DNA of 64,000 nt from Candidatus Gottesmanbacteria bacterium. GTDB taxonomy: Bacteria; Patescibacteriota; Microgenomatia; UBA10105; UBA927. The notes under the pieces are model-generated. The model worked only from the letters and a program-made list of their open reading frames with translations. It was not told the origin of the DNA and ran no database searches. The stretch spans positions 198,206 to 262,205 of the forward strand of contig OY970230.1 of NCBI GenBank assembly GCA_963714095.1. Reading direction: 5' to 3'. A program made the position numbers and the translations under genes. This document shows, in pieces, positions 1 through 64,000 of the stretch (within the stretch, counting starts at the first letter, position 1; every line of letters starts with the position of its first letter).

Positions 1-605
1 TGATCTATCTCGTCCGTCACGGGGAAACGGAATGGAACGTGAAAAGAGTAATGCAGGGAAAGACAGACATCCGCTTAAACGCTTTAGGACGGAAACAAGC
101 TAGAACTGTAGCAATCACCCTTAAAAATATTCACTTTGATGCATTTTATTCTTCGCCTCTTACCCGCACGATGGAAACAGCAAAAATAATTAACAAATTT
201 CACCATCTATCAATAATTACTGACAGTGATCTGCAGGAAAGAAACTTTGGTAGCCTTGAGGGTAAGTCCTACGAAGAAGTAAATAGGTTTCATCCGGGTC
301 TCATATTTAGTGAAATATGGAATTATCCGAACTTTAGGCCACCGGATGGTGAAAGCGCGTCGGACGTACTCAAACGGGCGAAGCGATTTTCAGTTAAAAT
401 CTTACGGATTCATAAGGGCCAACATGTTCTTGTTGTTTCACACGGAGACGTGCTTCGCTCTATTATCGGATCTTTTATGAACATCCACCCTAAATATTTT
501 TTAGATGTGTATGTAGGAAACACCGGTTTAACCGTACTGGAAACATCAGGCAAAGGTGAACCAACATTACATGTCATGAATTATAAAACTCCAATAAATC
601 ATTAG
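1..605 (+). CDS. histidine phosphatase family protein (phosphoglycerate mutase-like), 5' end cut by window edge
   Basis: The frame is open from nt 3. Nt 3-38 translate to IYLVRHGETEWN (RHG catalytic motif) and run directly into listed ORF 39..605, whose start is only a GTG. A second His motif, VVSHGDVLRS, lies near the C-terminus. Confidence 0.85.
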   Translation, partial: IYLVRHGETEWNVKRVMQGKTDIRLNALGRKQARTVAITLKNIHFDAFYSSPLTRTMETAKIINKFHHLSIITDSDLQERNFGSLEGKSYEEVNRFHPGLIFSEIWNYPNFRPPDGESASDVLKRAKRFSVKILRIHKGQHVLVVSHGDVLRSIIGSFMNIHPKYFLDVYVGNTGLTVLETSGKGEPTLHVMNYKTPINH

Positions 606-1075
606 AGCGTGTAATCTTTGGAGAACTGGCTTTTGGCGCCGGAGGTGTCGGTAAATTCCAGATTCAGCGTTACTTTTGAAACTCCGGGGTCGGGTGTGCA
701 GACATTCCTTGAGCAGGTGCCCAGATAGATTTCCTGGCTGATGGCGTCCTTTCCGGTCACGTCCATCGGCTTACTTCCGCTCGTTACGCCTTTCACAAGC
801 CCGTTACTGTCATAGGTAAGCTCATAGGCAATGCTGGCCATTTTGCTGCCCATTCCCTTCACACTGATGTCGACGGTGTTGGCAGCAGTCGCACTTTTGG
901 TAAAATCAACGCTGATGGACGCGTCAACCGAAGGAACCGGGGTAGTGGTAATATCCGTCGTCGTTTGAGTCGTCGCGGGCGGCGTACCGGAAAAAACCGC
1001 TTTATACACAACAAATCCCGTAACCAAAAGTAAAACTACTAAAACGCTGATAATAATTCTGATCTTTTTGCTCAT
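602..1075 (-). CDS. hypothetical membrane-anchored surface protein with Thr/Pro-rich linker
   Basis: N-terminal hydrophobic helix IIISVLVVLLLVTGFVVY, then linker TPPATTQTTTDITTTPVP, then a ~110-aa domain with a single Cys pair (CSRNVC). No family recognised. Confidence 0.55.
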   Translation of the reverse strand: MSKKIRIIISVLVVLLLVTGFVVYKAVFSGTPPATTQTTTDITTTPVPSVDASISVDFTKSATAANTVDISVKGMGSKMASIAYELTYDSNGLVKGVTSGSKPMDVTGKDAISQEIYLGTCSRNVCTPDPGVSKVTLNLEFTDTSGAKSQFSKDYTL

Positions 1076-1084
1076 ATTTCCAGC

Positions 1085-2371
1085 TTACCCGTTTCCCAAT
1101 TTTTCGTCAATATAGGCCGCGAGTTTACTGATATTGACGCGGTCCTGGCGAGTCGTGTCGCGGTCACGCACCGTTACCGTATCATCCTCCAGGGTTGTGT
1201 AGTCGACTGTAATGCACCATGGTGTGCCGGCTTCATCCTGCGCCAGATACCGCTTGCCGATGTTCCCGCGGTCATCCCACGCAGTCAGAAAGCGCGTTTT
1301 GATGCTGTCATAGACAGTTTTAGCCGTACGAACGAGCTCAGGTTTGTTGGCAACCAGCGGGAATACGGCGGCCTTTTTTGGAGCCAACCGCGGATCAAGT
1401 TTCAGGACAATCCGCTTTTCCTCCTGAACATACGCCTCCAGTAGGAAAAACAACGCAGCACGGTCAACGCCTCCGGATGTTTCGATAACCCACGGCGTAT
1501 ATTCTACGCCTGCGATATCATCTCTGTATTTCAGCTTATGATTCCCCAAATCAAAATCGCCGCGGTGATGGATTCCCTCAAATTCGCTCCATCCGAACGG
1601 CGCATTATATTCAATATCCGTTGCGCGCCGTGCATAGTGCGCCCGCTCATCGTCCCGGTGATCCCGAAACCGCAGATGTGAAACATCCATACCCAGTGAC
1701 GTATACCATTTGATACGCGCTTCTTTCCAGTACTCAAACCATTTATCCCCTTCCGTATCGTCGGGTTTGACAAAAAACTCCAACTCCATCTGTTCAAACT
1801 CCCGTGAGCGGAAGGTAAAATTCCCCGGGGTTATTTCATTCCTAAATGCTTTTCCGATTTGGGCAATACCAAAGGGAATTTTTATACGGGTTGAATCAAC
1901 GACATTTCTGAAATTTACGAAAACCCCCTGTGTGATTTCTCCGCGAAGATACACTTTCTCTTTTGGCTCAGTAACACCCAAGTAAACTTCCGTCAGAAGA
2001 TTAAACTGTTTTGGCTGCGTCCATTCTATTTTCTCTTTATGCTCCTTCTGGTGATCTGTAAGGAGCTCCTGTTTATCAGCACGGAACCGCTTATGGCAAA
2101 TTTTACATTCAACTAAGGGATCGGCAAACGCTTTCGTGTGGCCTGAAGCTTCCCAGACGACAGGGTTCATGATGATGGCGGCATCCATGCCCACGACGTC
2201 ATCGCGCAGCTGCACCATCGTGCGCCACCACTCGTTTTTGATATTCTTTTTCAGTTCCACACCTAAGGGGCCGTAATCCCAGAACCCGGTAATGCCTCCG
2301 TAAATCTCACTGCCCGGATAAATAAATCCGCGGCGTTTGGCAAGAGCTACAATGCTGTCCAGACTGGTCAT
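1085..2371 (-). CDS. glyQS: glycine--tRNA ligase (class II, alpha2 type)
   Basis: The N-terminus LAKRRGFIYPGSEIYGGITGFWDYGPLGVELKKNIKNEWW is the canonical GlyQS opening. Length (428 aa) and class II core motifs (FRNEITPGNFTFRSREFEQMELEFF) fit. Confidence 0.95.
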   Translation of the reverse strand: MTSLDSIVALAKRRGFIYPGSEIYGGITGFWDYGPLGVELKKNIKNEWWRTMVQLRDDVVGMDAAIIMNPVVWEASGHTKAFADPLVECKICHKRFRADKQELLTDHQKEHKEKIEWTQPKQFNLLTEVYLGVTEPKEKVYLRGEITQGVFVNFRNVVDSTRIKIPFGIAQIGKAFRNEITPGNFTFRSREFEQMELEFFVKPDDTEGDKWFEYWKEARIKWYTSLGMDVSHLRFRDHRDDERAHYARRATDIEYNAPFGWSEFEGIHHRGDFDLGNHKLKYRDDIAGVEYTPWVIETSGGVDRAALFFLLEAYVQEEKRIVLKLDPRLAPKKAAVFPLVANKPELVRTAKTVYDSIKTRFLTAWDDRGNIGKRYLAQDEAGTPWCITVDYTTLEDDTVTVRDRDTTRQDRVNISKLAAYIDEKLGNG

Positions 2372-2383
2372 AGTGAAATTGTA

Positions 2384-2944
2384 TCAAATGTTGAAGTGGG
2401 ACACCAGCCGCACGGTTTTAAGCCGCCGTTCCAACAACTGTTCAACATAGGAATCCAATGATCCTGTCGGGGGCCTGCGTCCCCGTTCCAAATATCCAAG
2501 CTCGCGAAGGAGGGCCGCGGCAAAACGCTCCCGAAGTACATCAATACGTTCACCTTTCACGGAGGAAAGAGCGGCAAGAGCATCGCAAAGAAGCAAAAAG
2601 ACATCTTCGTGCGCCTGCCCGGCTGGAAGTAATCCGTCAATAAGTTCGCACAGATAATAGGCGGCGCCGATGCGATGAAGATCCGACCGTACTCCTTGGT
2701 ATGAAGCAATCGGCGATACTTCCGTCAGGGTTTCCATCCCGCTTCCTATGTGGATCGTCGCAATAACGCGGTTAAATATCTCAATATGAGGTCCGCGTTT
2801 ACTGGATATTTTGCGTACCCCTTTTGCAAGCCACCGCATTTTGCCGGATTGTCTGGTAAATACCGTCAGAATTCTGTCTGCCTCGCCAACATTGTGTCGT
2901 TTGAGAATAACGCCTTCGACCGTATACACACGCGGAGGCGGCAT
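2384..2944 (-). CDS. recO: DNA repair protein RecO
   Basis: OB-fold N-terminus VEGVILKRHNVGEADRILTVFTRQSGKMRWLAKGVRK is typical of RecO. It is short (186 aa), as in reduced genomes. Confidence 0.8.
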   Translation of the reverse strand: MPPPRVYTVEGVILKRHNVGEADRILTVFTRQSGKMRWLAKGVRKISSKRGPHIEIFNRVIATIHIGSGMETLTEVSPIASYQGVRSDLHRIGAAYYLCELIDGLLPAGQAHEDVFLLLCDALAALSSVKGERIDVLRERFAAALLRELGYLERGRRPPTGSLDSYVEQLLERRLKTVRLVSHFNI

Positions 2945-2945
2945 G

Positions 2946-4940
2946 TTAGAAGGTAAATTCTGTATCAGACAGGAGGGTTGTATTCACTTTTTCGTTCCCG
3001 TTTAGCTTCAGTATAAAATTCTGATCAGATGAACCGGACTGGCGCTGGACTAGGAGGTGATATTTTCCGTCAGTTTCTTTGACCGGCGACGAATACGTGA
3101 GTGTCAGTTGCGCAACACCCAACGGGTTCACGGTAAGGAAACCCTGGAACATCGTCTTTCCCAAACTCGACGCGGTGGTCATGGGTGTCGCCTTCCCGTC
3201 TTGCGGTGACTGGGTCCCCTGACTTTGCTTGAGCTGGCTCCCCGCCGGCACATAGATGCGGATCCAATCCCGAAGCGGAGCATTCAGACACAATCCGCCG
3301 CTGGCCAAACCGCAATCGCTGCCCGGATACGGATTTTTGTAGTCAATCGTGAGATTGGTCGTCATCGTGCCATCACCGTTCACCGTTGTATCTTTTGTGA
3401 TCTTTTCCGAAACGAACATATTGGATTTGGCGCCGCCCATGTTCGCTTCGTTAATCGTAAGATAATCCCACCCCTGCCCTTCCTTATACTTCAATATTGC
3501 GGCACTTTCCGATGCTGTCATAATACGTCCGGCCATATTAAAATTCTCTGCGGCTTTTTGGATTGTGGGGTCAGTAAAATACGTCTGTATATGTTTATCC
3601 GTAATCTCTGTCAAGAGCATCTGGAAGAGGTTTCCCCAATATTTTGACGGGGAAACGCCGAGGGCCATTTGTAACATCTGGCGCATCAGCTCACCGATTT
3701 CGCCTTTCCGGTCAGTACGGACATAATTAACCGGCCTCGAAGAATAATCCTCAAGCTCGTAAATCGCCTCAGCACAATTGCAGCGGGGATCAATAGCCGC
3801 ACTAAATACTCTCCCGCTTGCGTTGATGGGGCCCAATATTTTGAGCGCATCTACGAGTACATGCGTATCCATGGTGATAATACCGTCTATGTTGTGTTCT
3901 GTCCCGGACGTATTATCGTACATTGACTGAAATTGCTGCATGGAAATTTTAAAATCCGGTGATAAATTCGAATCCCGGATATTTAAATTGTAAACACCCG
4001 GCAAATACGCAAGAATTTCCGGTGGTGCAGGATATTTTTTGGTAAGCGCTGCATCGAGAGAATAAATATCATCGGATTTCTCCAGAATTGCTTTTCCGCC
4101 GACGAACCGAAACTGCGCATATGATGTCATGAATCCACCTGTCGGCCGCAGCTCCTTGTCATTTTGGAAAATCACCAGGTACCGCTTTTCCGCAGGATAC
4201 CCCAGAATTTTCGGCAGATTAGTAAGGAGGGGCTGGGCGTTCACAAACAAGTTCGCGGCATTTTCTATAACCTCCTTGGCTCCGACCAGCTGAGGCCGTA
4301 TAGAAGTTTTGCCGATGTGATCCGGATAGCGGTTGGGGTCGATATAATCAATTTCTTTCCGTAACGTATCGATACTCGACGCCATGGTGTTGATTTTCGG
4401 AACCAAGGCGTTCATGGTTTTGACTGCAGTCTGGATCCGGTCGTCTGCCGTTCCCGAAACGAAATTACTTTTACCCTTGAGTCCTAAAAGATCAGCGTTC
4501 GGTTCCAAAGCAGCGACAGCCGCGTCCCCCGCATCAAGCCCCGCAAATCCGGCTTTTATGGCATGATCGCCGTCTGAGATATACGCGCCTAAAAACGGAA
4601 CATGTTCCAAAGGAAGTACTTTGTTATATTCGTCTCGAAGTGCAGTCAGGCTCGTCCTCGTTGCCGCGAGCCCTTCTTTGGTTTTGACAATGTCCTGTTT
4701 TTTAATCGCCGCGCCAGTCTCACGAGCGGCGGCAATGACGGCCGGTGCTTTGGAAATCACTCCGCGCAGCGGTAAAAGCATAATGCCGATAATGACAAAA
4801 ATAAGGACAAGGATTCCCAAAGGAATAGCGATAATTTTCCACGGAAATGATTTTTTTGTATGCATAGGTGGCGGTACTATCGGCATCACCCGCGGAGCAG
4901 GTGTCGTCGGTAAATTAATTTTTTTCAGTTCCTCGGGCAT
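2946..4940 (-). CDS. DUF4012 domain-containing membrane-anchored protein
   Basis: Single N-terminal TM (IIAIPLGILVLIFVIIGIMLL) and a large ectodomain. It carries the DUF4012-type signature FQNDKELRPTGGFMTSYAQFRF. Confidence 0.75.
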   Translation of the reverse strand: MPEELKKINLPTTPAPRVMPIVPPPMHTKKSFPWKIIAIPLGILVLIFVIIGIMLLPLRGVISKAPAVIAAARETGAAIKKQDIVKTKEGLAATRTSLTALRDEYNKVLPLEHVPFLGAYISDGDHAIKAGFAGLDAGDAAVAALEPNADLLGLKGKSNFVSGTADDRIQTAVKTMNALVPKINTMASSIDTLRKEIDYIDPNRYPDHIGKTSIRPQLVGAKEVIENAANLFVNAQPLLTNLPKILGYPAEKRYLVIFQNDKELRPTGGFMTSYAQFRFVGGKAILEKSDDIYSLDAALTKKYPAPPEILAYLPGVYNLNIRDSNLSPDFKISMQQFQSMYDNTSGTEHNIDGIITMDTHVLVDALKILGPINASGRVFSAAIDPRCNCAEAIYELEDYSSRPVNYVRTDRKGEIGELMRQMLQMALGVSPSKYWGNLFQMLLTEITDKHIQTYFTDPTIQKAAENFNMAGRIMTASESAAILKYKEGQGWDYLTINEANMGGAKSNMFVSEKITKDTTVNGDGTMTTNLTIDYKNPYPGSDCGLASGGLCLNAPLRDWIRIYVPAGSQLKQSQGTQSPQDGKATPMTTASSLGKTMFQGFLTVNPLGVAQLTLTYSSPVKETDGKYHLLVQRQSGSSDQNFILKLNGNEKVNTTLLSDTEFTF

Positions 4941-4995
4941 GTTCTTTATTGTCTCGTATTTGCCAGGTACTTGTCAATGGACCGCGGACGGAAGA

Positions 4996-5634
4996 CTAGA
5001 CTGCGCCTTTACCGGAGATCATTGCCCACGGACTCCTGAAAAGTATGGCGATATCCATGAGCAGTGACCGTTTTTTTACGTAATCCGCATCCATTTTAAT
5101 CCGTTTATCAAAATTCACCTCGCTTCTCCCCGACACCTGCCAATGCCCGGTAATGCCAGGTTTGGCAGACAGCACAATTTTCACTAAATTTTTGGTATGC
5201 GGGTATTTCCGCTGCTGTTCCACGAGTTCGTCCGGATAATACGGACGGGGTCCCACGAGACTCATGTCTCCGCGGATCACATTCACAAGCTGGGGAATTT
5301 CATCAAGAGAATGTTTCCTTATAAACCGTCCCACCCGAGTGACCCGGGGATCATCCAACAGTTTGTAACTATTCCGTTTATATTCGCTGTACAGTTTTGC
5401 CAACTTAGGATCACTCCGGAGCTGTTCATGGGCATTCACGACCATGGAGCGGAATTTAAAGAGTTTAAAGAGTTTCCCGTTTTTTCCGACCCGCTGGGGA
5501 GTATCGGCAAATACCGGACCTTCACTATCCAAAACAATTGCGACGGCTGTAATAAGGCTGATCGGCAGAAACAAAAGGAATATGAATATGCTTCCCACAA
5601 GATCAATGCATCGTTTAATAAACGTGTATATCAT
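4996..5634 (-). CDS. polyprenyl-phosphate sugar-phosphate transferase (small bacterial sugar transferase, WbaP/PglC-like)
   Basis: One N-terminal re-entrant hydrophobic helix. Motifs [21 protein letters not shown] and [14 protein letters not shown] are typical of the bacterial sugar transferase family. Confidence 0.9.
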
Positions 5635-5646
5635 ACGTTGAACCCC

Positions 5647-6729
5647 TCAGGTAAGATGCTCGTTTTGGGTACCCTTTAAACTTTCAACGAGTTTTTTAAT
5701 TTTCGGAACGGAGGATTTGTTGCAGACCAGAATCACATCGTTTGTTGCAACGATAAGGGCATCCTTCACGTCTATCGTCGTCACCAGCTGATCCGTGTAA
5801 TTATAGACCAATGAATCTTCCGTGTCCGTCAGGAGCACTTTTCCCTCCGTTACGTTTTTATCCGCAGCCTCCTCAAGCGCTTCTTTTAATGCTTCCCACG
5901 CCCCGATATCACTCCATCCGATATCCTCAGAAATAACATAGGCAGTAGACGGATTCAGATTTTCCAGAATCAGATTATCAAAACTGTTTTTTTCCAATGT
6001 AGGATAGACGCTGGCAAGCGTTTCCTCGAACCGATCTGTATGCCAGCTCTCGGAAATACGGGAAAGTCCCGCATATATATTCGGTGCAAACTGTTTATAT
6101 TGCGACCATAAAAATTGCGGCGTGGTGACAAAGTATCCTAGATTCCAAGCATGATGATCACTTTCAAAGTACCGTTTCGCTGTTTTTGCGTCAGGCCGGT
6201 ATTGACAGTCAACAAACGAATAAATTGGAATTTCGTTGGCGGTCATCATTCTTTTACCGTACTCAATCCACCCCAAATTTTCACTGGCAAACCGTGGTTT
6301 TTGCGCAACAAACACTATCCTGTTGGAATCTTTTTTTACAATTTCTCCTGCAGCAACAAGAATTTTCCGGAACAGTGCTTCCTTTTTTACCAAATGATCG
6401 CTCCACACAATGACCATAGGCTCCAGAGGAAAATCCCGGACAAGGAGTGACGTAATCAAACCAACCGCAGGCCCGACATCCCGCATCTCCGGCTCGCCTA
6501 TCACGTGATCAGGCGGCAATTCCCCTAATTGTTTTTGGACGATCGCAACATACGGCGCGCCCGTGGAAACATAGATGTCCTTCCATGAAAAGTCCGGCAG
6601 CAATCTGTTGGCTGCCAGCTGCAAGGTTGAGGAACTTCCTATAATTTTTTCAAACTGTTTCGGAGATTTTTTCCGGGAAAGCGGCCATAACCGCGTTCCC
6701 ACTCCTCCTGCAAAAATGACTGCTTTCAT
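5647..6729 (-). CDS. mannose-1-phosphate guanylyltransferase-like nucleotidyltransferase (no PMI domain)
   Basis: N-terminus MKAVIFAGGVGTRLWPLSRKKSPKQF is the ManC/NTP-transferase signature. Length 360 aa. Confidence 0.8.
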   Translation of the reverse strand: MKAVIFAGGVGTRLWPLSRKKSPKQFEKIIGSSSTLQLAANRLLPDFSWKDIYVSTGAPYVAIVQKQLGELPPDHVIGEPEMRDVGPAVGLITSLLVRDFPLEPMVIVWSDHLVKKEALFRKILVAAGEIVKKDSNRIVFVAQKPRFASENLGWIEYGKRMMTANEIPIYSFVDCQYRPDAKTAKRYFESDHHAWNLGYFVTTPQFLWSQYKQFAPNIYAGLSRISESWHTDRFEETLASVYPTLEKNSFDNLILENLNPSTAYVISEDIGWSDIGAWEALKEALEEAADKNVTEGKVLLTDTEDSLVYNYTDQLVTTIDVKDALIVATNDVILVCNKSSVPKIKKLVESLKGTQNEHLT

Positions 6730-7817
6730 TGTATTTTTGTGGCGAGTCTTTCAACCGTGACCCGCATTTCTTTTTTAAATCTTTCTATACCAAAACGTTC
6801 TGCGTTAGCTCTGCATGAACCGCTATCATACCACCCTTTGTTAAATATATGCAAAGCGCGGATCAACGATTCTTTTGTCTGTGCATCAAACAAAATTCCT
6901 GTTTTCCCTTCGATCACAGTTTCCGCCATGCCGCTCTGTCGATAACAGATAACCGGCTTACCGCACGATTGTGCTTCAAGAGCGATTAAACCAAAATCCT
7001 CATCGCCTGCGAACACAAAAGCACGGCACCTTTGATAATAGGCAACAAGATCTGCGTCTGTCAAATAACGCGTAATAAAAGTGATATTATTTTTTGCCCT
7101 CCTCTGCAACACCCGATTGCCCAATCCGCTCCCGATAATTATGAGCGGCCAGCCAAGCTCGTTAAACGCATCAATGACGAGATCTATGCGCTTGTATGGG
7201 ACAAAGCGGGATACCAAAAGAAAATAATTTTCCTTATTCTTTGCAATTCTAAATGTATTCGTATCTATCGGAGGATAAATCACCGTATCGACGTTGCGAT
7301 GATAATATTTCTTTATACGATCCGCGACGTGGCTCGAAATAGTAATGTAATAATCAGGCCGGGAAGAGGCAATTAAATCCCACCGCTTCAGGGTTGGTGT
7401 AAACATTTTCAACATACGTGCGGATACATAATCGGCCCGTTCCATATAGGTCGAATTTCCGCTCCATAAATACCGTGTCGGCGTAAGGCAATAGCAAATA
7501 TGGACGGTGCCCGGCTTGGTAATGATGTTTTTGGCTTCGGCAGACGTCACTGATAGAACCACATCGTACGCGTCAAAAGAAAATGACTCAAACGCCATAG
7601 GGGTAAGCCACGGAAACAGTTCGTGATGCCTTTTTGCAAACGGCACATGCTGCAGAAACGAAGTGTGAACGTCAAAAACGTCTGCCCATGACGCACGGCG
7701 CGGATCATAGACTGCGGTAAAAAGAGGCGCGTCCGGCCAAATCTCATGAAGAGCGAGTAAGACTCGTTCCGCCCCGCCCCATTTATTAACCCGGTCGTAC
7801 ACCAGTGCAATTTTCAT
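6726..7817 (-). CDS. glycosyltransferase family 4 (GT-B)
   Basis: C-terminal donor-binding region FAGDEDFGLIALEAQSCGKPVICY (E-x7-E type). 4-nt stop/start overlap with the downstream gene. Confidence 0.85.
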   Translation of the reverse strand: MKIALVYDRVNKWGGAERVLLALHEIWPDAPLFTAVYDPRRASWADVFDVHTSFLQHVPFAKRHHELFPWLTPMAFESFSFDAYDVVLSVTSAEAKNIITKPGTVHICYCLTPTRYLWSGNSTYMERADYVSARMLKMFTPTLKRWDLIASSRPDYYITISSHVADRIKKYYHRNVDTVIYPPIDTNTFRIAKNKENYFLLVSRFVPYKRIDLVIDAFNELGWPLIIIGSGLGNRVLQRRAKNNITFITRYLTDADLVAYYQRCRAFVFAGDEDFGLIALEAQSCGKPVICYRQSGMAETVIEGKTGILFDAQTKESLIRALHIFNKGWYDSGSCRANAERFGIERFKKEMRVTVERLATKIQ

Positions 7818-8271
7818 ATATTTTTAACGTATCACTCGCCATTTTGTGCCAGGAATATTTTTTCACAATACTTGAATCAACTGGTGGTCTTTTTTTTGCT
7901 GCACGGGTCAAAATTTTTGCAAGATCCTCTGCGCTGTGCGGATCAAAATAGATTGCACAGTTCCCGAGTATCTCATGAAACACAGGAATGTCGCTTACTA
8001 TCACGGGACAATTATTTGCAAGAGCTTCAAGGGCCGGAAGACCGAACCCTTCCATAAGCGAAGGAAACACGAGCGCCTGGGCATTTTTATATAACTCTGA
8101 AAGTTCTACGTCGGTTACGGTTTTGGGTTGTACCCCTAATCGTTTATAGAAAAAATCATCGTTCCCGACAAAAACAACCCGTACACCGGCCTTCAATGCA
8201 GCGCGCATAAGTAACTCCACATTCTTATGCGGGTATGCATTCCCCACGTATAAAAAATAGTTATCCTTCAT
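7786..8271 (-). CDS. glycosyltransferase family 4, C-terminal (donor-binding) domain only
   Basis: Starts at the usual C-domain opening YFLYVGNAYPHKNV and contains EGFGLPALEALANNCPVIVS. It has no N-terminal Rossmann domain of its own. Confidence 0.75.
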   Translation of the reverse strand: MKDNYFLYVGNAYPHKNVELLMRAALKAGVRVVFVGNDDFFYKRLGVQPKTVTDVELSELYKNAQALVFPSLMEGFGLPALEALANNCPVIVSDIPVFHEILGNCAIYFDPHSAEDLAKILTRAAKKRPPVDSSIVKKYSWHKMASDTLKIYENCTGVRPG

Positions 8272-8782
8272 AAATAACTTCTATCTGCTCGGACAACACA
8301 TCAAAATGATCAAGAATTTCTTTTTTCGTACTTTCCGAAACGGCAATTATTTTTTCGCTCCAGAAAATTGCTTTTAACAGAGAAATATAATATCCCAGGC
8401 GGCGGATTTTGTAGAAAACATACGACAGCGTCGTTGCTTTTCCTGTGTCAAAATGCAAAATCGTCAGGTCGTGGATGGTCACGATACATTTTCCGAAATA
8501 GAAAAGCGGGACATTAAAATAGGGAACATGCAAAAGATCGAGATGCTCACTGTTAAAAATCGCCGGCATGAACAGCTGTTCAGTGACACTATGCCATGGA
8601 ATGTCCGCTAACCGTTTCGTCCATCTGGCATTAGGCAATGCAAACGAATCAAACGCAGATTTCCGTAAAAAAACCACGTAGGAATTTTTATCATCAATCT
8701 TCCCCAATTCTGCAATAAGATTGCGGACATATCGTCCGACGCCGGTCTCGTTTACAAGACGTGCATCTATGCCTATCTTCAT
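8261..8782 (-). CDS. glycosyltransferase family 4, N-terminal (acceptor) domain only
   Basis: MKIGIDARLVNETGVGRYVRNL opening. Ends ...IEVIYEG-stop at the end of the N-domain. Its last codons overlap the ATG of 7786..8271 (reverse-strand sequence GTTATTTATGAAGGATAA). Confidence 0.75.
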   Translation of the reverse strand: MKIGIDARLVNETGVGRYVRNLIAELGKIDDKNSYVVFLRKSAFDSFALPNARWTKRLADIPWHSVTEQLFMPAIFNSEHLDLLHVPYFNVPLFYFGKCIVTIHDLTILHFDTGKATTLSYVFYKIRRLGYYISLLKAIFWSEKIIAVSESTKKEILDHFDVLSEQIEVIYEG

Positions 8783-9648
8783 ATAGAAAATTGTTTTAAG
8801 AAAAATAACCGCATCGAATAAAATAGATTAATGACGAGAGATACAACCGGTCCGTATTTTTTCGCATAATGTTTTTTGTAAAACAGCCAGTTATACTCAT
8901 GAAAATAAATCTCGGTTATAACCGCCCGCGAACGAAGAGCACTGCTTCTTCCGCTCTGCTTCTTCTTATGAAGGACTATCGCCTCCGGATTAAACCACAC
9001 TTCCCAACCCTTCTGTTTAAACCGGTACGCCCAATCGATATCCTCAGCATACATAAAATAATCTTCATCAAGGAGACCCACCTCATGTATTGCCTCACTC
9101 CTAGCAAAGAAAAATGCACCGCTCACGCAGTCCACCTGATGGGGAATCGTGATATTTTTGTACCCCATGTGATACTGCCCGAAGATGCGCGACTCTGGGA
9201 ATAATTTTTCAAGACCAATCATATACGTGAAAGCTGCCCACGGCGTCGGGAATCCCCTGTGGCACGCCGGATCCATCTTTCCGTTTGCCAATTCCAGCCG
9301 GCAGGTGGCAGCCCCCGCCTTCAGGTGCCCGTCCATAAACCGCAGCATCGCGCCGATGGAGCCCTCCCGGATCTCCGTATCTGAATTTAACAGTAAAATA
9401 TATTTTCCTTTGGCAATTTTTATCCCTTTGTTATTCGCTTTGGCAAACCCTAAATTCTTCGTGTTCAAAATGAGCCGTATGTCGGGAATCTTTTTGAATA
9501 GTTCCGTGCTTCCGTCGGACGACCCGTTATCTACCACGATAATTTCCAACACTACTCCTTCCGACCACTTCCGTATCGAGTCCAGACATGCCTTCGTCAT
9601 GTCTTTTGTGTTGTAATTGACAATAATAATGGAAAGCTCAGTGTTCAT
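8779..9648 (-). CDS. glycosyltransferase family 2
   Basis: LSIIIVNYNTKD...EIIVVDNGSSDGS...LLLNSDTE is the GT-A DxD architecture, WbbL/rhamnosyltransferase-like. Length 289 aa. Confidence 0.9.
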   Translation of the reverse strand: MNTELSIIIVNYNTKDMTKACLDSIRKWSEGVVLEIIVVDNGSSDGSTELFKKIPDIRLILNTKNLGFAKANNKGIKIAKGKYILLLNSDTEIREGSIGAMLRFMDGHLKAGAATCRLELANGKMDPACHRGFPTPWAAFTYMIGLEKLFPESRIFGQYHMGYKNITIPHQVDCVSGAFFFARSEAIHEVGLLDEDYFMYAEDIDWAYRFKQKGWEVWFNPEAIVLHKKKQSGRSSALRSRAVITEIYFHEYNWLFYKKHYAKKYGPVVSLVINLFYSMRLFFLKQFSI

Positions 9649-10786
9649 ACGCTTCTATCCAAACTCTGTCCTGTTGTTGGGCTATCCTGTCCCACGAATA
9701 TTCTTTTTCTATAAGCGCACGGGCGTTATGTACGATATCCGCACGCTTTTTTGCGTCACGAAGTTTTACTATCGATTCCAAAATTTCATCAGTAGTATCG
9801 GCAACCAAAAAATGTTTTTCTGCTTCTCCCTGCATCCCCGCGATTCCCAAAGAAGAAGCTACAACCGGCAGTCCTGCTGCCATCGCTTCCAATATTTTAT
9901 ATTTTGTCCCGCCCCCGATACGTATAGGAGCCAGCATAATGTCTGCACCGTTGAGTTCATCCTGAATACTGTCTACGCTGCCGGCATAATACGGACCGCG
10001 CGGAGCATATTTACCCACGATACGAAGCTGAGCGTCGGGGTACACTTTGCCAATCGCTGGCCAAATATCATGGATAATGTACTGGGCTGCGTCCCTGTTT
10101 TCCATCCACCGGAAATTCCCGACATATAAAAATTTTGGATTTTTGGACATTATTTTTTTCGGACGGAATGCAAACGCCTTCGTATCTACGCCGTTGGGCA
10201 CGACGGAAACATTGGGCTGCCCTATATACGACCGGTCACTTTCCGACACGGAAATTATCTTTGTTGCCTTTCTCCACACATGCCGTTCCCACAATTTCAT
10301 TTTTATGACATCGCGTAAAAGCAGCGGCCGCAGTACACCGATTTTAAATTTCCTCACATAGGATTCATACACGGTATGTTCAATGTTATGTTCGGCTACA
10401 ACTATAGGAATACGGTGCTCCGTCGGAATCGAGGGCCATACGTATCCCGGCTCGATATGGATACAATCATAGTTACCCATGGAAATCTCATCAGATAAAA
10501 GCGCAAGCATCTCACTGTTATGATAACTTTGCCATAATAACGGGTATGAACCGATCATGGATTTTAATAGATATTTCGGCTGCCACACGCGTCCGCGGTG
10601 TACCGTTGTGACACTTTTACAAAATGACAATTCCGGCAAGTATTTCTTTTCACTTTCTGACCGGATAAACGAATAAAGATGGATCTCGTGTATTCCCGCG
10701 AGGCGTTTCAGTAAATTATATATGCGGATCTGACCTCCGGAGTACAGCGGGTATGGCAATATTGCTGATACGAATAAAATCTTCAT
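9638..10786 (-). CDS. glycosyltransferase family 4 (GT-B)
   Basis: MKILFVSAILPYPLYSGGQIRIYNLLKRL opening and C-terminal GGGTKYKILEAMAAGLPVVAS. Confidence 0.9.
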   Translation of the reverse strand: MKILFVSAILPYPLYSGGQIRIYNLLKRLAGIHEIHLYSFIRSESEKKYLPELSFCKSVTTVHRGRVWQPKYLLKSMIGSYPLLWQSYHNSEMLALLSDEISMGNYDCIHIEPGYVWPSIPTEHRIPIVVAEHNIEHTVYESYVRKFKIGVLRPLLLRDVIKMKLWERHVWRKATKIISVSESDRSYIGQPNVSVVPNGVDTKAFAFRPKKIMSKNPKFLYVGNFRWMENRDAAQYIIHDIWPAIGKVYPDAQLRIVGKYAPRGPYYAGSVDSIQDELNGADIMLAPIRIGGGTKYKILEAMAAGLPVVASSLGIAGMQGEAEKHFLVADTTDEILESIVKLRDAKKRADIVHNARALIEKEYSWDRIAQQQDRVWIEAYEH

Positions 10787-10790
10787 GAAT

Positions 10791-12236
10791 TTACTTTGCC
10801 GCAGCAGGTGTCGCTTCTTTTGGCTTTGTTAAATCAATGATTGCAAATGTATCGTTCCGTACTAATACCGTGTACTTTGCGGCAAGGTCGCGGGTCTCAG
10901 TATCGGCATCGGTTGGTGACACGGTGACGTATGCAGTTGCTCCCATGGCGATTTTCTTATCGATATCAAACCCCTCGGGCCAACCCTGACGCTGGGTCTG
11001 ATACAAAAATGTCGTGTCTCCGTTATATGGCGCTATCACTTTGGCATCTTTCGGAAGTATAGCGTCGGCGGCTTTCCCCGCCGCAACAATTTCAGGATGA
11101 TTAATCCAATAATATGTCCGTATCGTAAACCATGAAAAACCGAGCGCCGCGGCTATACTTAGAATCGCGACGATAATCCCGGGAATTTTCATTCTGAACA
11201 GTGATACGAAGCCTTTCGCGGTATAAATCGCGACAACCGGAAGAATAAGAATTTGATAATAATCATGCTGGACGTTGCCTGTGGCAAAAATAATAAAATA
11301 CAGAAGAGTTCCGACGGCTAACCATCGGAAAATCCATCCTTCTTTTTTATCCGCAGATGACGCCAGGCCTAAACCGAACGGGATAAGCCCCCAGAATCCG
11401 AGGATAAGATCTCCCAAACGGGTCGCAAAAAGCCAGTGAAACCATGCGCCTTTGAAGCGGATACCGTTGCCGTTTAATAACCATGTACTTGCCGGAATGC
11501 CTTCCGGAAATTGAAGTATCCAGCGGCGCCATAATAAAAGTGGGATCACCGAAATAGTGCCGTACAGAAGGTATTTAAAAAATGTTTGTTTCGAAATACC
11601 AGATTGCCTAAAAATAATATACGGGATGGGAATAAGAAGAAATACCGCCATGGGTTTAGACAACAATGCCAATGCGCCTGCAATAGCGCTGACAATGACC
11701 CAGCGAAAATTTTTCCTCCGCCCGACCAGCCACAAACTCAACACGGACCAGAATACCATCTGCGGATCCGGCAGTATGGTTCTGCCGTAGTACATACTGT
11801 ACGGCAGTACAGCAAAAAGAAATGCAGCAAACAAACCGGTAACAGGGTCAATATATTGGGCTACCAATAGTCCTAAGACAACCGTTGTTCCGGCGGATGC
11901 CGCGATCGTCACGATTCGGAGCCACACTTCAATCGGAATCTTCGGAATACTCAATTTGCCCAATACCGCAATAACCTGATAGATCGGGAATTCCACCATC
12001 CGCCAGCCCTGCGGGTTATCTTTACCGGATTGAATGTTCGAGAGGTCATCATATCTCGGGTGTAGTGGGTCTATCCCGAACCGCAAAAAATTCCGGGCAA
12101 CAGCAGCGGTATCGGCCTGGCGCCAACTATGCCAGTCCGCGACCGGATACGTAATATGGTATAACCGCACACCACAAGCCGCCACGCCAATACAAAACAA
12201 AAGGGGAATAAAATATTTAGCGATAAATTTTCCCAT
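10791..12236 (-). CDS. GT-C fold glycosyltransferase, PMT_2/ArnT-like (family 39/83-like)
   Basis: About 12 hydrophobic segments. The first-loop motif DWHSWRQADTAAVARNFLRFG is as seen in PMT_2-type lipid-carrier-dependent transferases. C-terminal soluble tail. Confidence 0.7.
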   Translation of the reverse strand: MGKFIAKYFIPLLFCIGVAACGVRLYHITYPVADWHSWRQADTAAVARNFLRFGIDPLHPRYDDLSNIQSGKDNPQGWRMVEFPIYQVIAVLGKLSIPKIPIEVWLRIVTIAASAGTTVVLGLLVAQYIDPVTGLFAAFLFAVLPYSMYYGRTILPDPQMVFWSVLSLWLVGRRKNFRWVIVSAIAGALALLSKPMAVFLLIPIPYIIFRQSGISKQTFFKYLLYGTISVIPLLLWRRWILQFPEGIPASTWLLNGNGIRFKGAWFHWLFATRLGDLILGFWGLIPFGLGLASSADKKEGWIFRWLAVGTLLYFIIFATGNVQHDYYQILILPVVAIYTAKGFVSLFRMKIPGIIVAILSIAAALGFSWFTIRTYYWINHPEIVAAGKAADAILPKDAKVIAPYNGDTTFLYQTQRQGWPEGFDIDKKIAMGATAYVTVSPTDADTETRDLAAKYTVLVRNDTFAIIDLTKPKEATPAAAK

Positions 12237-12239
12237 ACA

Positions 12240-15233
12240 TTATTTTTCGACTTTCATAAGCTGTTTCAACTGATAGTTTTCGAAAATAAATCTCTCCGCT
12301 GCAAACCCTACTTGTACTGGCGTGCTATATGCGGCTTCAGGCGTTGAAACGTTTGTCGTCGTATACCCATATGCATTCAACCGGAAAATATGCCACAAAG
12401 GATCCGCTAACCCTGTCGGGAAAATCCACGCGCGCCCGTACCTGATTGGCGTATTGATAAATATGAAACTGGTATATTGCCGAAGCGGGAAAAATTGCTT
12501 ACTTAAAGCAAGAAGTGTATTCTGGGAAACGGAACTTGCTTTTTTCCAATCAGTACTCAAACGCCCGATTTCCGACACATTCCATACGATAAGTCCTGCG
12601 ATTGCGGCAACGACAACGAATTTCACGGCGGCCTGCCGTGAGCGTTTCCACCATACAGATATCCCCGTACCCAGTGCCACAATAAAAAATCCGCTCGCGG
12701 CAAACACGTACCGTTCACTCATGTTTCCCAACCCGATAAATGCCAAAAGTGCAACGAAGCCGCATAATGCCCAGAAAAACACTGCGCGGTACGCGGCAAC
12801 GCGGCGCCAAACTTTCCATACGCATGCGGCAACGCCACCGATAAGCAATAACCCAGTCCCCACGGCAATCATGCGATGAATCCGCAGATACTCCCGCAGT
12901 ATTCCCCAGGATTCAATGACGCGGGTTCCGAAAAAGGTTGAGACGACATAGCCGACGGTGTTTCCGATAACGTTAAACGGCAACGTCGAGAGTTTGTAGC
13001 CATAATCTCCTGATGGAGGCACAGCACCCGAAGCAGTCCTGACAATCCAATACAGCGGTATTGCTATCAAAGGTAAGAACGTTGTCCAGTGGCGTTTACC
13101 CAGTATTACCCACGCAACGAGACAGTAAATAAGAGGCGCGACGATCATCCCATCATATGAGAGCATAGCGGACACGAGTAAAAGGAGTGACGCACAATAT
13201 ACTACCCATTTACCCCATGTAGGGCGCCGTCCGTACATCACCAAAAGAACGATACTGCCGAACAAACTGGCTGCAGAAAGTAAACTGCTCTGCCCTGAAA
13301 TCCAAAAAACATTTTCGTTGTGTATGGCAAGTGAAGTAAAGAGCAAGGCAAAAACCAGCGCTACCCAACGTTTGACGTCCGTCAGAACCAGCAGAAGATA
13401 CACAAAATACGCGCTTACGGCCAAAAGCAGGTACGACAAGAAGTGATACCCTTCGGGCTTCAGCCAAAACACCGCATACAGGACAAAATACCAAAACTTC
13501 GGTATCGGACGATAAAAAAATCCCTGGGCATTCGTAAAGTACGAAAGCAAACCCGAGAACGGCGTACTGGCTGCCCACCGCAGCCAGGTAAAATCATCCG
13601 CGACGAAATAGTTAGAAATGGAAGAACCGAAAAGCACAATGGCTGCCAGAAATAAATACATGGCATATGCGATATCATGCGTTAATGCGCGCCACATCAG
13701 TCTCATATAATCCGTAAACCGAAATTCAACCGTCGTAAGGAGTGCAAGCGCGACTCCAAGGAGTAACCATAACGTAAAGGCCACCTTCGACGCTTCAAAC
13801 ACGTCAATAAGAATCCCGTTAAATATTAAACCCGTGAGACCTCCGAATACGCCGACAACAAACGCCTTCTGATATCCGACGAGCGTTTCTTTCCGCCTGA
13901 AAAATATAACATAGGCGGCAAGAAGTATCCCTAAAAACGCAACAGTTCCCAATATGCCGGTTTCACCCAGCATCCTGACATAATCGCCGTCGGATGCCAC
14001 TGATAGCGTCGAATAGCCGCTCCCCAACAGGATATTCCGTTTGAAAGCGGTCATTGCTAGAGGCCACTCCCCCTGCAGACGCGTCGTGATGGAAATGTCA
14101 TAAACGAGCGCCTTCTGGATGAGGAAGCTTCCGGAAACCGTAGCGATTTCTCCCGTTCCGCTTTCGAGACTCACGCTGGTGTAAGAAATCGTCTTTACCT
14201 GGCTCGAAGCCGAAGCAGGCGCCTGCGACGCAGGCAAACCGATATATTCACTTCCTGTCGGCAAATTTTCCACAGCCGGAGATGCAGACTGCTGAACAAC
14301 CGCAGTTGTCCCTTCGAGGGACGCAAGTGTCCCGACCGGTTTACCGGTAGACAAATCCACAATGACGTCATTATATCTGAATGTTTTATAAAACCGATCC
14401 GATGCACCATTAAAAAAATTCAGCAGGAAAAAACTGAAGAGTATAACCGGAATGATAAACCATTTCTTTTTATACCAAAAAAGCATCACGCTTATCGCGA
14501 CAAGATACACGAGAAACGACGTCCGTGATTGTGTGAGAAACAGCATGACGAGCGATCCGACGGACACCATGAAAAATATAATTTTCTGCCACAGTTTATT
14601 GGCCGCAAATACAAACGCGGTAAGAATCGGAACGGTGAAAACGACAAATGCAGCAAGATCATAATGTCCTCCAAAGGTTGAAGGGATGCGCGCCGTAGGC
14701 GGAAGACGAAGCGGTATTCCCTTTGCGAACTGCTCGTTCATCGTCAAAAATGCCGGCCAGCCGAAAAATTTTTCACCAAGTCCGTATACGATAATGCCTA
14801 CTGTTGTTCCCACAAGCGTCCAGATGACCGCCGTAACCAACGACTTCTTCCTGGCAACGACGTCAAATGCTATAAAAAACAGCATCATGTATTCTATCCG
14901 CCGGAGCCAATGCAGCAAAACAAGATGGGGGAAATACCCGACAAGCTTTGGACCGATAAAAATCATGGAAAAGACAGCCGAAATAAGGCCGACGCCCCAA
15001 AAAACAAGAATCGGCCATGTAAGCGGCGTTTTCGGAATATGACGCTGCTGTAGGCGCAGCAGAACATACACACCAACTGCAGCCGCAACAAAAAAATCTT
15101 CCAGGCGTATATAAACAAACGTCCGGATAACATTAATAAGCGGCAACTTCGGATAGAGCGGAATAAACGCCAAAAAAAACAATATCGTCAGTCCGCCGAT
15201 GTTACTGGTTAACCAATGCAAGGCCTTCTTCAT
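12240..15233 (-). CDS. fusion membrane protein: O-antigen ligase/polymerase (Wzy_C) domain plus second GT-C-like polytopic domain
   Basis: Residues ~1-515 carry Wzy_C-like features (FLTQSRTSFLVYLVAI ... LLGSGYSTL ... DYVRMLGETGILG) with a ~100-aa Ser/Ala/Thr-rich loop insertion. Residues ~520-997 form a second multi-TM block opening with YFVADDFTWLRWA. Confidence 0.65.
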   Translation of the reverse strand: MKKALHWLTSNIGGLTILFFLAFIPLYPKLPLINVIRTFVYIRLEDFFVAAAVGVYVLLRLQQRHIPKTPLTWPILVFWGVGLISAVFSMIFIGPKLVGYFPHLVLLHWLRRIEYMMLFFIAFDVVARKKSLVTAVIWTLVGTTVGIIVYGLGEKFFGWPAFLTMNEQFAKGIPLRLPPTARIPSTFGGHYDLAAFVVFTVPILTAFVFAANKLWQKIIFFMVSVGSLVMLFLTQSRTSFLVYLVAISVMLFWYKKKWFIIPVILFSFFLLNFFNGASDRFYKTFRYNDVIVDLSTGKPVGTLASLEGTTAVVQQSASPAVENLPTGSEYIGLPASQAPASASSQVKTISYTSVSLESGTGEIATVSGSFLIQKALVYDISITTRLQGEWPLAMTAFKRNILLGSGYSTLSVASDGDYVRMLGETGILGTVAFLGILLAAYVIFFRRKETLVGYQKAFVVGVFGGLTGLIFNGILIDVFEASKVAFTLWLLLGVALALLTTVEFRFTDYMRLMWRALTHDIAYAMYLFLAAIVLFGSSISNYFVADDFTWLRWAASTPFSGLLSYFTNAQGFFYRPIPKFWYFVLYAVFWLKPEGYHFLSYLLLAVSAYFVYLLLVLTDVKRWVALVFALLFTSLAIHNENVFWISGQSSLLSAASLFGSIVLLVMYGRRPTWGKWVVYCASLLLLVSAMLSYDGMIVAPLIYCLVAWVILGKRHWTTFLPLIAIPLYWIVRTASGAVPPSGDYGYKLSTLPFNVIGNTVGYVVSTFFGTRVIESWGILREYLRIHRMIAVGTGLLLIGGVAACVWKVWRRVAAYRAVFFWALCGFVALLAFIGLGNMSERYVFAASGFFIVALGTGISVWWKRSRQAAVKFVVVAAIAGLIVWNVSEIGRLSTDWKKASSVSQNTLLALSKQFFPLRQYTSFIFINTPIRYGRAWIFPTGLADPLWHIFRLNAYGYTTTNVSTPEAAYSTPVQVGFAAERFIFENYQLKQLMKVEK

Positions 15234-16071
15234 ATATTGTGACCAAATCCTGCTTTCCGAGGATTTTACCGATACTAATTGAAACGGTCGCCTTAACCGT
15301 CAACATAAATTTTAACACAGATACCTCCTGCGGTGTTTTGTGCTTCCGATAAAAATACAGAAGCCCGCGGAATATATTTGCCACTGGCGCCCGCTTATTG
15401 CCGCTGGAAGCGGCACCGGTATGAATAAAGCGCGCGTCAGGAGTAAAAAAGACGGAATATCCTTTTCGAGCCGCACGATAGAGAAATTCTATCTCATCCA
15501 TATACATAAATATCCCCTGATCGAATAACCCCACATCATAAAAAGAGTCCCTAGTGCCGAGTAAACATGCTCCTGACACCCAACCAACACGCCTCGTATG
15601 GTCCGGCGAATACCGGGTTATCGATATCTTATCTCCGCGGCAAAACAACATGAGAAATATATACCAAAGGGAAAACTCGGGCCCGCAGGACGGCTGAAGC
15701 GATCCATCCTCGTTGTAGAGTTTTCCTCCGACGAAAGATTTAGGATGTGCCAGAGCAAATTCATATAATTTTTCAAAAGCACCATTGAGCGCATCGATAT
15801 CGGAATTGAGCATAAGAACATAGGTCCCCTTCGCAATATGAAGACCCATGTTATTGGCGGTACCATAACCTACATTTTCCTTATTGAGTATTTTTATTAC
15901 CTGAGGAAATTGTGTATTCAACATCGCAACAGAACCGTCACGGGACGCATTATCGACAACAATGATTTCATATGTCAACTTGGAATGTTTAAGAGTCTCA
16001 ACGATTGACCGCAGACACCGCCCCGTCAAGTGTTTAGTGTTAAAACTGGGGATAATAATTGATAGATCCAT
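15202..16071 (-). CDS. glycosyltransferase family 2
   Basis: MDLSIIIPSFNTKH...EIIVVDNASRDGS...LMLNSDID. Same 289-aa length and subfamily as 8779..9648. Confidence 0.9.
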   Translation of the reverse strand: MDLSIIIPSFNTKHLTGRCLRSIVETLKHSKLTYEIIVVDNASRDGSVAMLNTQFPQVIKILNKENVGYGTANNMGLHIAKGTYVLMLNSDIDALNGAFEKLYEFALAHPKSFVGGKLYNEDGSLQPSCGPEFSLWYIFLMLFCRGDKISITRYSPDHTRRVGWVSGACLLGTRDSFYDVGLFDQGIFMYMDEIEFLYRAARKGYSVFFTPDARFIHTGAASSGNKRAPVANIFRGLLYFYRKHKTPQEVSVLKFMLTVKATVSISIGKILGKQDLVTIYEEGLALVNQ

Positions 16072-16074
16072 ACG

Positions 16075-16638
16075 TCACTGGAAGAGCCTCGAAAACTTCA
16101 GCGTATAGTGAAGATTTTTCGACCGGTCTCGGATATGGCTAGCCGGGACCCCCCCGACCACTTCGTAGTCTCCCACGTCTTTGGTGACGACTGCCCCGGA
16201 TGCTATGACTGCCCCGCGTCCTACATGGACACCGGGTAAAATCGTAACTCTCGTTCCTATGACTGCATAATCATCGATAACAACCGGCGCCGCGACTTCG
16301 ACAAAATCCGGGCTATCTATATCATGCTCCATGGTGTAAATGCGTACTTCACCGGCAATCGACACATTATTGCCTATTTTTAATGGGTGTCCATTCGATT
16401 TTAGATAGGTAACGAAATTTTTCATCCGGCCGTCTAAAAATGCATCATTACCTATCACGGTATTGTGCCCTATCGCGACACCCGCCGGCTGATTAAACTC
16501 CGCACGCCAGTGAATAGAAGAGTCCTTTCCGATTTTAATCCGGAAGAGTGTCCGGTAAAGAAATAAACGAATCGTATGACTCGGAATATAGCCGGTAAGC
16601 GTACAAAGATATACCCAAAAATCTATGAGTGCCCTCAT
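16075..16638 (-). CDS. hexapeptide-repeat (left-handed beta-helix) O-acetyltransferase
   Basis: Repeats IGHNTVIGNDAFL, IGNNVSIAGEVRI, IDDYAVIGTRVTILPGVHVGRGAVIASGAVV. I moved the start to the ATG at 16638, which forms an ATGA overlap with the stop of 16635..17768. The listed ORF extends to 16695. Confidence 0.85.
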   Translation of the reverse strand: MRALIDFWVYLCTLTGYIPSHTIRLFLYRTLFRIKIGKDSSIHWRAEFNQPAGVAIGHNTVIGNDAFLDGRMKNFVTYLKSNGHPLKIGNNVSIAGEVRIYTMEHDIDSPDFVEVAAPVVIDDYAVIGTRVTILPGVHVGRGAVIASGAVVTKDVGDYEVVGGVPASHIRDRSKNLHYTLKFSRLFQ

Positions 16639-17768
16639 ACTTTGCCTCCCACTTTTTCCAATACCTCCAGTGTCTGTTGTGCCGCTTTTTCCCATGTAAA
16701 TTTTTTCACCTGTGCAAGTCCCGCGTCCACACGCTGCCGCCCTTGTATCAGGTTTCTCTGCCGTACTGCCGTAAGAAGCCCGGCAGCGATACTTTCTGCA
16801 CTACCCGCGTCCACATAAATCCCTGCCCTGCCAGCTATCTCAGGAAGACTGGAAACGTTCGAAACGACTACTGGGCATTTATACGCCATCGCCTCCAGAA
16901 CCGGAAGCCCAAACCCTTCGTACAGGCTCGGGAGAGCAAAACAGAGCGCATGTTTGTAAAAAGACGGAAGTTCACCATCAGGCACAAAATCCAAAAATTT
17001 TACGCTCTGAATGACTCCGAATTTTTTCGGAGCGGCAAGGATATCCTCATACAGCCAACCCTTTTTCCCGATGATGACAAGCTGAAGATCGGAGAACTTC
17101 TGCTTATTGGTTCCGATAAACCGTGCAAACGCCTCGATGAGCTTCACATAATTTTTTCTTGGCTGAATCGTGCCTACAGATAGGATAAAATTCCTGCTCA
17201 TATCGTATTTTTTTGTCAACGTTTCAATTGGAACAGAGGAAGTCGTTTTTTTATCCATAGTGAAACCGGGATACATCACAAAAACCCTATCCCCGGATAC
17301 GTGATATTGCCTAATTATAGCATTTTTGCTGAACTCGCTTATCGTCAGTATCCTTGCCGCATGTGCGACTCCATACCCTGTCCATTGCTTCAGCTGATAC
17401 AGATCCTTCGGTTTAAACATTTCGGGATACAACAGGTACGACAAATCCATAATCGCCATCACCCTGGGAACGCGTACAAAACGGGGTATATAGTGCGTCG
17501 GAGAAAACATAACATCAAGTGCAGGCTCCTCTTTCCGAATCGCCAGAGGCAATCCCACCAACGTCCATAATTTCGACGGTCTGCATACGCGATACTGCCA
17601 GTACCTCGTTTCTTTCGGCATATCATTTTGCGCAGACCCGGGCAAAAACACAGTTACGTTGTGCCCAGCCATGAGCGGATAAAGATGCACAAGAATTTCG
17701 TACGCGTACCGGCCGATACCCACGCGGTTAACGACATTTGCTTCATACCCGTCGATTCCTATATTCAT
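16635..17768 (-). CDS. glycosyltransferase family 4 (GT-B), full length
   Basis: MNIGIDGYEANVVNRVGIGRYAYEIL opening. C-domain FILSVGTIQPRKN and EGFGLPVLEAMAYKCPVVVS. Confidence 0.9.
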   Translation of the reverse strand: MNIGIDGYEANVVNRVGIGRYAYEILVHLYPLMAGHNVTVFLPGSAQNDMPKETRYWQYRVCRPSKLWTLVGLPLAIRKEEPALDVMFSPTHYIPRFVRVPRVMAIMDLSYLLYPEMFKPKDLYQLKQWTGYGVAHAARILTISEFSKNAIIRQYHVSGDRVFVMYPGFTMDKKTTSSVPIETLTKKYDMSRNFILSVGTIQPRKNYVKLIEAFARFIGTNKQKFSDLQLVIIGKKGWLYEDILAAPKKFGVIQSVKFLDFVPDGELPSFYKHALCFALPSLYEGFGLPVLEAMAYKCPVVVSNVSSLPEIAGRAGIYVDAGSAESIAAGLLTAVRQRNLIQGRQRVDAGLAQVKKFTWEKAAQQTLEVLEKVGGKV

Positions 17769-18325
17769 AATGAAAACCCCGGATATATAACGTGGAGTTT
17801 GCTTTCAGGAATGTGCAACAGCTCCATAATGTCTTTTTTTGTCGATTCACTGTCACAAAAAATGGCTGCGCATTCTTTTTTCACCCACCTGAGCCTCCGT
17901 GCATGCGTAGCCACAATACCCATATCCATTTCCTTTAGAAAACGTATCGTCGAAAGATCATGAACGGTTGTCACACCTTTTGCATGGAATAGCGGCGGCT
18001 GCGTCCAATCGCTGCTCCAAAAAACATCCAACGGCCCGGTAAATGTTTCAACAGGCAGAACATGAAAACTGTTCCACATGATGTCCAAGAGTTTCGGCGG
18101 AAGAGGAATCCTCTTTAATTCTACATTTGGATTTATCTTCCTCATTTCCTGAAAAAACTCTTCAAATATATGTTTTTTCCGGAGTGATGCGCCGAATAAA
18201 ACATATGTATTTCCCTTATCAATTTTTAAAAGCGTTTTAACCATGCGCCGGACATAGGCTGCCACTCCGGTGCCCTCGTAGACTATCTGGCTGATATCTA
18301 TTCCGATACGCATATACCCTATCAT
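17765..18325 (-). CDS. glycosyltransferase family 4 N-terminal domain only (truncated paralogue of the downstream gene)
   Basis: MRIGIDISQIVYEGTGVAAYVRRMV opening. Ends ...LHVIYPGFSL-stop, aligning with ...VFVMYPGFTM in 16635..17768. 4-nt overlap with that gene. No C-domain ORF follows. Confidence 0.7.
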   Translation of the reverse strand: MIGYMRIGIDISQIVYEGTGVAAYVRRMVKTLLKIDKGNTYVLFGASLRKKHIFEEFFQEMRKINPNVELKRIPLPPKLLDIMWNSFHVLPVETFTGPLDVFWSSDWTQPPLFHAKGVTTVHDLSTIRFLKEMDMGIVATHARRLRWVKKECAAIFCDSESTKKDIMELLHIPESKLHVIYPGFSL

Positions 18326-18326
18326 C

Positions 18327-19940
18327 TCATTTTTCAGGTAAATAATACAAAAACTCCTGTGCTTTTGCCCGTTGCTGTTGTGTTAACCCTGATACTAAAG
18401 ACTTTTTTATATAGAGACATGTAGGTTTTCCTTCCGAATACCACTGTGCATAGAAAGGTAAAAATTGGGACGGAAAACGCGGATGAACCGGTGCGTCCGG
18501 AGTGCAAAAATCATACAGGATATCCGGCGGATCATGGGTAAACATATCGATCATGGCGTTATAATATTTATCTTTAAATCGGATCGGGTAGTAAAACGAA
18601 TATGAATAAGAAGAACTCCTGCCTGATGCGACATACAAAAACTCATCCGCTCCGTTGGTAAAAAGCGTTTGCTGAGGCACAGTTACTGCTTTAATAACTT
18701 CACTTATCTGCAAATAATTCCCGTAATTGGTGATAAACTCCGTCTGCTCGTCAACGTGCTGGTAGATGAAAGATCGCGGAGAAAATAACACGTAGGCAAC
18801 TAAGCACCCTATGATAATAAAAAATATGTATCGTTTACGGACTACCCAAAGCATTTCATAAAAAAGATACAACGACGAAAACAGGAAAATACCATACCAG
18901 TTTATTTCGTGAAACGCTTCAAAATATTGCAAACCCGGAATTGCAGGCCGGAGATTTGCCAAACCCAAAACAATAAAAAGGAATCCCAATACCCACATGT
19001 TTTTCTTTGTTTTCAGCCACAGAAAAACAGAAAAACCAAAAACGACAGTCAAACATATCAATTGAATACGAAAATCATTCCACCTTCCGGCAATAAGAAT
19101 ATAGAGGGGGTAAAAAAATGACTTAACGACGCCGGTACCGAAAAAATGACCCGCTTGCAGCTCGCTGGGTAATCCTGTCTGTAAATTCAGGGTAATAACA
19201 TTATAAACAAAATCACGGACAGGAAACAATATGAATAATCCCGCGGTTAAAATAAAAAATATAGCGAGGGCGATTTTACCGACATTTTTGAAAAACACAG
19301 GGCGGATAATAATGCCAAAAAGAAATATCGCTACCAACACGTACGGTTCTCGCATAAACACAACAAACCATAGACACAGGGCTGTTAAAACGATCTCCCA
19401 ATGGAACACAGGTTTCTTGCGGAGCGTATGCAATCCCAAACCGGTTAGGTACACGAGGGGATATACGATAAAACCTTCAGCCAGAAACCTATCACCAAAA
19501 ACATAAAATTTTGAAAATTCATATAAGAGTGTATATGCAAATCCGGTTATTCCGAACCTCCAACAGATAAAAACGTCAAAAACAAATCCAAACACTAATA
19601 AAAACTGCCGGTGTTGCAATAACAATGCATATATATTAACCGGATGCCCATAGTGCTGAATAACCAAACTAAGATATGCCATAAGCGGCATGTGGTTAAA
19701 GTAAATTTGTGAATACAGTTGCTTGCCCTTCCCAATAAAATATCCGCCAACATAGTTAAAACAGTCATCGAAACAACCAAACGCATTAATTTTCGGAATA
19801 TAGATCTTATAAAGAAAATAATACACAGGGATAAGAAGAATAAACCAGATCGTCAGGCGTACTAACGGATGTGATAAAACGGCGTTCCATGCAAAAGCAT
19901 TATTCTTTTTTTGCATAAGGATCAGGGGAATAACCATCAC
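18327..19940 (-). CDS. polytopic membrane protein, possible GT-C-like glycosyltransferase or polymerase
   Basis: More than 10 hydrophobic segments. The first loop has an acidic cluster, FGCFDDCFNYVGGYF. Soluble C-terminal ~130 aa. An alternative start at the ATG at 19916 would shorten the overlap with galE. Confidence 0.5.
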   Translation of the reverse strand: MMVIPLILMQKKNNAFAWNAVLSHPLVRLTIWFILLIPVYYFLYKIYIPKINAFGCFDDCFNYVGGYFIGKGKQLYSQIYFNHMPLMAYLSLVIQHYGHPVNIYALLLQHRQFLLVFGFVFDVFICWRFGITGFAYTLLYEFSKFYVFGDRFLAEGFIVYPLVYLTGLGLHTLRKKPVFHWEIVLTALCLWFVVFMREPYVLVAIFLFGIIIRPVFFKNVGKIALAIFFILTAGLFILFPVRDFVYNVITLNLQTGLPSELQAGHFFGTGVVKSFFYPLYILIAGRWNDFRIQLICLTVVFGFSVFLWLKTKKNMWVLGFLFIVLGLANLRPAIPGLQYFEAFHEINWYGIFLFSSLYLFYEMLWVVRKRYIFFIIIGCLVAYVLFSPRSFIYQHVDEQTEFITNYGNYLQISEVIKAVTVPQQTLFTNGADEFLYVASGRSSSYSYSFYYPIRFKDKYYNAMIDMFTHDPPDILYDFCTPDAPVHPRFPSQFLPFYAQWYSEGKPTCLYIKKSLVSGLTQQQRAKAQEFLYYLPEK

Positions 19941-20910
19941 GATGATTTTTATGCCATTTCCAGGCAGATGAAACGATAGTTTCTATATCTGAGTATTTTG
20001 GCCGCCAGCCGAATTCTTTCTTAAAATGTGTGGAGTCTGCAACGAGACTGTGCGGATCACCCGCCCGCCGCGGTGCCTCCCGCACGGCAAAATCTACCCC
20101 GGTCACCTTTTTAACCTCCGCGACAACTTCCTTATTTGTCATCCCATCCCCTGTTGCGAGGTTATATACGTCGGTTTTATGACCATGAGTTAATGCGTCC
20201 AGCGCCAATAAATGCGCCTCCGCAAGGTCCTCAATATGAATGTAGTCCCGCAGACACGACCCGTCGCGCGTCGGATAATCAGTTCCATACAGCAAAAATT
20301 CTTTCTGCTTTCCCATAGCCACACGGATCGCAACCGGAATAATATGTGTTTCAGGGAGATGATCTTCGCCGTTATCACCGCCCAGCGCTGCACCGCATGC
20401 ATTAAAATACCGGAGACTGATACTTCTTATATGATGCTGATAATCCGTCACGCGTAATAGCTCCTCGAAACACCATTTCGACAGCCCGTACGGGCTCGTG
20501 GGATTTTTTGCATGACTCTCCGGTATCGGAATAATTGTCGGATTTCCGTAGACGGCGGCAGTGGAAGAAAAAATAATTGTATCAACCCCATGCTCCTGCA
20601 TCACAGCGAGGAGTGTCATGGGCGCAATAATATTATTTTTCATGTATTTAATAGGATCCCGGACGGATTCTTCCACCATGAGGTATCCGGCAAAATGGAT
20701 GACTGCTTCAATCGAATATTTTGAAAAAATCGGCTCGAGCGTTGCTTTATCTTTAATATTACCCACGATAAGAGGCACCGTGGCCGGTAACGCCTGCCTG
20801 TGGCCGTATTCGAGGGAATCCACGACGATCGGGTGGTAGCCCCGCGCAACAAGCATCCGCACCATATTGCTTCCGATATAGCCGGCGCCTCCGGTAACAA
20901 GCACGTTCAT
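19900..20910 (-). CDS. galE: UDP-glucose 4-epimerase family (GalE)
   Basis: MNVLVTGGAGYIGSNMV, SSTAAVYG and PYGLSKWCFEELL (YxxxK) give a canonical GalE layout. Length 336 aa. Confidence 0.88.
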   Translation of the reverse strand: MNVLVTGGAGYIGSNMVRMLVARGYHPIVVDSLEYGHRQALPATVPLIVGNIKDKATLEPIFSKYSIEAVIHFAGYLMVEESVRDPIKYMKNNIIAPMTLLAVMQEHGVDTIIFSSTAAVYGNPTIIPIPESHAKNPTSPYGLSKWCFEELLRVTDYQHHIRSISLRYFNACGAALGGDNGEDHLPETHIIPVAIRVAMGKQKEFLLYGTDYPTRDGSCLRDYIHIEDLAEAHLLALDALTHGHKTDVYNLATGDGMTNKEVVAEVKKVTGVDFAVREAPRRAGDPHSLVADSTHFKKEFGWRPKYSDIETIVSSAWKWHKNHRDGYSPDPYAKKE

Positions 20911-20914
20911 TCCT

Positions 20915-21136
20915 CTATTTTACTTTATTGGGCCGCAGGAGGGAAATCAGAAGGAAAGAGAGCGTGAACGCAGCACCATACCAAGTCAGACGCTCGGCGG
21001 TAAAAAAAGTCCACGTAGCAAATAACGGAATCGCCAAAACCCAGCTTGCGAGGCCGGCAAACAGAAATAACCGGGGCTTTCTAATTAAAAGTAATACGAC
21101 AAATACCAGAAAAAATCCTATATCCTGCGGCTTCAT
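20915..21136 (-). CDS. small hydrophobic membrane protein (73 aa, 2-3 TM)
   Basis: Almost entirely hydrophobic (FFLVFVVLLLI, LFLFAGLASWVLAIPLFATWTFF, AAFTLSFLLISLL). Tightly packed between the UXS-like gene and galE with a 4-nt overlap. Confidence 0.5.
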   Translation of the reverse strand: MKPQDIGFFLVFVVLLLIRKPRLFLFAGLASWVLAIPLFATWTFFTAERLTWYGAAFTLSFLLISLLRPNKVK

Positions 21137-22077
21137 TGTTTGTAATATGCAATCGTTTTATGTAACCCATCTTCGACGGTCACCTTTGGCGTCCATTGTA
21201 AACGGGTTTTTATCTTTGTTATATCCGGCTTACGCTGGGTCGGATCATCCTCCGGCAATGCTTCAAAAGTAATGGGGGACGCCGATCCTGTCAGCACCTT
21301 AATTTTTTGAGCAAGATCTTTAACCGTGTACTCTTCCGGATTTCCCAGATTAAATACTTCACCTTTGAGGTTGTCGGCGAGCATAACCGCCAGAATTCCG
21401 GATACGAGATCCGAAACGTAACAAAATGACCGGGTCTGTGAACCGCTCCCAAATACCGTCAACGGTTTTTCTTCAAGGGCCTGGTTAATAAAATTTGAAA
21501 CCACACGACCATCATCTTTGCGCATCCTCGGGCCGTAGGTGTTGAATATGCGGATAATACGGGCATCAAGGCCGTATTTCCGAACATAAACCATTGTGAT
21601 TGCCTCTGCAAACCGCTTGGATTCATCGTAACATGCGCGGACTCCGTTAGGATTCACGTTCCCCCAATACAATTCTGTCTGCGGATGCTCCTTTGGATCC
21701 CCGTATACTTCCGATGTGGATGCCTCTAAATATCGTGATGTATGATCCCGCGCAAACTGCAACATATGAATGGTCCCAACTGAGTTGACCAACGCAATTT
21801 CCTCGGAGAGTTTTTTAAAATCCATCGGCGAAGCCGGAGACGCAAGGTTAAAGACGTAATCAATGTGTCCTAGAATATCGGGAGCTGACTCGATAATATC
21901 GTGGCGCAAAAACGAGAAATTTGAGTTTTGTTTCGCCGATTCAATATTTTTTTCAGATCCTGTCAGAAGATTATCTATGCACAATACTTTGTGCCCGAGT
22001 CCCAGTAACGCATCACAAAGGTGCGATCCGATAAATCCTGCCCCGCCGCTAACTACGCTGGTTTTTTGATCTGTCAT
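21133..22077 (-). CDS. UDP-glucuronate decarboxylase (UDP-xylose synthase / ArnA C-domain-like SDR)
   Basis: VVSGGAGFIGSHLCDALL...IDNLLTGSEKNI...STSEVYGDP...YDESKRFAEA matches the UXS family pattern. I chose the start at the ATG at 22077 (MTDQKTSVV); the listed ORF extends to 22116. Confidence 0.82.
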   Translation of the reverse strand: MTDQKTSVVSGGAGFIGSHLCDALLGLGHKVLCIDNLLTGSEKNIESAKQNSNFSFLRHDIIESAPDILGHIDYVFNLASPASPMDFKKLSEEIALVNSVGTIHMLQFARDHTSRYLEASTSEVYGDPKEHPQTELYWGNVNPNGVRACYDESKRFAEAITMVYVRKYGLDARIIRIFNTYGPRMRKDDGRVVSNFINQALEEKPLTVFGSGSQTRSFCYVSDLVSGILAVMLADNLKGEVFNLGNPEEYTVKDLAQKIKVLTGSASPITFEALPEDDPTQRKPDITKIKTRLQWTPKVTVEDGLHKTIAYYKQ

Positions 22078-22081
22078 GCAT

Positions 22082-22792
22082 CTATTGTAGCATACGGATA
22101 CGGATGGCTCCTGCAAGCGACCGCAGGAGTTCTTTCACGTTTGCATTGGAAGCTCCATGTGTTCTGTCCCGGAAACTTATGGGGACTTCCGTTATTCGAA
22201 AACTGTTCTGCTTCAGTTTATATGCTATTTCCGACAGTACGATAAACCCGGTTTCATGAAGGTGCACGCGCACCAAAAATTCCGCTGCTTTTCGGGAGTA
22301 TAATCGGAAACCGTTGGTATAATCCGTTAAGTGCAACCCAAGCCATATGCTTAACAAGGCGTTAATTACTCTGCTTTGAATAAGTCGACGCCACGGCCAT
22401 TTTACAATATGGCTCTGTTTAAGATACCGCGAACCGATAACCAAATCTGCCCCGCGGCGTACGGCTAAAAACCGTCCGAACTCTGCCGGTGAATGCGCTA
22501 GATCTGCATCCATCTCAAAACAATATTGTATTTCCTTATGTTTGAGGGCTTCAGCTAATCCCCGAATGACGGCACTCCCTCTGCCCATTTTGTGCTCGCG
22601 GGAAATAAGAACCACGTTGGGAAAATCCCTTTGAAGCATTCCTGACAGTTGTATTACTTCGTTGGCAGGAGAGTCATCAACAACCACGATCAGAGCATCC
22701 GGGAGGTATTTTTCTATATCTTTTAATAAAATACTTAAATTTTTTTGTTCGTTATACGCCGGAATAATGACTGAAATACCTTGATTATTCAT
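22082..22792 (-). CDS. polyprenyl-phosphate glycosyltransferase, GT2 (DPM1/ArnC-like)
   Basis: ISVIIPAYNEQKNL...VVVDDSP...GRGSAVIRG...FEMDADLAHSP has the DPM1-type MDADLSH-like motif. Length 236 aa, no TM tail. Confidence 0.8.
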   Translation of the reverse strand: MNNQGISVIIPAYNEQKNLSILLKDIEKYLPDALIVVVDDSPANEVIQLSGMLQRDFPNVVLISREHKMGRGSAVIRGLAEALKHKEIQYCFEMDADLAHSPAEFGRFLAVRRGADLVIGSRYLKQSHIVKWPWRRLIQSRVINALLSIWLGLHLTDYTNGFRLYSRKAAEFLVRVHLHETGFIVLSEIAYKLKQNSFRITEVPISFRDRTHGASNANVKELLRSLAGAIRIRMLQ

Positions 22793-22813
22793 ATAAGTAT
22801 TTAATATTCACGG

Positions 22814-25096
22814 CTAATTTTTTTCAAATATTGCTATTTGTGCGTTATCGAATATCTTTGTCAGGTGTAACGACGTAATTTCATAATCGGAAATATCAGA
22901 GCCCAGATATCTGGGGATAACAATAAGTTTACTGTCGTAATCTGATATCTTAAGAACGTTATCTTCCGGTCTCATAACCATTTCCCACTTTTTGCCGGTT
23001 ATCGTTTGTCCTATACGGTAGTCAGTATATACAATCGGTTTTACTGCTTTATATATCGGCAGTATCGAATTATCTACCTGCTCTACATACAACACGCTCT
23101 TTTTTTGATTTTTAATAATTTGCAGCGCATGTATTTCATACGTTGTAAGGGCATACTTGCTCCTTGAATAAACAACAGTTACTGCAAGAGACAACAGAAT
23201 GAGGGGAGGGATAATACTGCATAACACTAACATATTCCTCGTTTTGTACTTCCGGAATATAACGATAGCAATCGTAACCAGCACAATTGCAAGAACAGCG
23301 AGGGATGCAAATACAGCCCCGTATGTTGTTTTATCGAGAGGAAAATACGGAACATGCATATACAGAAATACCATCAGCGCATAATAGGCCCAATACAGAT
23401 ATTTCTTTACCTTTCCTGAAGGTCTAACGATGAATACATAATGAAGGACAAACAGGATAAAAAACGGCAGAACTTTACTGACGTACACGGTGGTTAAAAC
23501 GGGAAAAAGATGTAAAGAAAAAAGAATGATAAGTGGTATTGTCTCTTTTTTGTCAAAAAGAAAGGTTACATTTTGTACTAAAAACGGAAACGCAATAAGG
23601 AGCGGAAGGAGTAATAATAAAAACTCATTCACTGATGTCCGGATATTTTTTCTGATGCAACAGATGACGGCGAAATAGAGAATGTAGAGGACACAGAGAA
23701 TCTGAAATGGGCTCATTCCCGGTTTTTCCTGATCAAACGAGAAACTTTTTCCGCCGCGACTCTCAGGGTACACCTGTACTCCCGTCGGAGTAAAATATGC
23801 AACTTTATCGTTTCCTGCATACAGCTCTACATCGTTTCCTTTTTCCTTCGTCGTAAGCTGGTCGCTCGTTTTTCTGATGAAAATACCCTGATCGGGAAAG
23901 GTCATTGAATCAATAATTTCCTGCTCATTTATTCTTAAGGTTGGCTGACTGTTCGGAAGGATATCGAAATCCTCCGGAATCTTATCTGCGTAATTCCTTA
24001 GATCAACGAAAGAAACAACGCCGTTTATTTTCTGCACCGTCGCCCGGTAGTTTTCCGACATATACCAGAATGACTGATTGTTTGAGTCGTAATCCGTTGA
24101 GAGAAAATGGGTTCTGCCTGCAAATACTTTCTTCTGCGCCAAAAACCGCTGGGCGTACTCCTGTGCCGGCACTATATCTACTTTGCCGGATGCCTGTATT
24201 TCCCTGGCTTTGGTGAGCATCGTTTTATACGATTGCTGAAATGTTTCGAGTGTTTCTCCGTTCTCCAGTCCCATCACGAAATTGCCGAATGGTTTCTGCA
24301 AAAAAATCGAGGCAAGGTAGTCGACGTACTCCGGTGTATATCCTCTCGCCGAATAATCCTGCAGACTATACAAAGGATCTGCATACCCTTTAAGGGGATC
24401 CCGTATCGCCCACTGCAGAATTACCACCTTTGTGCTTTCGGCAAACGATGCTGCCGGTATTCCCTCATTCCCTTTTGAAGGAAGATACGGAATATCCCAC
24501 GGAGTCCCCCAAATGGAATACGTATCCAAATTAAATTGGTCTGCCGCCCTCAGAGCTGCGGTGATCCCGTATTTTTCCTGCATATAAGAAAGCGAGTCTC
24601 CGCCGATCCACCAGGCGCCGACTGTCTTGGGATAATATCCGAAAATTTCCTTAAATTTAAAAAAGGCCGCGTCTATCAACTTTCGTCTTTCGCTCTGATC
24701 ATAGGAGCTTAATAATAATCCGTCGGAAAAGTACCATTCCCCCTGTCCCCGAAACTGAACGTTGGATTTCTGGGCATAATTCCTGTCAATCTCAAACAGC
24801 AATCCGAATTCCTGGCCCTTCATTTCCTGTTTGGCAAATTCGGTCATGTCTTTATTCTCCAAAGCTCCATATTGAAACAGCCACGTCGCATAAACACCGA
24901 CCTCACTCGTAACCTGCCACTGAGCTTTCAGGCTGGCAAGCAAATCATCAGACGCGTGTCCGAGTCCGTTCCCCCGGACAAGATTGATGACGGTAATTGC
25001 GGGACGTGAGGCACTATCCTGAGCTTCGGAATGACACGGGAAGCAGAAAAAGAAAACAATGATTAAAAAAGTAAACAGAACAATTCTTTTTATCAC
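22814..25096 (-). CDS. large membrane protein: signal/anchor, ~440-aa ectodomain, ~8 TM block, C-terminal domain; function unknown
   Basis: N-terminus IVLFTFLIIVFFFCFPCHSEA. The ectodomain has YPKTVGAWWIGGDSLSYMQEKYGI (faintly polysaccharide-deacetylase/NodB-like, unverified). Hydrophobic cluster at about residues 465-640. Confidence 0.5.
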   Translation of the reverse strand: MIKRIVLFTFLIIVFFFCFPCHSEAQDSASRPAITVINLVRGNGLGHASDDLLASLKAQWQVTSEVGVYATWLFQYGALENKDMTEFAKQEMKGQEFGLLFEIDRNYAQKSNVQFRGQGEWYFSDGLLLSSYDQSERRKLIDAAFFKFKEIFGYYPKTVGAWWIGGDSLSYMQEKYGITAALRAADQFNLDTYSIWGTPWDIPYLPSKGNEGIPAASFAESTKVVILQWAIRDPLKGYADPLYSLQDYSARGYTPEYVDYLASIFLQKPFGNFVMGLENGETLETFQQSYKTMLTKAREIQASGKVDIVPAQEYAQRFLAQKKVFAGRTHFLSTDYDSNNQSFWYMSENYRATVQKINGVVSFVDLRNYADKIPEDFDILPNSQPTLRINEQEIIDSMTFPDQGIFIRKTSDQLTTKEKGNDVELYAGNDKVAYFTPTGVQVYPESRGGKSFSFDQEKPGMSPFQILCVLYILYFAVICCIRKNIRTSVNEFLLLLLPLLIAFPFLVQNVTFLFDKKETIPLIILFSLHLFPVLTTVYVSKVLPFFILFVLHYVFIVRPSGKVKKYLYWAYYALMVFLYMHVPYFPLDKTTYGAVFASLAVLAIVLVTIAIVIFRKYKTRNMLVLCSIIPPLILLSLAVTVVYSRSKYALTTYEIHALQIIKNQKKSVLYVEQVDNSILPIYKAVKPIVYTDYRIGQTITGKKWEMVMRPEDNVLKISDYDSKLIVIPRYLGSDISDYEITSLHLTKIFDNAQIAIFEKN

Positions 25097-25120
25097 AATG
25101 AATTATTTTAAAACATACCC

Positions 25121-26980
25121 TTATTTCGCATCTATACGAAGTATCAGGTATTTCGTGTCTTCATAGACTGTTTCGTATGTTGCGGTAAGCAATTTTTCGT
25201 CAACGGCATACGGAAAATCGTTTTTCTTCCATCTCGGAATAAGGATATATGAGATATTACTTGCTTTGGCAGCCGAGATATCACCCTGGTACACCCTAGA
25301 AACAACAGGCGACCGGTCTACCCAGCCGACATTCCCGTAAAAACCGAAATAATTGGTCCTCCCTGCTAAAACTACCGGGTCTATGATGTCCGAATATGAC
25401 ACAAAAATCGCGTCTCGTTGTGTGTTTTTTTTAATCCAGGAAATAACCGCGGCTGTATCCTTATCTACCAGCGGATACGCGAACTCATTCTTTACGACCA
25501 TAAGGTCGATAGCACCTGATACCGTAAGGGTAAATAAAAGAGCGAGTGCAAGCAGTCTAAATCCGACTCTTTTCCGCCGCAAAAGCCAAACAATTCCGCA
25601 TGCGGCACTGATATTGACACCGATGATGAGAACTGACAGAAATTTCTGGTCAAATCCATGCTTCCCGTACGCCGCATACAGGCATAGAGCAGCAAAAAAC
25701 AGAAAGAACGGAGCGATGACACCTCTTCGTTGTTTAGGAATTACGAAAAAACCCGCAACTGCAACGAACGGCAATATGCCGAGATTTTCCCACAAATACT
25801 GAAAAATGTTCCATTGCGGTAACCGGCCCGTTCCCTGTAATGATAACCCCAGTGACCATACGCTTTTCCATACGGAAACAAACGGCAAAACTGACATCAC
25901 AACCGTTCCTAGTGCGCACACGGAAAACGTAACCGACTCACGCCATCGTCTCCTCAAAAGCATAAGAAGAACAATGATTGCTCCGACAAGTGCACTGACA
26001 GGTATGTTCCAAAAAAACATACCGCCGGTTAATACACCCAATACGGCGCCGTTGAAATTCGTTAACCGTTTATCATCGGACAGCTTGAGGAGACACATAA
26101 TCAGGAAAAGCCCGAGCGCAATACTAAAAGCCAGATGCCGCTGATTCACATAATTATTGAGCGTCATAAAAACGGAAATAACGGATCCGTCATACGGTCC
26201 GGCAAACGGGTACGCGGGAAGTCTCCAGGTGGTATGAAAAAATGCAAAGTTAAAACCTTTTTGGGGTATGAAATACCAAAACGTCAGCGTACTGTGCGTA
26301 ATTGTCAACAATACCGCAACCCATCCGGCGAGTTTCGTTTGTTTCAGAAATACTTGCGGCAAAAAATAAACAATTATGAGAAGTGACGCAAATGAAACTA
26401 TGCTGGGAATATTCATAGCCCATACGATCGGAACACCGAAATATTCCCAGAGAGCGACGAAAAAATAGAAAAGGAAATGATAAAAAAATGGCAGTCCAGA
26501 CTGAAACGGAGACATAAACGGAATATTATTTCCCCATGAAAATGACCGCACGATCCCGAGTGAATGCCCGAAATCAAACACGTTATTACTTCCGACAAAT
26601 AATGTTCCGCCTGTTCCTGCACGAAACGTTTTCATCATCAGCCACGAACTGAAAAGAACTGAAAAAAGGACGATAAGTACGTCACCAAATGTCAGGACAG
26701 ACGTTGAATTCGATTTTTTTATTTTCACAAAACGGCTTAAGATGAATACTACTGCGATAAAGAGAACCGTGCTCCAAAGAATCGATTCTCCGGTTTGCCT
26801 CAGTAAACTTGCCAATATATAGGTTGTCGGTACTCCGATACCGATGCCGACTATCATGGAACCGACAAACGCAAGCAATACAGGCATTCCGGAAAACCAT
26901 TTTTTTACGACGATCGAACCCAAAAACGTTAATGAAATAATGTAGAGAGCAAGAATGAGCAAATGGATACCCTGTTGCAT
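25121..26980 (-). CDS. polytopic membrane protein, GT-C-like (unassigned family)
   Basis: About 14 hydrophobic segments followed by a ~130-aa soluble C-terminal domain (ArnT/PMT-like overall layout). No family motif confidently recognised. Confidence 0.5.
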   Translation of the reverse strand: MQQGIHLLILALYIISLTFLGSIVVKKWFSGMPVLLAFVGSMIVGIGIGVPTTYILASLLRQTGESILWSTVLFIAVVFILSRFVKIKKSNSTSVLTFGDVLIVLFSVLFSSWLMMKTFRAGTGGTLFVGSNNVFDFGHSLGIVRSFSWGNNIPFMSPFQSGLPFFYHFLFYFFVALWEYFGVPIVWAMNIPSIVSFASLLIIVYFLPQVFLKQTKLAGWVAVLLTITHSTLTFWYFIPQKGFNFAFFHTTWRLPAYPFAGPYDGSVISVFMTLNNYVNQRHLAFSIALGLFLIMCLLKLSDDKRLTNFNGAVLGVLTGGMFFWNIPVSALVGAIIVLLMLLRRRWRESVTFSVCALGTVVMSVLPFVSVWKSVWSLGLSLQGTGRLPQWNIFQYLWENLGILPFVAVAGFFVIPKQRRGVIAPFFLFFAALCLYAAYGKHGFDQKFLSVLIIGVNISAACGIVWLLRRKRVGFRLLALALLFTLTVSGAIDLMVVKNEFAYPLVDKDTAAVISWIKKNTQRDAIFVSYSDIIDPVVLAGRTNYFGFYGNVGWVDRSPVVSRVYQGDISAAKASNISYILIPRWKKNDFPYAVDEKLLTATYETVYEDTKYLILRIDAK

Positions 26981-26983
26981 ATG

Positions 26984-28672
26984 TTATTTCCGGCGTTTCA
27001 GTATAAGTATTACTGCTGAACTGACGAGCGTAATACTACTGATTCCGACACCTATATTTGCCAGTATTTGTTGTCTGGCGACGATCGGAGGAATTGTACT
27101 AATCATAGTAAACTGAGTATTTTTAAAAACCGCTACACCGGTAAAATCAGTGTCCTCAATAAGTGTCGTATTTTTAAGAGCATCTATTAGGAGGCTGCGT
27201 TCGTCGGGATTAAAACGGTAATCCGTAAGGAAAAACTGCTTCGTGAGATCAGTCGGCACGATCACATATCCGACTCCTGAATCTGCCAGACTCTTCATAA
27301 ATTCAGGCGTTTTAATCATGGCGATAACGGCAGATATTGAAGCGCCATTAAACAGTTCATTGGATGTCAGCAATGGGTGAACCTCTGACGTATATGCAAA
27401 CGGGTCGTTTTGAGGTATCCATAACGTGCGCGATGGTTTTGCATCCCCGACCAGTACATCTTTCAGGCGGACGTAATCGGCGGAAATTCGCGGTGGCAGG
27501 AAATTGCCCCGCATTTGGCCTAAAAAAACCGGCCGGATGGTAAAACACCAATACAACAGAAAGATGGTCCATATAAGTATTTCATTTATATGAATTTTTT
27601 CCGTGAGCCGCTGAAGTGTATACGGGATTAAAACGGAATATCCAAGAGCAGTAAAAACATATACTTTCGTGGGATCGCGGAACATGACAAATCCGGGTAT
27701 ATGGATAAACATCCACTGAAAAATTTCTCCGAACGGATCATTGACGCCTTTTGCAAGAAACACACCCAGAAGCGCGAGCACACCGAAAAAAAATATTTTT
27801 CTTGACCGATCCGCGGCTTTTTTTTCAACGAACAAAAACGCGCAAAATGCCAGGAGAGGCAAAATGAGAAATTCCGGCTGCAGGAAATAGACTTTTCCGA
27901 ATAAATTTTCCGGCCAATTCGGATGAAGAAGTGAAAGCGCATGGGAAAAATCCGCAGAGCTTAAAAATTTGAGCATGCCGGGACTCGTAAATTGATCTCC
28001 GAGTGATTGTATCCCACCTCCGCCAAACACCGTCGGCAAAATCCAAAAAGCGTGCGAACAAAGTCCGATGATGCCGGGGACAATAAACGTCGAAATAATT
28101 ATCGTGCCGATATATTTACTTCCGTACAGATACCAATGGAGAAAAAAATATAAACCTATAGCGATAACTGCAAGATATGCCAATCGTATATCGAGTACTA
28201 TTAACAACGCAAAATATAAACCGTTTCCAATAGACGTTCGTATATTCTGTTGTACGGGGGTATCAATACCCTCCGTAAACTTCAGAAACACCAAGGGCAG
28301 AAATGCAAATGCCCAGGCAACACCCAACTGACCTCCGCTGAAAAGAAGGAGAAAATATGTATTTGTGGTATAAATTACGGAACCCAACACGGCAAACAAG
28401 GGTCTATTAACACATCTTCTGACCAGCCGATATGATGAATACACTGCCAGAACAAAAGCGATGATCCAAAATAGTTTGTCTATGAAAAACCATGAAAATC
28501 CGAGCAGTGATAGTATTTTCAACACGAAACGGTACGGATATTCAAGCCACAAACGGGGCAACAGACTTTGCCCGAAACCTTTTGTCGTATCCCAAACGGG
28601 CGGCAACCATGAAAACTGCCGGATTTGTTCTTCAAACAAAAACGGCGCATCACCGGAAGCAAAAAATATCAT
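26984..28672 (-). CDS. polytopic membrane protein with C-terminal ectodomain and terminal TM anchor (AftD/YfhO-like layout)
   Basis: I moved the start to the ATG at 28672, which forms an ATGA overlap with the stop of 28669..31629. N-terminal loop SWLPPVWDTTKGFGQS. It ends in a hydrophobic anchor, GVGISSITLVSSAVILILKRRK. Confidence 0.5.
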   Translation of the reverse strand: MIFFASGDAPFLFEEQIRQFSWLPPVWDTTKGFGQSLLPRLWLEYPYRFVLKILSLLGFSWFFIDKLFWIIAFVLAVYSSYRLVRRCVNRPLFAVLGSVIYTTNTYFLLLFSGGQLGVAWAFAFLPLVFLKFTEGIDTPVQQNIRTSIGNGLYFALLIVLDIRLAYLAVIAIGLYFFLHWYLYGSKYIGTIIISTFIVPGIIGLCSHAFWILPTVFGGGGIQSLGDQFTSPGMLKFLSSADFSHALSLLHPNWPENLFGKVYFLQPEFLILPLLAFCAFLFVEKKAADRSRKIFFFGVLALLGVFLAKGVNDPFGEIFQWMFIHIPGFVMFRDPTKVYVFTALGYSVLIPYTLQRLTEKIHINEILIWTIFLLYWCFTIRPVFLGQMRGNFLPPRISADYVRLKDVLVGDAKPSRTLWIPQNDPFAYTSEVHPLLTSNELFNGASISAVIAMIKTPEFMKSLADSGVGYVIVPTDLTKQFFLTDYRFNPDERSLLIDALKNTTLIEDTDFTGVAVFKNTQFTMISTIPPIVARQQILANIGVGISSITLVSSAVILILKRRK

Positions 28673-31629
28673 ACGCGATGAATCCTTTGTTGATCTTTTC
28701 GCACTGTCAGAATAATAGCAACGCAAACGAAACCCGCAATGGTTATCACGGCCCCGATATAAAATATGCTCTGCGGTTGATAATAGATGGTTGCATCATA
28801 TGTTCCCTTTGTATCTATAATCCAACCGTTGGCAAAACCGTTTGTCAGGACATGCCGGCTTTCCTGTAAGGTCTCCCCGTTGATTTTTATCTTCCACCGC
28901 GCGTCGAAGCCGGCGTTGTAGAGTAACAAAAATGCTTTTTGGGCATTATTGATGTGCACTGTGACATTTGTAGGATTCTTTTGAATAAATGTAACAGCCG
29001 GCGAAGAGATGTTTATGGATTCATGATTCCGGTGGGCATAAACGGCGGGTTGCTGCCTGGGAACATTATCGGCCGCAGCAGTAAGTTCAACTGTGTGAAA
29101 GCCTGCGGTCAAATAGACATTTTTTGGATTGGTAACTAATGATCCGTCTAATTTGAGAGTCTGGGAGGAGACATCATAAACGAGCAGCTGGTAATTGGCA
29201 TCAGTATCCACGGTCAACCCATACCGGTATTCCTGTTGTCCGTCTCCCATCCAAACCAAAGGTTGTACGCGGACAATCATTGTCTGGAAATACGACTCAA
29301 ATTCCGGATCCTTCCCTAATTCTCTTTGCTGGGCCAGAAAATAAGCCAAAATACGGTTTGCATAGACCGTTTTATCGCGTCCGGAAAGATTGTCCATAAT
29401 CTTCACAGCATCGTTCATCGCCAATTCGTACCGCGCTTGTGCCGATTGTAACCGGGCAATATTATTTTCCGTGCGGAATTCCATATACTCTCCCAGTCTG
29501 GTCTGTGCGTGGGCAATAAGTACGTCGATCTTTGCAGAGCCGGTCTTCGCGTTATTATTTTCACGCTCTTCTTTCCATGTTATGTATGGATATGCCACGG
29601 AACCGGGGAGTATGCGCGGCCGGAGTATCGTGATTCCTGATACATATTTATTCCATTCTGCCGTTTTGCAAAAATAACATTCACCACCGTACACAATAGA
29701 TGTAGCCAGGGAAGTAGCCGGACCCGCTCCCGTTCCATCCCCGATTTCGACGACCGGCACCGCAGGTTCAACTCCTACGATATCCGAACCGCTCGCGGAT
29801 AAATCCCCCTGAAAATCTGTCACCGCACCTGCGGCTTGGACAATCGGAGGTGCGGATCCCGGCAAATCCCATAACTGCCACTCCCCTTTGTCAAACGTTT
29901 TCGTTAAACCGAAAGCGGTAGCAATAGGCACAAAATCAGGGGCAGGTTGAGGCTTGGAAAACTGAACATCGCGCCGGACCAAAATAGAACGGACTCGAAG
30001 TATGGATGCCAGATTGAAAAATGAACGCCTATCATGACTATCCAGTGCCTCATACATACGGTTCACCAGCTCGCCACCTGTACCGGTGGCGTCATTGGCA
30101 ATAATCGGAACGGTCGAGATTAATCTCGGAAGCACGTCGAGACTGTAAAACCCCCACCGATACGTATCAATCGGCTGATTAATAAACCCCGCGTCAAGCG
30201 GCGGATAGATGAGGATATTCCCTGAATACGGGTCTGCGCTATTCATAACTTTTGCCGTGTCTGTTACATAAGGCGGAACCGAGACGCGCGTGGTAAAATC
30301 TTTGGAGAATTGAAATATGTCCGATACAAAAAACGGATAGTGATACACGAATAAACCCGTAATGAAACCCGCGGCAATAAGAGCCTGCACCAGTCTTCCT
30401 TTTATGGATTGCAGAACGGAGTTCAGCATAAAACCGGAAAGAATAATCATCGGAATCCACACTAACGGCGCAAATTTATAAAAGCTTGAACGGAAAATTG
30501 CAAATCCCGGCACGTGACGCATCGCCCAAATAAATGCCACACCGAACGGGGGATGCGATCCAGCGGCCAGTACCAACCCTATGAGCAAAAGTATGTAGAG
30601 ACATACAAGGAACCAGATCTGACGGATATTTTTTCTTTTCCATAACAGGAATATTGAACCGACAAAAACGATAATTGCAGGAATAAAACTTGCAATAATC
30701 AAAAGATGGTTGGTAAGAAATTGATGCGCAAACGGATTATAGACATTGTCATACCAATCGGGGATTCCCTGTAAACGCAGAAGATTTATAATGCTCGCAT
30801 TTTTGCTGATCACACCTTCCCATGCAATGAGCCCCTCAATTCCCCCATAAGCTCCTACCGTCTGACTGTATGTTCCGAGATATAGACTGAGCTGCGGTAA
30901 AACCCAATAGGCATTGACAGTCAAAAACGAAACGGACATGCCGCACGCGATGAAACATAACCGCTTCAGCACCCCCCGTCCGTCTTTGCGGATTGCAATG
31001 ATAGAAAAAATAATAAATGAACATACCAGCCCGACAAGCGTTGCCCCATACAACGGCGGAGACCCTCCCCCGTTCAGAATAAAATAGAGAAGCCCGAAGG
31101 CAATTGCATGCCTGACAATATTCTTCTTACGGATAATTGTCCGGTACAGAAGAGCAACTGCTATAGGGAGCGCGGCAAACAGTGAAAATTCTGCCCGCTC
31201 CGCAATAAACCACCCCTGTAAAATATAAAAATTGTACATCGCAAATGCCGATGACCACAGACGTAAAAATCTGTATTGCTTCTGCGGAAATACGAGATAT
31301 ATACCTAGCCACATGCCGAAACCGATAAGAAAAAACCACAATACGAGAGCGATTCGTTGACCCCAAAGGATCGATCCTGTAAGTACTGAAAATAGCGTTT
31401 CCGGAAACTGCGTCACAAGAAATGCCTTGTATAACGCCCAATCTATCCCGAAGTTCACAATCGGATTCCACGAATAAAACAAATTTTTTAGATTTACCAC
31501 TGGCATCAGCCGGAATCCACTATCATGCCCGAGAAGCATCTGACTACCACTCAACCAATGAAGAGGTAAAAGAGATGTAATGAATATAAACAGGAGTTCA
31601 ATAAAATATGCACGTCGAATATATTTCAT
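28669..31629 (-). CDS. very large polytopic membrane protein with ~450-aa C-terminal ectodomain and terminal TM anchor (AftD/DUF3367-like layout)
   Basis: 986 aa. N-terminal loop LLGHDSGFRLMPVVNLKNLFYSWNPIVNFG, then more than 12 TM segments, then a beta-rich ectodomain ending ...HVLTNGFANGWIIDTKGTYDATIYYQP followed by IGAVITIAGFVCVAIIL. Confidence 0.5.
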   Translation of the reverse strand: MKYIRRAYFIELLFIFITSLLPLHWLSGSQMLLGHDSGFRLMPVVNLKNLFYSWNPIVNFGIDWALYKAFLVTQFPETLFSVLTGSILWGQRIALVLWFFLIGFGMWLGIYLVFPQKQYRFLRLWSSAFAMYNFYILQGWFIAERAEFSLFAALPIAVALLYRTIIRKKNIVRHAIAFGLLYFILNGGGSPPLYGATLVGLVCSFIIFSIIAIRKDGRGVLKRLCFIACGMSVSFLTVNAYWVLPQLSLYLGTYSQTVGAYGGIEGLIAWEGVISKNASIINLLRLQGIPDWYDNVYNPFAHQFLTNHLLIIASFIPAIIVFVGSIFLLWKRKNIRQIWFLVCLYILLLIGLVLAAGSHPPFGVAFIWAMRHVPGFAIFRSSFYKFAPLVWIPMIILSGFMLNSVLQSIKGRLVQALIAAGFITGLFVYHYPFFVSDIFQFSKDFTTRVSVPPYVTDTAKVMNSADPYSGNILIYPPLDAGFINQPIDTYRWGFYSLDVLPRLISTVPIIANDATGTGGELVNRMYEALDSHDRRSFFNLASILRVRSILVRRDVQFSKPQPAPDFVPIATAFGLTKTFDKGEWQLWDLPGSAPPIVQAAGAVTDFQGDLSASGSDIVGVEPAVPVVEIGDGTGAGPATSLATSIVYGGECYFCKTAEWNKYVSGITILRPRILPGSVAYPYITWKEERENNNAKTGSAKIDVLIAHAQTRLGEYMEFRTENNIARLQSAQARYELAMNDAVKIMDNLSGRDKTVYANRILAYFLAQQRELGKDPEFESYFQTMIVRVQPLVWMGDGQQEYRYGLTVDTDANYQLLVYDVSSQTLKLDGSLVTNPKNVYLTAGFHTVELTAAADNVPRQQPAVYAHRNHESINISSPAVTFIQKNPTNVTVHINNAQKAFLLLYNAGFDARWKIKINGETLQESRHVLTNGFANGWIIDTKGTYDATIYYQPQSIFYIGAVITIAGFVCVAIILTVRKDQQRIHRV

Positions 31630-33266
31630 ATCTTTTCTCGTTTCTTAAAAATTTCAATAGTTGATCCATCGATGGGAACGAAAACGTCACGAAAACGATC
31701 GTATCCCAACGATTCTATCACTGTGGCATTAACGCCCCCAGGTACTTTATCCAACACATAATCGGCCTGATGTAACTCCAACTTTTTGGGCAATACGGCA
31801 TCTTTCGGCACTTCTGTGTCCATAACCATTATATCTCGCTGCTCGTACGTCAGAATGGACAGGAACGCATTATCAAGCGGCTCAAAGGCAAACAGCTTAA
31901 CAACGTCTGGCTTTCCGGGCCCTTTCCAATCATTACGAATTGTTGACACCATCACATCCGCATTAACAAATTCTTTATTCGGCGGCCACACTATGGGCGT
32001 CAGATATATACGGCGCGGATGATGAATAAATTCCGGGAGAACAATATCCTTTAAACCCTGTTTCCCCATCGGACCAATTGCCCAAAACGCACCGAAATAA
32101 CTGCAAACGGCAACCACCACGAAACAAACCGTGAAAAATCTTCTGACCGCCGAATGTTGGATGCCCGCAAGGGGTAATACGGCCAAAAAAGCCATATAGG
32201 GATACAAAGGCACGATGAACCGGTCTTCCTTCCACACCGCCATACCAGTAAAAAACAGATACGGCACCGCGACACCCAGAAGGGGCACCCCATATCGTTT
32301 CCATTTCCATAGTGCAATAAGCACACCGACCGCAAACGGAATAAAAATCCAAACCGTATTCTGGGACATAATGTTGAAATAATACATGACGGATCTTGTT
32401 GATAACGTATTTGCCATATCGGGGCTGCGGTATTGTGCCACCCACTCTGCTCCGTACGTCTGGTTGTTCTTAACGTATACGTCAAAAAAAATGTGGGCGT
32501 TGGGAATGTAATATGCAAAAATCGGTACAACTACTCCGATAATCAAAAATAAGACAATGTTAACGATAATGTTCTTTCTGACTTTCTTTTCCCTCACAGC
32601 CTGCCCGACAGACATAATAAATACCGCCAGCGCCGGCCCCAACACAAATACCGGTCCAACCCAACGCGTCAGTGATGCCAGTGCCAGAAAAACTGCCGCA
32701 ACGAGAGTTTCTTTTGTTTTTACGAAACTATTTGTTTTGAGAAGAAATACGACCGACCATATACAGAACGTGCTCACCGCTGTTTCCGTATATGTAAAAT
32801 GTGAATAAAACAATACGTTTCCTAAACTTGCAAATACTATTGCGACAAGAAGTGATTTTTTTTGAGTAAAATACGTTCTGGCTATTACATACGTCCCGAT
32901 AATCGCCGCAAGGTAAAAAAGTCCGTTCAGAAGCAATGCCATCTTGTACGTATACGCTGTTCCGAAAATCAGTAATAATAGTGCTATAACAATACTGAAT
33001 ACCGGCTGCCGGTATCCGCTCGCCGCAAGAATACTCCCCCACGAAACTGACAATGGATGACGGAATTGATCATACAAATTCACTGCCAGAGAAAGATATT
33101 GATGTTCGTCCCATTGGGGATATTGATGAGATCTATAGATATAAAAAGCAAATGAAAGATAAACAAAAACAAGAAGACTTATACTTATCAGACTAAAAAG
33201 TTTATGGTGCGATTGAAGCTGACCCTTGTTGTTTTTTTGTAGCTCTCTTTCATAAAATAACCTCAT
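31626..33266 (-). CDS. GT-C fold glycosyltransferase, PMT_2/ArnT-like
   Basis: First-loop motif YPQWDEHQYLSLAVNLYDQF, more than 11 TM segments and a soluble C-terminal ~130 aa. I chose the start at the ATG at 33266 (MRLFYERELQ) because the listed start 33356 leaves only 25 nt to the divergent gene. Confidence 0.68.
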   Translation of the reverse strand: MRLFYERELQKNNKGQLQSHHKLFSLISISLLVFVYLSFAFYIYRSHQYPQWDEHQYLSLAVNLYDQFRHPLSVSWGSILAASGYRQPVFSIVIALLLLIFGTAYTYKMALLLNGLFYLAAIIGTYVIARTYFTQKKSLLVAIVFASLGNVLFYSHFTYTETAVSTFCIWSVVFLLKTNSFVKTKETLVAAVFLALASLTRWVGPVFVLGPALAVFIMSVGQAVREKKVRKNIIVNIVLFLIIGVVVPIFAYYIPNAHIFFDVYVKNNQTYGAEWVAQYRSPDMANTLSTRSVMYYFNIMSQNTVWIFIPFAVGVLIALWKWKRYGVPLLGVAVPYLFFTGMAVWKEDRFIVPLYPYMAFLAVLPLAGIQHSAVRRFFTVCFVVVAVCSYFGAFWAIGPMGKQGLKDIVLPEFIHHPRRIYLTPIVWPPNKEFVNADVMVSTIRNDWKGPGKPDVVKLFAFEPLDNAFLSILTYEQRDIMVMDTEVPKDAVLPKKLELHQADYVLDKVPGGVNATVIESLGYDRFRDVFVPIDGSTIEIFKKREKI

Positions 33267-33381
33267 ATTGTTTCGTTGGTTCGTATGCAATACTATGTAC
33301 CTATTATATCCTGACTTTACCGAAAATCTTGATAATAAATAATAACACAGTTGCAAAAATTTAACTAAACCGCAAAGCCTT
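33267..33381. promoter_or_regulatory. probable divergent promoter region
   Basis: First strand switch in the locus. It lies between the likely start of the minus-strand GT-C gene and the plus-strand acyltransferase gene. No consensus boxes confidently identified. Confidence 0.25.
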
Positions 33382-34593
33382 ATGAACCGACAACCCTCTC
33401 CCCATTATGCATTTTTAGACGGCCTCAAAGGAATTGCTATTGTCATGATTGTCGCGTTTCACCTACAATTTATATATTCAGGATTTTCCGATTATTTAAG
33501 CAAGCTCCTAGCGTTTAGCGGTGTATGGGTAAATATGTTTTTCGTAATTTCCGCGTTTACCCTCACGGCGAGCGTCTATAATCAGCGTTTATTTAATTTT
33601 TTCCGGTATTTCTATAAACGTTTTCTTCGGATAACACCAGCATATTACGTAATGCTTGTTATTGCGTTTATCGTTATGCCAACTATGGTCAGAACATTTC
33701 TGTGGGGAAATAATATCCAGAATCTATTTCAACACATTCTCTTCATTAACACAGCCCCGTTTAATCATACCAATCAAGTTTCAATTCTGGGAGTGGAATG
33801 GTATATACCGGTACAATTTTGGCTCTATCTTGTCATACCATTTATCGTAATCACCCTTAGGGGAAATGGTATTATATTTTCGGCGCTTTTATTGGTATCG
33901 TTGTTTCTTCATTCAGATAAAAACGCACTCTTCCATTATCAGAATTTTTTTGATTTCGCCTCAAGTATACAGAACTTTCTCTGGGTCTATGTATTTGCTA
34001 TCGGTGCTCAAATGGTGCGTATGAATAAAAAAATTCATCTGTCGTTCTCATCCATTATCACAGGACTGGGAATTCTGGCAGGCTCTGTTTATTTTATTCT
34101 CACTATCCAAACTAAAAGTGAACGGTTCTATATAACTGCATTGATCGTCATGTTATATCAGATCCTCTTGAAAACACGCATTATCCGCCGCGTATCAACA
34201 ACCCATTCCTCGTTGGTACCGATACTCGAACATATTGACGTTCTTATATTATTTATTTTGTTTTATAAATATATCCTGAATTGGTACTTTGTAAAAAACC
34301 CTCATGAATTTATGGCATTCTGGTCAATTGCGCTGGTTATTGCGTCATATGCCCGCCCATGGTTCCTCCAGAAGTTATTGGAAAATCGTGCTGTTGTACT
34401 GCTGGGGAAATATAGTTATGAGATCTATCTCACGCATTTTTTCGTTATTACGGCGGTAGGTTATATTATTCCAAAACAAGGGCCATACATCCGCACGCTC
34501 TACATTCTTCCCATCATCGCCATTCTCTCGTATCTTTTACGCCAATTTGTTTCCAAACCTGCGCTGGATTTATATCCACTCAAAAATCAATAA
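33382..34593 (+). CDS. acyltransferase family 3 membrane protein (OafA/WecH-like O-acyltransferase)
   Basis: FLDGLKGIAIVMIVAFHL opening (conserved His), about 10 TM segments, C-terminal LGKYSYEIYLTHFFV motif. Confidence 0.85.
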   Translation: MNRQPSPHYAFLDGLKGIAIVMIVAFHLQFIYSGFSDYLSKLLAFSGVWVNMFFVISAFTLTASVYNQRLFNFFRYFYKRFLRITPAYYVMLVIAFIVMPTMVRTFLWGNNIQNLFQHILFINTAPFNHTNQVSILGVEWYIPVQFWLYLVIPFIVITLRGNGIIFSALLLVSLFLHSDKNALFHYQNFFDFASSIQNFLWVYVFAIGAQMVRMNKKIHLSFSSIITGLGILAGSVYFILTIQTKSERFYITALIVMLYQILLKTRIIRRVSTTHSSLVPILEHIDVLILFILFYKYILNWYFVKNPHEFMAFWSIALVIASYARPWFLQKLLENRAVVLLGKYSYEIYLTHFFVITAVGYIIPKQGPYIRTLYILPIIAILSYLLRQFVSKPALDLYPLKNQ

Positions 34594-35612
34594 CTTATGT
34601 ATCGTTTCATTACCCTATGATAACCATAACGTACTTCAGAGTATCCGTACGCCATGAGCGTCATGAAACATGCAATAGGATGCAGGAACCATGCGCCTTC
34701 ATGAACCGCAATGTAGCCTCGGATACTCAACGAAAGCGGTTCAATAAATGTCAGTGAATAGATAATAAACAGTAATAAATTTTTCCGGTCTGTGGCAGAA
34801 TGAGGATCGTAGACCAAATAATGACGCTTGGATTTTAACGGATCATAATATCGCCCCTTATACTCAACACGGCGTTTAAGAAATGAGACAATACTCGATC
34901 CTGTATAATGAATTATCGAATTATTAACAGCAGCAAATTCGGTATATCCCTTCTCAACAAGCATCGCAAATGCGTCGGTATGGAGGAAGGTATCAGGATT
35001 CAGATTGACCTTCATTATCAGATCTCTCCGGAACATATGTCCGTTATCACCAAGAGTGGGTAACGTATCCTTTGTATAAGATAAAATTGTATACCCATGT
35101 GTTCGCTTTCGTTCAATTCCTTTATGATATTCCGATTCAAACCGCGGAAGCTTATCGGATTTATCAAGATAGTAAAGAAGAGGGTCATTAATACCGAATA
35201 ACGCACAATATTTTGTAAAGGCGGGCATTGATGCCTCGTACGTATTATATTTACTGAACGCGCAAACGACGTTCCTGTTTTGAACAAACGGTTGAACCAT
35301 CTGTTGTAACCAATTTTTGCTGGGGAGAATATTATCCGGTTCAAGAATCAAAATAAGTTCTCCCCTGGCAAGTTGAATCCCCAGAGATATCCGTACCTGT
35401 GCCTTTTCTAATAAATCTTTTCGTACAACGACGCGTGTATTATATTGTTTAATAAAATCAAGCGTCTCTTTGGGTGAACCGGCGTCCATAACGATATGTT
35501 CGATTTTTGAACAGGGATAATCCTGATTACGAATTGCTGTAAGCATCTTTCTCCATAGAAAAATTGGTGTATTATATGATCCAGTAATAATAGTTATAGA
35601 CGGATGAACCAT
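34587..35612 (-). CDS. glycosyltransferase family 2
   Basis: ITIITGSYNTPIFL...NQDYP...HIVMDAGS...LILEPDN gives a GT-A layout. The 3' end converges on and overlaps 33382..34593 by 7 nt. Confidence 0.8.
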   Translation of the reverse strand: MVHPSITIITGSYNTPIFLWRKMLTAIRNQDYPCSKIEHIVMDAGSPKETLDFIKQYNTRVVVRKDLLEKAQVRISLGIQLARGELILILEPDNILPSKNWLQQMVQPFVQNRNVVCAFSKYNTYEASMPAFTKYCALFGINDPLLYYLDKSDKLPRFESEYHKGIERKRTHGYTILSYTKDTLPTLGDNGHMFRRDLIMKVNLNPDTFLHTDAFAMLVEKGYTEFAAVNNSIIHYTGSSIVSFLKRRVEYKGRYYDPLKSKRHYLVYDPHSATDRKNLLLFIIYSLTFIEPLSLSIRGYIAVHEGAWFLHPIACFMTLMAYGYSEVRYGYHRVMKRYISY

Positions 35613-35768
35613 AATAAAATTATAAATTCTCTTTTTTATGATCCTCGTAGCGTTGAGAATAATATTTCGCTATTATCGAACATATTTTAAAAATGAATGT
35701 ACGATATCTAAATAATTTGGTTATTTACAATAATATTAACTTCATCTCTGATATTTGTAGGGAAAATA
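35613..35768. promoter_or_regulatory. AT-rich intergenic gap, possible internal promoter
   Basis: 156-nt non-coding, very AT-rich spacer in a locus where most genes abut or overlap. No motif confidently assigned. Confidence 0.2.
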
Positions 35769-36455
35769 TTATTTAATTCGTCGAATAAATTTAGCAGGAA
35801 TACCGGAAACAATTGTATAGCTTTGTACATCTTTTGTAACCACCGATCCGGCACCAATAATAGCACCTTTACCTATGGTTACCCCACACAAAATAGCCAC
35901 TCCCGTTCCAATCCACACATCTTCACCAATATGTACTCCGCCGGTACTACCTGTTTGAAACCGTTTAGGAATTTTTGTATTTTTATAACCATGGTCCAAT
36001 GTATACACTCGTACGTGATCCGAAATCATCGTATTATCTCCGATTTCAATAAGCCCCCCTAACCCATCAATAAAACTACCGATGGAAAGCGAAAAGTTTT
36101 TCCCAATTCGCACTCCGTCCGGTCCCGACCATATAGCGGCCCTGTCATAAATCATACTATTATCACCTATTGATATTTTTCCTGAAGCGAAAAGTGTTAC
36201 ATAATCCTTAATCCAGATGTTACGGCCAAGATGAATTTTTGAACCTCGAATAAATTTACACCCACGTCCGATCAGAATTAACCCATTGGAAGAAATTTGA
36301 ATTTTGGAAAATAAACCTCGTAAAATACACAAAAATAATCCTGAACCGGAGGAGAATATATGAGAAATCAAGTCATCAACTAAGGCATGAACCAATTCAT
36401 CGTTGTTCGATACATGATAATACTGCCGTAACAAACTTATTCTTCTTGATTTCAT
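35769..36455 (-). CDS. hexapeptide-repeat (left-handed beta-helix) acetyltransferase
   Basis: [57 protein letters not shown] repeats. Confidence 0.85.
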
Positions 36456-36577
36456 AGTTAAAATAGAATATTACGCAATCACCTTGATCACTTGAATATA
36501 AAATCACCTAATTTTAATTTCGTTTTATTCCAATATCTATCGTAATAGTTTTGCATATATGACAGCTATGATAAGAT
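36456..36577. promoter_or_regulatory. divergent promoter region with short direct repeats
   Basis: Lies between divergently transcribed 35769..36455 (-) and 36578..37765 (+). AATCACCT occurs at 36477-36484 and 36502-36509, with a variant GATCACTT at 36486-36493. Confidence 0.3.
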
Positions 36578-37765
36578 ATGTTGCATTATACAAATACCGA
36601 AGCAAGAATGAAACATCTCAAAAGTGTACTGTATATTAATTTCGCACCGTACGATAACGCGGGAAAAATTCTGGATTATCTGCTCACGCGATATGAATAT
36701 GTTTATCATTTTTCCTTCAATTTCCATTATCTGCATAATGCGGAAAATGATAGTTCTTTGGTTATTTACAAACACCGTGTCATTATATCGAGACAATCAA
36801 TATTTCAACTCTTACCCCACCCCGGACTTATCTTTCTTCTTTTGCCGATACGATCGATTATATTTCTTCTGGAAATAATCCGTTATAGCAAAACAATAAA
36901 TAAACGGTACGGTGAAATAGATGATTATTTTACTGTTAATGCTTATACGGCATGGTGCGGCCTAATCCTTAAAAGATTACATTTTGTAAAGAGAACGATA
37001 TTCTGGGTATGGGATTATTATCCGCCGCACGATAAAAGCAAAGTTGTTACCTTTATGCGGTGGCTCTATTGGCACTTCGATAAACGAGCAACCCATTCTG
37101 ATAGGCTTATTTTTCTTAATCACCGGCTTGAAAATCTCAGAAAAAAAAATGGGATTTTACCCGCCTCGAAGCGTTACCCTATTATCGGAATCGGAACCAA
37201 TCTCATACAGATGAAACGAAAAATATCCGATTCACTCTTATTTATAGGCGTATTGAAACATAGTCAGGGGTTGGAATTACTTATACGGAATAGCGATAAA
37301 CTTCACCGCGCATATCCAAAACTGGATGTGCATATTATTGGCACCGGCCCGGAAGAAAATTATCTTAAAAGTATTGCAACACAGAGCTCTGTACCGTTTT
37401 ATTTCCATGGAATTCAGGATGTGTTTTCAACGACAGCAAAAAATATTATCAAAAAAACTTCAATCGGAATAGCACCATATAAACCAGAGGCGGGAAACGT
37501 TTCTTATTACGGTGACCCGTCCAAAATAAAAAACTATATCGGATACGGATTGCCGGTCATCACAACAAATGTCTTTGAATTTGCCAAAGAGATTCGCAAT
37601 TCTCATGCGGGCATAGTCATACAATATGATATTAATGCTTTTATCCGAGCATTAAACACAATCTATAAAACGTACGGCGAATATGCCGAAAACGCACATA
37701 ATTTGGCTAAAAAATACGACTACAGAACTAACTATGCAGATATGTTTGAGGATAATGAAGGGTAA
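36578..37765 (+). CDS. GT-B glycosyltransferase (GT4-like) with hydrophobic insert in the N-domain
   Basis: C-domain LLFIGVLKHSQGLELL ... YGDPSKIKNYIGYGLPVITT. Hydrophobic stretch LIFLLLPIRSIIFLLEII. Paralogue of 38820..39983. An alternative start lies at the ATG at 36608. Confidence 0.7.
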   Translation: MLHYTNTEARMKHLKSVLYINFAPYDNAGKILDYLLTRYEYVYHFSFNFHYLHNAENDSSLVIYKHRVIISRQSIFQLLPHPGLIFLLLPIRSIIFLLEIIRYSKTINKRYGEIDDYFTVNAYTAWCGLILKRLHFVKRTIFWVWDYYPPHDKSKVVTFMRWLYWHFDKRATHSDRLIFLNHRLENLRKKNGILPASKRYPIIGIGTNLIQMKRKISDSLLFIGVLKHSQGLELLIRNSDKLHRAYPKLDVHIIGTGPEENYLKSIATQSSVPFYFHGIQDVFSTTAKNIIKKTSIGIAPYKPEAGNVSYYGDPSKIKNYIGYGLPVITTNVFEFAKEIRNSHAGIVIQYDINAFIRALNTIYKTYGEYAENAHNLAKKYDYRTNYADMFEDNEG

Positions 37766-37773
37766 TAGAAAAC

Positions 37774-38823
37774 TCAATGTTTTCCTGCATTAAAACACAT
37801 ATCTGACAGAATCTGATCAATAGTATATGTATAATTCCACTTGGGGTAATGTCGTTTAAATTTATTTACATCAGATATATACCAAATATGATCTCCTATC
37901 CGTGGTCTATCAACATATCGAACACGAATTTTTTTGTCAAGTAATTTTTCAACTTTCCGGATTGCTTCAAGAATAGAAATACTGGCATGTCTGGATCCGC
38001 CGATATTGTAAACCTCACCGCTCCTTGGTTTCTTATATACCTCATAAAATGCTCTTATCAGATCCATTGAATGGATATTGTCGCGAACCTGTTTCCCCTT
38101 ATAACCCAGAATAGTATATTCCGTGTCTTCTTTGATGCATTTTACAAGATATGCTAAAAACCCGTGAAGTTTAACTGCGGAATGCATTGGTCCTGTAAGG
38201 CATCCGCCCCTAAACACGGTTGTTTTCAAGCCAAAATATCTTCCGTACTCCTGAACCATAAGATCAGCAGAGGTCTTTGAAACTCCAAAAATACTGTGTG
38301 TTGTATGGTCCAGACTCATCGTTTCATCAATTCCGTTATATAAGTGATGGCTGCGAGGAAGTTCCCATCGTGTTTGTTTTTCAATAAACGGCAGCAGGTT
38401 CGGGCTGTCACCATAAACTTTATTGGTTGAGGTAAATATAAATACCGCTTTCGGACAATATTTTCTGTATTGCTCTAATAAGAGAAGTGTCCCATATGCA
38501 TTAACCGAAAAATCCGTTAATGGTTCTTTTGCTGCCCAATCGTGTGACGGCTGGGCCGCCGTATGTATAATTAAATCAAAGGTATGATGAGAAAATAGAT
38601 TCCGTATTTTTATTTCATCACGTATATCAATTGTATGATGGTGATAATTACTAAATAATTTTATTAATCGTTTTTTGCTCCACGTTGTGTCACCATCTTT
38701 ACCAAAAAAATACGATCGCAGGTTATTATCTATACCATGAACGTCAAAATCTTTTGCACAAAAAAAAGCTACCGCTTCGGATCCAATAAGGCCATTCGAT
38801 CCTGTTATGAGAACTTTTTTCAT
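37774..38823 (-). CDS. NAD-dependent sugar epimerase/dehydratase (extended SDR; possibly CDP-paratose/tyvelose 2-epimerase-like)
   Basis: [18 protein letters not shown] Rossmann motif, [24 protein letters not shown] (YxxxK-type). The subfamily guess rests only on length, overall pattern and the CDP-sugar context. Confidence 0.75.
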
Positions 38824-39983
38824 ACCTTCTGAAATGCTTGATCAAATAAATTATCCCAATTATAGGATTCCGCCATATGACGTGCAAGCAATCGGGCACG
38901 ACAGATTTTCTTTGAATCCTTCATAAGCGAAGTTAAGAGCGTAACCAACGCATTCTTTGTATATGGTATTACATACCCACAGCCTTTTTTAACAAGTTCT
39001 TTTGCAACGTATGGCACCTTTGTGGTGATAACGGGTATCCCTGCCAAAAGATATTGCTTTATTTTTGACTGATCAGCATAAAAGGAAAACGGATGATCAG
39101 AGGTATATAGTGCTAATCCAATGGCCGATTTTGAGAGTCGACTAATAATATATTTTTGGTCATCGGAAAATCCAAGGAAATGGACTCTCGACGTTACGCC
39201 ATACTCATGTGCAATTTTTTTTAGAGTACCTTCATAATACCCCGAACCGATAACAATCAGACAAACCTTTTTAAATCTGCCAGCAAGTTGAGGTAACGCT
39301 TCTATTGCCAGTTGTACACCCTGTTCTTTTGTTAAAAACCCAAGATATGCGATTTCAAATGGATTAAACACTGTTAAATGGCCCGCGGACCTTCGTGATA
39401 AGTGAACACCATGAGGAACCACTATTTGATGCGGAAACTTCACACCCCATCTTTGTTCCCTTGCTTTTATCATACGGGGTGTGAGATTCCATGTTGAAGT
39501 AGCATAACGAGCACATAACATCTCTAAATAATGATAAAAACGATTTACTATTTTATTCTTAAATCTAACAGGAACATAATCGATAACGTAATATATTGTT
39601 TTTTTTACAATACCTATTCGCATAAGAATAATTCCGCAAAATGCGTTAAGGTTACCGGCTCCTATAAAGTAATCGACACGCCCTTTTAAAACATAAACAG
39701 ACCAAAACAGTGTAACAAATGAATCTTTTAGATACGCAATAAATTCAGGAAGCCTCATTCGGATAAAATGACCGCGTTTTTGGAGAACACCGAATTCGTA
39801 TAACGAATACGAAGATTCTACTATTGGATTGTGTGCTGTTTGATATGGATGGCTAATGAAAAGCACTCTCAGGGCGTGCTTCTTTAATAAATAATCACGA
39901 ACTTCATGCGGTATACCATGAACAATATCATGGCAGACGACAACTGCGCTTTTTGAGGTAAAATCCATATTCATATCACTCAT
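38820..39983 (-). CDS. GT-B glycosyltransferase (GT4-like), paralogue of 36578..37765
   Basis: [35 protein letters not shown] aligns with DYFTVNAYTAWCGLILKRLHFVKRTIFWVWDYYP of the plus-strand gene. C-domain [20 protein letters not shown]. Confidence 0.7.
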
Positions 39984-40020
39984 ACCTCGTATAATATATT
40001 TCTACCATGGTAGTCTGAAG

Positions 40021-41694
40021 TTAATATTCCTTGCTCAATTGCTCACGAACAACACCACGAATATCGTTTGATATATCCCTCACAATATGTATGTCTCCGA
40101 AATAAGATAATGCGATGATTTGGTCGGTTTTTAATAAAGAATTATGTTTAAATAGATCTATTAACGCGTGAGTGTCCGTAAAATATCCGAAACCCATACC
40201 GTTAACTTCTCGATATCCTTGTTGATTTACCCCCCACAAAAAAGCATCTTTTTGAGACAGCAATGCAGGGGACACTTTACCGCTTTTGTAGTACATGCAC
40301 ATCAGCGTATACCCTATCCCCTGTTGAAACGGTAAATGTTGATTCGGAATCAGATAAAAATTCTCCACGTTACCGGATATATAAAATATCGGGTTTTTGG
40401 GAGGCATAGGTATAATAGTTAAAACCTGTTTAATAACGGATTGGCGTTCCTCTGCAACAACAATCTGGCCTCCGACATCTCGTCTGATGAATTGTATATT
40501 CTTATACAAATATCCAAGGCAAATCAACAAAATTAAAGAAACAACGCTTCGACGTATAAACGCAGACGTTGACTTTAGCTTGCTTAAGAAAATATCCGTA
40601 TAGATACCAAGTAATATTCCCCCTCCCGCCATGCTGAAGTAAAAATATCGGGAATCCAAATAACTTGACCCTCTTATAAGGACGGCATATGGTAAAAAGC
40701 TACAAAGAATCAAAAATGTTCCAGCAAAAATTACATTCCTCTTGTCTTTCAATATAACTGCTGTAATTGCGATACCTATTAATAAAATAATCGAGACGGA
40801 AAGAAATAGCGTATCTGTATAATGAGAAATTAAACCCAACGACGGGCTTATTTTGACAACTAACGGGTAAGGAATAAATACCTGTGAAAAAGAAATAACC
40901 GGATAAAAAATTACATTCTTACTAATTTGTACAACACCACCGGAAGACTGACCGACAAAGGCACCAACTTGCGTCGATGGCTGCATGAATTGGATAATAT
41001 TGACAAAAACGATAATAGAAAAAAATAGTATTAATGGCAAAAACAGTTTGATAATTTTTCGTAATTTCAATTTCCCGCGATTGAGCAACAGAAGCAGTAC
41101 AGGCAAAAAAATAACCAGACTGATACTAAGCTCTTTCAAATAATAGGACATAATCAGGCATAATTGAGCCCAGACAACATATATATTTTTATTTTTCCGT
41201 ATATACATGACGGTCAATAAGATAGAAAACAAACTTAAAAAAGATGATGCAAGCGTAGGTGGACTCGTGGCAAACCAACTTAAGGCCTGAATTCCGTTAT
41301 ACGATGCAACAAAAAACATCCCTGCTACCCATGCGGCAATAAGATTTCCAGTGAGCAGACTGACAATCCCAAATACAAGAATTCCGTTTGCAGCGTGCAT
41401 AATGATAGAAAATAGGGCAAACGGCCATACCTGGAACGGGAAAATACGAAAAAATATGTAAAGGATTGGCACCGTCAGCGGGCGCCCAGTTCCCAATAAA
41501 AGCTGAAACCACGTTTCCCCTTTTAAGTTTCCGCTTAGACCGTTCGATAGGAACAACCCTAATCCAGCCCACTCGTCCTGTTGATAAAACGTTTTGAATA
41601 ATCCGCTGTATGCGGTGATAGTCAATACAAGGGAACACAGAGAAAAAATAATAAAAGATGTCTTTGAAAAACTAGACTGCTTCTTCATAATCAT
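40021..41694 (-). CDS. polytopic membrane protein, GT-C-like
   Basis: More than 12 hydrophobic segments. The first loop is acidic (FYQQDEWAGLGLF). Soluble C-terminal ~150 aa. Confidence 0.55.
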   Translation of the reverse strand: MIMKKQSSFSKTSFIIFSLCSLVLTITAYSGLFKTFYQQDEWAGLGLFLSNGLSGNLKGETWFQLLLGTGRPLTVPILYIFFRIFPFQVWPFALFSIIMHAANGILVFGIVSLLTGNLIAAWVAGMFFVASYNGIQALSWFATSPPTLASSFLSLFSILLTVMYIRKNKNIYVVWAQLCLIMSYYLKELSISLVIFLPVLLLLLNRGKLKLRKIIKLFLPLILFFSIIVFVNIIQFMQPSTQVGAFVGQSSGGVVQISKNVIFYPVISFSQVFIPYPLVVKISPSLGLISHYTDTLFLSVSIILLIGIAITAVILKDKRNVIFAGTFLILCSFLPYAVLIRGSSYLDSRYFYFSMAGGGILLGIYTDIFLSKLKSTSAFIRRSVVSLILLICLGYLYKNIQFIRRDVGGQIVVAEERQSVIKQVLTIIPMPPKNPIFYISGNVENFYLIPNQHLPFQQGIGYTLMCMYYKSGKVSPALLSQKDAFLWGVNQQGYREVNGMGFGYFTDTHALIDLFKHNSLLKTDQIIALSYFGDIHIVRDISNDIRGVVREQLSKEY

Positions 41695-42709
41695 ATTTTC
41701 CCGAAAGAAAAGATGCGTAATAACGGTAATTCGGATACTTCATGATCATGGGAAATAGTTGTGAGTCTGCTTTTTTCCGTATAACCCGCTGAATATAGGC
41801 ACGTTGATGCATCGTTTTCCCAATTGAACGAATATTCCACCATATTGCCCGATGAATTGCCAACCATAATGAAAATTTACCTCTGAGGAGCATATACCAT
41901 GCCATACAAAGGGACAAAAACAGGTGAAACGGAACTATTTCAAAAATCGCGGGCGTACCAAGATTCTTGGTATAGGAATTAATCCTGTTTTTAAACGAAT
42001 GAAACTGAATAAATGCGTTATTCATGGAACTGCTCGTTGCGCCCATTTTGTGGTAAATAATGGATTTATATGCATACACAATTTTATACCCCGCAAGCCA
42101 CACACGGTGACACATATCAGTTTCCTCAAAATATGCAAAATAATCAGGATCGAATATATTTCCATTAATAGATATCAGGCTCAAAACAGATTTTTTAAAC
42201 ATCATACATGCGCCTTTGGCTGTATAGAGATAAATCTGTTTATCGTATTTCGGCTGGTCTTTTTTTCCGAAACCGTAATGATACAAAAAACCCGTCGGCG
42301 TCAGAAATGCGCCCACACTATCGTATGTATCGGGCCTATCCATAAGAAGAATTTTACTTTGAGCACACGCGATTTTTTTATCGGTTTCCAATATCTCAAC
42401 TAATTCCGTGAGAAACGTTTTCGTCACCCGCGTGTCGTTATTAAGAAACAAAACATATTTCCCTTTCGATTCCCTATACCCGATGTTATTGGCATCTGAG
42501 AAACCAAGATTCTTTTTGTTTATAAGAATTTTAGTTTTGGGGTACTGTTTTTTAACCCAATCCACCGAACCGTCTTTAGAAGCGTTATCAACGAAAATTA
42601 TTTCATAATTTTTATAGTCCTGTTTCGCAAGCGAACCAAAACATTCCGGCAACCACTGTATTCCGTTCCAATTTACTATAATAATAGATACTAACTGATT
42701 GATTTTCAT
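41672..42709 (-). CDS. glycosyltransferase family 2
   Basis: VSIIIVNWNG...EIIFVDNASKDGS...LFLNNDT, with a C-terminal hydrophobic segment. Confidence 0.9.
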   Translation of the reverse strand: MKINQLVSIIIVNWNGIQWLPECFGSLAKQDYKNYEIIFVDNASKDGSVDWVKKQYPKTKILINKKNLGFSDANNIGYRESKGKYVLFLNNDTRVTKTFLTELVEILETDKKIACAQSKILLMDRPDTYDSVGAFLTPTGFLYHYGFGKKDQPKYDKQIYLYTAKGACMMFKKSVLSLISINGNIFDPDYFAYFEETDMCHRVWLAGYKIVYAYKSIIYHKMGATSSSMNNAFIQFHSFKNRINSYTKNLGTPAIFEIVPFHLFLSLCMAWYMLLRGKFSLWLAIHRAIWWNIRSIGKTMHQRAYIQRVIRKKADSQLFPMIMKYPNYRYYASFLSGKYDYEEAV

Positions 42710-42771
42710 ATAAACGGACCTGTGTTCATTTATTTCTTATTGCAAATGCTAGAATTATATACGTATCAATA

Positions 42772-43587
42772 CTATCTTTTTGTAAATACGAACAATCCGC
42801 ATCCGTAATCCGAATTTGCTAAAATACGCTGAGCTATGTGCTCTCGAAAATTTCCTTGATCATCAACACCAGATAGTTCAACAAGTTGTAAATCTTTAAA
42901 ATAATCAAGTATTTGTTGGGGAGAATGGACCCTGTGGGCATTAAAACATAAACGTGGTTTTCCTACCGGAAGAGAAAAATAGAGTTTACCATGTTTAGAA
43001 AGCACACGAACGAGTTCTTTGCATGCTTTCTTTGTCCCATAAGGATCTAAACGATCACCATATCTGCCCAACCCAATATGTTCAGCAACGTGAAGGCAAG
43101 ATAAGGAATCAATTGAGTTGTCCCTAAACGGCAAATCAAGTATATTACCCTTCTGTGAATCAAGATTATGTAATTTTGCCTGGAGTGGACGTATATCAAT
43201 AAACGTTACTTTAGTGAAAGAAGATAAATGACCAACCAAAAAAATACTTGATCCTATATCATAGTGGTGTTTTACACGGGATTCATAAATTTTTTTACTT
43301 GCCCATGTATCCTGATAAAAATAGTGCTTATCAAAATCTGTTTTTGGTGTCCGGTCATAAATCATAGGATATGTATCAAGTAATGCAAGAGGCTCCGCCC
43401 CTTTCATGGCGGCGTATCGAATCATATCGTAAACGTACCGACCATATCGGGGTATCGAAATAAATAACCTTATTGGATCGATGATAGGATTAATGCTTCG
43501 ATATATAAAGTATTCAACATCAAGACGAACGTTATGGAATTTCTTCATAGGGAGGATTGTATAGTTTTTCCATTTCGTTGTATACAA
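42772..43587 (-). CDS. SAM-dependent methyltransferase-like protein
   Basis: LDLPFRDNSIDSLSCLHVAEHIGLGRYGD ... LVRVLSKHGKLYFSLPVG resembles class I methyltransferase motifs post-I to III. An N-terminal GxGxG was not clearly seen. Confidence 0.6.
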   Translation of the reverse strand: MYTTKWKNYTILPMKKFHNVRLDVEYFIYRSINPIIDPIRLFISIPRYGRYVYDMIRYAAMKGAEPLALLDTYPMIYDRTPKTDFDKHYFYQDTWASKKIYESRVKHHYDIGSSIFLVGHLSSFTKVTFIDIRPLQAKLHNLDSQKGNILDLPFRDNSIDSLSCLHVAEHIGLGRYGDRLDPYGTKKACKELVRVLSKHGKLYFSLPVGKPRLCFNAHRVHSPQQILDYFKDLQLVELSGVDDQGNFREHIAQRILANSDYGCGLFVFTKR

Positions 43588-43593
43588 ATCCCT

Positions 43594-44421
43594 TCATAAA
43601 GTTATCCTTCCAACTAAATAGCCAATCCCCAATACTCCCATTTCGCATGACTTCATAAACAACATACCTATTCCAACGAAAGGATTTGTAAATAATAGGC
43701 GAGGTTGAGAGAAAAATAAACCAAAACGGGAATGAATACTTCCCTGCCGCCGTCCATATTGTGCATTAGATTTCTTTTTCAGATATTGCGGCACTCGTTT
43801 ACCGTAATAATATTTCTTACTCAGAGTTTTAATAAGCGATAACCGTCCTTCATTATGGAAGATATATGAGGCAATTCGTCCGATAGAGTCTTTCCCGTAT
43901 CTTTCTTTTAGTCGCTGCGGCAAATCATAGTCTTCCGGTCCTGTAAGTTCTTCATCATAACCGCCGAGTTTAATAAATATATCCTTCCGGTAAAAACGTG
44001 CCGCTTCGATCCATTCAACACCTTCGTAAAAGGATCTCTCCAATGCCTTACAGTCTGACCAAAATCCGGCACCGACCGATCGCTCGGGAATAATAACGGC
44101 AGTGTATTTATTCGTTAGCACTGTTTTAACACACTCCAGAACAATATTGGGTGATAATATCATGTCGGCGTCTACGAAAAGAAGATAGTCTCCTTTTGCC
44201 TTTTTTGCACCAAAATTACGCTGGGCAGACCGTTCCGGCCCCCTATCATAGACCAAAGCATCCAGTTCTTCCGCTATATTTTTTGTCCCGTCTGAAGATG
44301 CATTATCTACAACTATCAATTCAATGAACTGATATGATTGTTTTTGTATACTGGAAAGGCATGCGCGAATATTAGCTTCCTCATTACGCGTTGTAACAAT
44401 GACAGATACGAGTGTTTTCAT
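43594..44421 (-). CDS. glycosyltransferase family 2
   Basis: I chose the start at the ATG at 44421 (MKTLVSVIVTTRNEEANI). Also VVDNASSDGT and LFVDADM. The listed ORF extends to 44670 but that extension has no GT2 homology and overlaps the divergent gene. Confidence 0.85.
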   Translation of the reverse strand: MKTLVSVIVTTRNEEANIRACLSSIQKQSYQFIELIVVDNASSDGTKNIAEELDALVYDRGPERSAQRNFGAKKAKGDYLLFVDADMILSPNIVLECVKTVLTNKYTAVIIPERSVGAGFWSDCKALERSFYEGVEWIEAARFYRKDIFIKLGGYDEELTGPEDYDLPQRLKERYGKDSIGRIASYIFHNEGRLSLIKTLSKKYYYGKRVPQYLKKKSNAQYGRRQGSIHSRFGLFFSQPRLLFTNPFVGIGMLFMKSCEMGVLGIGYLVGRITL

Positions 44422-44500
44422 AAGTACAATTTCCTTGATTGTATCAAAAGCCGGACATTTCTTCTTGTAAGACATATAGAAGCGTCCTATACTTATCCGC
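44422..44500. promoter_or_regulatory. probable divergent promoter region
   Basis: 79-nt spacer between divergent starts at 44421 (-) and 44501 (+). Confidence 0.25.
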
Positions 44501-45010
44501 ATGAATCGTTCAGGTATTACTTTTGTCTTATTATTCATTCTATTACTGTCCCTTTGCACAACCGTACATGCCACGTCATGCCAAACGATACCAATGGAGC
44601 AAAAAATGTATCTTAAAATTATGGATCTTCGTGATAGGGCAATGATCTTTTTTCTCATGGACCCGCTCAAGAAAATTTCATATAGGCAAAAACGGGCGGA
44701 TGAACTCTATCAACAGGCTTCCCAAACTACCAATCCCTCGCTCACATATGCGGAAGCACTTCGGGCGGAAGATTCAATAACGCAACTTGTGAGTGATATT
44801 CGGTCATTACCAAATACCGAAAAAGTTGATATCGTTAGTTTAGAACAGTCAATGCGGCAGCATCAGCAAATTATTTCTTCAATGAAAACTAATTGTGATT
44901 GGAGCCTGATTAACCAGTTTATTCAAAAAAACAGATTTATTGCAAGACAACTCTATTTTGAACGATTACCGACTGATAAAAACCAGCAGTTATTTAAGGA
45001 AATCCGATAA
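44501..45010 (+). CDS. small secreted/exported hypothetical protein
   Basis: Signal-peptide-like N-terminus MNRSGITFVLLFILLLSLCTTVHA, then a predicted helical, Gln/Glu-rich 145 aa. No family recognised. Confidence 0.5.
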   Translation: MNRSGITFVLLFILLLSLCTTVHATSCQTIPMEQKMYLKIMDLRDRAMIFFLMDPLKKISYRQKRADELYQQASQTTNPSLTYAEALRAEDSITQLVSDIRSLPNTEKVDIVSLEQSMRQHQQIISSMKTNCDWSLINQFIQKNRFIARQLYFERLPTDKNQQLFKEIR

Positions 45011-46979
45011 CACGAATAGAAATATCTTTCCATTGACATGTGCCGAGATTCTGTTGAAATATCCGGATACCCTGAAGTTCCTCTCCTGCAAATTGTTCTA
45101 CTGCGCGTGAATCGGGATAGACATTTAGTTCACCGGCAAAATCCGCCGGTTGTTCAGAAAAACGATACCACGTAGTGCCGTCCGAGGAACCAAAAATATA
45201 CGCACTTGCGATAGGGTACGCACATTCGGGCTTAACAAAGTTAAACTCAATTCTTTTCACCCTGTTTTGCTTTTCCATACGCAATTCCAACAGATCAGAC
45301 GCCTTTTCCGTCACCTCAAACTTCTCATTTCTTTCATGGGTCATATCTACGCCGTGCGCAAGATGCAACGGGTCGTTTTTCCATATATACAGAAGCGGAA
45401 CACCATCAATCTGAACCGTATAAACCGGAGTGAGCATATTACGCAGAAAACGCATCCGGAAAAAATCATTGACGTTCAAACCCGGATATGTCAATTCCAT
45501 TACATATTCTCCTTGTTGCGCATAGAGGTCGGAATTCGTACCCACGAGGACTAAATCGTTCCGAAAATAGACCGTTGGAACCGCCGAAAAAATTGCGGTA
45601 CCGAGAGCTATCTTTGATCCGAGTTCGGCATGAGCATTAATCCAAAGAGCTCCCTGTTTATATGCATTTCCATACGTATTATTTGCGCCATCCAAACCAT
45701 ATTTCATGGCGCCGGGTAATCCTCCGATGAGTGCGTTATAATACACGTTTTCGTTCGGATGTAATTGAACCATTGTATAGATAATCGGTATATATCCCGA
45801 AATCGCAATCAGAATAATGATCTGCCGTATCGCCCGCCTTTTTTGCAATCGCATAACATGTTCAACTGCTACTCCACAAAGGAGTGATAAGGGGATCATA
45901 TACTCCATAATTTGACGCAGGCTGCCGCCATATAAATACTCGAGGGGAATTGTTGCCCGACCTACTGTAACAAAAATCCAAAGTAACCAAAGAAAAACCG
46001 CGCTGCTTTTACCGAAAGCATATTTCCAGCCAATAACACTCCCCGTCAAAAAAAACAGAAGCGTCGGAATTGGCATCGACGTGCATAACACTACTATGGT
46101 ATTCCAGTCTGAACAATGCACGAACCAGGGAATCGTACCAAAATAATATCCGCAGCTATTTGCGGCATTGGATACTCCCAAATAATACTGAATTACCTGG
46201 AATGTCTTCTGAATCGGCGATGACCACAATGCCGGATACGATATGAAAAACATCCCATATGCAATAATCGGAATAACGATACAGGAGGTAATAACTATCC
46301 GCCGGAGCGGTTTTTTCTCCCACCACCTCAGGGATATAAACCACGGAATGAGAATAAATACAGAAAATACTATATTGAACTTGGTCCCGAGGGATAATCC
46401 GAAAAAAATTGCCGAAACGAAAACCGGCCAATATTTTTTGTATTCAACGGCGAACCATAGAAAAAATAGCGCACCTGTATAATATGAAGCAACCAACGGA
46501 TCCTTAATATTAAAATGCTGTTCGGCAAACAACAGCGGCAACGTGATTAAGGAACACACCGAAAAAAAAGACGCTACAGGACCAAAAACCAGATATGACC
46601 AGCATCCGACTAGGACGACCATGAAGAGAGTCATAAGCAAAACATACACTTCATAGCTTTCAATATCTCCGACTAATCCAAATTTACCCCACAGAATTCT
46701 GTTTGTTGCCGCCATCAAAATGTCAGAAAGCGGCGGGTGACCAATAGTCATTTTCGTCGTCCATGCCCAATCTAACGGACTATTCTGGTAATAACTTAAC
46801 CTTTTGGATTTGAGATCAGGCTTGTCAGTTTTACCAGTTTCAAAAAATCGTAAATAGATATTTCCCCGGACCAAATGCTGATACGTGTCCCAATTTACAC
46901 CGTAATCGTAGATGGTTTTAAACGATAATACGGAAAAAACCGCGATAAGGAAGAGTGTCGGAAATATTCGCCATTTCAT
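44994..46979 (-). CDS. GT-C-like polytopic glycosyltransferase with ~170-aa C-terminal soluble domain
   Basis: I chose the start at the ATG at 46979, which forms an ATGA overlap with the stop of 46976..47680. First loop YDYGVNWDTYQHLVRGN ... GHPPLSD (ArnT/PMT-like PPL element). More than 12 TM segments. Confidence 0.62.
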   Translation of the reverse strand: MKWRIFPTLFLIAVFSVLSFKTIYDYGVNWDTYQHLVRGNIYLRFFETGKTDKPDLKSKRLSYYQNSPLDWAWTTKMTIGHPPLSDILMAATNRILWGKFGLVGDIESYEVYVLLMTLFMVVLVGCWSYLVFGPVASFFSVCSLITLPLLFAEQHFNIKDPLVASYYTGALFFLWFAVEYKKYWPVFVSAIFFGLSLGTKFNIVFSVFILIPWFISLRWWEKKPLRRIVITSCIVIPIIAYGMFFISYPALWSSPIQKTFQVIQYYLGVSNAANSCGYYFGTIPWFVHCSDWNTIVVLCTSMPIPTLLFFLTGSVIGWKYAFGKSSAVFLWLLWIFVTVGRATIPLEYLYGGSLRQIMEYMIPLSLLCGVAVEHVMRLQKRRAIRQIIILIAISGYIPIIYTMVQLHPNENVYYNALIGGLPGAMKYGLDGANNTYGNAYKQGALWINAHAELGSKIALGTAIFSAVPTVYFRNDLVLVGTNSDLYAQQGEYVMELTYPGLNVNDFFRMRFLRNMLTPVYTVQIDGVPLLYIWKNDPLHLAHGVDMTHERNEKFEVTEKASDLLELRMEKQNRVKRIEFNFVKPECAYPIASAYIFGSSDGTTWYRFSEQPADFAGELNVYPDSRAVEQFAGEELQGIRIFQQNLGTCQWKDISIRVIGFP

Positions 46980-47680
46980 ATTTTTTGCATACAGCAATAA
47001 ATATTGGTAAACCCCCGTTCCTTTTGATATTCCTCGTCCAATTTTCGCTCAAAAAATCGGGCGAAAAATGGGGATCTGCGGAAAATCCATTTTGATATAT
47101 AAAGATTTAAAATCCAGGCTGTTTCCCACCATGCACCGGCACATTGGATTTTAACAATCTTCATGCCTGACCCCCGGACATACGCGATAATCGAACCTAC
47201 CGTATAATGCCTGTGGCCAGTTAACCAAAACGCCGGATCCAATAACGTGCTAATAATAAACCGGTGCGGCGTAGAAATATAACACGCACCACCCCGTTTC
47301 AGTACGCGGGAAATCTCCCGAAACATTATATATTCCGTTCCTTTTGGAATGTGCTCGAGAACTTCCCACGATACGACTGTATCAAACGAACGTTTTGGAA
47401 AAGGTATTACTGTGGCGCTGCCGACGATAAAATGAATTTTTTTGTCATAAATAGACCGCTTCGCCGTACGAAAATCTTCCTCAGTCAACTCAGTTCCCAC
47501 GATAGATCGGACGTTATTTTTTTTCGCAAATACCTCAAACCACCCATACCCGCAGCCGATATCGAGAACTTTTTTATATGTTATATCACCGATCCGTACA
47601 AAAGAAGCCGTAAAACGCAGACGTTCATGAAGCGGAGCATATGGCGATACCTTGGTGATATTTTTCATACAGGGCGACAA
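46976..47680 (-). CDS. class I SAM-dependent methyltransferase
   Basis: Motif I VLDIGCGYGWFE, followed by FDTVVSWEVLEHI and LKRGGACYIST. Confidence 0.85.
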   Translation of the reverse strand: MSPCMKNITKVSPYAPLHERLRFTASFVRIGDITYKKVLDIGCGYGWFEVFAKKNNVRSIVGTELTEEDFRTAKRSIYDKKIHFIVGSATVIPFPKRSFDTVVSWEVLEHIPKGTEYIMFREISRVLKRGGACYISTPHRFIISTLLDPAFWLTGHRHYTVGSIIAYVRGSGMKIVKIQCAGAWWETAWILNLYISKWIFRRSPFFARFFERKLDEEYQKERGFTNIYCCMQKI

Positions 47681-47720
47681 ATAACTCCTTGCTTATACCT
47701 ATGATTCGCACAAAATACCC

Positions 47721-49031
47721 TTATCGCAGGTTTTGTAATCGGAAAAATGATTCCAATGTTTTTTCTATATATCCGATCATTTGAACTGTAATACCGGGCC
47801 AGACTCCTATCCAAAATCCGTAATTCATAACCGTGTCTGAATTTTTCATAGATCCGGAAATACGTATATCTTTTCTACCGATATAGGCGGGGTGACGAAG
47901 AAGGTTTCCGGCAAACAGATTTCGGGTCCCGATGTTATGTTCCTCCAAATACTTGACCAATTCCAGCCGTGTAAATGGCGCAGTATCTTTGACAACCAGC
48001 ATAAATCCGAACCAGCAGGGGTCAGAGACCGGATCCCACTCGGGCAAAATAAAATATTTCTCATATTTTTTGAAAAAATCATATAGAAGGGTGAAATTTC
48101 TCTTACGCTTTTTTATAAATACGGGAAGTTTTTTTAACTGGGCAACGCCGATAGCCGCCTGAAAATCAGTCAGCTTGAGATTGTAACCGATTTGAGAATA
48201 AATATATTTATGATCGTATCCTTTCGGCAGTTCCCCAAGCTGCCAGCCAAAACGCCGTTTGCATGTATTGTCCTTCCCCGTATCGCACCAGCAATCCCTC
48301 CCCCAATCACGGAACTGACGCAGAGCCTTATGAATCAGAGGATTATTCGTCACAATCGCCCCGCCTTCGCCCATGGTAATCTGATGTGCCGGATAAAAAG
48401 AAAAGGTCCCGATATGGCCAAACGTGCTTAACTTTTTGCCCTGATATGTCGATCCGAGCCCGTCGCAGCAATCCTCAATAAACCATAGATTATACTTCAC
48501 TACGAGCCGCATAATGCCCTCTATGGGCAAAGGATTCCCGAGGGTATGTGCAAGCATGATAACCCTTGTTTTCTTCGTTATAGCCTGTTCTATAGCCTCA
48601 CACGTAGGATTTCTTGTCCCCAAATCAACATCTACGAATACCGGCACGCATTTATTCTGAATAATAGGATTAACGGTCGTCGGAAAGGCACACGCTGCGG
48701 CGATGATTTCATCTCCCGGCTTGAGTGCTTTTTTGCCGAATACGGAAGACGTGAGGGCGGTCAATGCCAGCAAGTTGGCGGAAGATCCGGAATTTACCAG
48801 TGTTACGTATCGTATGCCGAGATACGAAGCAAAATTCTTTTCAAACTTTTTGGCAAACTCCCCCTCCGTCCACCACCCGTCCAGCACTGCTTCCGCACCA
48901 CTGAGCAATTCCTGTTGGTCAAACACTTTCCCGGAAACCGGTACTGAAGACTTTCCGGGTTTAAATGGACGGGTGGAATATTTCTGACGTGCGTATGAAC
49001 GAATTAGCCCTGCAATATTTGCTGGCATCAT
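47721..49031 (-). CDS. rfbH: CDP-4-keto-6-deoxy-D-glucose 3-dehydrase (E1; RfbH/DdhC/AscC type, PMP and [2Fe-2S] dependent)
   Basis: DegT-family fold, but the Schiff-base Lys is replaced by His: FYPAHQITMGEGG, with H216 at nt 48384-48386 (checked; codon CAT). Cys189, Cys247, Cys249 and Cys257 give exactly C-X57-C-X1-C-X7-C. RfbH-type N-terminus PVSGKVFDQQELLSGAEAVLDGWWTEG. Confidence 0.9.
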   Translation of the reverse strand: MMPANIAGLIRSYARQKYSTRPFKPGKSSVPVSGKVFDQQELLSGAEAVLDGWWTEGEFAKKFEKNFASYLGIRYVTLVNSGSSANLLALTALTSSVFGKKALKPGDEIIAAACAFPTTVNPIIQNKCVPVFVDVDLGTRNPTCEAIEQAITKKTRVIMLAHTLGNPLPIEGIMRLVVKYNLWFIEDCCDGLGSTYQGKKLSTFGHIGTFSFYPAHQITMGEGGAIVTNNPLIHKALRQFRDWGRDCWCDTGKDNTCKRRFGWQLGELPKGYDHKYIYSQIGYNLKLTDFQAAIGVAQLKKLPVFIKKRKRNFTLLYDFFKKYEKYFILPEWDPVSDPCWFGFMLVVKDTAPFTRLELVKYLEEHNIGTRNLFAGNLLRHPAYIGRKDIRISGSMKNSDTVMNYGFWIGVWPGITVQMIGYIEKTLESFFRLQNLR

Positions 49032-49954
49032 ATATTTTTCTTCAAAATCGACTGAATTGTTTCTATAATTTGGTTGACAGTCAAACCGTTGGCCTCTCTC
49101 ATATATTCCTGCAAACCCATACCTTTCGTAAACCTATCGGGTACACCGATTCGCCTGAAAGGAATTGCATTACCGTGTTCCGCGAGTATTTCCGATACTG
49201 CGCTTCCTAATCCTCCGATTACACTGTGTTCCTCCAAAGTAAATATCGCTTTCGTGTATTTTGCGGAATCCAAAATCAATTGCTGATCTATGGGTTTTAT
49301 TGTATGCATACTGATCAACCGTCCCTGCATTCCCTGAATGGCAAGTTTCTCAACCACATCTATACCGCGTGCGACAAGCGTTGATGTTGCAATAAGACAA
49401 TAGTCCTTTCCTTTCCTCAGGATAATACCCTTACCAATTTTAAAATGCGGCGGCTTATCATACAAACGAGGTTCTCCGGCTTTCCCGATCCGCAGATAGA
49501 CGGGACCTTTGTGCATCAAGGCGGCCCGCGTCGCTAGCTCCGCCTCTATCGGATCTGCCGGGCAGACTATTGTCATGTTCGGGAGGGTTCGCATTATACC
49601 GATATCTTCCAGACTATGATGTGTATGTCCGTAGGGACCGTATGCGAATCCCGCCCCAACACCGACAATTTTAACATTCAAATTTTGATAGCAAATATCA
49701 TTCCTCACCTGTTCAAAATTCCGCATGGTAACAAACGGAATAATAGAATAGATAATAGGAATTTTTCCCTCAAGCGCCATACCCGCCGCGACCCCTGTCA
49801 TGTTCTGCTCGGCAATCCCCATATTAATATATTGCCGGGGCACCTCATGAATATACTTTTCAAAAACGGAATATCCCAAATCTCCTGTAAGCAGGATGAT
49901 CCGTCTATCTTGTTTTGCCAACTGAAGTATCGTTTTCGTAAATGCTATTCTCAT
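49028..49954 (-). CDS. transketolase, C-terminal (pyrimidine-binding/C-domain) subunit
   Basis: MGIAEQNMTGVAAGMALEGKIP and HHSLEDIGIMRTLPNMTIVCPADP are typical of split transketolase subunit B. ATGA overlap with the rfbH start. Confidence 0.9.
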   Translation of the reverse strand: MRIAFTKTILQLAKQDRRIILLTGDLGYSVFEKYIHEVPRQYINMGIAEQNMTGVAAGMALEGKIPIIYSIIPFVTMRNFEQVRNDICYQNLNVKIVGVGAGFAYGPYGHTHHSLEDIGIMRTLPNMTIVCPADPIEAELATRAALMHKGPVYLRIGKAGEPRLYDKPPHFKIGKGIILRKGKDYCLIATSTLVARGIDVVEKLAIQGMQGRLISMHTIKPIDQQLILDSAKYTKAIFTLEEHSVIGGLGSAVSEILAEHGNAIPFRRIGVPDRFTKGMGLQEYMREANGLTVNQIIETIQSILKKNI

Positions 49955-50796
49955 ACTGCTTCCAAATCCTTTAATGCTTTATCAAACTCCTTTTCCGTCG
50001 GAGCTTTATACTGGGACGAAACTGTGCCTATATACCTGGCTACACCCCCAAGACCTTTTATCGTATGAGCGATAATTACCGATGGCTTTCCGTTTCGGAA
50101 TGGAAGAGTTCTAAACGTTTGGATAACTTTCTTAATATTATGCCCGTCTACCTCCGCGACTTCCCAATCAAAACTTTGCCATTTTTCTTTCAACGGTTCC
50201 AGATCTAACACATCTTTGGTGAATCCGAAGCCCTGCAGCTTATTATAATCGACGATAGCAATAAGGTTATCCAGCTTATGATATCCGGCAAACAATATAG
50301 CTTCCCATGTAGAACCTTCATCACATTCACCGTCGGACAGTACAGCGAATACTCGATAAGCCTTTTTATCCTGTTTCCCTACCCACGCCATTCCTGCAGC
50401 CATGGGTAACCCGTGGCCCAGAGAACCGGACGAAATTTCAATACCCGCGATACCTCGTACCGAATGTCCCGGCAATAATCCGCCGTCATGCTCATAGCCT
50501 TTCAACAGTTTTTTATCAAAGAAGCCACGTTCTGCAAGTACGGCATACAGAGCTTTAGCGTCATGCGCTTTGCTGAATACCAGCCTGTCCCGACGTGGAT
50601 TCACCGGATCGCCGGGATATACCTTCATTATCCGAAAATACAACGCTACCAAAATTTCCACACACGATAGCGCGCCGCCCGTATGTGCACTCTGAGCCAG
50701 ATAGCTCATCGTCAGAATATCCCGACGGATATCTCTTGCAATAGTTTCTAACGTTTTTCTTTTACTACGGGTAATTGTTCTCATCTTCAGTATCAA
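49951..50796 (-). CDS. transketolase, N-terminal (ThDP-binding) subunit
   Basis: SAHTGGALSCVEIL, SKAHDAKALYAVLAERG, and the ThDP/Mg motif VLSDGECDEGSTWEAILFAGYHKLDNLIAIVDYN. Confidence 0.9.
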   Translation of the reverse strand: MILKMRTITRSKRKTLETIARDIRRDILTMSYLAQSAHTGGALSCVEILVALYFRIMKVYPGDPVNPRRDRLVFSKAHDAKALYAVLAERGFFDKKLLKGYEHDGGLLPGHSVRGIAGIEISSGSLGHGLPMAAGMAWVGKQDKKAYRVFAVLSDGECDEGSTWEAILFAGYHKLDNLIAIVDYNKLQGFGFTKDVLDLEPLKEKWQSFDWEVAEVDGHNIKKVIQTFRTLPFRNGKPSVIIAHTIKGLGGVARYIGTVSSQYKAPTEKEFDKALKDLEAV

Positions 50797-50921
50797 TATA
50801 ATAATTATTTATCGTTTTACGCATGATCAACCTCACTATACTTTTTTAAACCCTGCATTCGTTTCAGAAACATTTTCCTCTTCGTTCTATCAGGGGATGC
50901 ACGCTTCTCTGCTTTTCTTCG
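50797..50921. promoter_or_regulatory. intergenic gap inside the CDP-sugar cassette, possible internal promoter
   Basis: 125-nt spacer between the aminotransferase and the transketolase genes. On the transcribed strand it ends in an AT-rich stretch with TATTAT/TATATT-like boxes just upstream of 50796. No convincing -35 found. Confidence 0.2.
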
Positions 50922-52034
50922 TTACCGATATCGAATAAGTTTTGTGAGCTTCTCACAAATGAATGCAACGTCCGATTCTGTTATATCGGCGGCAGACGGC
51001 AGGTTGAATCCATATTTCTCTACTTTTGCGGCTTCAGGATTAGGGAATCGGCGCTCGTACATGGGAAATCCGCTCATCCGGGGAAACGCGACCCTTCCAT
51101 GAATATTCCATCGTTCCAATTTACTTACCAAATCCTTATTGGATATTTTTTTTGAAGTGAGTAAAGCGGAGGGATATGCGTAATTACTGCGGCATCCGGG
51201 CCTTTCTTTAATGAGTTTTAATTCATGTACATCTTTCAGCCGTGAGTAATACCAGCCGAATATTCTCCGTTTTTTTGCAACGAGTTCTTCTATGCGCTCG
51301 ACCTGAGCAAGCGCCAGGGCTGCTGTCACATTTGCCATTTGATATTCATATCCCAGTGAATCACACCAAAAATTGAATTTCCTATTCGTTCTGCCCATGT
51401 TACTGAAAAGAATAGCTTTATCAAGGTATGCCTTATTATTTGTAATAAACATCCCGCCTTCACCAGAAACGGCGATTTTTGCCCCATGAAATGAATAGGC
51501 GCCGACGTCACCGAACGTGCCCACTTTCTTTCCTTTATATAAGGAGCCGAGCGAAGGAGCCGCATCTTCAATAACTTTAAGTTTATACTTTCCGGCAATT
51601 CGCATTATTTCATCCATTTCCGCCGGATGCCCGAAGGTATGAACGAGCATAATACCTTTCGTCTTTTTTGTAATTGCGCGTTCTACGGCTTTGGGATCAA
51701 TACACCATGTATCAGGATCAATATCAACAAATACAGGAGTTGCACCCGTATATGCGATCACGTGAGCGGTTGCGGCCCAACTGGTATCCACACATATTAC
51801 CTCGTCACCTTTTTGAAAACCGCAGACCAAACATGCAAGATGGAGTGAATGTGTTGCACAAAAACCGGCTAAAGAATACTTCGCACCGGTATAGTCACAC
51901 ATACGTTTTTCTAGTTTCTTTATATGCTTGTCAAATGTTGAGTACCACCCTGTCTTAACAGCATCGACAACATAATCAACTTCTTTTTGAGTCATCGATG
52001 GACCTGCAAAACTAATCCTTTTATATTTTTTCAT
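50922..52034 (-). CDS. DegT/DnrJ/EryC1/StrS-family NDP-sugar aminotransferase (PLP-dependent)
   Basis: Retains the catalytic Lys: AYSFHGAKIAVSGEGGMFITN. Length 370 aa. Confidence 0.9.
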   Translation of the reverse strand: MKKYKRISFAGPSMTQKEVDYVVDAVKTGWYSTFDKHIKKLEKRMCDYTGAKYSLAGFCATHSLHLACLVCGFQKGDEVICVDTSWAATAHVIAYTGATPVFVDIDPDTWCIDPKAVERAITKKTKGIMLVHTFGHPAEMDEIMRIAGKYKLKVIEDAAPSLGSLYKGKKVGTFGDVGAYSFHGAKIAVSGEGGMFITNNKAYLDKAILFSNMGRTNRKFNFWCDSLGYEYQMANVTAALALAQVERIEELVAKKRRIFGWYYSRLKDVHELKLIKERPGCRSNYAYPSALLTSKKISNKDLVSKLERWNIHGRVAFPRMSGFPMYERRFPNPEAAKVEKYGFNLPSAADITESDVAFICEKLTKLIRYR

Positions 52035-52719
52035 ACGGTAATTTCATAACTACACTATATCGTTTTATTGTTCCTTTATAACCTTTGGGTGCATTTTGCC
52101 ATTCAATTCTATCAGATTTAACAATCCTGATCATGGGCGTCCGTTTCACTTCAGTAAAATCAAGCTTTCGGTAAAGGCGAATGGCTCTTATATTATCAGA
52201 CGTTGTAGACAGCATATACGTTTTAATTCCAAATTCAACCCTGCCCCAACATATCATATGACGTATCGCATCTTCTATAATTCCGGGGTATAAATTCACA
52301 CCACGCACAATATTATCTATTTCGCAGATACGTTTTTGAAAATTAAAACGATACAAGCCGATATGACCGATGTACCGGTTTTTTACTTTTATCATAAATA
52401 AAATCCTGTCGGGTTCATTCACAACTTTATCGCGCAACCATTTTTCGGTTCCTTCCAAGGTAACCGGGAATATTGCAGGAAACCATTGCTCATGCTTTTT
52501 TCTCCATAACGCGAGTAGTTTAATAATTTTTTTATCAGTTCTCTGGTTGTCCGTAACGAGAACTAAATAATAACGAATTTTTCTAAAAATTATTTTAATT
52601 TGTAATTTTTTTCCGTGTTTAAGCAATGAAATTTTGTCTTTCACCAAACTGCTGATATCTCGCTCCGTTAATTTCATAATCAACCTAATGCTCTGTCTTT
52701 TATTCTTTCGATATATCAA
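52021..52719 (-). CDS. GNAT-family N-acetyltransferase (PseH/WecD-like sugar N-acyltransferase candidate)
   Basis: IGHIGLYRFNFQKRICEIDNIVRG ... AIRLYRKLDFTEV has a GNAT-like core. Overlaps the aminotransferase start by 14 nt. Confidence 0.6.
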   Translation of the reverse strand: MIYRKNKRQSIRLIMKLTERDISSLVKDKISLLKHGKKLQIKIIFRKIRYYLVLVTDNQRTDKKIIKLLALWRKKHEQWFPAIFPVTLEGTEKWLRDKVVNEPDRILFMIKVKNRYIGHIGLYRFNFQKRICEIDNIVRGVNLYPGIIEDAIRHMICWGRVEFGIKTYMLSTTSDNIRAIRLYRKLDFTEVKRTPMIRIVKSDRIEWQNAPKGYKGTIKRYSVVMKLPYEKI

Positions 52720-52723
52720 CTAA

Positions 52724-53686
52724 TTATTTCAAGATAGAATTATACCAGCGGCGGATTAAAGGAAGTGTGTTTTTAATCGAATATGTAGGTCTCCATCCCA
52801 GATTGATAATCTTCCCTGCATTCAAATGCTGGTACGGAATTTCGTTCTTCGCCGAGTTTTCTATAACATACGGTATTTTTCTTTTTAGTATCCTTTCTGT
52901 TTGCCTGATGAGAGCTATCACTGAACACGAGTCGCTGGAGGATAAATTAAATGCCTCCCCATTAGTTTTATCTCTATGTTCAAGAAGGAACAAATAGCCG
53001 GATACTACATCTTCAACGTAAATATAGTCCCGGACATATGAACCGTCACTTCGAATAACCAATTTTTCTTTCGTGACAACTGCTTTCATTATTCCCGGAA
53101 TAATCCGTGAAAAATTCAGATCACCTTCTCCGTAAATATTTCCTGCCCGTGTAACGACGATAGGCAAATGGTATGTTTTTGCGTATGCGTGTGCGAGAAG
53201 ATCCGTTGCCGATTTAGAAACCTCATATGGATGGTCGCCTCTCAAAGGATCCGTCTCGATATAGGGTTTCCTGCTTTTTCCGTAGCTTTTATCAGACGAT
53301 GCAACAATGACTCCTTTCACATGAGTAAAAAGTCGTGCCGCATCGAGAATATAGGTGGTACCCATGATATTAGTTTCAATTGTTTCCACGGGATTTTCGT
53401 AGGCAGTAGGCACTATTGCCTGAGCGGCTAAGTGGAAAATATAGTCAATTTCATATTTTGACACGATATCAAAAACCCGATCTTTATCTTTAAGGTCACA
53501 TGAAACAAGAACGGTATTTTTTGATAACCGTTCGGTCATGAAATATGAACGGGGGTCTAATGATCGAAACGGCACAAATACCGTTGCATGCCTCCCTAGT
53601 AAGGCTTTCACAAGATGACTTCCAACAAACCCCGTTCCGCCTGTGACCAGAATGTTCTTTCCTGTTAATCTTTCCATATTTTCCAT
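52724..53686 (-). CDS. NDP-hexose 4,6-dehydratase, CDP-glucose 4,6-dehydratase (RfbG)-like
   Basis: ILVTGGTGFVGSHL, PYEVSKSATDLL (YxxxK), and TRAGNIYGEGDLNFSRIIPGIMKA resembling the RfbG RAGNVIGGGD...R.iP element. It sits next to rfbF. It is shorter (320 aa) than the classical RfbG. Confidence 0.65.
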   Translation of the reverse strand: MENMERLTGKNILVTGGTGFVGSHLVKALLGRHATVFVPFRSLDPRSYFMTERLSKNTVLVSCDLKDKDRVFDIVSKYEIDYIFHLAAQAIVPTAYENPVETIETNIMGTTYILDAARLFTHVKGVIVASSDKSYGKSRKPYIETDPLRGDHPYEVSKSATDLLAHAYAKTYHLPIVVTRAGNIYGEGDLNFSRIIPGIMKAVVTKEKLVIRSDGSYVRDYIYVEDVVSGYLFLLEHRDKTNGEAFNLSSSDSCSVIALIRQTERILKRKIPYVIENSAKNEIPYQHLNAGKIINLGWRPTYSIKNTLPLIRRWYNSILK

Positions 53687-54441
53687 TCAGGATTCCGTTT
53701 CCATAATGTATTAAGACGTTCCAAATCCGCATATGTATCCATCGATTGCCAAAAACCTTTATGGACAAAAAGAGATAGCTCCCGGTCTTTAACAAGCCTT
53801 TTTAGTGCCTCATGTTCATATTCAGCCGGCCGCAGATAATTAAAAAACTTTTTATCAAATACCATAAATCCGCCGTTTACCCAATCCTGTAAAACAGGTT
53901 TTTCGACAAACTCCGTTACCCTGTGTTTAACATTTTGCCGGACCATTCCGTATTTACTTTTCGGATACACGCCAGTTATGGTACCGATTGTTTTTTGTTT
54001 TCTGTGAAACTGAACTAATTGCCGGATATTGATATTAGACACACCGTCCCCGTACGTAACCATAAAATCTTTATCAGTTTTCGGGATATAATCTTTTACA
54101 CGTATTATTCTTTCACCCGGAAGTGTCCCCTCTCCCGTATCTACAAAGGTAATTTTGAAATTATCGGCGGCAGATGGGTTTTTATGAAAAATCGCTGAGC
54201 CGGATTTTGTGGATAACGTAAAATTTTGTGAAAAATATTTTTGATTTAAAAAATACTCCTTAATCATATCCCCCTTATACCCGAGGGCAATGATAAAATC
54301 ATTAAACCCGTAGTACGCATACATTTTCATGATATGCCACAGGATTGGTTTATTGCCGACCAACACCATGGGTTTTGGTTTAAACTCTGTTTCCTCCTTT
54401 AATCTGTATCCTATACCGCCACATAAAATAATCGTCTTCAT
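53665..54441 (-). CDS. rfbF: glucose-1-phosphate cytidylyltransferase
   Basis: MKTIILCGGIGYRLKEETEFKPKPMVLVGNKPILWHIMKMYAYYGFNDFIIALGYKG is the canonical RfbF N-terminus. Length 258 aa. Confidence 0.92.
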   Translation of the reverse strand: MKTIILCGGIGYRLKEETEFKPKPMVLVGNKPILWHIMKMYAYYGFNDFIIALGYKGDMIKEYFLNQKYFSQNFTLSTKSGSAIFHKNPSAADNFKITFVDTGEGTLPGERIIRVKDYIPKTDKDFMVTYGDGVSNINIRQLVQFHRKQKTIGTITGVYPKSKYGMVRQNVKHRVTEFVEKPVLQDWVNGGFMVFDKKFFNYLRPAEYEHEALKRLVKDRELSLFVHKGFWQSMDTYADLERLNTLWKRNPEWKIWKD

Positions 54442-54498
54442 ATTTAGTGGCCTATTATAACATTTATTGTCTTTTCGAAAAGTTTTACCGGGGCAGTT

Positions 54499-55608
54499 TT
54501 AGATGTGTATTGCTTTATTTAATAAATGGAGACTTTGTTTAACGGCATCTGTCCAACGCAGGTTGGCTACCCACTTTCTGGCGTTTATTTGATATTCTTT
54601 ATAGTGTAATTTGTCTCTATATAATTTCACCGCCTCCCGTGCCATTTCTCGGGGCGAGCAGCTTTCGATAACCATCCCTGTTTTTCCATGAATGACAACG
54701 TCCCTCAATCCGGGAACGTTATAAACAATTGCAGGTGTGCCTACGGACGCAGCCTCAAGAACAACAAGTCCCCACCCCTCTTTCACAGATGCGTGAAGAA
54801 GAAGGTGTGCCCGTGCCATACGGTTATATTTTTCTTTTTCAGAAACGTTTCCAAAAAAGATTACCCGTTCTTTTATACCGTATTCCGTTATCATTCTTTT
54901 CAATTCATCGATATACTCAGGCTCACCGCCTCCGATAATCCATAACACTGCATCCGTCTGTTCACGCACAATAAACGAAAACGCTTTAATAACCTCCTCG
55001 ATACCCTTCATACGGACGACACGGGATACAAACAGGTATGTAGGATGTATTTCTTTATTTTTCGAGGTTATATGAAACCGGCCGTGTACGGTAATCGGAC
55101 AGGGAATATTTACGCATTGTGATCGGGGAATACCGCGGGATACCAGTTCATCAATCGTCGACGGCGCATCCGTCCAAAAATAACAGTGACGATACAATCG
55201 GAAACACCATCGTTCCAGAAATTTTCCGATGACGTTTTTGGGAAACGAAAACATATAATCCCATATTTCTCCTGCTATCTCATGAATAAAAACGACGACC
55301 GGTTTCCCAGTGAAGAGCGTAGAAAAAAAAGGAAATCCGTGCACCTCGTCGACAATGATATCAAAAGCATTCCTGTGAGTAAGCAAGTAAAATGGGACGT
55401 ACAGATATATTGTGAGTGAGCCCGCCCGCCGGATAAAACGGACACTCTGAACCGTTTCTTCTTTTTTAGCACCGGAATATGCGGCAGTGAGCCATGTCAC
55501 ATCATTCCCCGCTGCCACCCACCCCTTTGCATGCTCAAAGGTCACTACTTCGGCCCCTCCGGATTTCGGATGACGAACATCACGCCAATTAAGTATTAAT
55601 ATGCGCAT
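54499..55608 (-). CDS. glycosyltransferase family 4 (GT-B)
   Basis: MRILILNWRDVRHPKSGGAEV opening. C-domain EGWGLVVLEAASVGTPAIV. Confidence 0.9.
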   Translation of the reverse strand: MRILILNWRDVRHPKSGGAEVVTFEHAKGWVAAGNDVTWLTAAYSGAKKEETVQSVRFIRRAGSLTIYLYVPFYLLTHRNAFDIIVDEVHGFPFFSTLFTGKPVVVFIHEIAGEIWDYMFSFPKNVIGKFLERWCFRLYRHCYFWTDAPSTIDELVSRGIPRSQCVNIPCPITVHGRFHITSKNKEIHPTYLFVSRVVRMKGIEEVIKAFSFIVREQTDAVLWIIGGGEPEYIDELKRMITEYGIKERVIFFGNVSEKEKYNRMARAHLLLHASVKEGWGLVVLEAASVGTPAIVYNVPGLRDVVIHGKTGMVIESCSPREMAREAVKLYRDKLHYKEYQINARKWVANLRWTDAVKQSLHLLNKAIHI

Positions 55609-55616
55609 AATTCTTC

Positions 55617-56807
55617 CTATTTATGTCCGGCAGTAAATACCTTTATGATTGTTTGGATTTCTCCAGTCGTCAGTTCCGGATTATTGCCAAAATATAATCC
55701 TTGTTCATGTATGAGCTTCACGTTGACGCATTCGCGGAAATTACCCTTCACGTATTTGGTAAAAAACGGTTGTTCTGTCATATCGCCGCCGACAACCGGC
55801 CTGATTTCAATCCTGTTACCGCAGGCCTTTACTAACGAATCCCGGATTGCGGTTGATTTGCATATAACGGGCACGGCAAAATTTGAAATTGTATCCATGT
55901 GATCATATCGTATAGGATAGTAATCCGGCGACTGATAAATTCTTCCGGCAATTTTTTTAAAATTATTCTGCCGTTTCTTAATTATTTCAGGGAGAAATTT
56001 AATTTGAATTTGTCCTAGATACCCGGTAATTTCCGTCGGACGGAAATTATACCCTAAATCATAGAACGTATACCGCCCATAAAACGACGGGTTTGCAAGA
56101 AATTTTCTCCGGGCCGTCTGTTCCGGAACTGACAGATTTCTATCCCAACCGTGAGCCCGCACCATGATGAGCATACTCGCGAGATCACTGTTATCTGTAC
56201 AAACCGCACCTCCTTCGACTGTTGACATGTGGTGTCCAACGTAAAACGAAAATGTACCTGCCTCTCCGAAATTACCGAGTTTTTTGGCATGATAAACAGA
56301 TCCCAGAGATTCACAGTTGTCTTCTACGAACAGCATGCCGCGTTTATTGCAGAGATCCATAACTTTATCAATATCGTCACATAATCCGAGAAGGTTTGTA
56401 AGGAGAAGTGCTTTTAGTTTATACCTAGCTAATGTGTTTAACAGGGTTCTACTGGATACATTCAGGGTGTCTAGTTCCACGTCAACTGGTACCGGCTTCA
56501 GACCCAACTGAATAAGCGGCATAACGTTGGTAGACCATGTGACGGCGGAAAATCCGACCATGTCTCCTTTGTGAATTTTACCTAGATTAAGAAGGGCCTG
56601 AATAAGCGCTAAATTTGCGGAACTGCCGCTGTTGAGCAATACACAGTATTTTTTCCCCTGCCAGAAAGCAAATTGTTTCTCAAATGCTTCGCACTCCTTA
56701 CCGAAACTTAACTGTTTGGCGACCAATAAAAATTGGATCAGCTTCCGTTTTGTTTCGTTTTCTTTATAAAATGTCGATTTTATAAGTGTAATCATGTTAA
56801 TGAACAA
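55617..56807 (-). CDS. ColD-like NDP-4-keto-6-deoxyhexose 3-dehydratase (DegT fold, His replaces catalytic Lys)
   Basis: GTFSFYVGHHMSTVEGGAVCTDN (H192 at the Lys position, nt 56232-56234), EDNCESLGSVY, VRAHGWDRNL, IEIRPVVGG and GLYFGNNP. These closely parallel the ColD sequence as I remember it. There is no Fe-S Cys motif. Confidence 0.78.
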   Translation of the reverse strand: MFINMITLIKSTFYKENETKRKLIQFLLVAKQLSFGKECEAFEKQFAFWQGKKYCVLLNSGSSANLALIQALLNLGKIHKGDMVGFSAVTWSTNVMPLIQLGLKPVPVDVELDTLNVSSRTLLNTLARYKLKALLLTNLLGLCDDIDKVMDLCNKRGMLFVEDNCESLGSVYHAKKLGNFGEAGTFSFYVGHHMSTVEGGAVCTDNSDLASMLIMVRAHGWDRNLSVPEQTARRKFLANPSFYGRYTFYDLGYNFRPTEITGYLGQIQIKFLPEIIKKRQNNFKKIAGRIYQSPDYYPIRYDHMDTISNFAVPVICKSTAIRDSLVKACGNRIEIRPVVGGDMTEQPFFTKYVKGNFRECVNVKLIHEQGLYFGNNPELTTGEIQTIIKVFTAGHK

Positions 56808-56823
56808 AATTGCGCGTCGTAAA

Positions 56824-57615
56824 TTACCCTATGTTTATGCGGAAATTCAATTCCGGATCAAACCGCCACTTTCGTTTGCTTGCATCATCATAATAATGAA
56901 GAATACGCAAACGATAAAATACTGCAAGAGTATCATTCAGCGTATTGTAAATGACCGGCAGAAATTTTCTCCAGGAAATGCTCGATTTTGCGGAAAATAA
57001 ATTAATTTCTATCGGCGCTTCATATATTTTTCTGTATCCTAAATAATATGCCACGGCAAGTATTTCAATATCGAAGGCAAATTGTTTTACGAGGAGTCTC
57101 GGAAGAACATCTTCTAGAAGCTTTCGCCTGTATATTTTCATCCCCACCTGCGTATCACGCACATTTAGTCCGAATAATATTCTCGTAATTTGTTGATATA
57201 CCCACGAAATAATTTTTCGTATATACGGATACTCTACTTTTGAATCCGGGTGGCGTTTACTTCCGATAATTGCATCCGCATGTTGAAACTCAAATTCTGC
57301 AAGCATGAGAGGAAGTGCTTCCGGCTTAAGATCTCCCCCCGCATCCATAAAACCGACAACATCTCCTTTTGCCTGAGAAAAACCGAATCGCACTGCATAT
57401 CCCTTTCCGTGATTGGTTTGATAACCTGTTATATGAACCCGAGAATCATGTATTGTTTTAATTTCTTCTGTGCTCTTATCCAATTTTCCGTCAATGACCG
57501 GAATAATCTCAAAATCTCTATGCATCTTTGATAATACGTTGATGATATCCGTGATATCACGTTTAATTGTTTTTTCCTGTTTATAGACCGGAATAATAAG
57601 ACTAAATTTTTTCAT
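56824..57615 (-). CDS. GT2 glycosyltransferase, polyprenyl-phosphate glucosyl/mannosyl-transferase-like
   Basis: FSLIIPVYKQEKTI...HGKGYAVRFGF...FMDAGGDLKPE has the DPM1/Alg5-like layout. Length 263 aa. Confidence 0.75.
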   Translation of the reverse strand: MKKFSLIIPVYKQEKTIKRDITDIINVLSKMHRDFEIIPVIDGKLDKSTEEIKTIHDSRVHITGYQTNHGKGYAVRFGFSQAKGDVVGFMDAGGDLKPEALPLMLAEFEFQHADAIIGSKRHPDSKVEYPYIRKIISWVYQQITRILFGLNVRDTQVGMKIYRRKLLEDVLPRLLVKQFAFDIEILAVAYYLGYRKIYEAPIEINLFSAKSSISWRKFLPVIYNTLNDTLAVFYRLRILHYYDDASKRKWRFDPELNFRINIG

Positions 57616-58858
57616 GGGATCCTAAAAGATAATATCCTCCGGCAATTATATCGTAAAGCATACATACGCTGATATTAATATAAATAACTCCGATTATACT
57701 CGAATGGAACATACTTATACCGATAATCTGCACGACCGCCGCTCCCATAGAAAATAACCAAATATGCAGTTTTCCAACGGCCAGACATGACATTGCGATG
57801 ATGTTGGCCACGGAAAACAGGCCCAGGAAAATCCCGAACAGCCCCAGCATTGCCCCTGCCCCGGCATATGCGTTTCCAAAAAGCATACCTACGATAAAGT
57901 TCGGGAACACAAAATAAAGAATGGTTATGGCAACCGATATTGCTCCAACTATTCCGACGGCAGAAAAAATAAGTTTTTTTGTTTTGGAGCCCGTGGCTAC
58001 CCGCTCAGAAGCAATCGGAAAAAGCACTATTGGAACAGCCGATGACGCGTAAAATATAATTTTTCCGAGAATCGCCAGCGCGGCATACAATCCTGCGTCA
58101 TGCGCACTGAAAAAATGTCTGACGAGTATGATATCCGTTGAGTAAAGTGATGTAATACCAAGCTGCATGAGAAGCGTTGGTACTGCAAAGGCAAACATAT
58201 CACGGCCTTTAAGTTTTGTTGGCCGCGCCTTTACCGACAACACGAATCGAAGCGGAATAAAATACAAAGCGTAAACAATAATACTCGCCAGTACCGCAGC
58301 CAACATCACTCCCGGGACTCCCCACGCGACCAAAGGAATACTCACCAAAAGTTTTACAAGGATGGCAAGAGCTCCCATAACGCCCACCCAAATAAATTTT
58401 TGATATCCGTTCAGCATGCCTGCTGTTGCAACTGTTACCAGTGAAACAACGAACAATGCATAGAGGAGCATAATCAATACTGAAGACGATAAATGAAGAA
58501 ATGATGTTATATACGGTCCTGTTATGAGAATAATCGGCACACCAACCACGGTGACTATCACAAATACTTTCGTTGCTTCAATGAAGAGCGATTTCGCCTG
58601 TCCGACTTCGCCATGTGCTTTAAAACCTGAAACAAATTTCACGATCACGGTTTGCGCAACCGTCAGCGGCACGGTAAATATATAGAGGAGCGATAAAAGA
58701 GAAGCTAATGCGCCATAGCCGGACGGACCAAGAAGTCTTCCCATTATCAGGTGATACAGGTACGAAAGCACATTGGCGCTCATGGTCCCGACAAAGACGA
58801 TAGCGCTGCTCCGTGCTAATTTATTTGAGGTAAACTTCTGTATAAATCCTTTATTCAT
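57602..58858 (-). CDS. MOP-superfamily oligosaccharide flippase (Wzx-like)
   Basis: 418 aa with about 12 TM segments. N-terminus KLARSSAIVFVGTMSANVLSYLYHLIMGRLLGPSGYG is typical of polysaccharide biosynthesis/Wzx proteins. Confidence 0.8.
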   Translation of the reverse strand: MNKGFIQKFTSNKLARSSAIVFVGTMSANVLSYLYHLIMGRLLGPSGYGALASLLSLLYIFTVPLTVAQTVIVKFVSGFKAHGEVGQAKSLFIEATKVFVIVTVVGVPIILITGPYITSFLHLSSSVLIMLLYALFVVSLVTVATAGMLNGYQKFIWVGVMGALAILVKLLVSIPLVAWGVPGVMLAAVLASIIVYALYFIPLRFVLSVKARPTKLKGRDMFAFAVPTLLMQLGITSLYSTDIILVRHFFSAHDAGLYAALAILGKIIFYASSAVPIVLFPIASERVATGSKTKKLIFSAVGIVGAISVAITILYFVFPNFIVGMLFGNAYAGAGAMLGLFGIFLGLFSVANIIAMSCLAVGKLHIWLFSMGAAVVQIIGISMFHSSIIGVIYINISVCMLYDIIAGGYYLLGSHEKI

Positions 58859-58872
58859 ACGTTATCGCGTAT

Positions 58873-60336
58873 CTAGCGCCATTCCTCTGTTTGCCTGTAT
58901 ATCTCACTGGAGTTGATACGTTGATACCCCGCCTTACTAAGCTCTGCACTTGAACTGCCGGACAAATCCAAAAAAGACGTGCCCCCTATACGAAATGATT
59001 GCCGATTTTCAACATTATTTGATGGTATCATATTCATTCCGATTTTAATTCCTGCCTCACCTGCCCGCCCTTCCGCCTCCAGGAACAGCTCTAGGGCTAA
59101 GGGTAAAGGATATTGAGCTTTATAATCATACAAAGCAATGTGTTTTCCTGGGTACCGTGAATATAACGATGTTTTCCAAATCTTAACTAATTGATCTACC
59201 ACATTAACTTTTCCTGTAATCTCTCTACAATCGGATGTAAAGCTCATTATAACAACGAATAGACAAACTAGAATTCCCAGGAATCGAGATTTCATAAATA
59301 TCTTATAAACTACCCAGGCGGAAAGGGTGAGGATAAATGGCTGAAGAAATACCGTATAGCTATCGAATAAAGGAACGTGTGAGTAGCGGAGCATACCTAA
59401 AATTCCGAAAAAAGAACAAATAATTACAATAAATTCAGCAACAATTTTTTTTCTGATGCATCCATATATAAATAACACCGAGACCAATATCATAAAGCCT
59501 GCTCCTATAAATTGATTGCCTCCGATTATTCTTCCCCATGTCGTTGGCCAATAAATTGTAAGGTATGTCAACCATCTTCTTCCTAAAGCTTCCAGTGGTA
59601 TGCGATACTGATCAAAACGGATGTAATAGATCATATTTCTCATATTAACGAACCCGTTCCGTATATCGAATAGTAATATCGGTAATGCACCAATAATACC
59701 GCCTGCGAGTAACAAAAGAACATTTGATACGTGAAATTTTTTCTCCGTGATTTGTGCGATTAAAACACAAATTCCGAGGATAAAAAGACCGCTACCCTGA
59801 AGATGAAAAGACGCACCCGTTGAAATCAAAAAACCTAATGCAAAGATATAACGGTTCTTACCTGATCGTAAAAAACGAACAACTGACCATAATGCGAATA
59901 TCGATATTATTGCCAAGGGAGATTCATTTGTCAGGCTGACTGATTGAGCGATTTGAGCGGTTGATACCGCGCTAAATAATCCCAATAAAATTCCAAACTT
60001 CGTATCAATTAACTCTGTACCAAACTGAATCATCAAGTAAACAAAAAAAACATATATCAAAGTCAAAACTATCCAGGGAGTTAAGACAGAAGCCGGATAT
60101 AACGCGGTTGCCGCCATAATAAACCAATACCACTGACCACCTGTTTGAAATGGTCCAGCTGACGAAAAAGGTCCGAGAAGCGGAATTTTATGTTCAGCGA
60201 GAGCCGCACGGGCAACAAGAGCGTCATGAGCTTGATCATACCCGAGCTCCCAACGATTACCATAATCGTAAAACCTCAAAATAAATGCCAAGAGAACAAT
60301 GCCTACTGTAACGATAATTATGCTATGTTTCTTCAT
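58873..60336 (-). CDS. GT-C fold glycosyltransferase, ArnT/PMT_2-like
   Basis: First loop LRFYDYGNRWELGYDQAHDALVARAAL, more than 11 TM segments and a soluble C-terminal ~110 aa. Sits beside the DPM1-like GT2 at 60353..61039. Confidence 0.7.
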   Translation of the reverse strand: MKKHSIIIVTVGIVLLAFILRFYDYGNRWELGYDQAHDALVARAALAEHKIPLLGPFSSAGPFQTGGQWYWFIMAATALYPASVLTPWIVLTLIYVFFVYLMIQFGTELIDTKFGILLGLFSAVSTAQIAQSVSLTNESPLAIISIFALWSVVRFLRSGKNRYIFALGFLISTGASFHLQGSGLFILGICVLIAQITEKKFHVSNVLLLLAGGIIGALPILLFDIRNGFVNMRNMIYYIRFDQYRIPLEALGRRWLTYLTIYWPTTWGRIIGGNQFIGAGFMILVSVLFIYGCIRKKIVAEFIVIICSFFGILGMLRYSHVPLFDSYTVFLQPFILTLSAWVVYKIFMKSRFLGILVCLFVVIMSFTSDCREITGKVNVVDQLVKIWKTSLYSRYPGKHIALYDYKAQYPLPLALELFLEAEGRAGEAGIKIGMNMIPSNNVENRQSFRIGGTSFLDLSGSSSAELSKAGYQRINSSEIYRQTEEWR

Positions 60337-60352
60337 GAAGACTACACAGTTA

Positions 60353-61039
60353 CTAATTTATAAACCGGTATTTAATGATCGTCCAGAAAGCAATAATGCC
60401 GTCACGCCATGTCAGTTTTTTCCCTTCATTAAACTTTCTTCCGTAATAGGAAATAGGGACTTCATATATTTGGTACCCGTTTTTAAGTACTTTGACTGTA
60501 AGTTCCGGTTCGACATCAAACCGCTTGGCACGAATCGTGATTCCGTTCAGCACCCCATGCCGGAATACTTTGTAACAGGTTTCCATATCCGTGATATCGG
60601 TATTGAATAATATGTTTGTTACAAATGTCACAAATTTATTCCCCTGCGCATAAATGAACATAGTTGAAAGATGTGGGCCCAAAAATCGCGAGCCGTACAC
60701 CACATCAACGTGCGGGTTGTCAAATGGAGATAAAAGCACGGGGTAATCGTTCGGACTATATTCCAAATCCGCATCCTGAACCAAGATCACGTCTCCCGTA
60801 GCTTTTTTAAATCCGATGCTTAAGGCGTTTCCCTTTCCTTCATTTTTTTCTTTGTAAATAACACGTACCTTCTTCTCCCAGGATTTCAAAACCGTTTTTG
60901 TGCGGTCTTTTGATCCGTCATCAACAACAATTATTTCCTTTGACCAGCCGGGTATGGCAACCTTTTCGATCCGCTGAAGGATTTCGTTAATCGTATGTTC
61001 TTCGTTATACACGGGTACGATAACGGAAAGTTTTTTCAC
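60353..61039 (-). CDS. polyprenyl-phosphate glycosyltransferase, GT2 (DPM1/ArnC-like)
   Basis: LSVIVPVYNEEHTI...IIVVDDGSKDRT...GKGNALSIGF...VQDADLEYSP. Length 228 aa. Confidence 0.82.
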   Translation of the reverse strand: MKKLSVIVPVYNEEHTINEILQRIEKVAIPGWSKEIIVVDDGSKDRTKTVLKSWEKKVRVIYKEKNEGKGNALSIGFKKATGDVILVQDADLEYSPNDYPVLLSPFDNPHVDVVYGSRFLGPHLSTMFIYAQGNKFVTFVTNILFNTDITDMETCYKVFRHGVLNGITIRAKRFDVEPELTVKVLKNGYQIYEVPISYYGRKFNEGKKLTWRDGIIAFWTIIKYRFIN

Positions 61040-62076
61040 ACCAATGCCCTTTCATACGCCGCGACAGTCTCCACTACGACTCTTTTCCAGGTAAACTGTT
61101 TTACCCATACCAATTGACGCATCGCCTGAGCTCGTCTGTCGACAGTAAGCATTTTCTTTATGCCCGCAAGGATCTCTTCCGGTTTTGGTGACACCTGTAA
61201 CGCCGGCCCTGCTATCTCTTTGAGGCTTGAGGTATTTGTGCAAACAACCGGGCAACCGCAGGCCATAGCTTCCAGTACCGGCAGACCGAATCCCTCATAG
61301 TAAGAGGGTTGTACATAGACCGAAGCCATGGAGTAAAAACCAGCAAGATCAGCCAGAGGCACGTTTCCCGGACAAATAACCACGTGTTCCAAATCATGCT
61401 CAAGAATAAACTGATTGATTTCCTGCGTTTCGGTGAGCGTCTCGCAAAATGCTCGGCCGACAAGAACTAATTTATATTCTAATAATTCACTGTGTTGACG
61501 AAGCGCTGCAAAAGCCTGCAATAGCCCGATCACATTTTTATTCCAATTGACGTCCCCGACAAAAAGAATATATTGTTTTGGTAAGGCATATTTCTTTCGT
61601 ATAGCAGCTACTAATTTTGAATCGGTAACCGGATGATACATCGCGTCACGAGCTAAATAAACAGTATCGACAATCTCTTTTTTAACGCCTACAATCCGTA
61701 CAATATCATTTTTTGAAGCGTTTGAGTCAGCAATAATTCGACTCGCGCCTCGAAGTGACAATTTCTGGACCTGCCATTTGATGTTGCCGCGGATGCCTGC
61801 CGGAAATTTGTACGGGAACACCAGAGGAATAAGGTCGTGAACCGTCACCAAAGTCGGCTCCGGTTTAACCAGAGGCAACGTCAGGAAAAACGGGTCAAAA
61901 TACGGATAATGCACGATATCTGCATCGTCCGGCACACGCTGATGACCTGTAAAATAAATATATGTGTGCTGTTTTCCGTATTTTTCCAACCCATCAATAA
62001 GATTCTTCGTATACACACCGATCCCCCGTGCGCGATGCGCGGATTCCAAAGGAGTTATGTCTATTGCTACCTTCAT
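61036..62076 (-). CDS. glycosyltransferase family 4 (GT-B)
   Basis: I chose the start at the ATG at 62076 (MKVAIDITPLESAHRARGIGVYTKNL), which forms an ATGA overlap with the upstream stop. C-domain EGFGLPVLEAMACGCPVVCT. The listed ORF extends to 62169. Confidence 0.9.
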   Translation of the reverse strand: MKVAIDITPLESAHRARGIGVYTKNLIDGLEKYGKQHTYIYFTGHQRVPDDADIVHYPYFDPFFLTLPLVKPEPTLVTVHDLIPLVFPYKFPAGIRGNIKWQVQKLSLRGASRIIADSNASKNDIVRIVGVKKEIVDTVYLARDAMYHPVTDSKLVAAIRKKYALPKQYILFVGDVNWNKNVIGLLQAFAALRQHSELLEYKLVLVGRAFCETLTETQEINQFILEHDLEHVVICPGNVPLADLAGFYSMASVYVQPSYYEGFGLPVLEAMACGCPVVCTNTSSLKEIAGPALQVSPKPEEILAGIKKMLTVDRRAQAMRQLVWVKQFTWKRVVVETVAAYERALV

Positions 62077-63641
62077 TGTAAAGAAGTATACCCTAAAATG
62101 ACCAGAACGGCCACGCTTATAACTGAAAGCGCATCCGCGACTTTTCGCACGGGCGTATCGGCAAACCACACGCGGATAGCGTGAGTTCCCTGCGGCACGG
62201 ATATATGTATGATGCCGTCACCTCTATAGTTGATGGGGACTTCTTTGCCGTCAACGGATGCTGTCCATCCGGGAAAATACAGCGTACTCACCGTTACAGT
62301 ACCGGCTTTGTCCATAAGGACGGTAAAATCCTTTTCCATGTACTCCCAACGAGTCTTCTGGGTCATCTGCCCGTTTTCAATTGCATACGGTGCTGCCGGC
62401 CGAGTAGTTTTCCATCCTGTCCAGATCGTCGAGAAACTGTTTCCCATAGACGAGGTTCCGTCGGTAAAATTCGGCCTTGCCAGGTAGTATGCCTCGTTTC
62501 GCGGTTCATAAAGAACCGGACGTGCGTAGGACGCGGCAAGCGCGACACTCAAAACAGCCAAGAATAACCCCCACCACGGACGTTTTAGTCTACTAGTCCA
62601 TACTGCCGCGCTGAAACCGGCAACCGGAATAACAAATGATAACAATCTCCAGGGGTATTGCACAAACGAGAGAGGCTTTATAAGCTCCCACAGAGGAGTA
62701 GAAATCGGCAACATAAAAACGATGCACAAACCGATGATACTCAAAAAATACGCAAATAATTTCGTGTAAGCGCTTTTTGGCTTACGCAACAAAACCCATA
62801 ATGCTCCTGCCATTGCCAACATCGGGGCTATTCCTATCTGTACGGACATGGCAGTACCAAAACTTCCGGTTCCTGAAAAACCTGTTCCCCAGGATGGAAT
62901 TAATAGTTCATACCAGTCAACAAAATATTGCCGGAAGTTCACGGTATTGAGACCCACAACATATTTGGATTCGATAAGTGCCGGCAGCCAGAAAAATGCG
63001 GAAAGTCCGATCCCACCAAGCATCCATAGGGCTCCTTTTTTATTCCGAATAAGAGCATACCCCAGTAAAAACGGCGTATAAAGCATCGCCATGATGTTGT
63101 GCGAAAGAATAAGGAGCCCATATACAATAGCGAACCAGAATAACTTTTTCTTTTCCAGCAGGTAAAAGCACAACAAAAGAAATGCAGTCGCCCAGACTTC
63201 ACCGATCGATCCGCGCACGTACATATCGACAAAAAGATACGGGACAAAGGCGGCAACGATTGATCCGACTGCGGACGGAAGGGCACCAAACAGGGTCAGT
63301 AGCCAGAGAAAAGCCGCCGCTGAGAGTGCTATATACCCCAAACCCATACTCATCTGAAATGCGTATACAGCATCATGAGTCAACATGCGCATAAATGAAC
63401 CGATATAGTCAGGCATGGGGTACTGATAATTAAAAATGGGTATCCCGTACCCGCTGTTCATATCCGGCGCCCATCGGGGAACTATGTATCCGGCTCCCAA
63501 CATCCGGGAAAATTCGACGATGCGGATAATATGATATTCACCGTCATGTGTCGGTATATACGCCTTACCAAACAGTGGACTGACCGCAAAAAAAATTGCC
63601 GCAATACATATGACGGCGGAGAGGACTACAGTTTTTTTCAT
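62073..63641 (-). CDS. polytopic membrane protein, PTPS-related-domain / GT-C-like, with C-terminal ectodomain and terminal TM anchor
   Basis: N-terminal loop HDGEYHIIRIVEFSRMLGAGYIVPRWAPDMNSGYGIPIFNYQYPMPDY resembles the membrane 6-pyruvoyl-tetrahydropterin-synthase-related family. The C-terminus has LYFPGWTASVDGKEV ... then the SVISVAVLVILG anchor. Confidence 0.65.
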   Translation of the reverse strand: MKKTVVLSAVICIAAIFFAVSPLFGKAYIPTHDGEYHIIRIVEFSRMLGAGYIVPRWAPDMNSGYGIPIFNYQYPMPDYIGSFMRMLTHDAVYAFQMSMGLGYIALSAAAFLWLLTLFGALPSAVGSIVAAFVPYLFVDMYVRGSIGEVWATAFLLLCFYLLEKKKLFWFAIVYGLLILSHNIMAMLYTPFLLGYALIRNKKGALWMLGGIGLSAFFWLPALIESKYVVGLNTVNFRQYFVDWYELLIPSWGTGFSGTGSFGTAMSVQIGIAPMLAMAGALWVLLRKPKSAYTKLFAYFLSIIGLCIVFMLPISTPLWELIKPLSFVQYPWRLLSFVIPVAGFSAAVWTSRLKRPWWGLFLAVLSVALAASYARPVLYEPRNEAYYLARPNFTDGTSSMGNSFSTIWTGWKTTRPAAPYAIENGQMTQKTRWEYMEKDFTVLMDKAGTVTVSTLYFPGWTASVDGKEVPINYRGDGIIHISVPQGTHAIRVWFADTPVRKVADALSVISVAVLVILGYTSLQ

Positions 63642-64000
63642 ACCTTTCGTTTCGCAAGATACCGGAATCCGAGATATCCCGCATAGAAGACTAAAGGAAT
63701 GACGGTTAATCCGGAACGAAGAGCGGGCCCGGGTCCTTCATAATACCCCATCCACATATACGGAAGATTCCGTAGTTCCAAGGCAAATGAGAGTACTATC
63801 GTAAATCCCCACAAATACCGATGTGACGCAAACGGCAATAATGCTGCGGTTGCAACGAGCCATACTGCATACCATGGATACAATTCTTCGCGGATCGGGG
63901 CAACGATAAAAAAGACCGCTGCCAGAAAAATATATGCATATACGAGCATCCGTTCAAAAGAGACATTCCGGAAAAACAGAAGTGGCGCCAATACAACCGT
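63638..64000 (-). CDS. membrane protein, 5' end beyond window edge (partial)
   Basis: The listed start at 63991 is a TTG, and the frame stays open to nt 64000 (upstream codons give T-V-V). The sequence is hydrophobic throughout. 4-nt overlap with the downstream gene. Confidence 0.5.
   Translation of the reverse strand, partial: TVVLAPLLFFRNVSFERMLVYAYIFLAAVFFIVAPIREELYPWYAVWLVATAALLPFASHRYLWGFTIVLSFALELRNLPYMWMGYYEGPGPALRSGLTVIPLVFYAGYLGFRYLAKRKV

Follow-up and report, generated by a model that had tools for sequence, protein, structure and literature searches.

Why does a tiny-genome CPR bacterium spend more than 6% of its DNA on one sugar-polymer gene cluster rich in large membrane enzymes, and on which side of the membrane do these enzymes work? 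We addressed this question using a 64,000-nucleotide stretch (hereafter, the window) from the ~1.1 Mb (about 1.09 Mb) genome of an uncultured Candidatus Gottesmanbacteria bacterium (Microgenomates), a source that the initial annotation, made from the letters alone, had guessed correctly as Patescibacteria/CPR. The explanation that we consider best, with a probability of roughly 60%, is a glycan that is primed inside the cell, flipped, and then extended or decorated by GT-C enzymes at the membrane's outer face.

Envelope-glycan genes form a co-directional, almost gap-free mosaic from ~3 kb to beyond 68 kb, and every ORF from 4996 to the window edge is glycan-related. The locus extends at least 4.4 kb beyond the window, where three further polytopic proteins are encoded. 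No standard export genes lie just outside: dcw cell-division genes flank one side and further GT-C/GT2 genes the other. Within the window, a Pfam scan of all 55 ORFs, whose boundaries agreed exactly with those annotated initially, gave no match to Wza/Wzc/Wzz, ABC transporters, lipid A genes or transposases, as had been claimed, or to LCP ligases; nor does the window encode a GtrA-type flippase, an acceptor protein or any tRNA that we could find.

Next to one phosphoglycosyltransferase (PGT) and one Wzx, the region holds eight GT2 ORFs (starting at 8779, 15202, 22082, 34587, 41672, 43594, 56824 and 60353), in line with the initial count. GT4-domain ORFs number ten rather than about 11 (6726, 7786, 8261, 9638, 16635, 17765, 36578 on the plus strand, 38820, 54499 and 61036); a single frameshifted gene accounts for two of these, as its two halves, and another, which is conserved, encodes only the N-domain. 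Each of the 13 membrane proteins listed initially is polytopic; the 12 that are complete contain 7–18 hydrophobic segments. We counted 12 complete ORFs in 59 kb that are 480 aa or longer and have seven or more TM segments. This corresponds to ~20 per 100 kb, whereas GlyRS-anchored loci of diverse bacteria, 1.15 Mb in total, have 1.65 per 100 kb. The excess reported earlier is thus ~12-fold over unrelated bacterial DNA, and these large proteins occupy 40% of the region.

The genes on the priming side are:

1085-2371, GlyRS (Pfam scan)
2384-2944, RecO (Pfam scan)
2946..4940, minus, DUF4012 single-pass membrane protein, 664 aa (Pfam DUF4012 79.9 bits; one TM segment)
4996..5634, minus, initiating PGT, small Bac_transf type, 212 aa (Pfam Bac_transf 202 bits)
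5647..6729, minus, mannose-1-phosphate guanylyltransferase-like, ManC (Pfam NTP_transferase and ManC beta-helix; NCBIfam GMP_PMI 213 bits, under cutoff)
6726..7817, minus, GT4 glycosyltransferase (Glycos_transf_1 95.5 bits)
7786..8271, minus, split GT4 gene, C-terminal half (Glycos_transf_1 78.9 bits)
8261..8782, minus, split GT4 gene, N-terminal half (Glyco_transf_4 42 bits)
8779..9648, minus, GT2 glycosyltransferase (Glycos_transf_2 95 bits)

The PGT is the only one in the window, and the DUF4012 protein is its conserved neighbor: the order GlyRS-RecO-DUF4012-PGT is kept in a WWE3 locus (L051) and DUF4012-PGT in another locus (L078), and synteny of the PGT-side module is seen in these two and in L026. 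The two GT4 halves lie in different frames, indicating a frameshift split; the identical split is present in a short-read assembly (L082), and L078 has a single unsplit ORF.

These genes are followed by a conserved core (9.6–31.6 kb):

9638..10786, minus, GT4, edge of core (Glyco_trans_1_4 69.7 bits; synteny in L026, L078, L084)
10791..12236, minus, GT-C of PMT_2/ArnT type, 481 aa (PMT_2 35.5 bits vs 26.1; PMT 24.4 bits vs 22.7)
12240..15233, minus, 997-aa, 18-TM fusion of an N-terminal Wzy_C/O-antigen-ligase-like and a C-terminal GT-C-like module
15202..16071, minus, GT2 (Glycos_transf_2 85.5 bits; 49–80% identical, syntenic)
16075..16695, minus, hexapeptide-repeat acyltransferase (Hexapep; 66–77% identical, syntenic)
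16635..17768, minus, GT4 (Glycos_transf_1 110.6 bits; 57–66% identical, syntenic)
17765..18325, minus, stand-alone GT4 N-domain protein, 186 aa (Glyco_transf_4 only)
18327..19940, minus, polytopic protein of a Pfam-less family, 537 aa, GT-C-like architecture
19900..20910, minus, UDP-glucose 4-epimerase GalE (NCBIfam galE 398.8 bits vs 262.3)
20915..21136, minus, conserved 73-aa membrane protein, 2–3 TM segments (ORF scan)
21133..22116, minus, SDR sugar-nucleotide dehydratase or epimerase (Epimerase 171.7 bits; 61–75% identical, syntenic)
22082..22792, minus, small soluble GT2, polyprenyl-phosphate sugar synthase-like (NCBIfam best: AglJ, PpgS, ArnC, all under cutoffs; 0 TM segments)
22814..25096, minus, 760-aa protein: signal anchor, ~440-aa DUF3863-like ectodomain, six C-terminal TM segments
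25121..26980, minus, GT-C fold glycosyltransferase of a Pfam-less family, 619 aa (13 TM segments and a C-terminal alpha/beta domain)
26984..28726, minus, AftD/MmpA-like GT-C fold protein, 562 aa from the called start (AF2 model and Foldseek)
28669..31629, minus, 986-aa paralogue of 26984: GT-C module, ~520-aa ectodomain (weak DUF5667 match), C-terminal TM segment
31626..33356, minus, probable GT-C of PMT_2 type, 576 aa, just beyond the core (PMT_2 25.2 bits vs cutoff 26.1, model positions 4–156 of 160)

At least 12 independent Microgenomates metagenome contigs share the gene order of the core, at 45–80% amino-acid identity. Given such conservation of order and sequence, its product is probably an envelope glycopolymer or glycoconjugate of housekeeping type that occurs throughout the lineage. 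Even the N-domain gene at 17765 is an ORF of its own in at least 14 loci, inverted in some. The gene for the 73-aa protein had been overlooked initially; it recurs in 22 related loci (51–66% identical), always between the same two genes.

Are the large membrane proteins glycosyltransferases? Those of the GT-C clan are most readily recognized in 10791, with syntenic orthologues 50–63% identical in L084, L095 and L096, and in the distal 62073, both of which pass GT-C-clan Pfam models. Structural models were made for two Pfam-less proteins, 25121 and 26984, and both adopt the GT-C fold. The model of 26984 (pLDDT 89.5) has AftD (6w98) as its best Foldseek match (E=2e-6, TMq 0.55–0.58), followed by STT3, AftA, AglB and PglB; its sequence gives a weak NCBIfam match to MmpA, and the best PDB sequence match is AftD at E=1.7. 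Its paralogue 28669 belongs here by homology (hhalign 100%, E=3e-42, to the 26984 family; 88% to the PTPS_related family), and its family has an invariant G-H-D after TM1. Several others match PMT_2 below threshold and carry an acidic motif directly behind TM1, such as 31626 (WDE; orthologues in L089, L117 and L118). Altogether, ten of the membrane proteins have an acidic motif after TM1, the exceptions being 22814, 25121 and the partial 63638, and five putative GT-Cs are assigned by sub-threshold Pfam scores or hhalign probabilities of 86–94%. The large membrane proteins are not transporters, and several come from undescribed families.

Three proteins of this stretch call for separate comment. 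The 12240 family is 47–56% identical in at least 10 loci. Its annotated Wzy_C domain was recovered, but at a sub-threshold score (23.7 bits, cutoff 31.7) and in only two of nine family members; the protein carries a DYHRMLGETG motif. By hhalign, the C-terminal part of 12240 resembles the PMT_2 family (86%) and 40021 (93.7%), and the 12240 family has an invariant DD behind a TM segment. The 18327 protein has no Pfam or NCBIfam match, nor did any of 53 sampled among its 410 relatives match Pfam. Asp 58 after TM1 is invariant in this family, whose best profile match, co-linear but at only 41%, is the PTPS_related family of 62073; a protein of each type is fused in one relative (P0248). The core of relatives lacks an 18327 orthologue. 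The architecture of 18327 is GT-C-like, but it has no significant link to any GT-C and may be counted at most as a candidate. Finally, whereas all 13 proteins called GT-C-like initially are polytopic, 22814 does not look like a GT-C, and profile comparison with GT-C families showed no similarity, so we rejected that assignment. Its family profile matches PDB 3lm3 (E=0.002), and one member has Pfam DUF3863. Since proteins of this type are fused behind a 25121-type GT-C in four relatives (P0389, P0392, P0393, P0399), 22814 may be an accessory of 25121.

Beyond the core lies a low-GC variable island (33–45 kb; GC 0.36–0.40 over 32–44 kb) and then sugar-supply genes:

33382..34593, plus, Acyl_transf_3 membrane O-acyltransferase, island (98.4 bits)
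34587..35612, minus, GT2, island (Glycos_transf_2 47.3 bits)
35769..36455, minus, hexapeptide acyltransferase, island (Hexapep)
36578..37765, plus, GT4, island (Glyco_trans_1_4)
37774..38823, minus, SDR epimerase or dehydratase, island (Epimerase 132.8 bits)
38820..39983, minus, GT4, island (Glycos_transf_1 60 bits)
40021..41694, minus, polytopic probable GT-C, 557 aa, island (no Pfam match; hhalign 93.7% to the 12240 C-terminal module; QDEW after TM1)
41672..42709, minus, GT2 (Glycos_transf_2 97.4 bits)
42772..43587, minus, SAM methyltransferase (DUF268 and Methyltransf_11)
43594..44670, minus, GT2 (Glycos_transf_2 94.4 bits)
44994..46997, minus, probable GT-C of PMT_2 type, 667 aa (PMT_2 22.1 bits vs cutoff 26.1, model positions 2–152 of 160; WD after TM1)
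46976..47680, minus, SAM methyltransferase (Methyltransf_11 and Methyltransf_25)
47721..49031, minus, DegT-family sugar aminotransferase or dehydratase (296 bits; 69% identical orthologue in L118)
49028..49954, minus, transketolase-like subunit, pyrimidine-binding and C-terminal domains (Transket_pyr and Transketolase_C)
49951..50796, minus, transketolase-like subunit, thiamine-diphosphate-binding N domain (Transketolase_N)
50922..52034, minus, DegT-family aminotransferase (330 bits)
52021..52719, minus, GNAT N-acetyltransferase (Acetyltransf_3 and Acetyltransf_1)
52724..53686, minus, CDP-glucose 4,6-dehydratase-like SDR (NCBIfam CDP_4_6_dhtase 189.5 bits, under cutoff)
53665..54441, minus, glucose-1-phosphate cytidylyltransferase-like (NCBIfam G1P_cyt_trans 272.8 bits vs cutoff 300)

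Next comes another conserved module, within which GT2, Wzx and GT-C genes form a unit:

54499..55608, minus, GT4 (Glycos_transf_1 132 bits; 58% identical, syntenic in L121)
55617..56807, minus, DegT-family aminotransferase (198.6 bits)
56824..57615, minus, small soluble GT2, polyprenyl-phosphate sugar synthase-like (NCBIfam best: ArnC, PgfS, PpgS, all under cutoffs; 73% identical, syntenic in L121)
57602..58858, minus, Wzx/MOP-family flippase (Polysacc_synt_3 37.2 bits vs 23; at least nine TM segments)
58873..60336, minus, probable GT-C of PMT_2 type, 487 aa (PMT_2 20.5 bits vs cutoff 26.1, model positions 7–158 of 160)
60353..61039, minus, small soluble GT2, polyprenyl-phosphate sugar synthase-like (NCBIfam AglJ 111 bits, Dol-P-hexose transferase 69 bits, both under cutoffs; 77% identical in L121)
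61036..62169, minus, GT4 (Glycos_transf_1 109 bits)
62073..63641, minus, GT-C of PTPS_related/YfhO type, 522 aa (PTPS_related 30.3 bits vs 26.4; YfhO 24.8 bits; THDGEYH after TM1)
63638..64000, minus, 3' part of the gene for a 380-aa, 8-TM protein annotated as MptA_B_family, running past the window edge

The complete 63638 gene is visible in L083, whose sequence is identical to the window end; its PF26314 (MptA_B_family) label is a precomputed annotation, and our own hmmscan run gave no such match.

The modules thus differ in conservation and GC content. What had been termed a super-locus does contain glycan genes throughout, but as a mosaic of unequally conserved modules; it may comprise more than one pathway, and the modules may even serve several unrelated glycans.

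GT-Cs acting outside the cell would need lipid-linked donors. The three small GT2s (22082, 56824, 60353) had been called DPM1/ArnC-like, and the best NCBIfam matches of all three are indeed polyprenyl-phosphate sugar synthases (AglJ, PpgS, ArnC, PgfS, Dol-P-hexose transferase). However, their scores lie far under the equivalog cut-offs and none has a TM segment; they may be ordinary GT2s. A fourth of this kind lies just beyond the window. As to neighborhood, 58873 adjoins Wzx and two small GT2s, and in L096 and L097 a 22082 orthologue (56% identical) sits beside that of 26984.

Taken together, these gene families suggest the following scheme. Synthesis would start at the cytoplasmic face, where the only PGT, of PglC/WbaP type, would prime polyprenyl phosphate and GT4 and GT2 enzymes would lengthen the lipid-linked oligosaccharide. 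They would use GDP-Man, UDP-Gal(NAc) and either a modified CDP-hexose or an aminosugar, and these sugars would be provided by ManC, GalE, SDRs, three DegT enzymes, a GNAT, methyltransferases and the split transketolase-like enzyme. The intermediates would be flipped by Wzx, the only flippase, as annotated initially. Polymerization or ligation of the glycan on the outer face might fall to the Wzy_C-like half (a weak domain call) of the 997-aa core protein. About ten GT-C enzymes would add or extend sugars, with polyprenyl-phosphate monosaccharides from the three TM-less DPM1/PpgS/GacI-like GT2s and the fourth as presumed donors. The 73-aa protein may assist this step, 22814 may act together with 25121, and strain-variable decoration would come from the low-GC island and from parts of the distal module.

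How much is made outside? The earlier proposal placed the building or decoration of most of the glycan there. Extracytoplasmic assembly is plausible, but "most" is opposed by ~18 cytoplasmic GT4/GT2 genes. Together with the PGT and Wzx, these would also suit a conventional repeat unit made in the cytoplasm and decorated outside afterwards; most of the structure could then be made inside the cell. The cluster's large membrane enzymes probably build or decorate a surface glycan on the membrane's outer face, and priming inside, flipping and outer-face extension or decoration by GT-Cs is the reading that we prefer.

Among known systems, the likeness to mycobacterial assembly suggested initially is backed at the fold level, as AftD and AftA are among the fold neighbors and 63638 has the MptA_B_family label; on the other hand, none of the defining arabinan or decaprenyl-phospho-sugar donor genes of that system is present here. 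Of the named relatives, MmpA is closest to 26984 and 28669; it is described as having no recognizable catalytic domains and as possibly anchoring a complex to the membrane (PMC8698533). At the level of gene order, GT2(56824)-Wzx(57602)-GT-C(58873)-GT2(60353) mirrors the multi-component system of GacI/GacK/GacL type (PMC8035078).

The GlyRS encoded at the left edge of the window shares a 90%-identity cluster with a protein of Candidatus Gottesmanbacteria, so the guess of a Patescibacteria (CPR) origin, offered in the initial annotation as a weak one, was correct. Homologs of the membrane proteins carry the names Gottesmanbacteria, Levybacteria, Daviesbacteria and Microgenomates group. The phosphoglycosyltransferase (PGT) and the polytopic protein 62073 (genes and proteins are named by their start in the window) have exact matches in an ENA contig and in Logan assemblies of run ERR11594402. 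Two contigs syntenic with the window locus, L026 and L078, are titled 'uncultured Gammaproteobacteria' and 'uncultured Pseudomonadales', and L001 is also titled 'uncultured Gammaproteobacteria' although its GlyRS is 73% identical to that of the window. These titles probably reflect mislabelled MAG taxonomy.

All 55 ORFs of the window were scanned against Pfam, and chosen ORFs also against NCBIfam. All long ORFs except four lie on the minus strand. The left edge encodes a histidine phosphatase, a 157-aa protein, GlyRS and RecO; beyond these, the genes are glycan-related throughout.

Glycan-related genes other than those for large membrane proteins
DUF4012 protein, then the PGT at 4996-5634, minus strand (Pfam Bac_transf, 202 bits)
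Sugar-nucleotide genes: ManC; GalE (398.8 bits, above the NCBIfam cutoff); four further SDR enzymes
Glc-1-P cytidylyltransferase-like protein and CDP-glucose dehydratase-like protein
Sugar-modifying set: three DegT proteins, one GNAT, two hexapeptide acyltransferases, one Acyl_transf_3, two methyltransferases and a split transketolase-like pair
Glycosyltransferases: ten GT4-domain ORFs and eight GT2 ORFs
Flippase: one Wzx, 57602 (Polysacc_synt_3, 37 bits; cutoff 23)

The PGT and the MOP flippase looked for in a Wzx/Wzy pathway are thus both present. Neither the 55 window ORFs nor the flanks seen in contigs L081 and L083 gave a Pfam match for Wza, Wzc or Wzz. Among the window ORFs, Pfam likewise revealed no ABC_tran or ABC2_membrane domain of an ABC exporter (Wzm/Wzt, TagGH), and no LCP ligases, lipid A enzymes or transposases. 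The initial annotation, in which Wza/Wzc/Wzz, ABC exporter, lipid A and transposase genes were listed as not seen, is borne out. No tRNA or mobile-element boundaries were found in the window.

Several genes of this set have features of their own. The 157-aa protein (602-1075, minus strand) has one TM segment and no Pfam match; it adjoins GlyRS and is kept beside it in L001 and L026 (33-36% identity). The transketolase-like pair (49028-50796, minus strand) adjoins a DegT gene (47721-49031) and CDP-hexose pathway genes, an arrangement that suggests a two-carbon branch or unusual side chain added to a sugar; the pair also occurs in an unrelated Bacteroidaceae locus, L068, at 40-42% identity. One GT4 gene is split into 7786-8271 and 8261-8782 (minus strand), with the halves in different frames and overlapping by 11 nt, while the homolog in L078 is a single ORF. 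An assembly artefact was rejected, since an independent short-read Logan assembly (L082) shows the identical split; the gene may be truly frameshifted or a pseudogene, or else encode a GT4 made of two subunits. Another ORF (17765-18325, minus strand) encodes only the N-terminal, acceptor-side domain of a GT4 (186 aa). At least 14 related loci keep it as a gene of its own, inverted in some, and its product could form an Alg13/Alg14-like pair with a C-domain-only protein as the other subunit.

We next turned to the surroundings of the window, where standard export genes might have been located. To the left lie mraZ, mraW, ftsL, a PBP gene and murE. To the right, contig L083, identical to the right window end, extends 4.4 kb further and adds five genes.

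Genes in the L083 extension
Remainder of the edge gene 63638: 380 aa, 8 TM segments, precomputed annotation MptA_B_family
L083 3157-3645: DUF5667 protein, 162 aa
Fourth small GT2
Paralogue of 62073: 542 aa, PMT_2 20.3 bits (cutoff 26.1), aligned over nearly the full model at the expected position
Further polytopic ORF, partial

The flanks therefore hold dcw-type genes on the left and GT-C and GT2 genes on the right, with no exporter. With this continuation, the locus measures 65 kb or more and occupies about 6% of the ~1.09-Mb contig. At least 6% of the genome is thus devoted to one glycan locus, and about 2% to large GT-C-type proteins. In L081, the long ENA contig of this organism, the segment 5982-7323, equivalent to window positions ~7.8-9.6 kb, has the GT2 gene 8779-9648 broken into ORFs of 146 and 129 aa, and other ORF calls differ too; this suggests indels or assembly errors between assemblies of the same genome.

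The most prominent feature of the locus is its content of large membrane proteins. ORFs with a length of 480 aa or more and seven or more TM segments occur at ~20 per 100 kb; in a comparison set of unrelated loci from bacteria (1.15 Mb, originally collected for another purpose), the density is 1.65 per 100 kb. The excess of polytopic membrane proteins pointed out in the initial annotation is therefore confirmed, well beyond chance, and a hydropathy scan found all 13 of them to be polytopic. Recent paralogue expansion was rejected as the source, as all-against-all BLASTP of the membrane proteins paired only 26984 with 28669.

Taken together, the gene content is best explained by a polyprenol-based pathway for an envelope glycan, running in three phases. 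In the cytoplasm, the PGT, some 18 GT4 and GT2 enzymes and the nucleotide-sugar enzymes would assemble intermediates, which Wzx would then flip. The third phase, outside the membrane, would be unusually large, with a Wzy_C-like module and about ten GT-C enzymes supplied with Pol-P-sugars. Taxonomy, synteny, gene families, homology links, apparent fusions and the modeled GT-C fold of two families without Pfam matches come directly from the analysis; the donors, the acceptors and the order of steps are inferred, and the modules may share a single product, which could be a wall-linked polymer, a lipoglycan or a glycoprotein. As predicted from the genes, its sugars would include mannose, Gal(NAc) and an amino-dideoxyhexose that is acetylated or methylated. 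The initial annotation had gone further in having most of the glycan built or decorated outside the cytoplasm; the ~18 cytoplasmic glycosyltransferases argue against 'most'.

How many of the 13 proteins are GT-C enzymes was assessed from Pfam scores, profile-profile comparisons (hhalign) and structural models. Six have no Pfam match, and for the two most conserved of these, 25121 and 26984, structures were modeled.

Evidence for GT-C assignment of the 13 membrane proteins
10791: PMT_2 35.5 bits (cutoff 26.1), PMT 24.4 bits (cutoff 22.7); firm by Pfam
62073: firm by Pfam; 30.3 bits for PTPS_related, a family of the Pfam GT-C clan (cutoff 26.4), and 24.8 bits for YfhO (below 28.5)
26984: AF2 model and Foldseek; firm by predicted fold
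28669: firm by its homology with 26984 (hhalign 100%)
25121: modeled polytopic core similar to solved GT-C enzymes
31626, 44994, 58873: PMT_2 25.2, 22.1 and 20.5 bits (cutoff 26.1), near full model, expected position; probable
40021: probable; C-module of 12240 matched at 93.7% by hhalign
C-terminal half of 12240: probable; PMT_2 family matched at 86% by hhalign
Edge gene 63638: probable, with only the precomputed MptA_B_family annotation
18327: no significant link to any GT-C
22814: DUF3863-like ectodomain; not GT-C

In both models, the polytopic core is structurally similar to solved GT-C enzymes. A transporter or unrelated fold was rejected for 25121 and 26984, as transporter matches in Foldseek had probabilities below 0.4 and TM-scores of ~0.1. 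Profile searches against PDB gave nothing significant for the families of 25121, 12240, 28669, 18327 and 31626 or for the 380-aa protein of L083, and Pfam scans at E<=10 of six membrane proteins, together with per-member scans of the 18327 and 12240 families, added nothing. The MptA_B_family assignment (PF26314) of the edge gene was not reproduced by a PDB search or by local hmmscan, whose Pfam copy may lack this model.

The 26984 family has 449 homologs and no Pfam match. Its AF2 model (pLDDT 89.5) has mycobacterial AftD as the best Foldseek match (E=2e-6, TMq 0.55-0.58), followed by STT3, AftA, AglB, DPY19 and PglB, and the only PDB hit of the family profile is also AftD (E=1.7). The paralogue 28669 combines the module it shares with 26984 with an ectodomain of ~520 aa and a C-terminal TM segment. 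The longest ORF of 26984 (26984-28726) begins at TTG and overlaps the upstream gene by 58 nt; in public gene calls, the start is 18 codons downstream, giving a 562-aa protein whose gene almost abuts the stop of 28669-31629. Residues 673-747 of 28669, like the separate 162-aa protein of L083, match DUF5667 weakly (22-23 bits, below the cutoff), so that a DUF5667-like region could be a recurring extracytoplasmic module of the system.

Both paralogues also match NCBIfam MmpA weakly, which for 26984 agrees with the AftD fold match. Corynebacterial MmpA is reported to be a homolog of the N-terminal part of AftD (668 residues), to have no catalytic domain that can be recognised, and to be required for trehalose-lipid transport (PMC8698533). 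Hence 26984, 28669 and perhaps 18327 might be scaffolds or lipid/glycolipid delivery factors that organise an envelope-assembly complex instead of transferring sugars, and the 26984 family, unlike 28669, indeed has no TM helix ahead of its conserved N-terminal G-D segment. However, the MmpA matches reach just 37 and 25 bits (cutoff 210), and the alignment with catalytic AftD spans ~576 columns. Moreover, the 26984 family has many invariant charged residues (D26, D179, R181, D259, E285, D351, D493), and G-H-D is invariant in 28669. We therefore consider purely non-catalytic roles quite improbable and keep both proteins among the candidate GT-C enzymes of the proposed pathway.

The remaining Pfam-less proteins differ in architecture. 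22814 has one N-terminal anchor, an ectodomain of ~440 aa distantly related to DUF3863 (PDB 3lm3, E=0.002) and six C-terminal TM segments. In four relatives (P0389, P0392, P0393 and P0399; 1279-1319 aa), a 25121-type GT-C is apparently fused to a 22814-type protein, in the same order as in the window. This points to 22814 as a putative accessory of the 25121-type enzyme rather than a GT-C itself. For 18327, which has 410 relatives, there was no Pfam match in 53 sampled members, no PDB match with the family profile and no significant hhalign match to the 25121 and 26984 families; the best co-linear profile match, to the PTPS_related family of 62073, reached only 41%. Nonetheless, a 1096-aa homolog (P0248) appears to be a fusion of a 62073-type and an 18327-type protein, which, together with the architecture and an invariant D58, suggests 18327 as a candidate GT-C.

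Nearly all candidates share an acidic motif 5-15 residues past an N-in TM1, with topology derived from hydropathy and the positive-inside rule only. The motifs (DD, DE, WDE, QDEW, GHD, THDGEYH) include DD in the C-module of 12240, D58 in 18327, GHD in 28669, WDE in 31626, QDEW in 40021 and THDGEYH in 62073; 10791, 44994 and 58873 have one as well. The motif is invariant wherever alignments exist. The exceptions include 26984, which lacks a TM1 ahead of its conserved G-D segment, and 22814, which has a different topology. 12240, a 997-aa fusion of Wzy_C-like and GT-C-like modules, has an H-x3-L-x-E-x-G motif; its Wzy_C match scores 23.7 bits, below 31.7, and is found in two of nine family members.

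GT-C enzymes would need lipid-linked donors, for which the three small GT2s (22082, 56824 and 60353; 228-263 aa, no TM segment) are the candidates. They were originally noted as DPM1/ArnC-like. Their best NCBIfam matches are indeed all polyprenyl-phosphate sugar makers (AglJ, PpgS, ArnC, PgfS and a haloarchaeal Dol-P-hexose transferase), but scores of 54-111 bits are far below the equivalog cut-offs of 325-529, and the three GT2s are putative synthases only. The candidate synthase genes adjoin GT-C genes; 56824 (GT2), 57602 (Wzx), 58873 (GT-C) and 60353 (GT2) are consecutive. An apparent 222-nt gap between GalE and an SDR gene contains a gene absent from the initial annotation (20915-21136, minus strand), for a 73-aa protein with 2-3 TM segments. 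It is kept in 22 related Microgenomates loci (51-66% identity), always between SDR and GalE. Speculatively, the protein may be a small membrane partner of the TM-less GT2s or a flippase subunit.

The same enzymes raise the question of whether many of the GT-Cs build a polysaccharide at all. They might instead be protein O- or N-glycosyltransferases (PMT, Pgf, TMEM260, OST-like), each acting on one target among S-layer proteins, pilins and other surface proteins of an episymbiont. 10791 exceeds the Pfam PMT cutoff, and both AglJ and PgfS, matched by the small GT2s, are parts of protein-glycosylation systems. A GalE gene beside GT2 and GT-C genes also resembles the Streptococcus mutans Pgf cluster. 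However, 10791 passes the PMT (GT39) model narrowly and has only 481 aa, and Pfam detects no MIR domain in it or in the other PMT_2-type proteins. Likewise, 25121 has no WWD, WWE or W.D.G motif (the WWDxG type) despite its modeled similarity to the STT3/PglB/AglB oligosaccharyltransferases. The PGT, Wzx, Wzy_C-like domain and ~18 cytoplasmic glycosyltransferases indicate a polymeric, lipid-linked glycan, and no candidate acceptor protein is encoded in the locus. Protein glycosylation as the main function is therefore doubtful, and assembly of an envelope glycan remains the preferred reading.

A metagenome scan anchored on the 25121 family returned 80 loci and showed that parts of the locus differ in conservation. 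The core (9.6-31.6 kb) retains its order in at least 12 independent contigs at 45-80% amino acid identity: 28669, 26984, 25121, SDR, the 73-aa gene, GalE, the GT4 N-domain, GT4, hexapeptide acyltransferase, GT2, 12240 and 10791. Compared with this core in relatives, the window has 22814 with 22082, and 18327, as insertions. Synteny of module A (DUF4012-PGT-ManC-GT4-GT4-GT2-GT4) extends to L078, and that of GlyRS-RecO-DUF4012-PGT-GT4 to a WWE3 genome. Upstream of the 28669 orthologues, relatives vary. The 33-45 kb island (about 32000-44700) has a GC content of 0.36-0.40 (0.44-0.49 elsewhere), the sole plus-strand genes of the locus (33382-34593 and 36578-37765) and few homologs in related loci; it looks like a strain-variable or horizontally acquired cassette. 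The distal module (54.5-64 kb) is syntenic with L121 at 58-77% identity. Thus, the 'super-locus' proposed earlier is a mosaic, in which a core conserved in the lineage is joined by an island that varies and by a partly conserved module of sugar-modification genes, Wzx and GT-Cs.

Such a mosaic could be quite ordinary: one Wzx/Wzy-type capsule or wall-polysaccharide cluster plus several independent GT2+GT-C decoration cassettes of the Gram-positive Gtr, Csb/YfhO or Csd kind, neighbors only because a 1-Mb genome packs its glycan genes together. Consistent with this possibility, the window has a single PGT, a single Wzx and a single Wzy_C-like protein. In addition, the modules are unlike in conservation and GC, with opposite-strand genes within the variable island, and are shuffled relative to GlyRS in L026 and L078. 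The adjacency of GT2 and GT-C genes is typical of decoration cassettes (PMC8035078). On the other hand, cassettes with one donor synthase per GT-C do not agree with 10-12 GT-C candidates and 3-4 candidate donor synthases. The strictly conserved core contains five or six genes of GT-C type, interleaved with cytoplasmic glycosyltransferases and the Wzy_C-like fusion, and the genes are tightly packed (overlaps at 25 of 54 junctions; only six gaps longer than 60 nt). This explanation is possible, if tentative, and it overlaps with the three-phase pathway rather than excluding it.

Returning to the three-phase pathway, our specific proposal concerns its core, which we tentatively regard (with a probability of roughly 0.3) as a Microgenomates-wide, probably essential assembly line for an envelope glycopolymer, with most chain growth outside the membrane by previously unrecognised GT-C families. 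The agents would be the 25121 family together with 22814, the DUF3863-like partner next to it or fused to it, the AftD-like 26984 and 28669, and the Wzy_C and GT-C fusion 12240. If so, CPR bacteria would have a counterpart of arabinogalactan/LAM or of teichoic acids, and the pathway would form a new class among those for bacterial cell-wall polymers. Half of the GT-C set is order-conserved across Microgenomates, suggesting that the product is central to their biology; its role is plausibly in wall integrity or host attachment.

CPR bacteria account for a large share of bacterial diversity and live attached to host cells. To our knowledge, their envelope glycans are chemically uncharacterised. 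A full-text literature search found no paper linking GT-C enzymes with Patescibacteria or describing such loci, although one may exist. At least three widespread Pfam-less families are defined here (25121, 26984/28669 and 22814), in addition to the 18327 family. They offer targets for heterologous expression, for the annotation of CPR proteins now listed by the thousand as 'hypothetical', and for reading cryo-ET and glycomics of CPR enrichments.

Among known systems, the closest include the multi-component transmembrane glycosylation systems of Gram-positives (CsbB/GtcA/YfhO, GtlA/GtlB, CsdAB and GacI/GacJ/GacK/GacL), which combine a cytoplasmic GT2 as the maker of a polyprenyl-P-sugar, a flippase for this intermediate and a polytopic GT-C that places the sugar on a surface polymer (PMC8035078). 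As in these systems, the small GT2s of the window adjoin GT-Cs, which are of PTPS_related/YfhO and PMT_2 types. The unit of TM-less GT2 (56824), Wzx (57602) and GT-C (58873) resembles the GacI/GacK/GacL variant, and the 73-aa membrane protein could fill the role of GacJ. However, the known systems use one GT2 per GT-C to decorate a polymer made elsewhere, whereas the window has a marked surplus of GT-Cs, including those of the lineage-conserved core beside backbone enzymes. Several of its GT-Cs also belong to families without a Pfam model, and no GtrA-type flippase was found. STT3/PglB/AglB and the C-mannosyltransferase DPY19 are also among the closest systems.

Mycobacterial and corynebacterial assembly of AG, LM and LAM (AftA-D, EmbA-C, MptA/B, PimE; PpgS/Rv3779; MmpA) likewise relies on many different GT-Cs, which use polyprenyl-phosphate sugars to make a wall glycan on the outside of the membrane. 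Moreover, the edge ORF is precomputed as MptA_B_family, and the small GT2s match PpgS. The mycobacterial logic invoked in the initial annotation thus holds at the fold level, but it fails at the level of families and pathway because, among the window ORFs, Pfam finds no Emb-type Arabinose_trans or DUF3367 domain and no decaprenyl-phospho-arabinose genes (UbiA-type decaprenyl-phosphoribose synthase, DprE1/2). Galactan GlfT and mycolate machinery are also missing from the window, and identity to the solved enzymes is only 10-14%. The host is a CPR bacterium without an outer mycomembrane, and its locus has Wzx and a Wzy_C-like domain.

With Wzx/Wzy O-antigen and capsule loci, the window shares an initiating PGT, many GT4 and GT2 enzymes along with genes for sugar nucleotides, a single MOP flippase, a polytopic protein of Wzy_C-like type and a variable sub-region of low GC. 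In contrast to them, it lacks Wzz/Wzc, Wza and LCP ligase, joins its Wzy_C-like module to a GT-C-like one in the same protein, and devotes 40% of its coding length to GT-C genes; instead of varying between strains, its core is kept across a candidate superphylum-level group. Therefore, the mechanism class, GT-C enzymes using Pol-P-sugars in multi-component transmembrane glycosylation, is already known. What is new is how large and dense the system is in a CPR genome of 1 Mb, the presence of five or six genes of GT-C type in a Microgenomates-conserved core, and several widespread Pfam-less families, two of which (25121 and 26984) are GT-C folds according to their models.

Follow-up and report, generated by a model that had tools for sequence, protein, structure and literature searches.

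A predicted GT4 glycosyltransferase encoded by two overlapping half-genes in Candidatus Gottesmanbacteria

The stretch of Candidatus Gottesmanbacteria DNA analysed here (64,000 nt; 'the window') contains two overlapping open reading frames (ORFs). These are best explained, with a probability of about 0.8, as the two subunits of a single predicted retaining GT-B enzyme of the GT4 type, which was split at its interdomain linker in an ancestor of a Gottesmanbacteria clade. On the minus strand, the GT4 N-domain is encoded alone at 8261..8782 and the C-domain alone at 7786..8271. This reading is built on the anatomy of the two genes, their orthology and inheritance, purifying selection on both halves and the recurrence of the split.

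Gene anatomy and operon context

The gene of the N-terminal (acceptor-side) Rossmann domain (N-half; 8261..8782, minus strand) encodes 173 aa, from MKIGIDARLV to IEVIYEG, and ends with TAA. The gene of the C-terminal (nucleotide-sugar side) Rossmann domain (C-half; 7786..8271, minus strand) encodes 161 aa beginning with MKDNYFLYVGNAYPHKNV and has an MKDNYFLYVGN start. The ORF list and the Pfam matches bear out the original prediction, which had assigned an N-only and a C-only domain to these frames; it had also described both as free of internal stops, and neither half shows decay. Its placement of the second ATG inside the last codons of the first ORF is likewise correct, the overlap being 11 nt (8261..8271, ATGAAGGATAA). 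In the junction sequence GTTATTTATGAAGGATAA, ORF2 starts with an ATG 8 nt upstream of the TAA that ends ORF1; a TAG is present in the ORF2 frame 12 nt upstream of this ATG, which is therefore the first possible start. The junction TATGAAGGATAA (8261..8272, minus strand) comprises the Tyr-Glu-Gly codons of a conserved YEG motif followed by the stop, and the start codon of the C-half is an out-of-frame ATG within TAT-GAA. No Shine-Dalgarno site was found upstream of ORF2, which is uninformative because the genome hardly uses such sites.

The only Pfam match of the N-half is Glyco_transf_4 (PF13439; 42.1 bits with a cut-off of 28.5; profile positions 3–165 of 170). The C-half matches Glycos_transf_1 (PF00534; 78.9 bits with a cut-off of 26.4; profile positions 14–159 of 172) and, as the one further family, PF13692; all of the matched families are of the GT4 type. 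When concatenated, the halves align over at least 97% of their length to the best 120 homologues, all single-chain, with 48–62% identity and E-values from 1e-106 to 1e-131, which places the Pfam assignments far beyond chance. The pair thus has the PF13439 N-domain, the PF00534 C-domain, the E-x7-E motif and the GT-B fold resemblance of GT4 enzymes; it departs from the usual, though not strictly defining, single-polypeptide state, with two ORFs in different frames and a deleted linker. A scan of NCBIfam matched no equivalog model to the split GT4, and substrate specificity is therefore not transferable from known enzymes.

The conserved features of the family are distributed over both genes, all on the minus strand. 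According to the alignment and the AF2 models, the IEVIYEG motif (8264..8284) forms the last β-strand of the N-domain (residues 167–169) and a conserved E-G right before the position of the lost linker; E172 and G173 are invariant in the homologue alignment (A1). The YVGNAYPHKN motif (8221..8250) contains the first β-strand of the C-domain (residues 177–181 in the model) and a conserved Lys, which, by analogy with what is known of GT4 enzymes, may participate in donor binding; Y-V-G-N-A-Y-P-H-K is invariant among the aligned homologues. The E-x7-E signature of retaining GT4 enzymes, EGFGLPALEA (8023..8052), lies in the C-half, and its residues E246 and E254 are invariant in the family alignment. 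The highly conserved N-domain segment TIHDLTILHFDTGKATT (8429..8479), with invariant H104, D105, L106, T107, T113, G114 and A116, is probably a flexible acceptor- or membrane-facing loop; residues 106–121 have a pLDDT below 50 in the model of the concatenated halves, and the equivalent block has a pLDDT of 67 in the model of P0001, a single-chain orthologue.

The pair is located in an operon with a gene set for a lipid-linked glycan: a polyprenyl-phosphate sugar phosphotransferase (PGT), ManC, GT2, two further GT4s, a GT-C and a Wzy-like protein, all on the minus strand. The upstream GT2 glycosyltransferase (8779..9648), the stop of which overlaps the N-half start by 4 nt, is the conserved left neighbour of split and single-chain orthologues alike. 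The downstream complete GT4 of 363 aa (6726..7817), the start of which overlaps the C-half end by 32 nt, is the conserved right neighbour in single-chain orthologues and in group A, the loci with a YEG-stop / MKD[KN]YFLYVGN split. Overlaps of this sort are usual among the genes of the operon. The ManC-like mannose-1-phosphate guanylyltransferase (5647..6729; TIGR01479, 213 bits) and the small polyprenyl-phosphate sugar phosphotransferase (4996..5634; TIGR03025, 247 bits) score below the curated cut-offs and are assigned at family level only; the assignment of this region (4996..6729) also uses the Pfam families of the orthologous genes in relatives. An stp1-like GT4 (9638..10786), a PMT_2 GT-C (10791..12236) and a 997-aa Wzy_C-like membrane protein (12240..15233) complete the context, and the order of the genes in 9638..15233 is kept in loci L164, L166, L168, L169 and L170.

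Inheritance, selection and recurrence of the split

In the original prediction, the pair was either a two-subunit GT4 that functions or a frameshift of very recent date. The sequence data favour the former; diverged loci and dN/dS speak against the latter. A recent frameshift, a pseudogene or an assembly or sequencing error in an ordinary single-chain GT4 gene would agree with the single-chain state of the best 120 homologues of the concatenated query and with the absence of about 12–15 linker residues from the window, as expected of a deletion mutation. However, sequencing errors do not typically delete some 41 nt, and three assemblies, from two independent runs, have one and the same junction: among the Logan contigs, one of run ERR11571142 encodes an identical N-half protein, and one of run ERR11594402 encodes its last 32 residues. 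Assembly error is ruled out by this identity of the junction in the window and the Logan contigs. The ends of two Logan contigs near the locus, at window positions 8360 and 6792, might indicate a heterogeneous population.

The same split is found in many diverged relatives. In clusters at 90% identity, drawn from NCBI, JGI, ENA and Logan (contigs up to 1 Mb), N-half relatives form about 68 clusters of 169–177 aa ending with YEG-stop, and stand-alone C-half relatives form about 69 clusters starting with MKD[KN]YFLYVGN. The split is shared by at least 10 diverged loci, saturated in synonymous divergence, of which the named ones are mostly Candidatus Gottesmanbacteria. The junction 12-mer is common to the window, L024, L084–L088, L090 (where the stop is TGA), L168 and L172. 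Locus L024, from a GTDB species representative, has the group A junction and an N-half 84% identical to that of the window; five JGI metagenome contigs with the junction have N-halves 78–87% and C-halves 58–80% identical, and the junction is also present on L168 (a 995-kb contig) and L172. In all split loci read, the N-domain gene is followed by the C-domain gene, adjacent and overlapping. The split GT4 is real and inherited.

Both halves are under purifying selection, as judged from sequence comparison. The dN/dS values are low for each half, 0.05–0.09 for the N-half and 0.09–0.19 for the C-half, and are approximate, with dS saturated (1–3). Across the 120 single-chain homologues, 86 columns are at least 97% conserved; group A retains 98.3% of these in the N-half and 99.6% in the C-half. 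These dN/dS values and the retention of invariant residues rule out a pseudogene. The halves diverge no faster than the neighbouring genes or a pair of single-chain orthologues. Given the stop-free frames and a junction common to some 70 diverged clusters, error or decay of a single-chain gene is exceedingly improbable.

The closest single-chain orthologues, P0001 and P0002, occupy the identical slot (bracketed) in the order PMT_2, GT4, GT2, [GT4], GT4, ManC, PGT, DUF4012, RecO, and are 75–76% (N-domain) and 50–52% (C-domain) identical to the halves. Single-chain orthologues of Patescibacteria, Gottesmanbacteria included (P0001, P0002 and 147 loci), have a linker of 14–38 residues and one frame, whereas the window pair has neither. 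A single-chain paralogue may be present elsewhere in the genome, the view taken here being that of 64 kb out of a contig of roughly 1.09 Mb.

Besides group A, a second set of loci (group B) is split at the same place, with YEAA-stop (TYEAA) followed by MKLPEK or MKLPDK. Group B is monophyletic in 87 of 100 bootstraps of an N-domain neighbour-joining (NJ) tree, and its genomes are much more distant by neighbour-gene identity; groups A and B together are monophyletic in 0 of 100 bootstraps. Locus L134 is a third one split at this place. In group A, group B and L134 alike, the ATG of TATGAA sits in the frame of the C-half, and the same ATG is latent in 98 of the 128 single-chain loci (77%). Splits at a common latent ATG point to recurrent fission, as far as can be read from these sequences. 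Strict monophyly of group A was recovered in 0 of 100 bootstraps of the noisy NJ tree (173-column N-domain), in which the single-chain P0001 and P0002 nest within group A. The tree outlier P0202 nonetheless has a group A junction, and the NJ tree is therefore too noisy to count origins within this group; fission may have taken place once or more often, with occasional re-fusion. The use of one latent ATG in more than one split, as well as the deletion of the linker, had gone unremarked in the original prediction.

The missing linker and the proposed two-chain enzyme

The original prediction placed the split exactly at the interdomain linker. The cut does fall between the domains; the linker itself, however, is deleted, with 17 of 17 aligned single-chain homologues having additional residues between YEG and YFLYVGN. 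In the 128 single-chain loci, this linker measures 14–38 residues (median 21) and is never shorter than 14; in the window, the interval holds three residues, K-D-N, in the second frame. By this comparison, the linker is lost and not just cut.

When modelled with AF2, the linkerless concatenation gives a pTM of 0.68 and an rmsd of 13.6–20 Å to GT4 structures, and the model of single-chain P0001 has a pTM of 0.89, a pLDDT of 92, an rmsd of 4–6 Å and a TM-score of 0.65–0.79 to most of the same structures; the comparison is weakened by different alignment depths (18 versus 64 sequences). In a Foldseek search, the top matches of both models were all GT-B glycosyltransferases, mostly GT4, with a probability of 1.00. 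The canonical GT-B domain arrangement is seen in the model of the single-chain orthologue only. A single-chain product from the window locus is implausible, given that the linkers of the single-chain loci all measure at least 14 aa and that the concatenation is poorly modelled.

The same evidence bears on recoding, whereby a +1 ribosomal frameshift at GGA-TAA-A would yield a single chain reading ...VIYEG-KYFLYVGN..., with the junction peptide VIYEGKYFLYVGN. As read from the sequence, a +1 shift at the stop would indeed reach the frame of the C-half, and the 12-nt junction is near-invariant at the DNA level in group A. The latter is explained by dual coding of the conserved Y-E-G and M-K-D, and the junction sequences differ in group B and L134. 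A slip from GGA to GAU would involve poor re-pairing, and a Shine-Dalgarno stimulator is missing. The product would be linkerless, against at least 14 residues in the 128 single-chain relatives, and AF2 does not model it as a canonical GT-B. Recoding is very improbable.

For the preferred reading, a split enzyme of two subunits, the following course of events is proposed to account for its origin, translational coupling, heterodimer formation, activity and substrate. As reconstructed, a deletion of 3n+2 nt right after the conserved YEG would have created a stop directly past this motif and, at the same time, put the out-of-frame ATG of TATGAA in frame with the C-domain; a linker of at least 14 residues would have been lost in that deletion or soon afterwards. 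Both halves would be translated from the operon mRNA, and the C-half would probably be started by termination–reinitiation coupling across the 11-nt overlap, giving the halves in a ratio of about 1:1. The acceptor-side N-half and the C-half, which contributes the nucleotide-sugar side with E-x7-E, would then bind non-covalently and rebuild the catalytic cleft. In GT-B folds, the C-terminal helix crosses back onto the N-domain. The corresponding helix of the C-half (KYSWHKMASDTLKIYEN; 7810..7860, minus strand), modelled at residues 313–327 in the concatenation and 339–354 in P0001, with W and T invariant in the homologue alignment, is a candidate non-covalent tether, which together with the domain interface would keep the chains together. 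With this enzyme, one sugar would be added to the oligosaccharide that the operon builds on polyprenyl phosphate; GDP-mannose is a plausible guess for the donor.

It is unlikely that both halves are kept but no longer constitute one enzyme, having undergone sub- or neofunctionalisation after fission. The N-half might then, for example, serve other glycosyltransferases as a non-catalytic subunit that regulates them or binds the acceptor or the membrane, and the C-half might act alone or with another partner. In line with this, the window contains a second stand-alone N-domain gene (17765..18325), which ends with ...VIYPGFSL at the same structural boundary and has no adjoining C-only partner; short relatives of this gene exist. 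A naturally truncated, N-domain-only EpsF glycosyltransferase of a polysaccharide cluster, EpsFN of Streptococcus thermophilus, is also expressed and has a phenotype, altering the chain length of the exopolysaccharide (PMC7023835). The window resembles this case in having a stand-alone N-domain gene in a polysaccharide cluster. However, EpsFN modulates chain length in the absence of a C-domain partner, whereas the N-half discussed here always adjoins a matching C-half, in the same order and overlapping it. The C-half evolves faster than the N-half, but so does the C-domain in the single-chain pair L169/L170 (56% versus 71% identity). Both domains keep their catalytic and invariant residues as single-chain enzymes do, and the pair stands in for the single-chain orthologue in an operon that is otherwise unchanged.

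A bolder reading, and a quite improbable one, regards the C-half as an exchangeable donor module for several N-halves, with the orphan N-domain of 17765..18325 as a candidate partner, the latent ATG as a switch and, in locus L171, expression that depends on slippage. If this were true, a small set of genes would build more glycan linkages in bacteria with reduced genomes. The latent ATG in the YEG codons would be a repeatable fission switch, reversible while the linker survives, and in L171, whose C-half has a 14-nt tandem repeat in its tail, expression of that half would depend on slippage.

Known two-chain systems and significance

To our knowledge, the accepted two-chain GT-B examples so far belong to the unrelated Alg14/Alg13–EpsE/EpsF lineage. 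The need for a covalent linker or hinge in the open–closed catalytic cycle of GT-B enzymes is usually probed with engineered constructs. In the loci described here, one and the same orthologue occurs in one operon context both as two chains lacking the linker and as a single chain; nature offers many such matched pairs, which opens the question of the linker to direct tests in the large family of retaining GT4 enzymes. They would also illustrate a simple, repeatable route to gene fission, in which an out-of-frame start codon within a conserved motif is activated by a 3n+2 deletion.

The Alg13/Alg14 and Cps14F/Cps14G-type pairs, invoked as precedents in the original prediction, hold as an analogy only: their lineage of GT-B enzymes is another, inverting one (PMC8993221), with no Pfam relationship to the window pair; a Pfam scan of both halves (E up to 0.01) gave no Alg14 or Glyco_tran_28_C (MurG-like) match. 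Alg14/Alg13 of eukaryotes and EpsE/EpsF of bacteria and archaea are MurG-like UDP-sugar transferases made of two polypeptides. As in the window, the GT-B is cut between its Rossmann domains, the N-domain gene comes first and the C-domain gene second, and the acceptor is a lipid-linked saccharide (in the window, as suggested by the operon). In contrast, the window halves are of the GT4 type (PF13439, PF00534) and predicted to be retaining (E-x7-E), the N-half, judging by its sequence, lacks an N-terminal membrane anchor, and the two genes, which overlap by 11 nt, have lost the linker. A single ancient split followed by re-fusions was inferred for the Alg14/Alg13–EpsE/EpsF clade (PMC8993221), whereas here the single-chain form is ancestral and dominant, with splits that are young, restricted to clades and recurrent.

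Solved single-chain GT4 structures include the methylmannose-polysaccharide mannosyltransferase of M. hassiacum (7qsg), PimA (2gej, 4n9w), MshA (3c4q), BshA (5d00), PglA (8dqd) and WaaG (2iv7). The window pair has the same two Pfam domains, E-x7-E and fold; the solved enzymes are only 15–23% identical to it and, unlike the pair, are single polypeptides with an intact linker. In a PDB sequence search, 2f9f (a 177-aa 'WbaZ-1' chain) and 5i45 (218 aa) align to the C-domain only; as each may be either a natural half or a construct, they are not counted as precedents. A search of the literature for GT4 or GT-B enzymes that are split, bipartite or made of two polypeptides, limited in scope to open-access sources and therefore weak as evidence, returned no GT4 case, only Alg14/13–EpsE/F. 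About 140 protein clusters are now labelled as generic or hypothetical half-size glycosyltransferases; it is advisable to pair them, and such clusters in Patescibacteria genomes should not be thrown out as fragments or pseudogenes.

Anatomy of the split gene

The glycosyltransferase gene is divided between two minus-strand ORFs. The first (8261..8782) encodes a 173-aa N-half running from MKIGIDARLV to IEVIYEG and a TAA stop codon; the second (7786..8271) encodes a 161-aa C-half that begins with MKDNYFLYVGNAYPHKNV and includes EGFGLPALEA. The ORFs overlap by 11 nt, with the junction sequence GTTATTTATGAAGGATAA, and the C-half ATG lies inside the Tyr–Glu codons of the N-half. The sole Pfam assignment of the N-half is the GT4 N-domain PF13439 (profile positions 3–165 of 170) and that of the C-half is the GT4 C-domain PF00534 (14–159 of 172). 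The original prediction described the two ORFs correctly in coordinates, end residues, junction and one domain each. It placed the cut exactly at the interdomain linker; the site stands, but the loss of the linker was overlooked. Aligned with 17 single-chain homologues, the window wholly lacks the stretch between YEG and YFLYVGN. The linker comprises 14–38 residues in single-chain loci (median 21, minimum 14, n = 128), and only K-D-N, read in the second frame, in the window.

Inheritance of the split and selection

A protein-index search found exact copies of both halves on Logan contigs (assembled from public sequencing runs) of two runs, ERR11571142 and ERR11594402; both contigs cross the junction, where they match the window exactly. 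The GTDB species representative Ca. Gottesmanbacteria LacPavin_0920_SED3_MAG_47_8 (locus L024) has the same architecture: its N-half (173 aa) ends QIEVIYEG-stop, and its C-half (172 aa) begins MKDKYFLYVGN. Its junction, TATGAAGGATAA, is that of the window, and its remaining DNA is clearly diverged. When 163 fetched loci were sorted by script, 147 were single-chain; the window-type junction also occurs in seven JGI metagenome contigs (L084–L090), the 995-kb contig L168 and locus L172. Protein searches with each half alone, clustered at 90% identity, returned about 68 clusters of 169–177-aa N-halves ending YEG-stop and about 69 of C-halves beginning MKD[KN]YFLYVGN. These come from NCBI, JGI, ENA and Logan, on contigs of up to 1 Mb, and where named belong to Ca. 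Gottesmanbacteria; in public databases the halves are annotated as 'glycosyltransferase', 'glycosyltransferase family 1 protein' or 'hypothetical protein'. The identical junction in two runs and in diverged relatives excludes a recent frameshift or an error.

Both Logan contigs end near the locus: that of ERR11594402 at window position ~8360, 89 nt upstream of the C-half start, and that of ERR11571142 at 6792, within the next GT4 gene. Strain-level differences within the glycan operon may lie behind these ends.

Nei–Gojobori dN/dS between the window and eight split relatives, at saturated dS (1–3), is 0.05–0.09 for the N-half and 0.09–0.19 for the C-half. The split clade keeps 98.3% (N) and 99.6% (C) of 86 columns that are each at least 97% conserved among 120 single-chain homologues. 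Compared with L168, the window shows 82% and 75% identity in the two halves and 64–78% in the neighbouring glycosyltransferases; in the single-chain locus pair L169/L170 the N part is 71% and the C part 56% identical. The split gene thus evolves no faster than its neighbours or its single-chain orthologue. Of the two alternatives first proposed, a recent frameshift and a functional two-subunit GT4, the comparative evidence strongly supports the latter, with activity and complex formation as predictions of that reading.

Proposed translation and assembly, and operon context

Shine–Dalgarno motifs are almost absent from the genes of the window, and overlaps of 4, 11 or 32 nt between operon genes are routine; with these features, the A/T-rich context and overlap of the split pair fit termination–reinitiation coupling, by which the C-half would be translated. 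It is unlikely that +1 frameshifting yields a single-chain product: the junction makes a poor slip site, its sequence differs between the window-type clade (group A), a second split clade (group B) and a third split locus (L134), and the resulting chain would be entirely without a linker. An AF2 model of the linkerless concatenation (pTM 0.68) has both Rossmann domains recognisable and a non-canonical relative domain position, with an RMSD of 13.6–20 Å to GT4 structures. The single-chain orthologue P0001 (pLDDT 92, pTM 0.89) lies within 4–6 Å of most of the same structures, a weak comparison in that alignment depths differ. Since a single chain is unlikely and the concatenation model non-canonical, the halves are proposed to form a non-covalent heterodimer that would rebuild the GT-B cleft. 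Judging from GT-B topology and the parallel of Alg13/Alg14, the two chains would probably be clasped together by the C-terminal helix of the C-half (7810..7860).

The window has a single long co-directional minus-strand operon (1..22116) with many overlapping genes: 4 nt at 8779–8782 and 6726–6729, 11 nt at 9638–9648, 32 nt at 7786–7817 and 15202–15233, and 61 nt at 16635–16695. P0001 and P0002, the single-chain relatives closest to the split pair (N-part 75–76% identical), occupy exactly its slot in a shared order: PMT_2 GT-C, GT4, GT2, this GT4, GT4, ManC-like, small polyprenyl-phosphate sugar phosphotransferase, DUF4012 and RecO. Further upstream, the window encodes a 997-aa Wzy_C-like membrane protein, a further GT2, a hexapeptide acyltransferase, more GT4 enzymes and sugar epimerases/dehydratases. 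The operon is a lipid-carrier-based surface-glycan assembly line. NCBIfam holds no equivalog for the split enzyme; among solved structures, those closest to it in sequence and fold belong to retaining GT4 enzymes: M. hassiacum mannosyltransferase (7qsg), PimA, MshA, BshA and PglA. GDP-mannose is a plausible donor because ManC is adjacent.

The operon also contains a 537-aa protein (18327..19940, minus strand) without a Pfam match. In L024 an extra 147-aa ORF (1729..2172) separates the C-half from the downstream GT4; the window, L168, L169 and L170 lack it. Window positions 32000..44000 have a GC content of 0.36–0.40, lower than the 0.44–0.49 of the 32 kb before them. The otherwise all-minus-strand layout is broken here by two plus-strand genes, and the segment may be laterally acquired or compositionally distinct.

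Alg14/Alg13 and EpsE/EpsF-type pairs are MurG-like GT-B enzymes whose N-domain and C-domain are separate proteins, and one deep split with later re-fusions was inferred for them (PMC8993221). The split GT4 would likewise work as such a pair. The window halves, however, are not members of that family: Pfam places both among GT4-type domains, the E-x7-E signature is present, and no Alg14 or Glyco_tran_28_C match was reported for either. The GT4 splits are shallow and recurrent in a mostly single-chain family. No description of a split GT4 was found in the open-access literature searched. For the question whether GT-B enzymes can do without their linker, the split GT4 is an experiment that nature has replicated, and it illustrates cleanly how a gene can undergo fission by way of a latent start codon.

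Proposed origin and recurrence of the split

In P0001 the region reads TAT GAA GGG GTG GAT AAG GCA ... (12 codons) ... GGA AAA TAT TTC (YEGVDK...GKYF), and in the split clade TATGAAGGATAAATATTTT. A 5-nt deletion giving TATGAAGGATAAG may have been followed by an in-frame 36-nt loss, or one deletion of ~41 nt may have been accompanied by substitutions. By either path, the 3n+2 deletion would create the stop after YEG and put the out-of-frame TATGAA ATG in the C-domain frame. This latent ATG is carried by 98 of 128 single-chain loci.

Group B comprises about 24 N-half clusters, ending TYE(A/S)(A/P)-stop, and 21 C-half clusters, beginning MK(L/Q)PEK-YFLYVGN; the overlap is 14 nt, and the TATGAA ATG and operon position are as in group A. 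In an N-domain NJ tree, group B is monophyletic in 87 of 100 bootstraps and A+B in 0 of 100, most single-chain sequences separating the two. By neighbour-gene identity, the genomes of group B stand much further from the window than do those that carry the single chain (for example, GT2 neighbour, 50–51% versus 74–78%). L134 (OBEQ010903763.1, 2181..3225) is split at a slightly different point of the same family: its N-half ends VIYESGELENV-stop, its C-half can start at the TATGAA ATG, again in the C-frame (MNQENWKMSKKPYLLYVGN), or at an inner ATG (MSKKPYLL...), and the frames overlap by up to 29 nt. We infer that fission occurred independently at least twice, and probably three times; an ancient split followed by many re-fusions is a formally conceivable alternative. 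The tree, too noisy for events inside group A, nests P0001 and P0002 within that group and places P0202 far from it, yet P0202 has the group A junction.

The N-terminal tail of group B C-halves is an 18-residue linker remnant in some (L171, a contig of Logan run SRR10267473) and six residues in others, which suggests that the linker shrinks after fission. In L171, this tail contains, downstream of the ATG, a 14-nt unit, AATACCAAATACTA, that is repeated perfectly in tandem (2.9 copies, 3529..3569). As the unit is not a multiple of 3, copy gain or loss would put the C-half out of frame, and its expression could be switched on and off by slippage.

A second, stand-alone GT4 N-domain gene of the window (17765..18325, minus strand; 186 aa; PF13439 profile 3–166 of 170) has a product that ends, with ...LHVIYPGFSL, at the structural boundary at which the split gene is cut. 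The gene shares 4 nt with a complete GT4 (16635..17768) of only 23% identity, and no partner consisting of a C-domain alone lies close by. Its two best matches in a representative search of 1.8 billion proteins are short as well, with 182 aa (61% identity) and 193 aa (55%), and most further relatives have 340–390 aa. Other short N-domain proteins of the split family (P0144, P0158, P0182, P0188, P0189, P0193 and P0195) stop a few residues later, at HEGADKS, YEGGSL, YEGVDIL, YEGVTL, YEGV, YEGVDQKIYKPV and YEGVDKKIQNSKFKGD; these may be additional independent frameshifts, real or errors.

Follow-up and report, generated by a model that had tools for sequence, protein, structure and literature searches.

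Can one polypeptide unite two glycosyltransferases that work on lipid-linked sugars, and if so, what might it contribute to a bacterial surface? This question is raised by a Gottesmanbacteria/Microgenomates MAG, in which the 64-kb window (the whole stretch of DNA that was analyzed) is a glycan island with at least 7 GT-C-type enzymes, centered on a conserved operon. An initial annotation of this DNA described a 997-aa fusion of a Wzy_C domain with a second, GT-C-like domain. Here we ask whether the fusion is genuine, what each half resembles, and which reactions the protein could couple.

The fusion is a real and widely conserved gene

The fusion ORF is intact in the ORF list exactly where the initial annotation placed it, and all motifs quoted for it are present: TQSRTSF at aa 234-240, GSGYSTL...DYVRMLGETGILG at aa 404-429, and YFVADDFTWLRWA at aa 542-554 (Table 1). 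Its first 32 nt are shared with the upstream GT2 gene and only 3 nt separate its stop from the next gene, which places it inside an operon. Chance is excluded: the 997-aa protein has 1972 homologues at E≤1e-3, and nearly all of the top 120 cover its full length. The whole fusion recurs in over 100 independent assemblies at 47-79% identity and in 23 more distant fusions (32-46% identity), each representing a 50%-identity cluster. Members of the distant fusion and standalone clusters are uninformatively named, with a single "hypothetical protein" label. Column conservation was computed from a main alignment of 36 full-length fusion homologues, whereas residue invariance was counted over 24 sequences (distant fusions at 32-46% identity). 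The AF2 model of the whole protein has a pLDDT of 77 and a pTM of 0.74.

We also considered whether a chimeric contig or sequencing error had joined neighboring genes at about nt 13650-13750, the interval in which the initial annotation had recommended a check. The gene pair is naturally split in one related locus (L012, see below), as this explanation might lead one to expect, but the junction is contiguous and gap-free in the 36 aligned full-length homologues and the 23 distant representatives, which come from four assembly sources (NCBI, JGI, ENA, and Logan). Moreover, the identical 997-aa protein is found on a 1.09-Mb contig, and the same single fusion ORF occurs in five syntenic loci. Because the protein is full length in so many independent assemblies and distant clusters, it is not an assembly chimera, and we assign an artefact a negligible probability. 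The fusion is a real, widely conserved membrane protein of uncultivated Gottesmanbacteria.

The two modules are joined by a cytoplasmic linker, which bears three Arg residues and is modeled by AF2 as a helix at 506-517. It shows the lowest conservation (0.48), yet it is contiguous in 36/36 aligned homologues. By the positive-inside pattern, the conserved motifs of the two halves all fall outside the cell.

Table 1. Features of the fusion gene and its surroundings, in window coordinates
Feature	Position (nt)	Strand	Description
Fusion gene	12240..15233	-	997 aa, ATG start, ~25 helices, two fused glycosyltransferase modules
N-terminal half	13737..15233	-	aa 1-499; 12-TM WaaL/Wzy_C-like (GT-C_B type), both termini cytoplasmic
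TM5-TM6 outside loop	14664..14762	-	aa 158-190 (GWPAFLTMNEQFAKGIPLRLPPTARIPSTFGGH); most conserved segment of the protein
R237 in LTQSRTSF	14523..14525	-	Wzy_C HMM position 16, same as E. coli WaaL R215; invariant 24/24
Large outside loop	13983..14378	-	aa 286-417; conserved flanks, short variable core
Variable S/A-rich stretch	14178..14231	-	aa 335-352 (ASQAPASASSQVKTISYT); S/A/T/G 0.61, conservation 0.38
R385 in ITTRLQGEWP	14079..14081	-	Proposed equivalent of WaaL R288 (second phosphate-binding Arg); invariant 24/24
DGDYVRMLGETGILG, Wzy_C signature	13947..13991	-	aa 415-429; Asp415 at the WaaL catalytic His position
Linker at module junction	13677..13736	-	aa 500-519; cytoplasmic, amphipathic helix
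C-terminal half, membrane part	12492..13676	-	aa 520-914; ~13-TM GT-C_A-like module
First outside loop of GT-C module	13458..13613	-	aa 541-592; D546-D547 (nt 13593-13598), R575-P576, K579
H638-N-E640 (HxE) in outside loop	13314..13322	-	E640 23/24, W644 24/24
E840-R841-Y842 in late outside loop	12708..12716	-	R841 23/24, Y842 24/24
C-terminal alpha/beta domain	12243..12491	-	aa 915-997; 83 residues, predicted outside the cell
Upstream GT2 glycosyltransferase	15202..16071	-	289 aa; Pfam Glycos_transf_2 5e-24; syntenic in every related locus
Upstream operon	16075..18325	-	WcaF-like acetyltransferase, GT4, ORF with GT4 N-domain only; conserved
Downstream PMT_2-type GT-C enzyme	10791..12236	-	481 aa; Pfam PMT_2 1.5e-8, PMT 2.4e-5
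Remaining downstream operon	4996..10786	-	GT4, GT2, split GT4, another GT4, mannose-1-P guanylyltransferase, Bac_transf
Small Bac_transf phosphoglycosyl transferase	4996-5634	-	End of downstream operon
Short GT2s of the island	22082-22792, 56824-57615, 60353-61039		Three genes
ORF with C-half family profile match	40021-41694		Treated as distant superfamily member
Polysacc_synt_3 (Wzx-like) gene	57602-58858		43 kb away; sole such gene

The N-terminal half is WaaL-like, with Asp at the position of the catalytic His

The N-terminal half (N-half) has the WaaL-type 12-TM fold with a long C-proximal outside loop, and fold and motifs together bear out its initial assignment to the Wzy_C family. Pfam Wzy_C (PF04932) matches aa 224-428 of the whole protein (E=4.5e-5, 23.7 bits) and scores 24.7 bits against the N-half alone (E=2e-5 to 4.5e-5 across both queries). 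The HMM annotation suggested at the outset therefore yields a statistically significant match, but one below the gathering score of 31.7 bits. Homologues P0008 and P0035 also stay below it, at 30.6 and 27.6 bits, and the fusion and its close homologues span 24-31 bits relative to this threshold of the current Pfam release; a standalone N-half relative (locus L006) passes at 32.7 bits. A Pfam scan at E≤1 gave Wzy_C and a spurious B12D match, with no PglL_A or Wzy_C_2 accessory domain beside Wzy_C. We discounted an NCBIfam match to the "bicarbonate transporter" IctB (30 bits versus a cut-off of 366), which reflects the fact that IctB is a Wzy_C-like protein.

In WaaL (CAZy GT121; PDB 7TPG/7TPJ), two Arg residues bind the Und-PP phosphates and a His activates the acceptor (PMC10920833). 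Because an hhalign comparison of the N-half profile with E. coli WaaL was insignificant (2% probability, with a local alignment around TQSR only), we mapped residues via Pfam model coordinates. Motif comparison and the local hhalign alignment match R237 to WaaL R215, the first phosphate-binding Arg. For R385, the order of motifs and a likeness to E. coli SLGARLAMYE, rather than a profile, suggest equivalence to R288. The phosphate-binding pair of WaaL (R191/R265 in 7TPG; R215/R288 in E. coli) is in this way represented by R237, placed by the Pfam model (Table 1), and R385, placed by motif order only.

The third catalytic position differs. In place of the catalytic-His motif H[NSQ]x9Gxx[GTY] (H313 in 7TPG; H338 in E. 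coli), the fusion has DGx9GxxG. D415 and E. coli H338 share Pfam HMM position 130, a mapping counted back from the match ends on the assumption of no gaps in the last residues, and Gly residues follow D415 at +11 and +14 as in WaaL. Within clan GT-C1, the SEDS enzymes and the inverting polymerases have Asp or Glu where WaaL has its His (PMC10920833). D415, R237, and R385 match the arrangement of the inverting Wzy polymerases and SEDS enzymes (GT119 and GT125-129; PMC10920833), which have 1-2 conserved Arg plus Asp/Glu at the outer face and use lipid-PP-oligosaccharide donors, as the fusion presumably does. Because Asp replaces the ligase His, as in these enzymes, we prefer to view the N-half, on its sequence, as a Wzy-type polymerase/transferase acting on a sugar acceptor over a WaaL/PglL-type ligase, a polymerase-versus-ligase call that we infer from this residue pattern. 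The same substitution weakens the PglL-type O-oligosaccharyltransferase or ligase role entertained in the initial annotation. The fusion departs from WaaL in other respects as well: its big loop is ~75 residues longer between the two Arg, its Wzy_C score falls below the gathering threshold, a whole extra GT-C enzyme is attached at its C terminus, and its host is a monoderm-type Patescibacterium, with no LPS core or lipid A genes among the scanned window ORFs.

Two outside loops of the N-half are highly conserved over most of their length. The TM5-TM6 loop has a mean column conservation of 0.94 at an AF2 pLDDT of <50, and N166, E167, K171, R182, and H190 are retained in 23-24/24 distant fusions. 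The large outside loop had been described as a Ser/Ala/Thr/Gly-rich insertion of ~100 aa. The enrichment holds (44% S/A/T/G versus 30% in the whole protein), but the low-complexity insertion shrinks to the ~18 residues at aa 335-352, the only truly low-complexity, length-variable part, where indels occur among aligned homologues. Because the flanks of this core rank with the best-conserved regions of the protein (0.74-0.96), we rejected the notion that the loop is a disordered low-complexity insertion. AF2 models a few strands and one long helix (369-399) in the loop, with pLDDT <50 over 276-388.

The C-terminal half is a GT-C module

The C-terminal half (C-half) has a bona fide GT-C membrane fold, and its first outside loop carries an invariant DD. 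This agrees with the initial annotation, which had named the lack of such a fold as grounds for refutation. A second TM block is indeed present, but it comprises ~13 helices followed by the 83-residue alpha/beta domain, not the ~11 segments first counted. D546-D547, the sole DD/DE pair in the protein, directly follows TM1 of the module, the start of the first outside loop being where GT-C_A enzymes carry their acidic residue(s); AF2 predicts short juxtamembrane helices in this loop. Both Asp residues are also nearly invariant in distant standalone C-half relatives, as are, in the distant C-half family alignment, the R841 position and the counterparts of E640 and W644 (E134 and W138). R841 is a candidate donor-phosphate ligand. 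Strands and helices are predicted for the C-terminal domain, which retains conserved P929, G933, and W936 and is placed outside by the topology argument.

The C-half has no Pfam or NCBIfam match and no match to a MIR domain, and only 3/36 of its distant relatives match PMT_2. An hhalign comparison of the C-half family with the adjacent PMT_2 protein (65% probability over 70 columns) is suggestive only. Searching PDB sequences with the N-half sequence and with profiles of the N-half, the C-half family, and the full-length protein gave nothing meaningful; a lectin-repeat likeness without significance and an aquaporin (E=0.14) were the only matches. The C-half family comprises 3198 representatives of 50%-identity clusters at E≤1e-3, without a Pfam model. 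Two candidate relatives were dismissed: P0137, which looked like a standalone C-half, is a fragment on a 1.4-kb contig, and true standalones were then sought by their N termini and contexts; window ORF 40021-41694 matches the broad C-half family profile, but BLASTP with the C-half was empty, and we count this ORF as a remote member of the superfamily rather than a paralogue.

We compared the C-half with known GT-C_A lipid-P-sugar transferases, namely GT39 (Pmt1/2/4), ArnT (GT83), and bacterial PMT_2/TMTC-like proteins. Unlike the PMTs, it has neither a Pfam PMT/PMT_2 match nor MIR, and it carries DD rather than their DE. Fold comparison gives ArnT, ALG12, and STT3 scores similar to those of the PMTs, so the fold does not specify the acceptor. 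Were the C-half a GT66-type oligosaccharyltransferase using Und-PP-oligosaccharide, the protein would contain two en bloc transferases. We consider this highly improbable and rejected it on the absence of WWD(YG) anywhere in the sequence; the sole DxD is D415-G-D417, in the N-half, and sequence-level links lead to PMT_2, PMT, and GtrII, not to STT3. Oligosaccharyltransferases also have a large periplasmic domain, whereas the C-terminal outside domain here has only 83 residues.

The two halves occur fused, split, and singly in one operon slot

The downstream gene order is kept in loci L001-L004 and L007, down to 44% fusion identity. At L012, the slot holds N-half and C-half homologues as adjacent separate genes 4 nt apart (37% identity, E=1e-94, and 28% identity, E=3e-37, respectively), whereas L006 has the N-half only and L010/L011 the C-half only. 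The 481-aa PMT_2-type enzyme is the constant partner in all four architectures. The N-only and C-only variants show that coupling of the two activities in cis is not obligatory.

That each half can exist without the other in cis, as the single-half variants of this slot show, together with a C-half less conserved than the N-half (0.53 versus 0.70-0.94), could point to a protein in which one half is enzymatic and the other is a non-catalytic substrate-delivery, scaffold, or lipid-carrier-recycling partner kept for complex formation. We find this quite improbable, as the candidate catalytic residues of both halves persist in fusions at 32-46% identity (R237, R385, D415, D546, and D547 in 24/24 each; E640 and R841 in 23/24 each), and the DD, RP, and E/W motifs are retained in distant standalone C-half relatives as well.

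Alongside its phosphoglycosyl transferase, the operon supplies a GDP-mannose enzyme, an acetyltransferase, and enzymes of the GT4 and GT2 families, which we count in favor of the two-step function proposed below. Neither a Wzx flippase nor a chain-length regulator is found in the conserved core operon, and a Wzy-type pathway is for this reason incomplete as seen; the sole Wzx-like gene is distant (Table 1), and no Wzz domain was detected in the scanned window ORFs. The three short GT2s of the island resemble AglJ, PpgS, ArnC, or PgfS-type polyprenyl-P-sugar synthases, all below NCBIfam cut-offs, and by this resemblance they probably make the polyprenyl-P-sugar donor for the C-half. In GtrA/GtrB/GtrC, CsbB/YfhO, and Listeria GtlA/GtlB, a GT2 makes a polyprenyl-P-sugar and a GT-C protein transfers the sugar to a surface polymer outside. 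The island likewise has candidate short GT2 synthases and several GT-C proteins, although no GtrA-type flippase was identified in it, and in the three-component systems the GT-C enzyme is a separate protein, not fused to a polymerase or ligase.

A possible two-step function on the outer face

The analysis shows two folds with conserved motifs, a pattern of topology, a syntenic operon, and both joined and separate forms of the gene pair. On this basis we propose that the protein consists of two outward-facing lipid-linked-sugar glycosyltransferase modules, both catalytically competent, that carry out consecutive steps on the same surface glycan. We hold this proposal at an even balance of belief and doubt. 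Judging from the operon, the phosphoglycosyl transferase and the GT4/GT2 enzymes would assemble, on the cytoplasmic side, an acetylated oligosaccharide linked to undecaprenyl diphosphate, and a flippase encoded elsewhere would carry it outward. The 12-helix N-half would then bind the Und-PP-oligosaccharide via R237 and R385, with D415 as the base activating an acceptor hydroxyl, and move the glycan en bloc with inversion. The PMT/ArnT-like C-half would use D546-D547 to transfer a single sugar from a polyprenyl-monophosphate sugar, adding either a branch or a primer to that glycan or to its acceptor. Donors, acceptor, and order of steps are inferred here. A lipid-PP-glycan step could plausibly be coupled to a lipid-P-sugar step because, by topology, the conserved residues of each module lie outside the membrane; the fusion would hold both active sites side by side in the membrane. 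In relatives the pair is encoded by two adjacent genes.

A precedent for coupling is WadA of Brucella, a bimodular O-antigen ligase (GT121) fused to GT25 and interpreted as coupling two steps (PMC9938171; PMC10920833). Each of the two proteins joins a membrane module of the Wzy_C/ligase type to a further glycosyltransferase, and both modules act, for the fusion as a proposal, on the same glycoconjugate. The extra domain of WadA, however, is a soluble cytoplasmic GT-A-type enzyme using a nucleotide sugar, whereas that of the fusion is a 13-helix GT-C module with an outside-facing site; no GT25 or other soluble GT domain was found in the fusion. The domain order is also reversed, with the Wzy_C module N-terminal, and both reactions would occur on the outer face. 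By this comparison the fusion appears to resemble WadA in logic only.

The logic of WadA would suggest a different order, in which the C-half primes the final acceptor (an S-layer or pilin protein at Ser/Thr, or a lipid/wall anchor) with a single sugar taken from a polyprenyl-P-sugar, and the N-half ligates the completed Und-PP-oligosaccharide onto that sugar. We regard this prime-and-ligate scheme as doubtful. It conflicts with the invariant Asp in place of the ligase/oligosaccharyltransferase catalytic His; no acceptor protein was identified, and the C-half fold is not acceptor-specific; and N-only and C-only variants would break an obligatory order unless a paralogue supplies the missing step. 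Its strongest form, a self-contained O-glycosylation machine with PMT-like priming on S-layer or pilin Ser/Thr (or a wall/lipid anchor) followed by en bloc ligation with an Asp base, seems to us unlikely. If true, it would be a third route to bacterial O-glycoproteins, specific to Microgenomates and different from both PglL-type direct en bloc transfer and PMT-type stepwise mannosylation.

Implications for envelope glycans in Patescibacteria

This architecture does not appear in the literature searched on Wzy_C plus GT-C fusions, O-antigen ligases of Patescibacteria, and S-layers and O-antigen of CPR bacteria; the domain combination appears previously undescribed and is made of known enzyme types. 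The His-to-Asp change adds a further data point on the distinction between ligases and polymerases in clan GT-C1. Patescibacteria/CPR are uncultivated, and how they build their envelopes is poorly understood. If our preferred reading of two consecutive outward-facing steps is correct, the fusion would pair two kinds of reaction whose pairing has been suspected in O-antigen, teichoic-acid, and capsule decoration but is hard to demonstrate with separately encoded enzymes. It would also define a GT-C family that is without a Pfam model, offer a compact single-gene target for structures of coupled GT-C_B/GT-C_A catalysis, and possibly provide a new part for glyco-engineering.

An intact gene in a tightly packed operon

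The 997-aa fusion starts with ATG in the ORF listing of the window, and all of the peptide motifs quoted in the initial annotation were found in it where expected. Its first 32 nt overlap the 3' end of the upstream GT2 gene, and a PMT_2-type gene starts 3 nt after its stop codon; the fusion is therefore a member of a tightly packed operon. The initial annotation had allowed that it might be an assembly chimera of two ORFs meeting at about 13650-13750. However, a 1,088,247-bp contig encodes an identical protein, and the best 120 of 1972 relatives (from NCBI, JGI, ENA, and Logan assemblies) are nearly all 960 to 1013 aa long, with 47 to 79% identity to the fusion; the few named ones are Gottesmanbacteria, Microgenomates, or Patescibacteria. 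The junction (aa 495-520) is unbroken in A1, an alignment of 36 full-length homologues, and 23 further representatives of 50%-identity clusters share this architecture, their identity to the fusion being only 32 to 46%. Based on these four observations we reject a chimera, the probability of which is negligible.

Features of the window discussed in the text
Feature	Position (nt)	Strand
Core operon gene 1, GT4 N-domain ORF	17765-18325	-
Core operon gene 2, complete GT4	16635-17768	-
Core operon gene 3, WcaF-like acetyltransferase		
Core operon gene 4, GT2	15202-16071	
Core operon gene 5, fusion	12240-15233	-
Core operon gene 6, PMT_2-type GT-C	10791-12236	
Core operon gene 7, GT4		
Core operon gene 8, GT2		
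Core operon gene 9, GT4 in two ORFs	8261-8782 and 7786-8271	-
Core operon gene 10, GT4		
Core operon gene 11, mannose-1-P guanylyltransferase		
Core operon gene 12, small Bac_transf phosphoglycosyl transferase		
Core operon gene 13, DUF4012 protein		
Overlap of GT2 and fusion	15202-15233	
Fusion, TM5-TM6 loop (aa 158-190)	14664-14762	-
Fusion, distal part of large outside loop	13983-14178	-
Fusion, motif YGRAWIFPTGLADPLWHI (aa 931-948)	12390-12443	-
GT-C-like membrane proteins (at least seven)	10791, 12240 (two modules), 31626, 40021, 44994, 58873, 62073	
557-aa multi-helix protein	40021-41694	-
Large proteins without a significant Pfam match (several)	18327, 22814, 25121, 26984, 28669	
Segment of low G+C	32000-44000	
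Only plus-strand genes	33382-34593 and 36578-37765	+
Split transketolase pair	49028-50796	
Wzx-like gene	57602-58858	

The N-terminal half has a polymerase/SEDS-type catalytic pattern

The only significant Pfam match in the N-half is Wzy_C (aa 224-428/429; E=2e-5 to 4.5e-5; 23.7 to 24.7 bits), which lies under the gathering score of 31.7 bits. Close fusion homologues score 27.6 to 30.6 bits, and a 560-aa standalone relative in a related locus (L006) passes the threshold with 32.7 bits. Fold and motifs agree with the Wzy_C identity originally proposed, despite the subthreshold score. To map residues, we scanned E. coli K-12 WaaL with the same model. WaaL aa 205-354 corresponds to HMM positions 6-146 and fusion aa 224-429 to positions 3-144; counted from the match ends, WaaL R215 and fusion R237 both fall at position 16, and WaaL H338 and fusion D415 both at position 130. 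The local motifs are LTQTRATL in WaaL versus LTQSRTSF in the fusion at the first Arg, and HNEIIEAGSLKGLMG versus DGDYVRMLGETGILG at the His/Asp site, where both proteins have Gly at +11 and +14. Fusion R385 (ITTRLQGEWP) resembles WaaL R288 (SLGARLAMYE), of which, by motif order only, it would be the counterpart.

In WaaL, two Arg bind the phosphates of undecaprenyl diphosphate and a His activates the acceptor; in SEDS polymerases and in the GT-C1 families of inverting Wzy-type polymerases, Asp or Glu takes the place of this His (PMC10920833). R237, R385, and D415 are unchanged in 24/24 fusions, down to 32% identity. Given this mapping and invariance, we infer from sequence that the N-half has the WaaL/Wzy_C fold, but with the catalytic pattern of a polymerase or SEDS enzyme and not that of a ligase or OTase. 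The Wzy_C assignment made initially holds as to fold, but the ligase/O-OTase role suggested with it is weakened by the residue at the WaaL His position.

The large outside loop (aa 286-417) is rich in Ser, Ala, Thr, and Gly (0.44, versus 0.30 for the whole protein), and since the two Arg lie about 75 residues farther apart than in E. coli WaaL, it is expanded, as had been noted. However, the supposed insertion of about 100 aa is mostly conserved sequence: variation and indels are confined to aa 335-352 (conservation 0.38), whereas the flanks (0.74 to 0.96) carry the motifs DVIVDLSTGKP.GTL, SPA.ENLP.GS, and GEIATVSGSFLIQKALVYDISITTR, which rules out a low-complexity insertion. The most conserved segment of the fusion is the TM5-TM6 loop (0.94), and the distal part of the large loop reaches 0.85 to 0.96. 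AlphaFold pLDDT is <50 in both, i.e., in the most conserved parts of the protein; folding of these loops may require contact with a partner, a substrate, or the other module.

The C-terminal half is a PMT/ArnT-style GT-C module

Neither Pfam nor NCBIfam matched the C-half (aa 520-997). An exhaustive HMMER search with aa 507-997 against 1.84 billion cluster representatives returned a family of 3198 proteins at E<=1e-3. Part of these are fusions aligned at approximately residues 510-990; others are true standalone proteins of 450 to 530 aa, in which an initial Met, a short tail, and one helix precede YF.(A/S/G)DDF.WL. Several short matches that looked like standalone proteins (e.g., P0137) proved to be contig fragments. 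In A2, the alignment with distant standalone relatives (16 to 30% identity), D546, D547, R575, P576, H597, E640, W644, an acidic residue at 694, P700, R841, and W896 are near-invariant. A few distant relatives match PMT_2, PMT, or GtrII and bear C-terminal TPR repeats, like TMTC-type enzymes. Comparison with known GT-C enzymes gave 17.2 for ALG12, 17.0 for Pmt4, 16.5 for Pmt2, 16.3 for ArnT, 16.1 for STT3B, 15.2 for PglB, 14.3 for ALG9, and 14.0 for AglB.

D546-D547 is the sole DD/DE pair of the fusion, and the WWD motif is absent from its whole sequence. For these reasons we assign the C-half to the PMT/ArnT (GT-C_A) style of GT-C enzymes, in a family without any Pfam model, in keeping with the GT-C-like character first ascribed to it; an oligosaccharyltransferase-like C-half, which would need to do without WWD, is very unlikely. 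Separately, one motif in the C-terminal outside domain (Table) is similar to the lectin blade repeat GRLEVFARGTDNALWHIWQ, but the likeness to Photorhabdus PLL/PHL lectin beta-propellers is not significant (E-values >1, one copy only).

We derived the topology by combining the AlphaFold helices with the positions of Lys and Arg. The N-half has 12 helices with both ends inside, and by the topology argument the 20-residue linker, with its three Arg and an amphipathic helix, lies in the cytoplasm. The GT-C module then opens with an in-to-out helix, which places the DD pair outside. Provided that helix 576-589 is assigned to the first outside loop and helix 771-785 to the membrane, all positively charged loops fall inside, and all conserved motifs (HxE, Y/D693-694, PSGDYGY, and GLG..ERY) and the C-terminal alpha/beta domain fall outside. 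By parity the module would then have 13 helices, rather than the approximately 11 of the initial annotation, which had correctly seen a second membrane block, and its C-terminus would lie outside, as in ArnT and PglB. The active sites of both halves would therefore face outside.

The two halves occur fused, adjacent, or alone in the same slot

The 64-kb window is a one-strand glycan island, almost wholly on the minus strand. The conserved operon lies at about 4996-18325, and the order of its core is kept in five other loci, where identity to the fusion falls to 44%. In L012 the slot is divided between two genes 4 nt apart: one (4404-5996) encodes an N-half homologue of 530 aa, 37% identical over aa 23-503 (E=1e-94), and the next (6001-7416) a C-half homologue of 471 aa with 28% identity (E=3e-37). 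L010 and L011 have a C-half homologue alone, likewise overlapping the GT2 gene by 32 nt, and L006 has a Wzy_C homologue alone; the PMT_2 gene comes next in all of these variants. We conclude from them that the halves are independent evolutionary modules, repeatedly associated, sometimes fused and sometimes alone. As the C-half-only gene of L010 (1633-3078) shares its 32-nt GT2 overlap with the fusion, one possible explanation is that the Wzy_C module was lost through an in-frame internal deletion that spared the start region.

L003, L004, L006, and L007 come from MAG records titled "uncultured Gammaproteobacteria", yet are fully syntenic with the Microgenomates/Gottesmanbacteria operon (fusion identity 44 to 51%; N-half homologue in L006, 32 to 37%); this taxonomic name is probably mistaken or a placeholder. 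The gene 1 ORF, a 186-aa GT4 N-terminal domain directly upstream of a complete GT4, stays separate (178 to 209 aa) in all syntenic loci. Gene 9 is split into overlapping ORFs for a Glyco_transf_4 N-domain and a Glycos_transf_1 C-domain, respectively, as in L001-L003, and is a single ORF in L004 (358 aa) and L007 (366 aa); it may be a true two-subunit GT4 or a conserved frameshift.

Elsewhere in the window, the 557-aa multi-helix protein has no Pfam match. It matches the broad GT-C profile of distant C-half relatives (98 bits, locally), with QQDEW in place of ADDFTW, and BLASTP against the C-half itself found nothing; we regard it as a probable further, unannotated PMT_2/TMTC-like GT-C enzyme. 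The low-G+C segment (0.36 to 0.40, versus 0.44 to 0.49 in its flanks) corresponds to a sub-cluster of genes for GT2s, GT4s, acyltransferases, and methyltransferases, includes the only plus-strand genes, and may represent a glycan cassette that is variable or was acquired horizontally. The window also encodes three DegT aminotransferases.

A proposed bifunctional model

One chain thus holds two different GT-C-class folds, with invariant candidate catalytic residues in both. The core operon appears able to build an undecaprenyl diphosphate (Und-PP)-linked acetylated oligosaccharide; it contains neither Wzx nor a chain-length regulator, and the Wzx-like gene lies elsewhere in the window. Three short GT2s of the island, at 22082-22792, 56824-57615, and 60353-61039, resemble polyprenyl-P-sugar synthases, all under family cut-offs. 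In the model we propose, the N-half would transfer the Und-PP-linked oligosaccharide en bloc and with inversion; the diphosphate would be held by R237 and R385, and D415 would serve as base. The C-half would add one sugar from a polyprenyl-P-sugar to the product of the N-half or to its acceptor. We favor, with moderate confidence, an N-half that acts as polymerase/transferase on a sugar acceptor and a C-half that decorates the product, because the sole discriminating feature tested, Asp instead of His, is the polymerase/SEDS state.

The main alternative is a "prime-and-ligate" order as in WadA, in which a fused GT makes the acceptor sugar of the ligase (PMC9938171; PMC10920833). Together with this precedent, the PMT-like character of the C-half speaks for such an order, which we regard as possible but rather unlikely. 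That one half is non-catalytic is improbable given the 24/24 invariance of R237, R385, and D415 and the near-invariance of D546 and D547 in A2; this reading, an OST-like C-half, and a chimera are each less likely than prime-and-ligate.

Both building blocks are of known type, the Wzy_C/WaaL fold being GT-C_B of clan GT-C1 and the PMT/ArnT-like fold GT-C_A. In the searchable literature we found no description of a Wzy_C plus GT-C fusion of about 25 helices with both sites on the outer face, and none of the database entries looked up bears a functional name. WadA was published as the first bifunctional O-antigen ligase; its extra domain is a soluble cytoplasmic GT25 (PMC9938171), whereas that of the fusion is a membrane GT-C. 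The fusion is not categorically new, but is of interest to bacterial glycobiologists and to researchers working on CPR envelopes.
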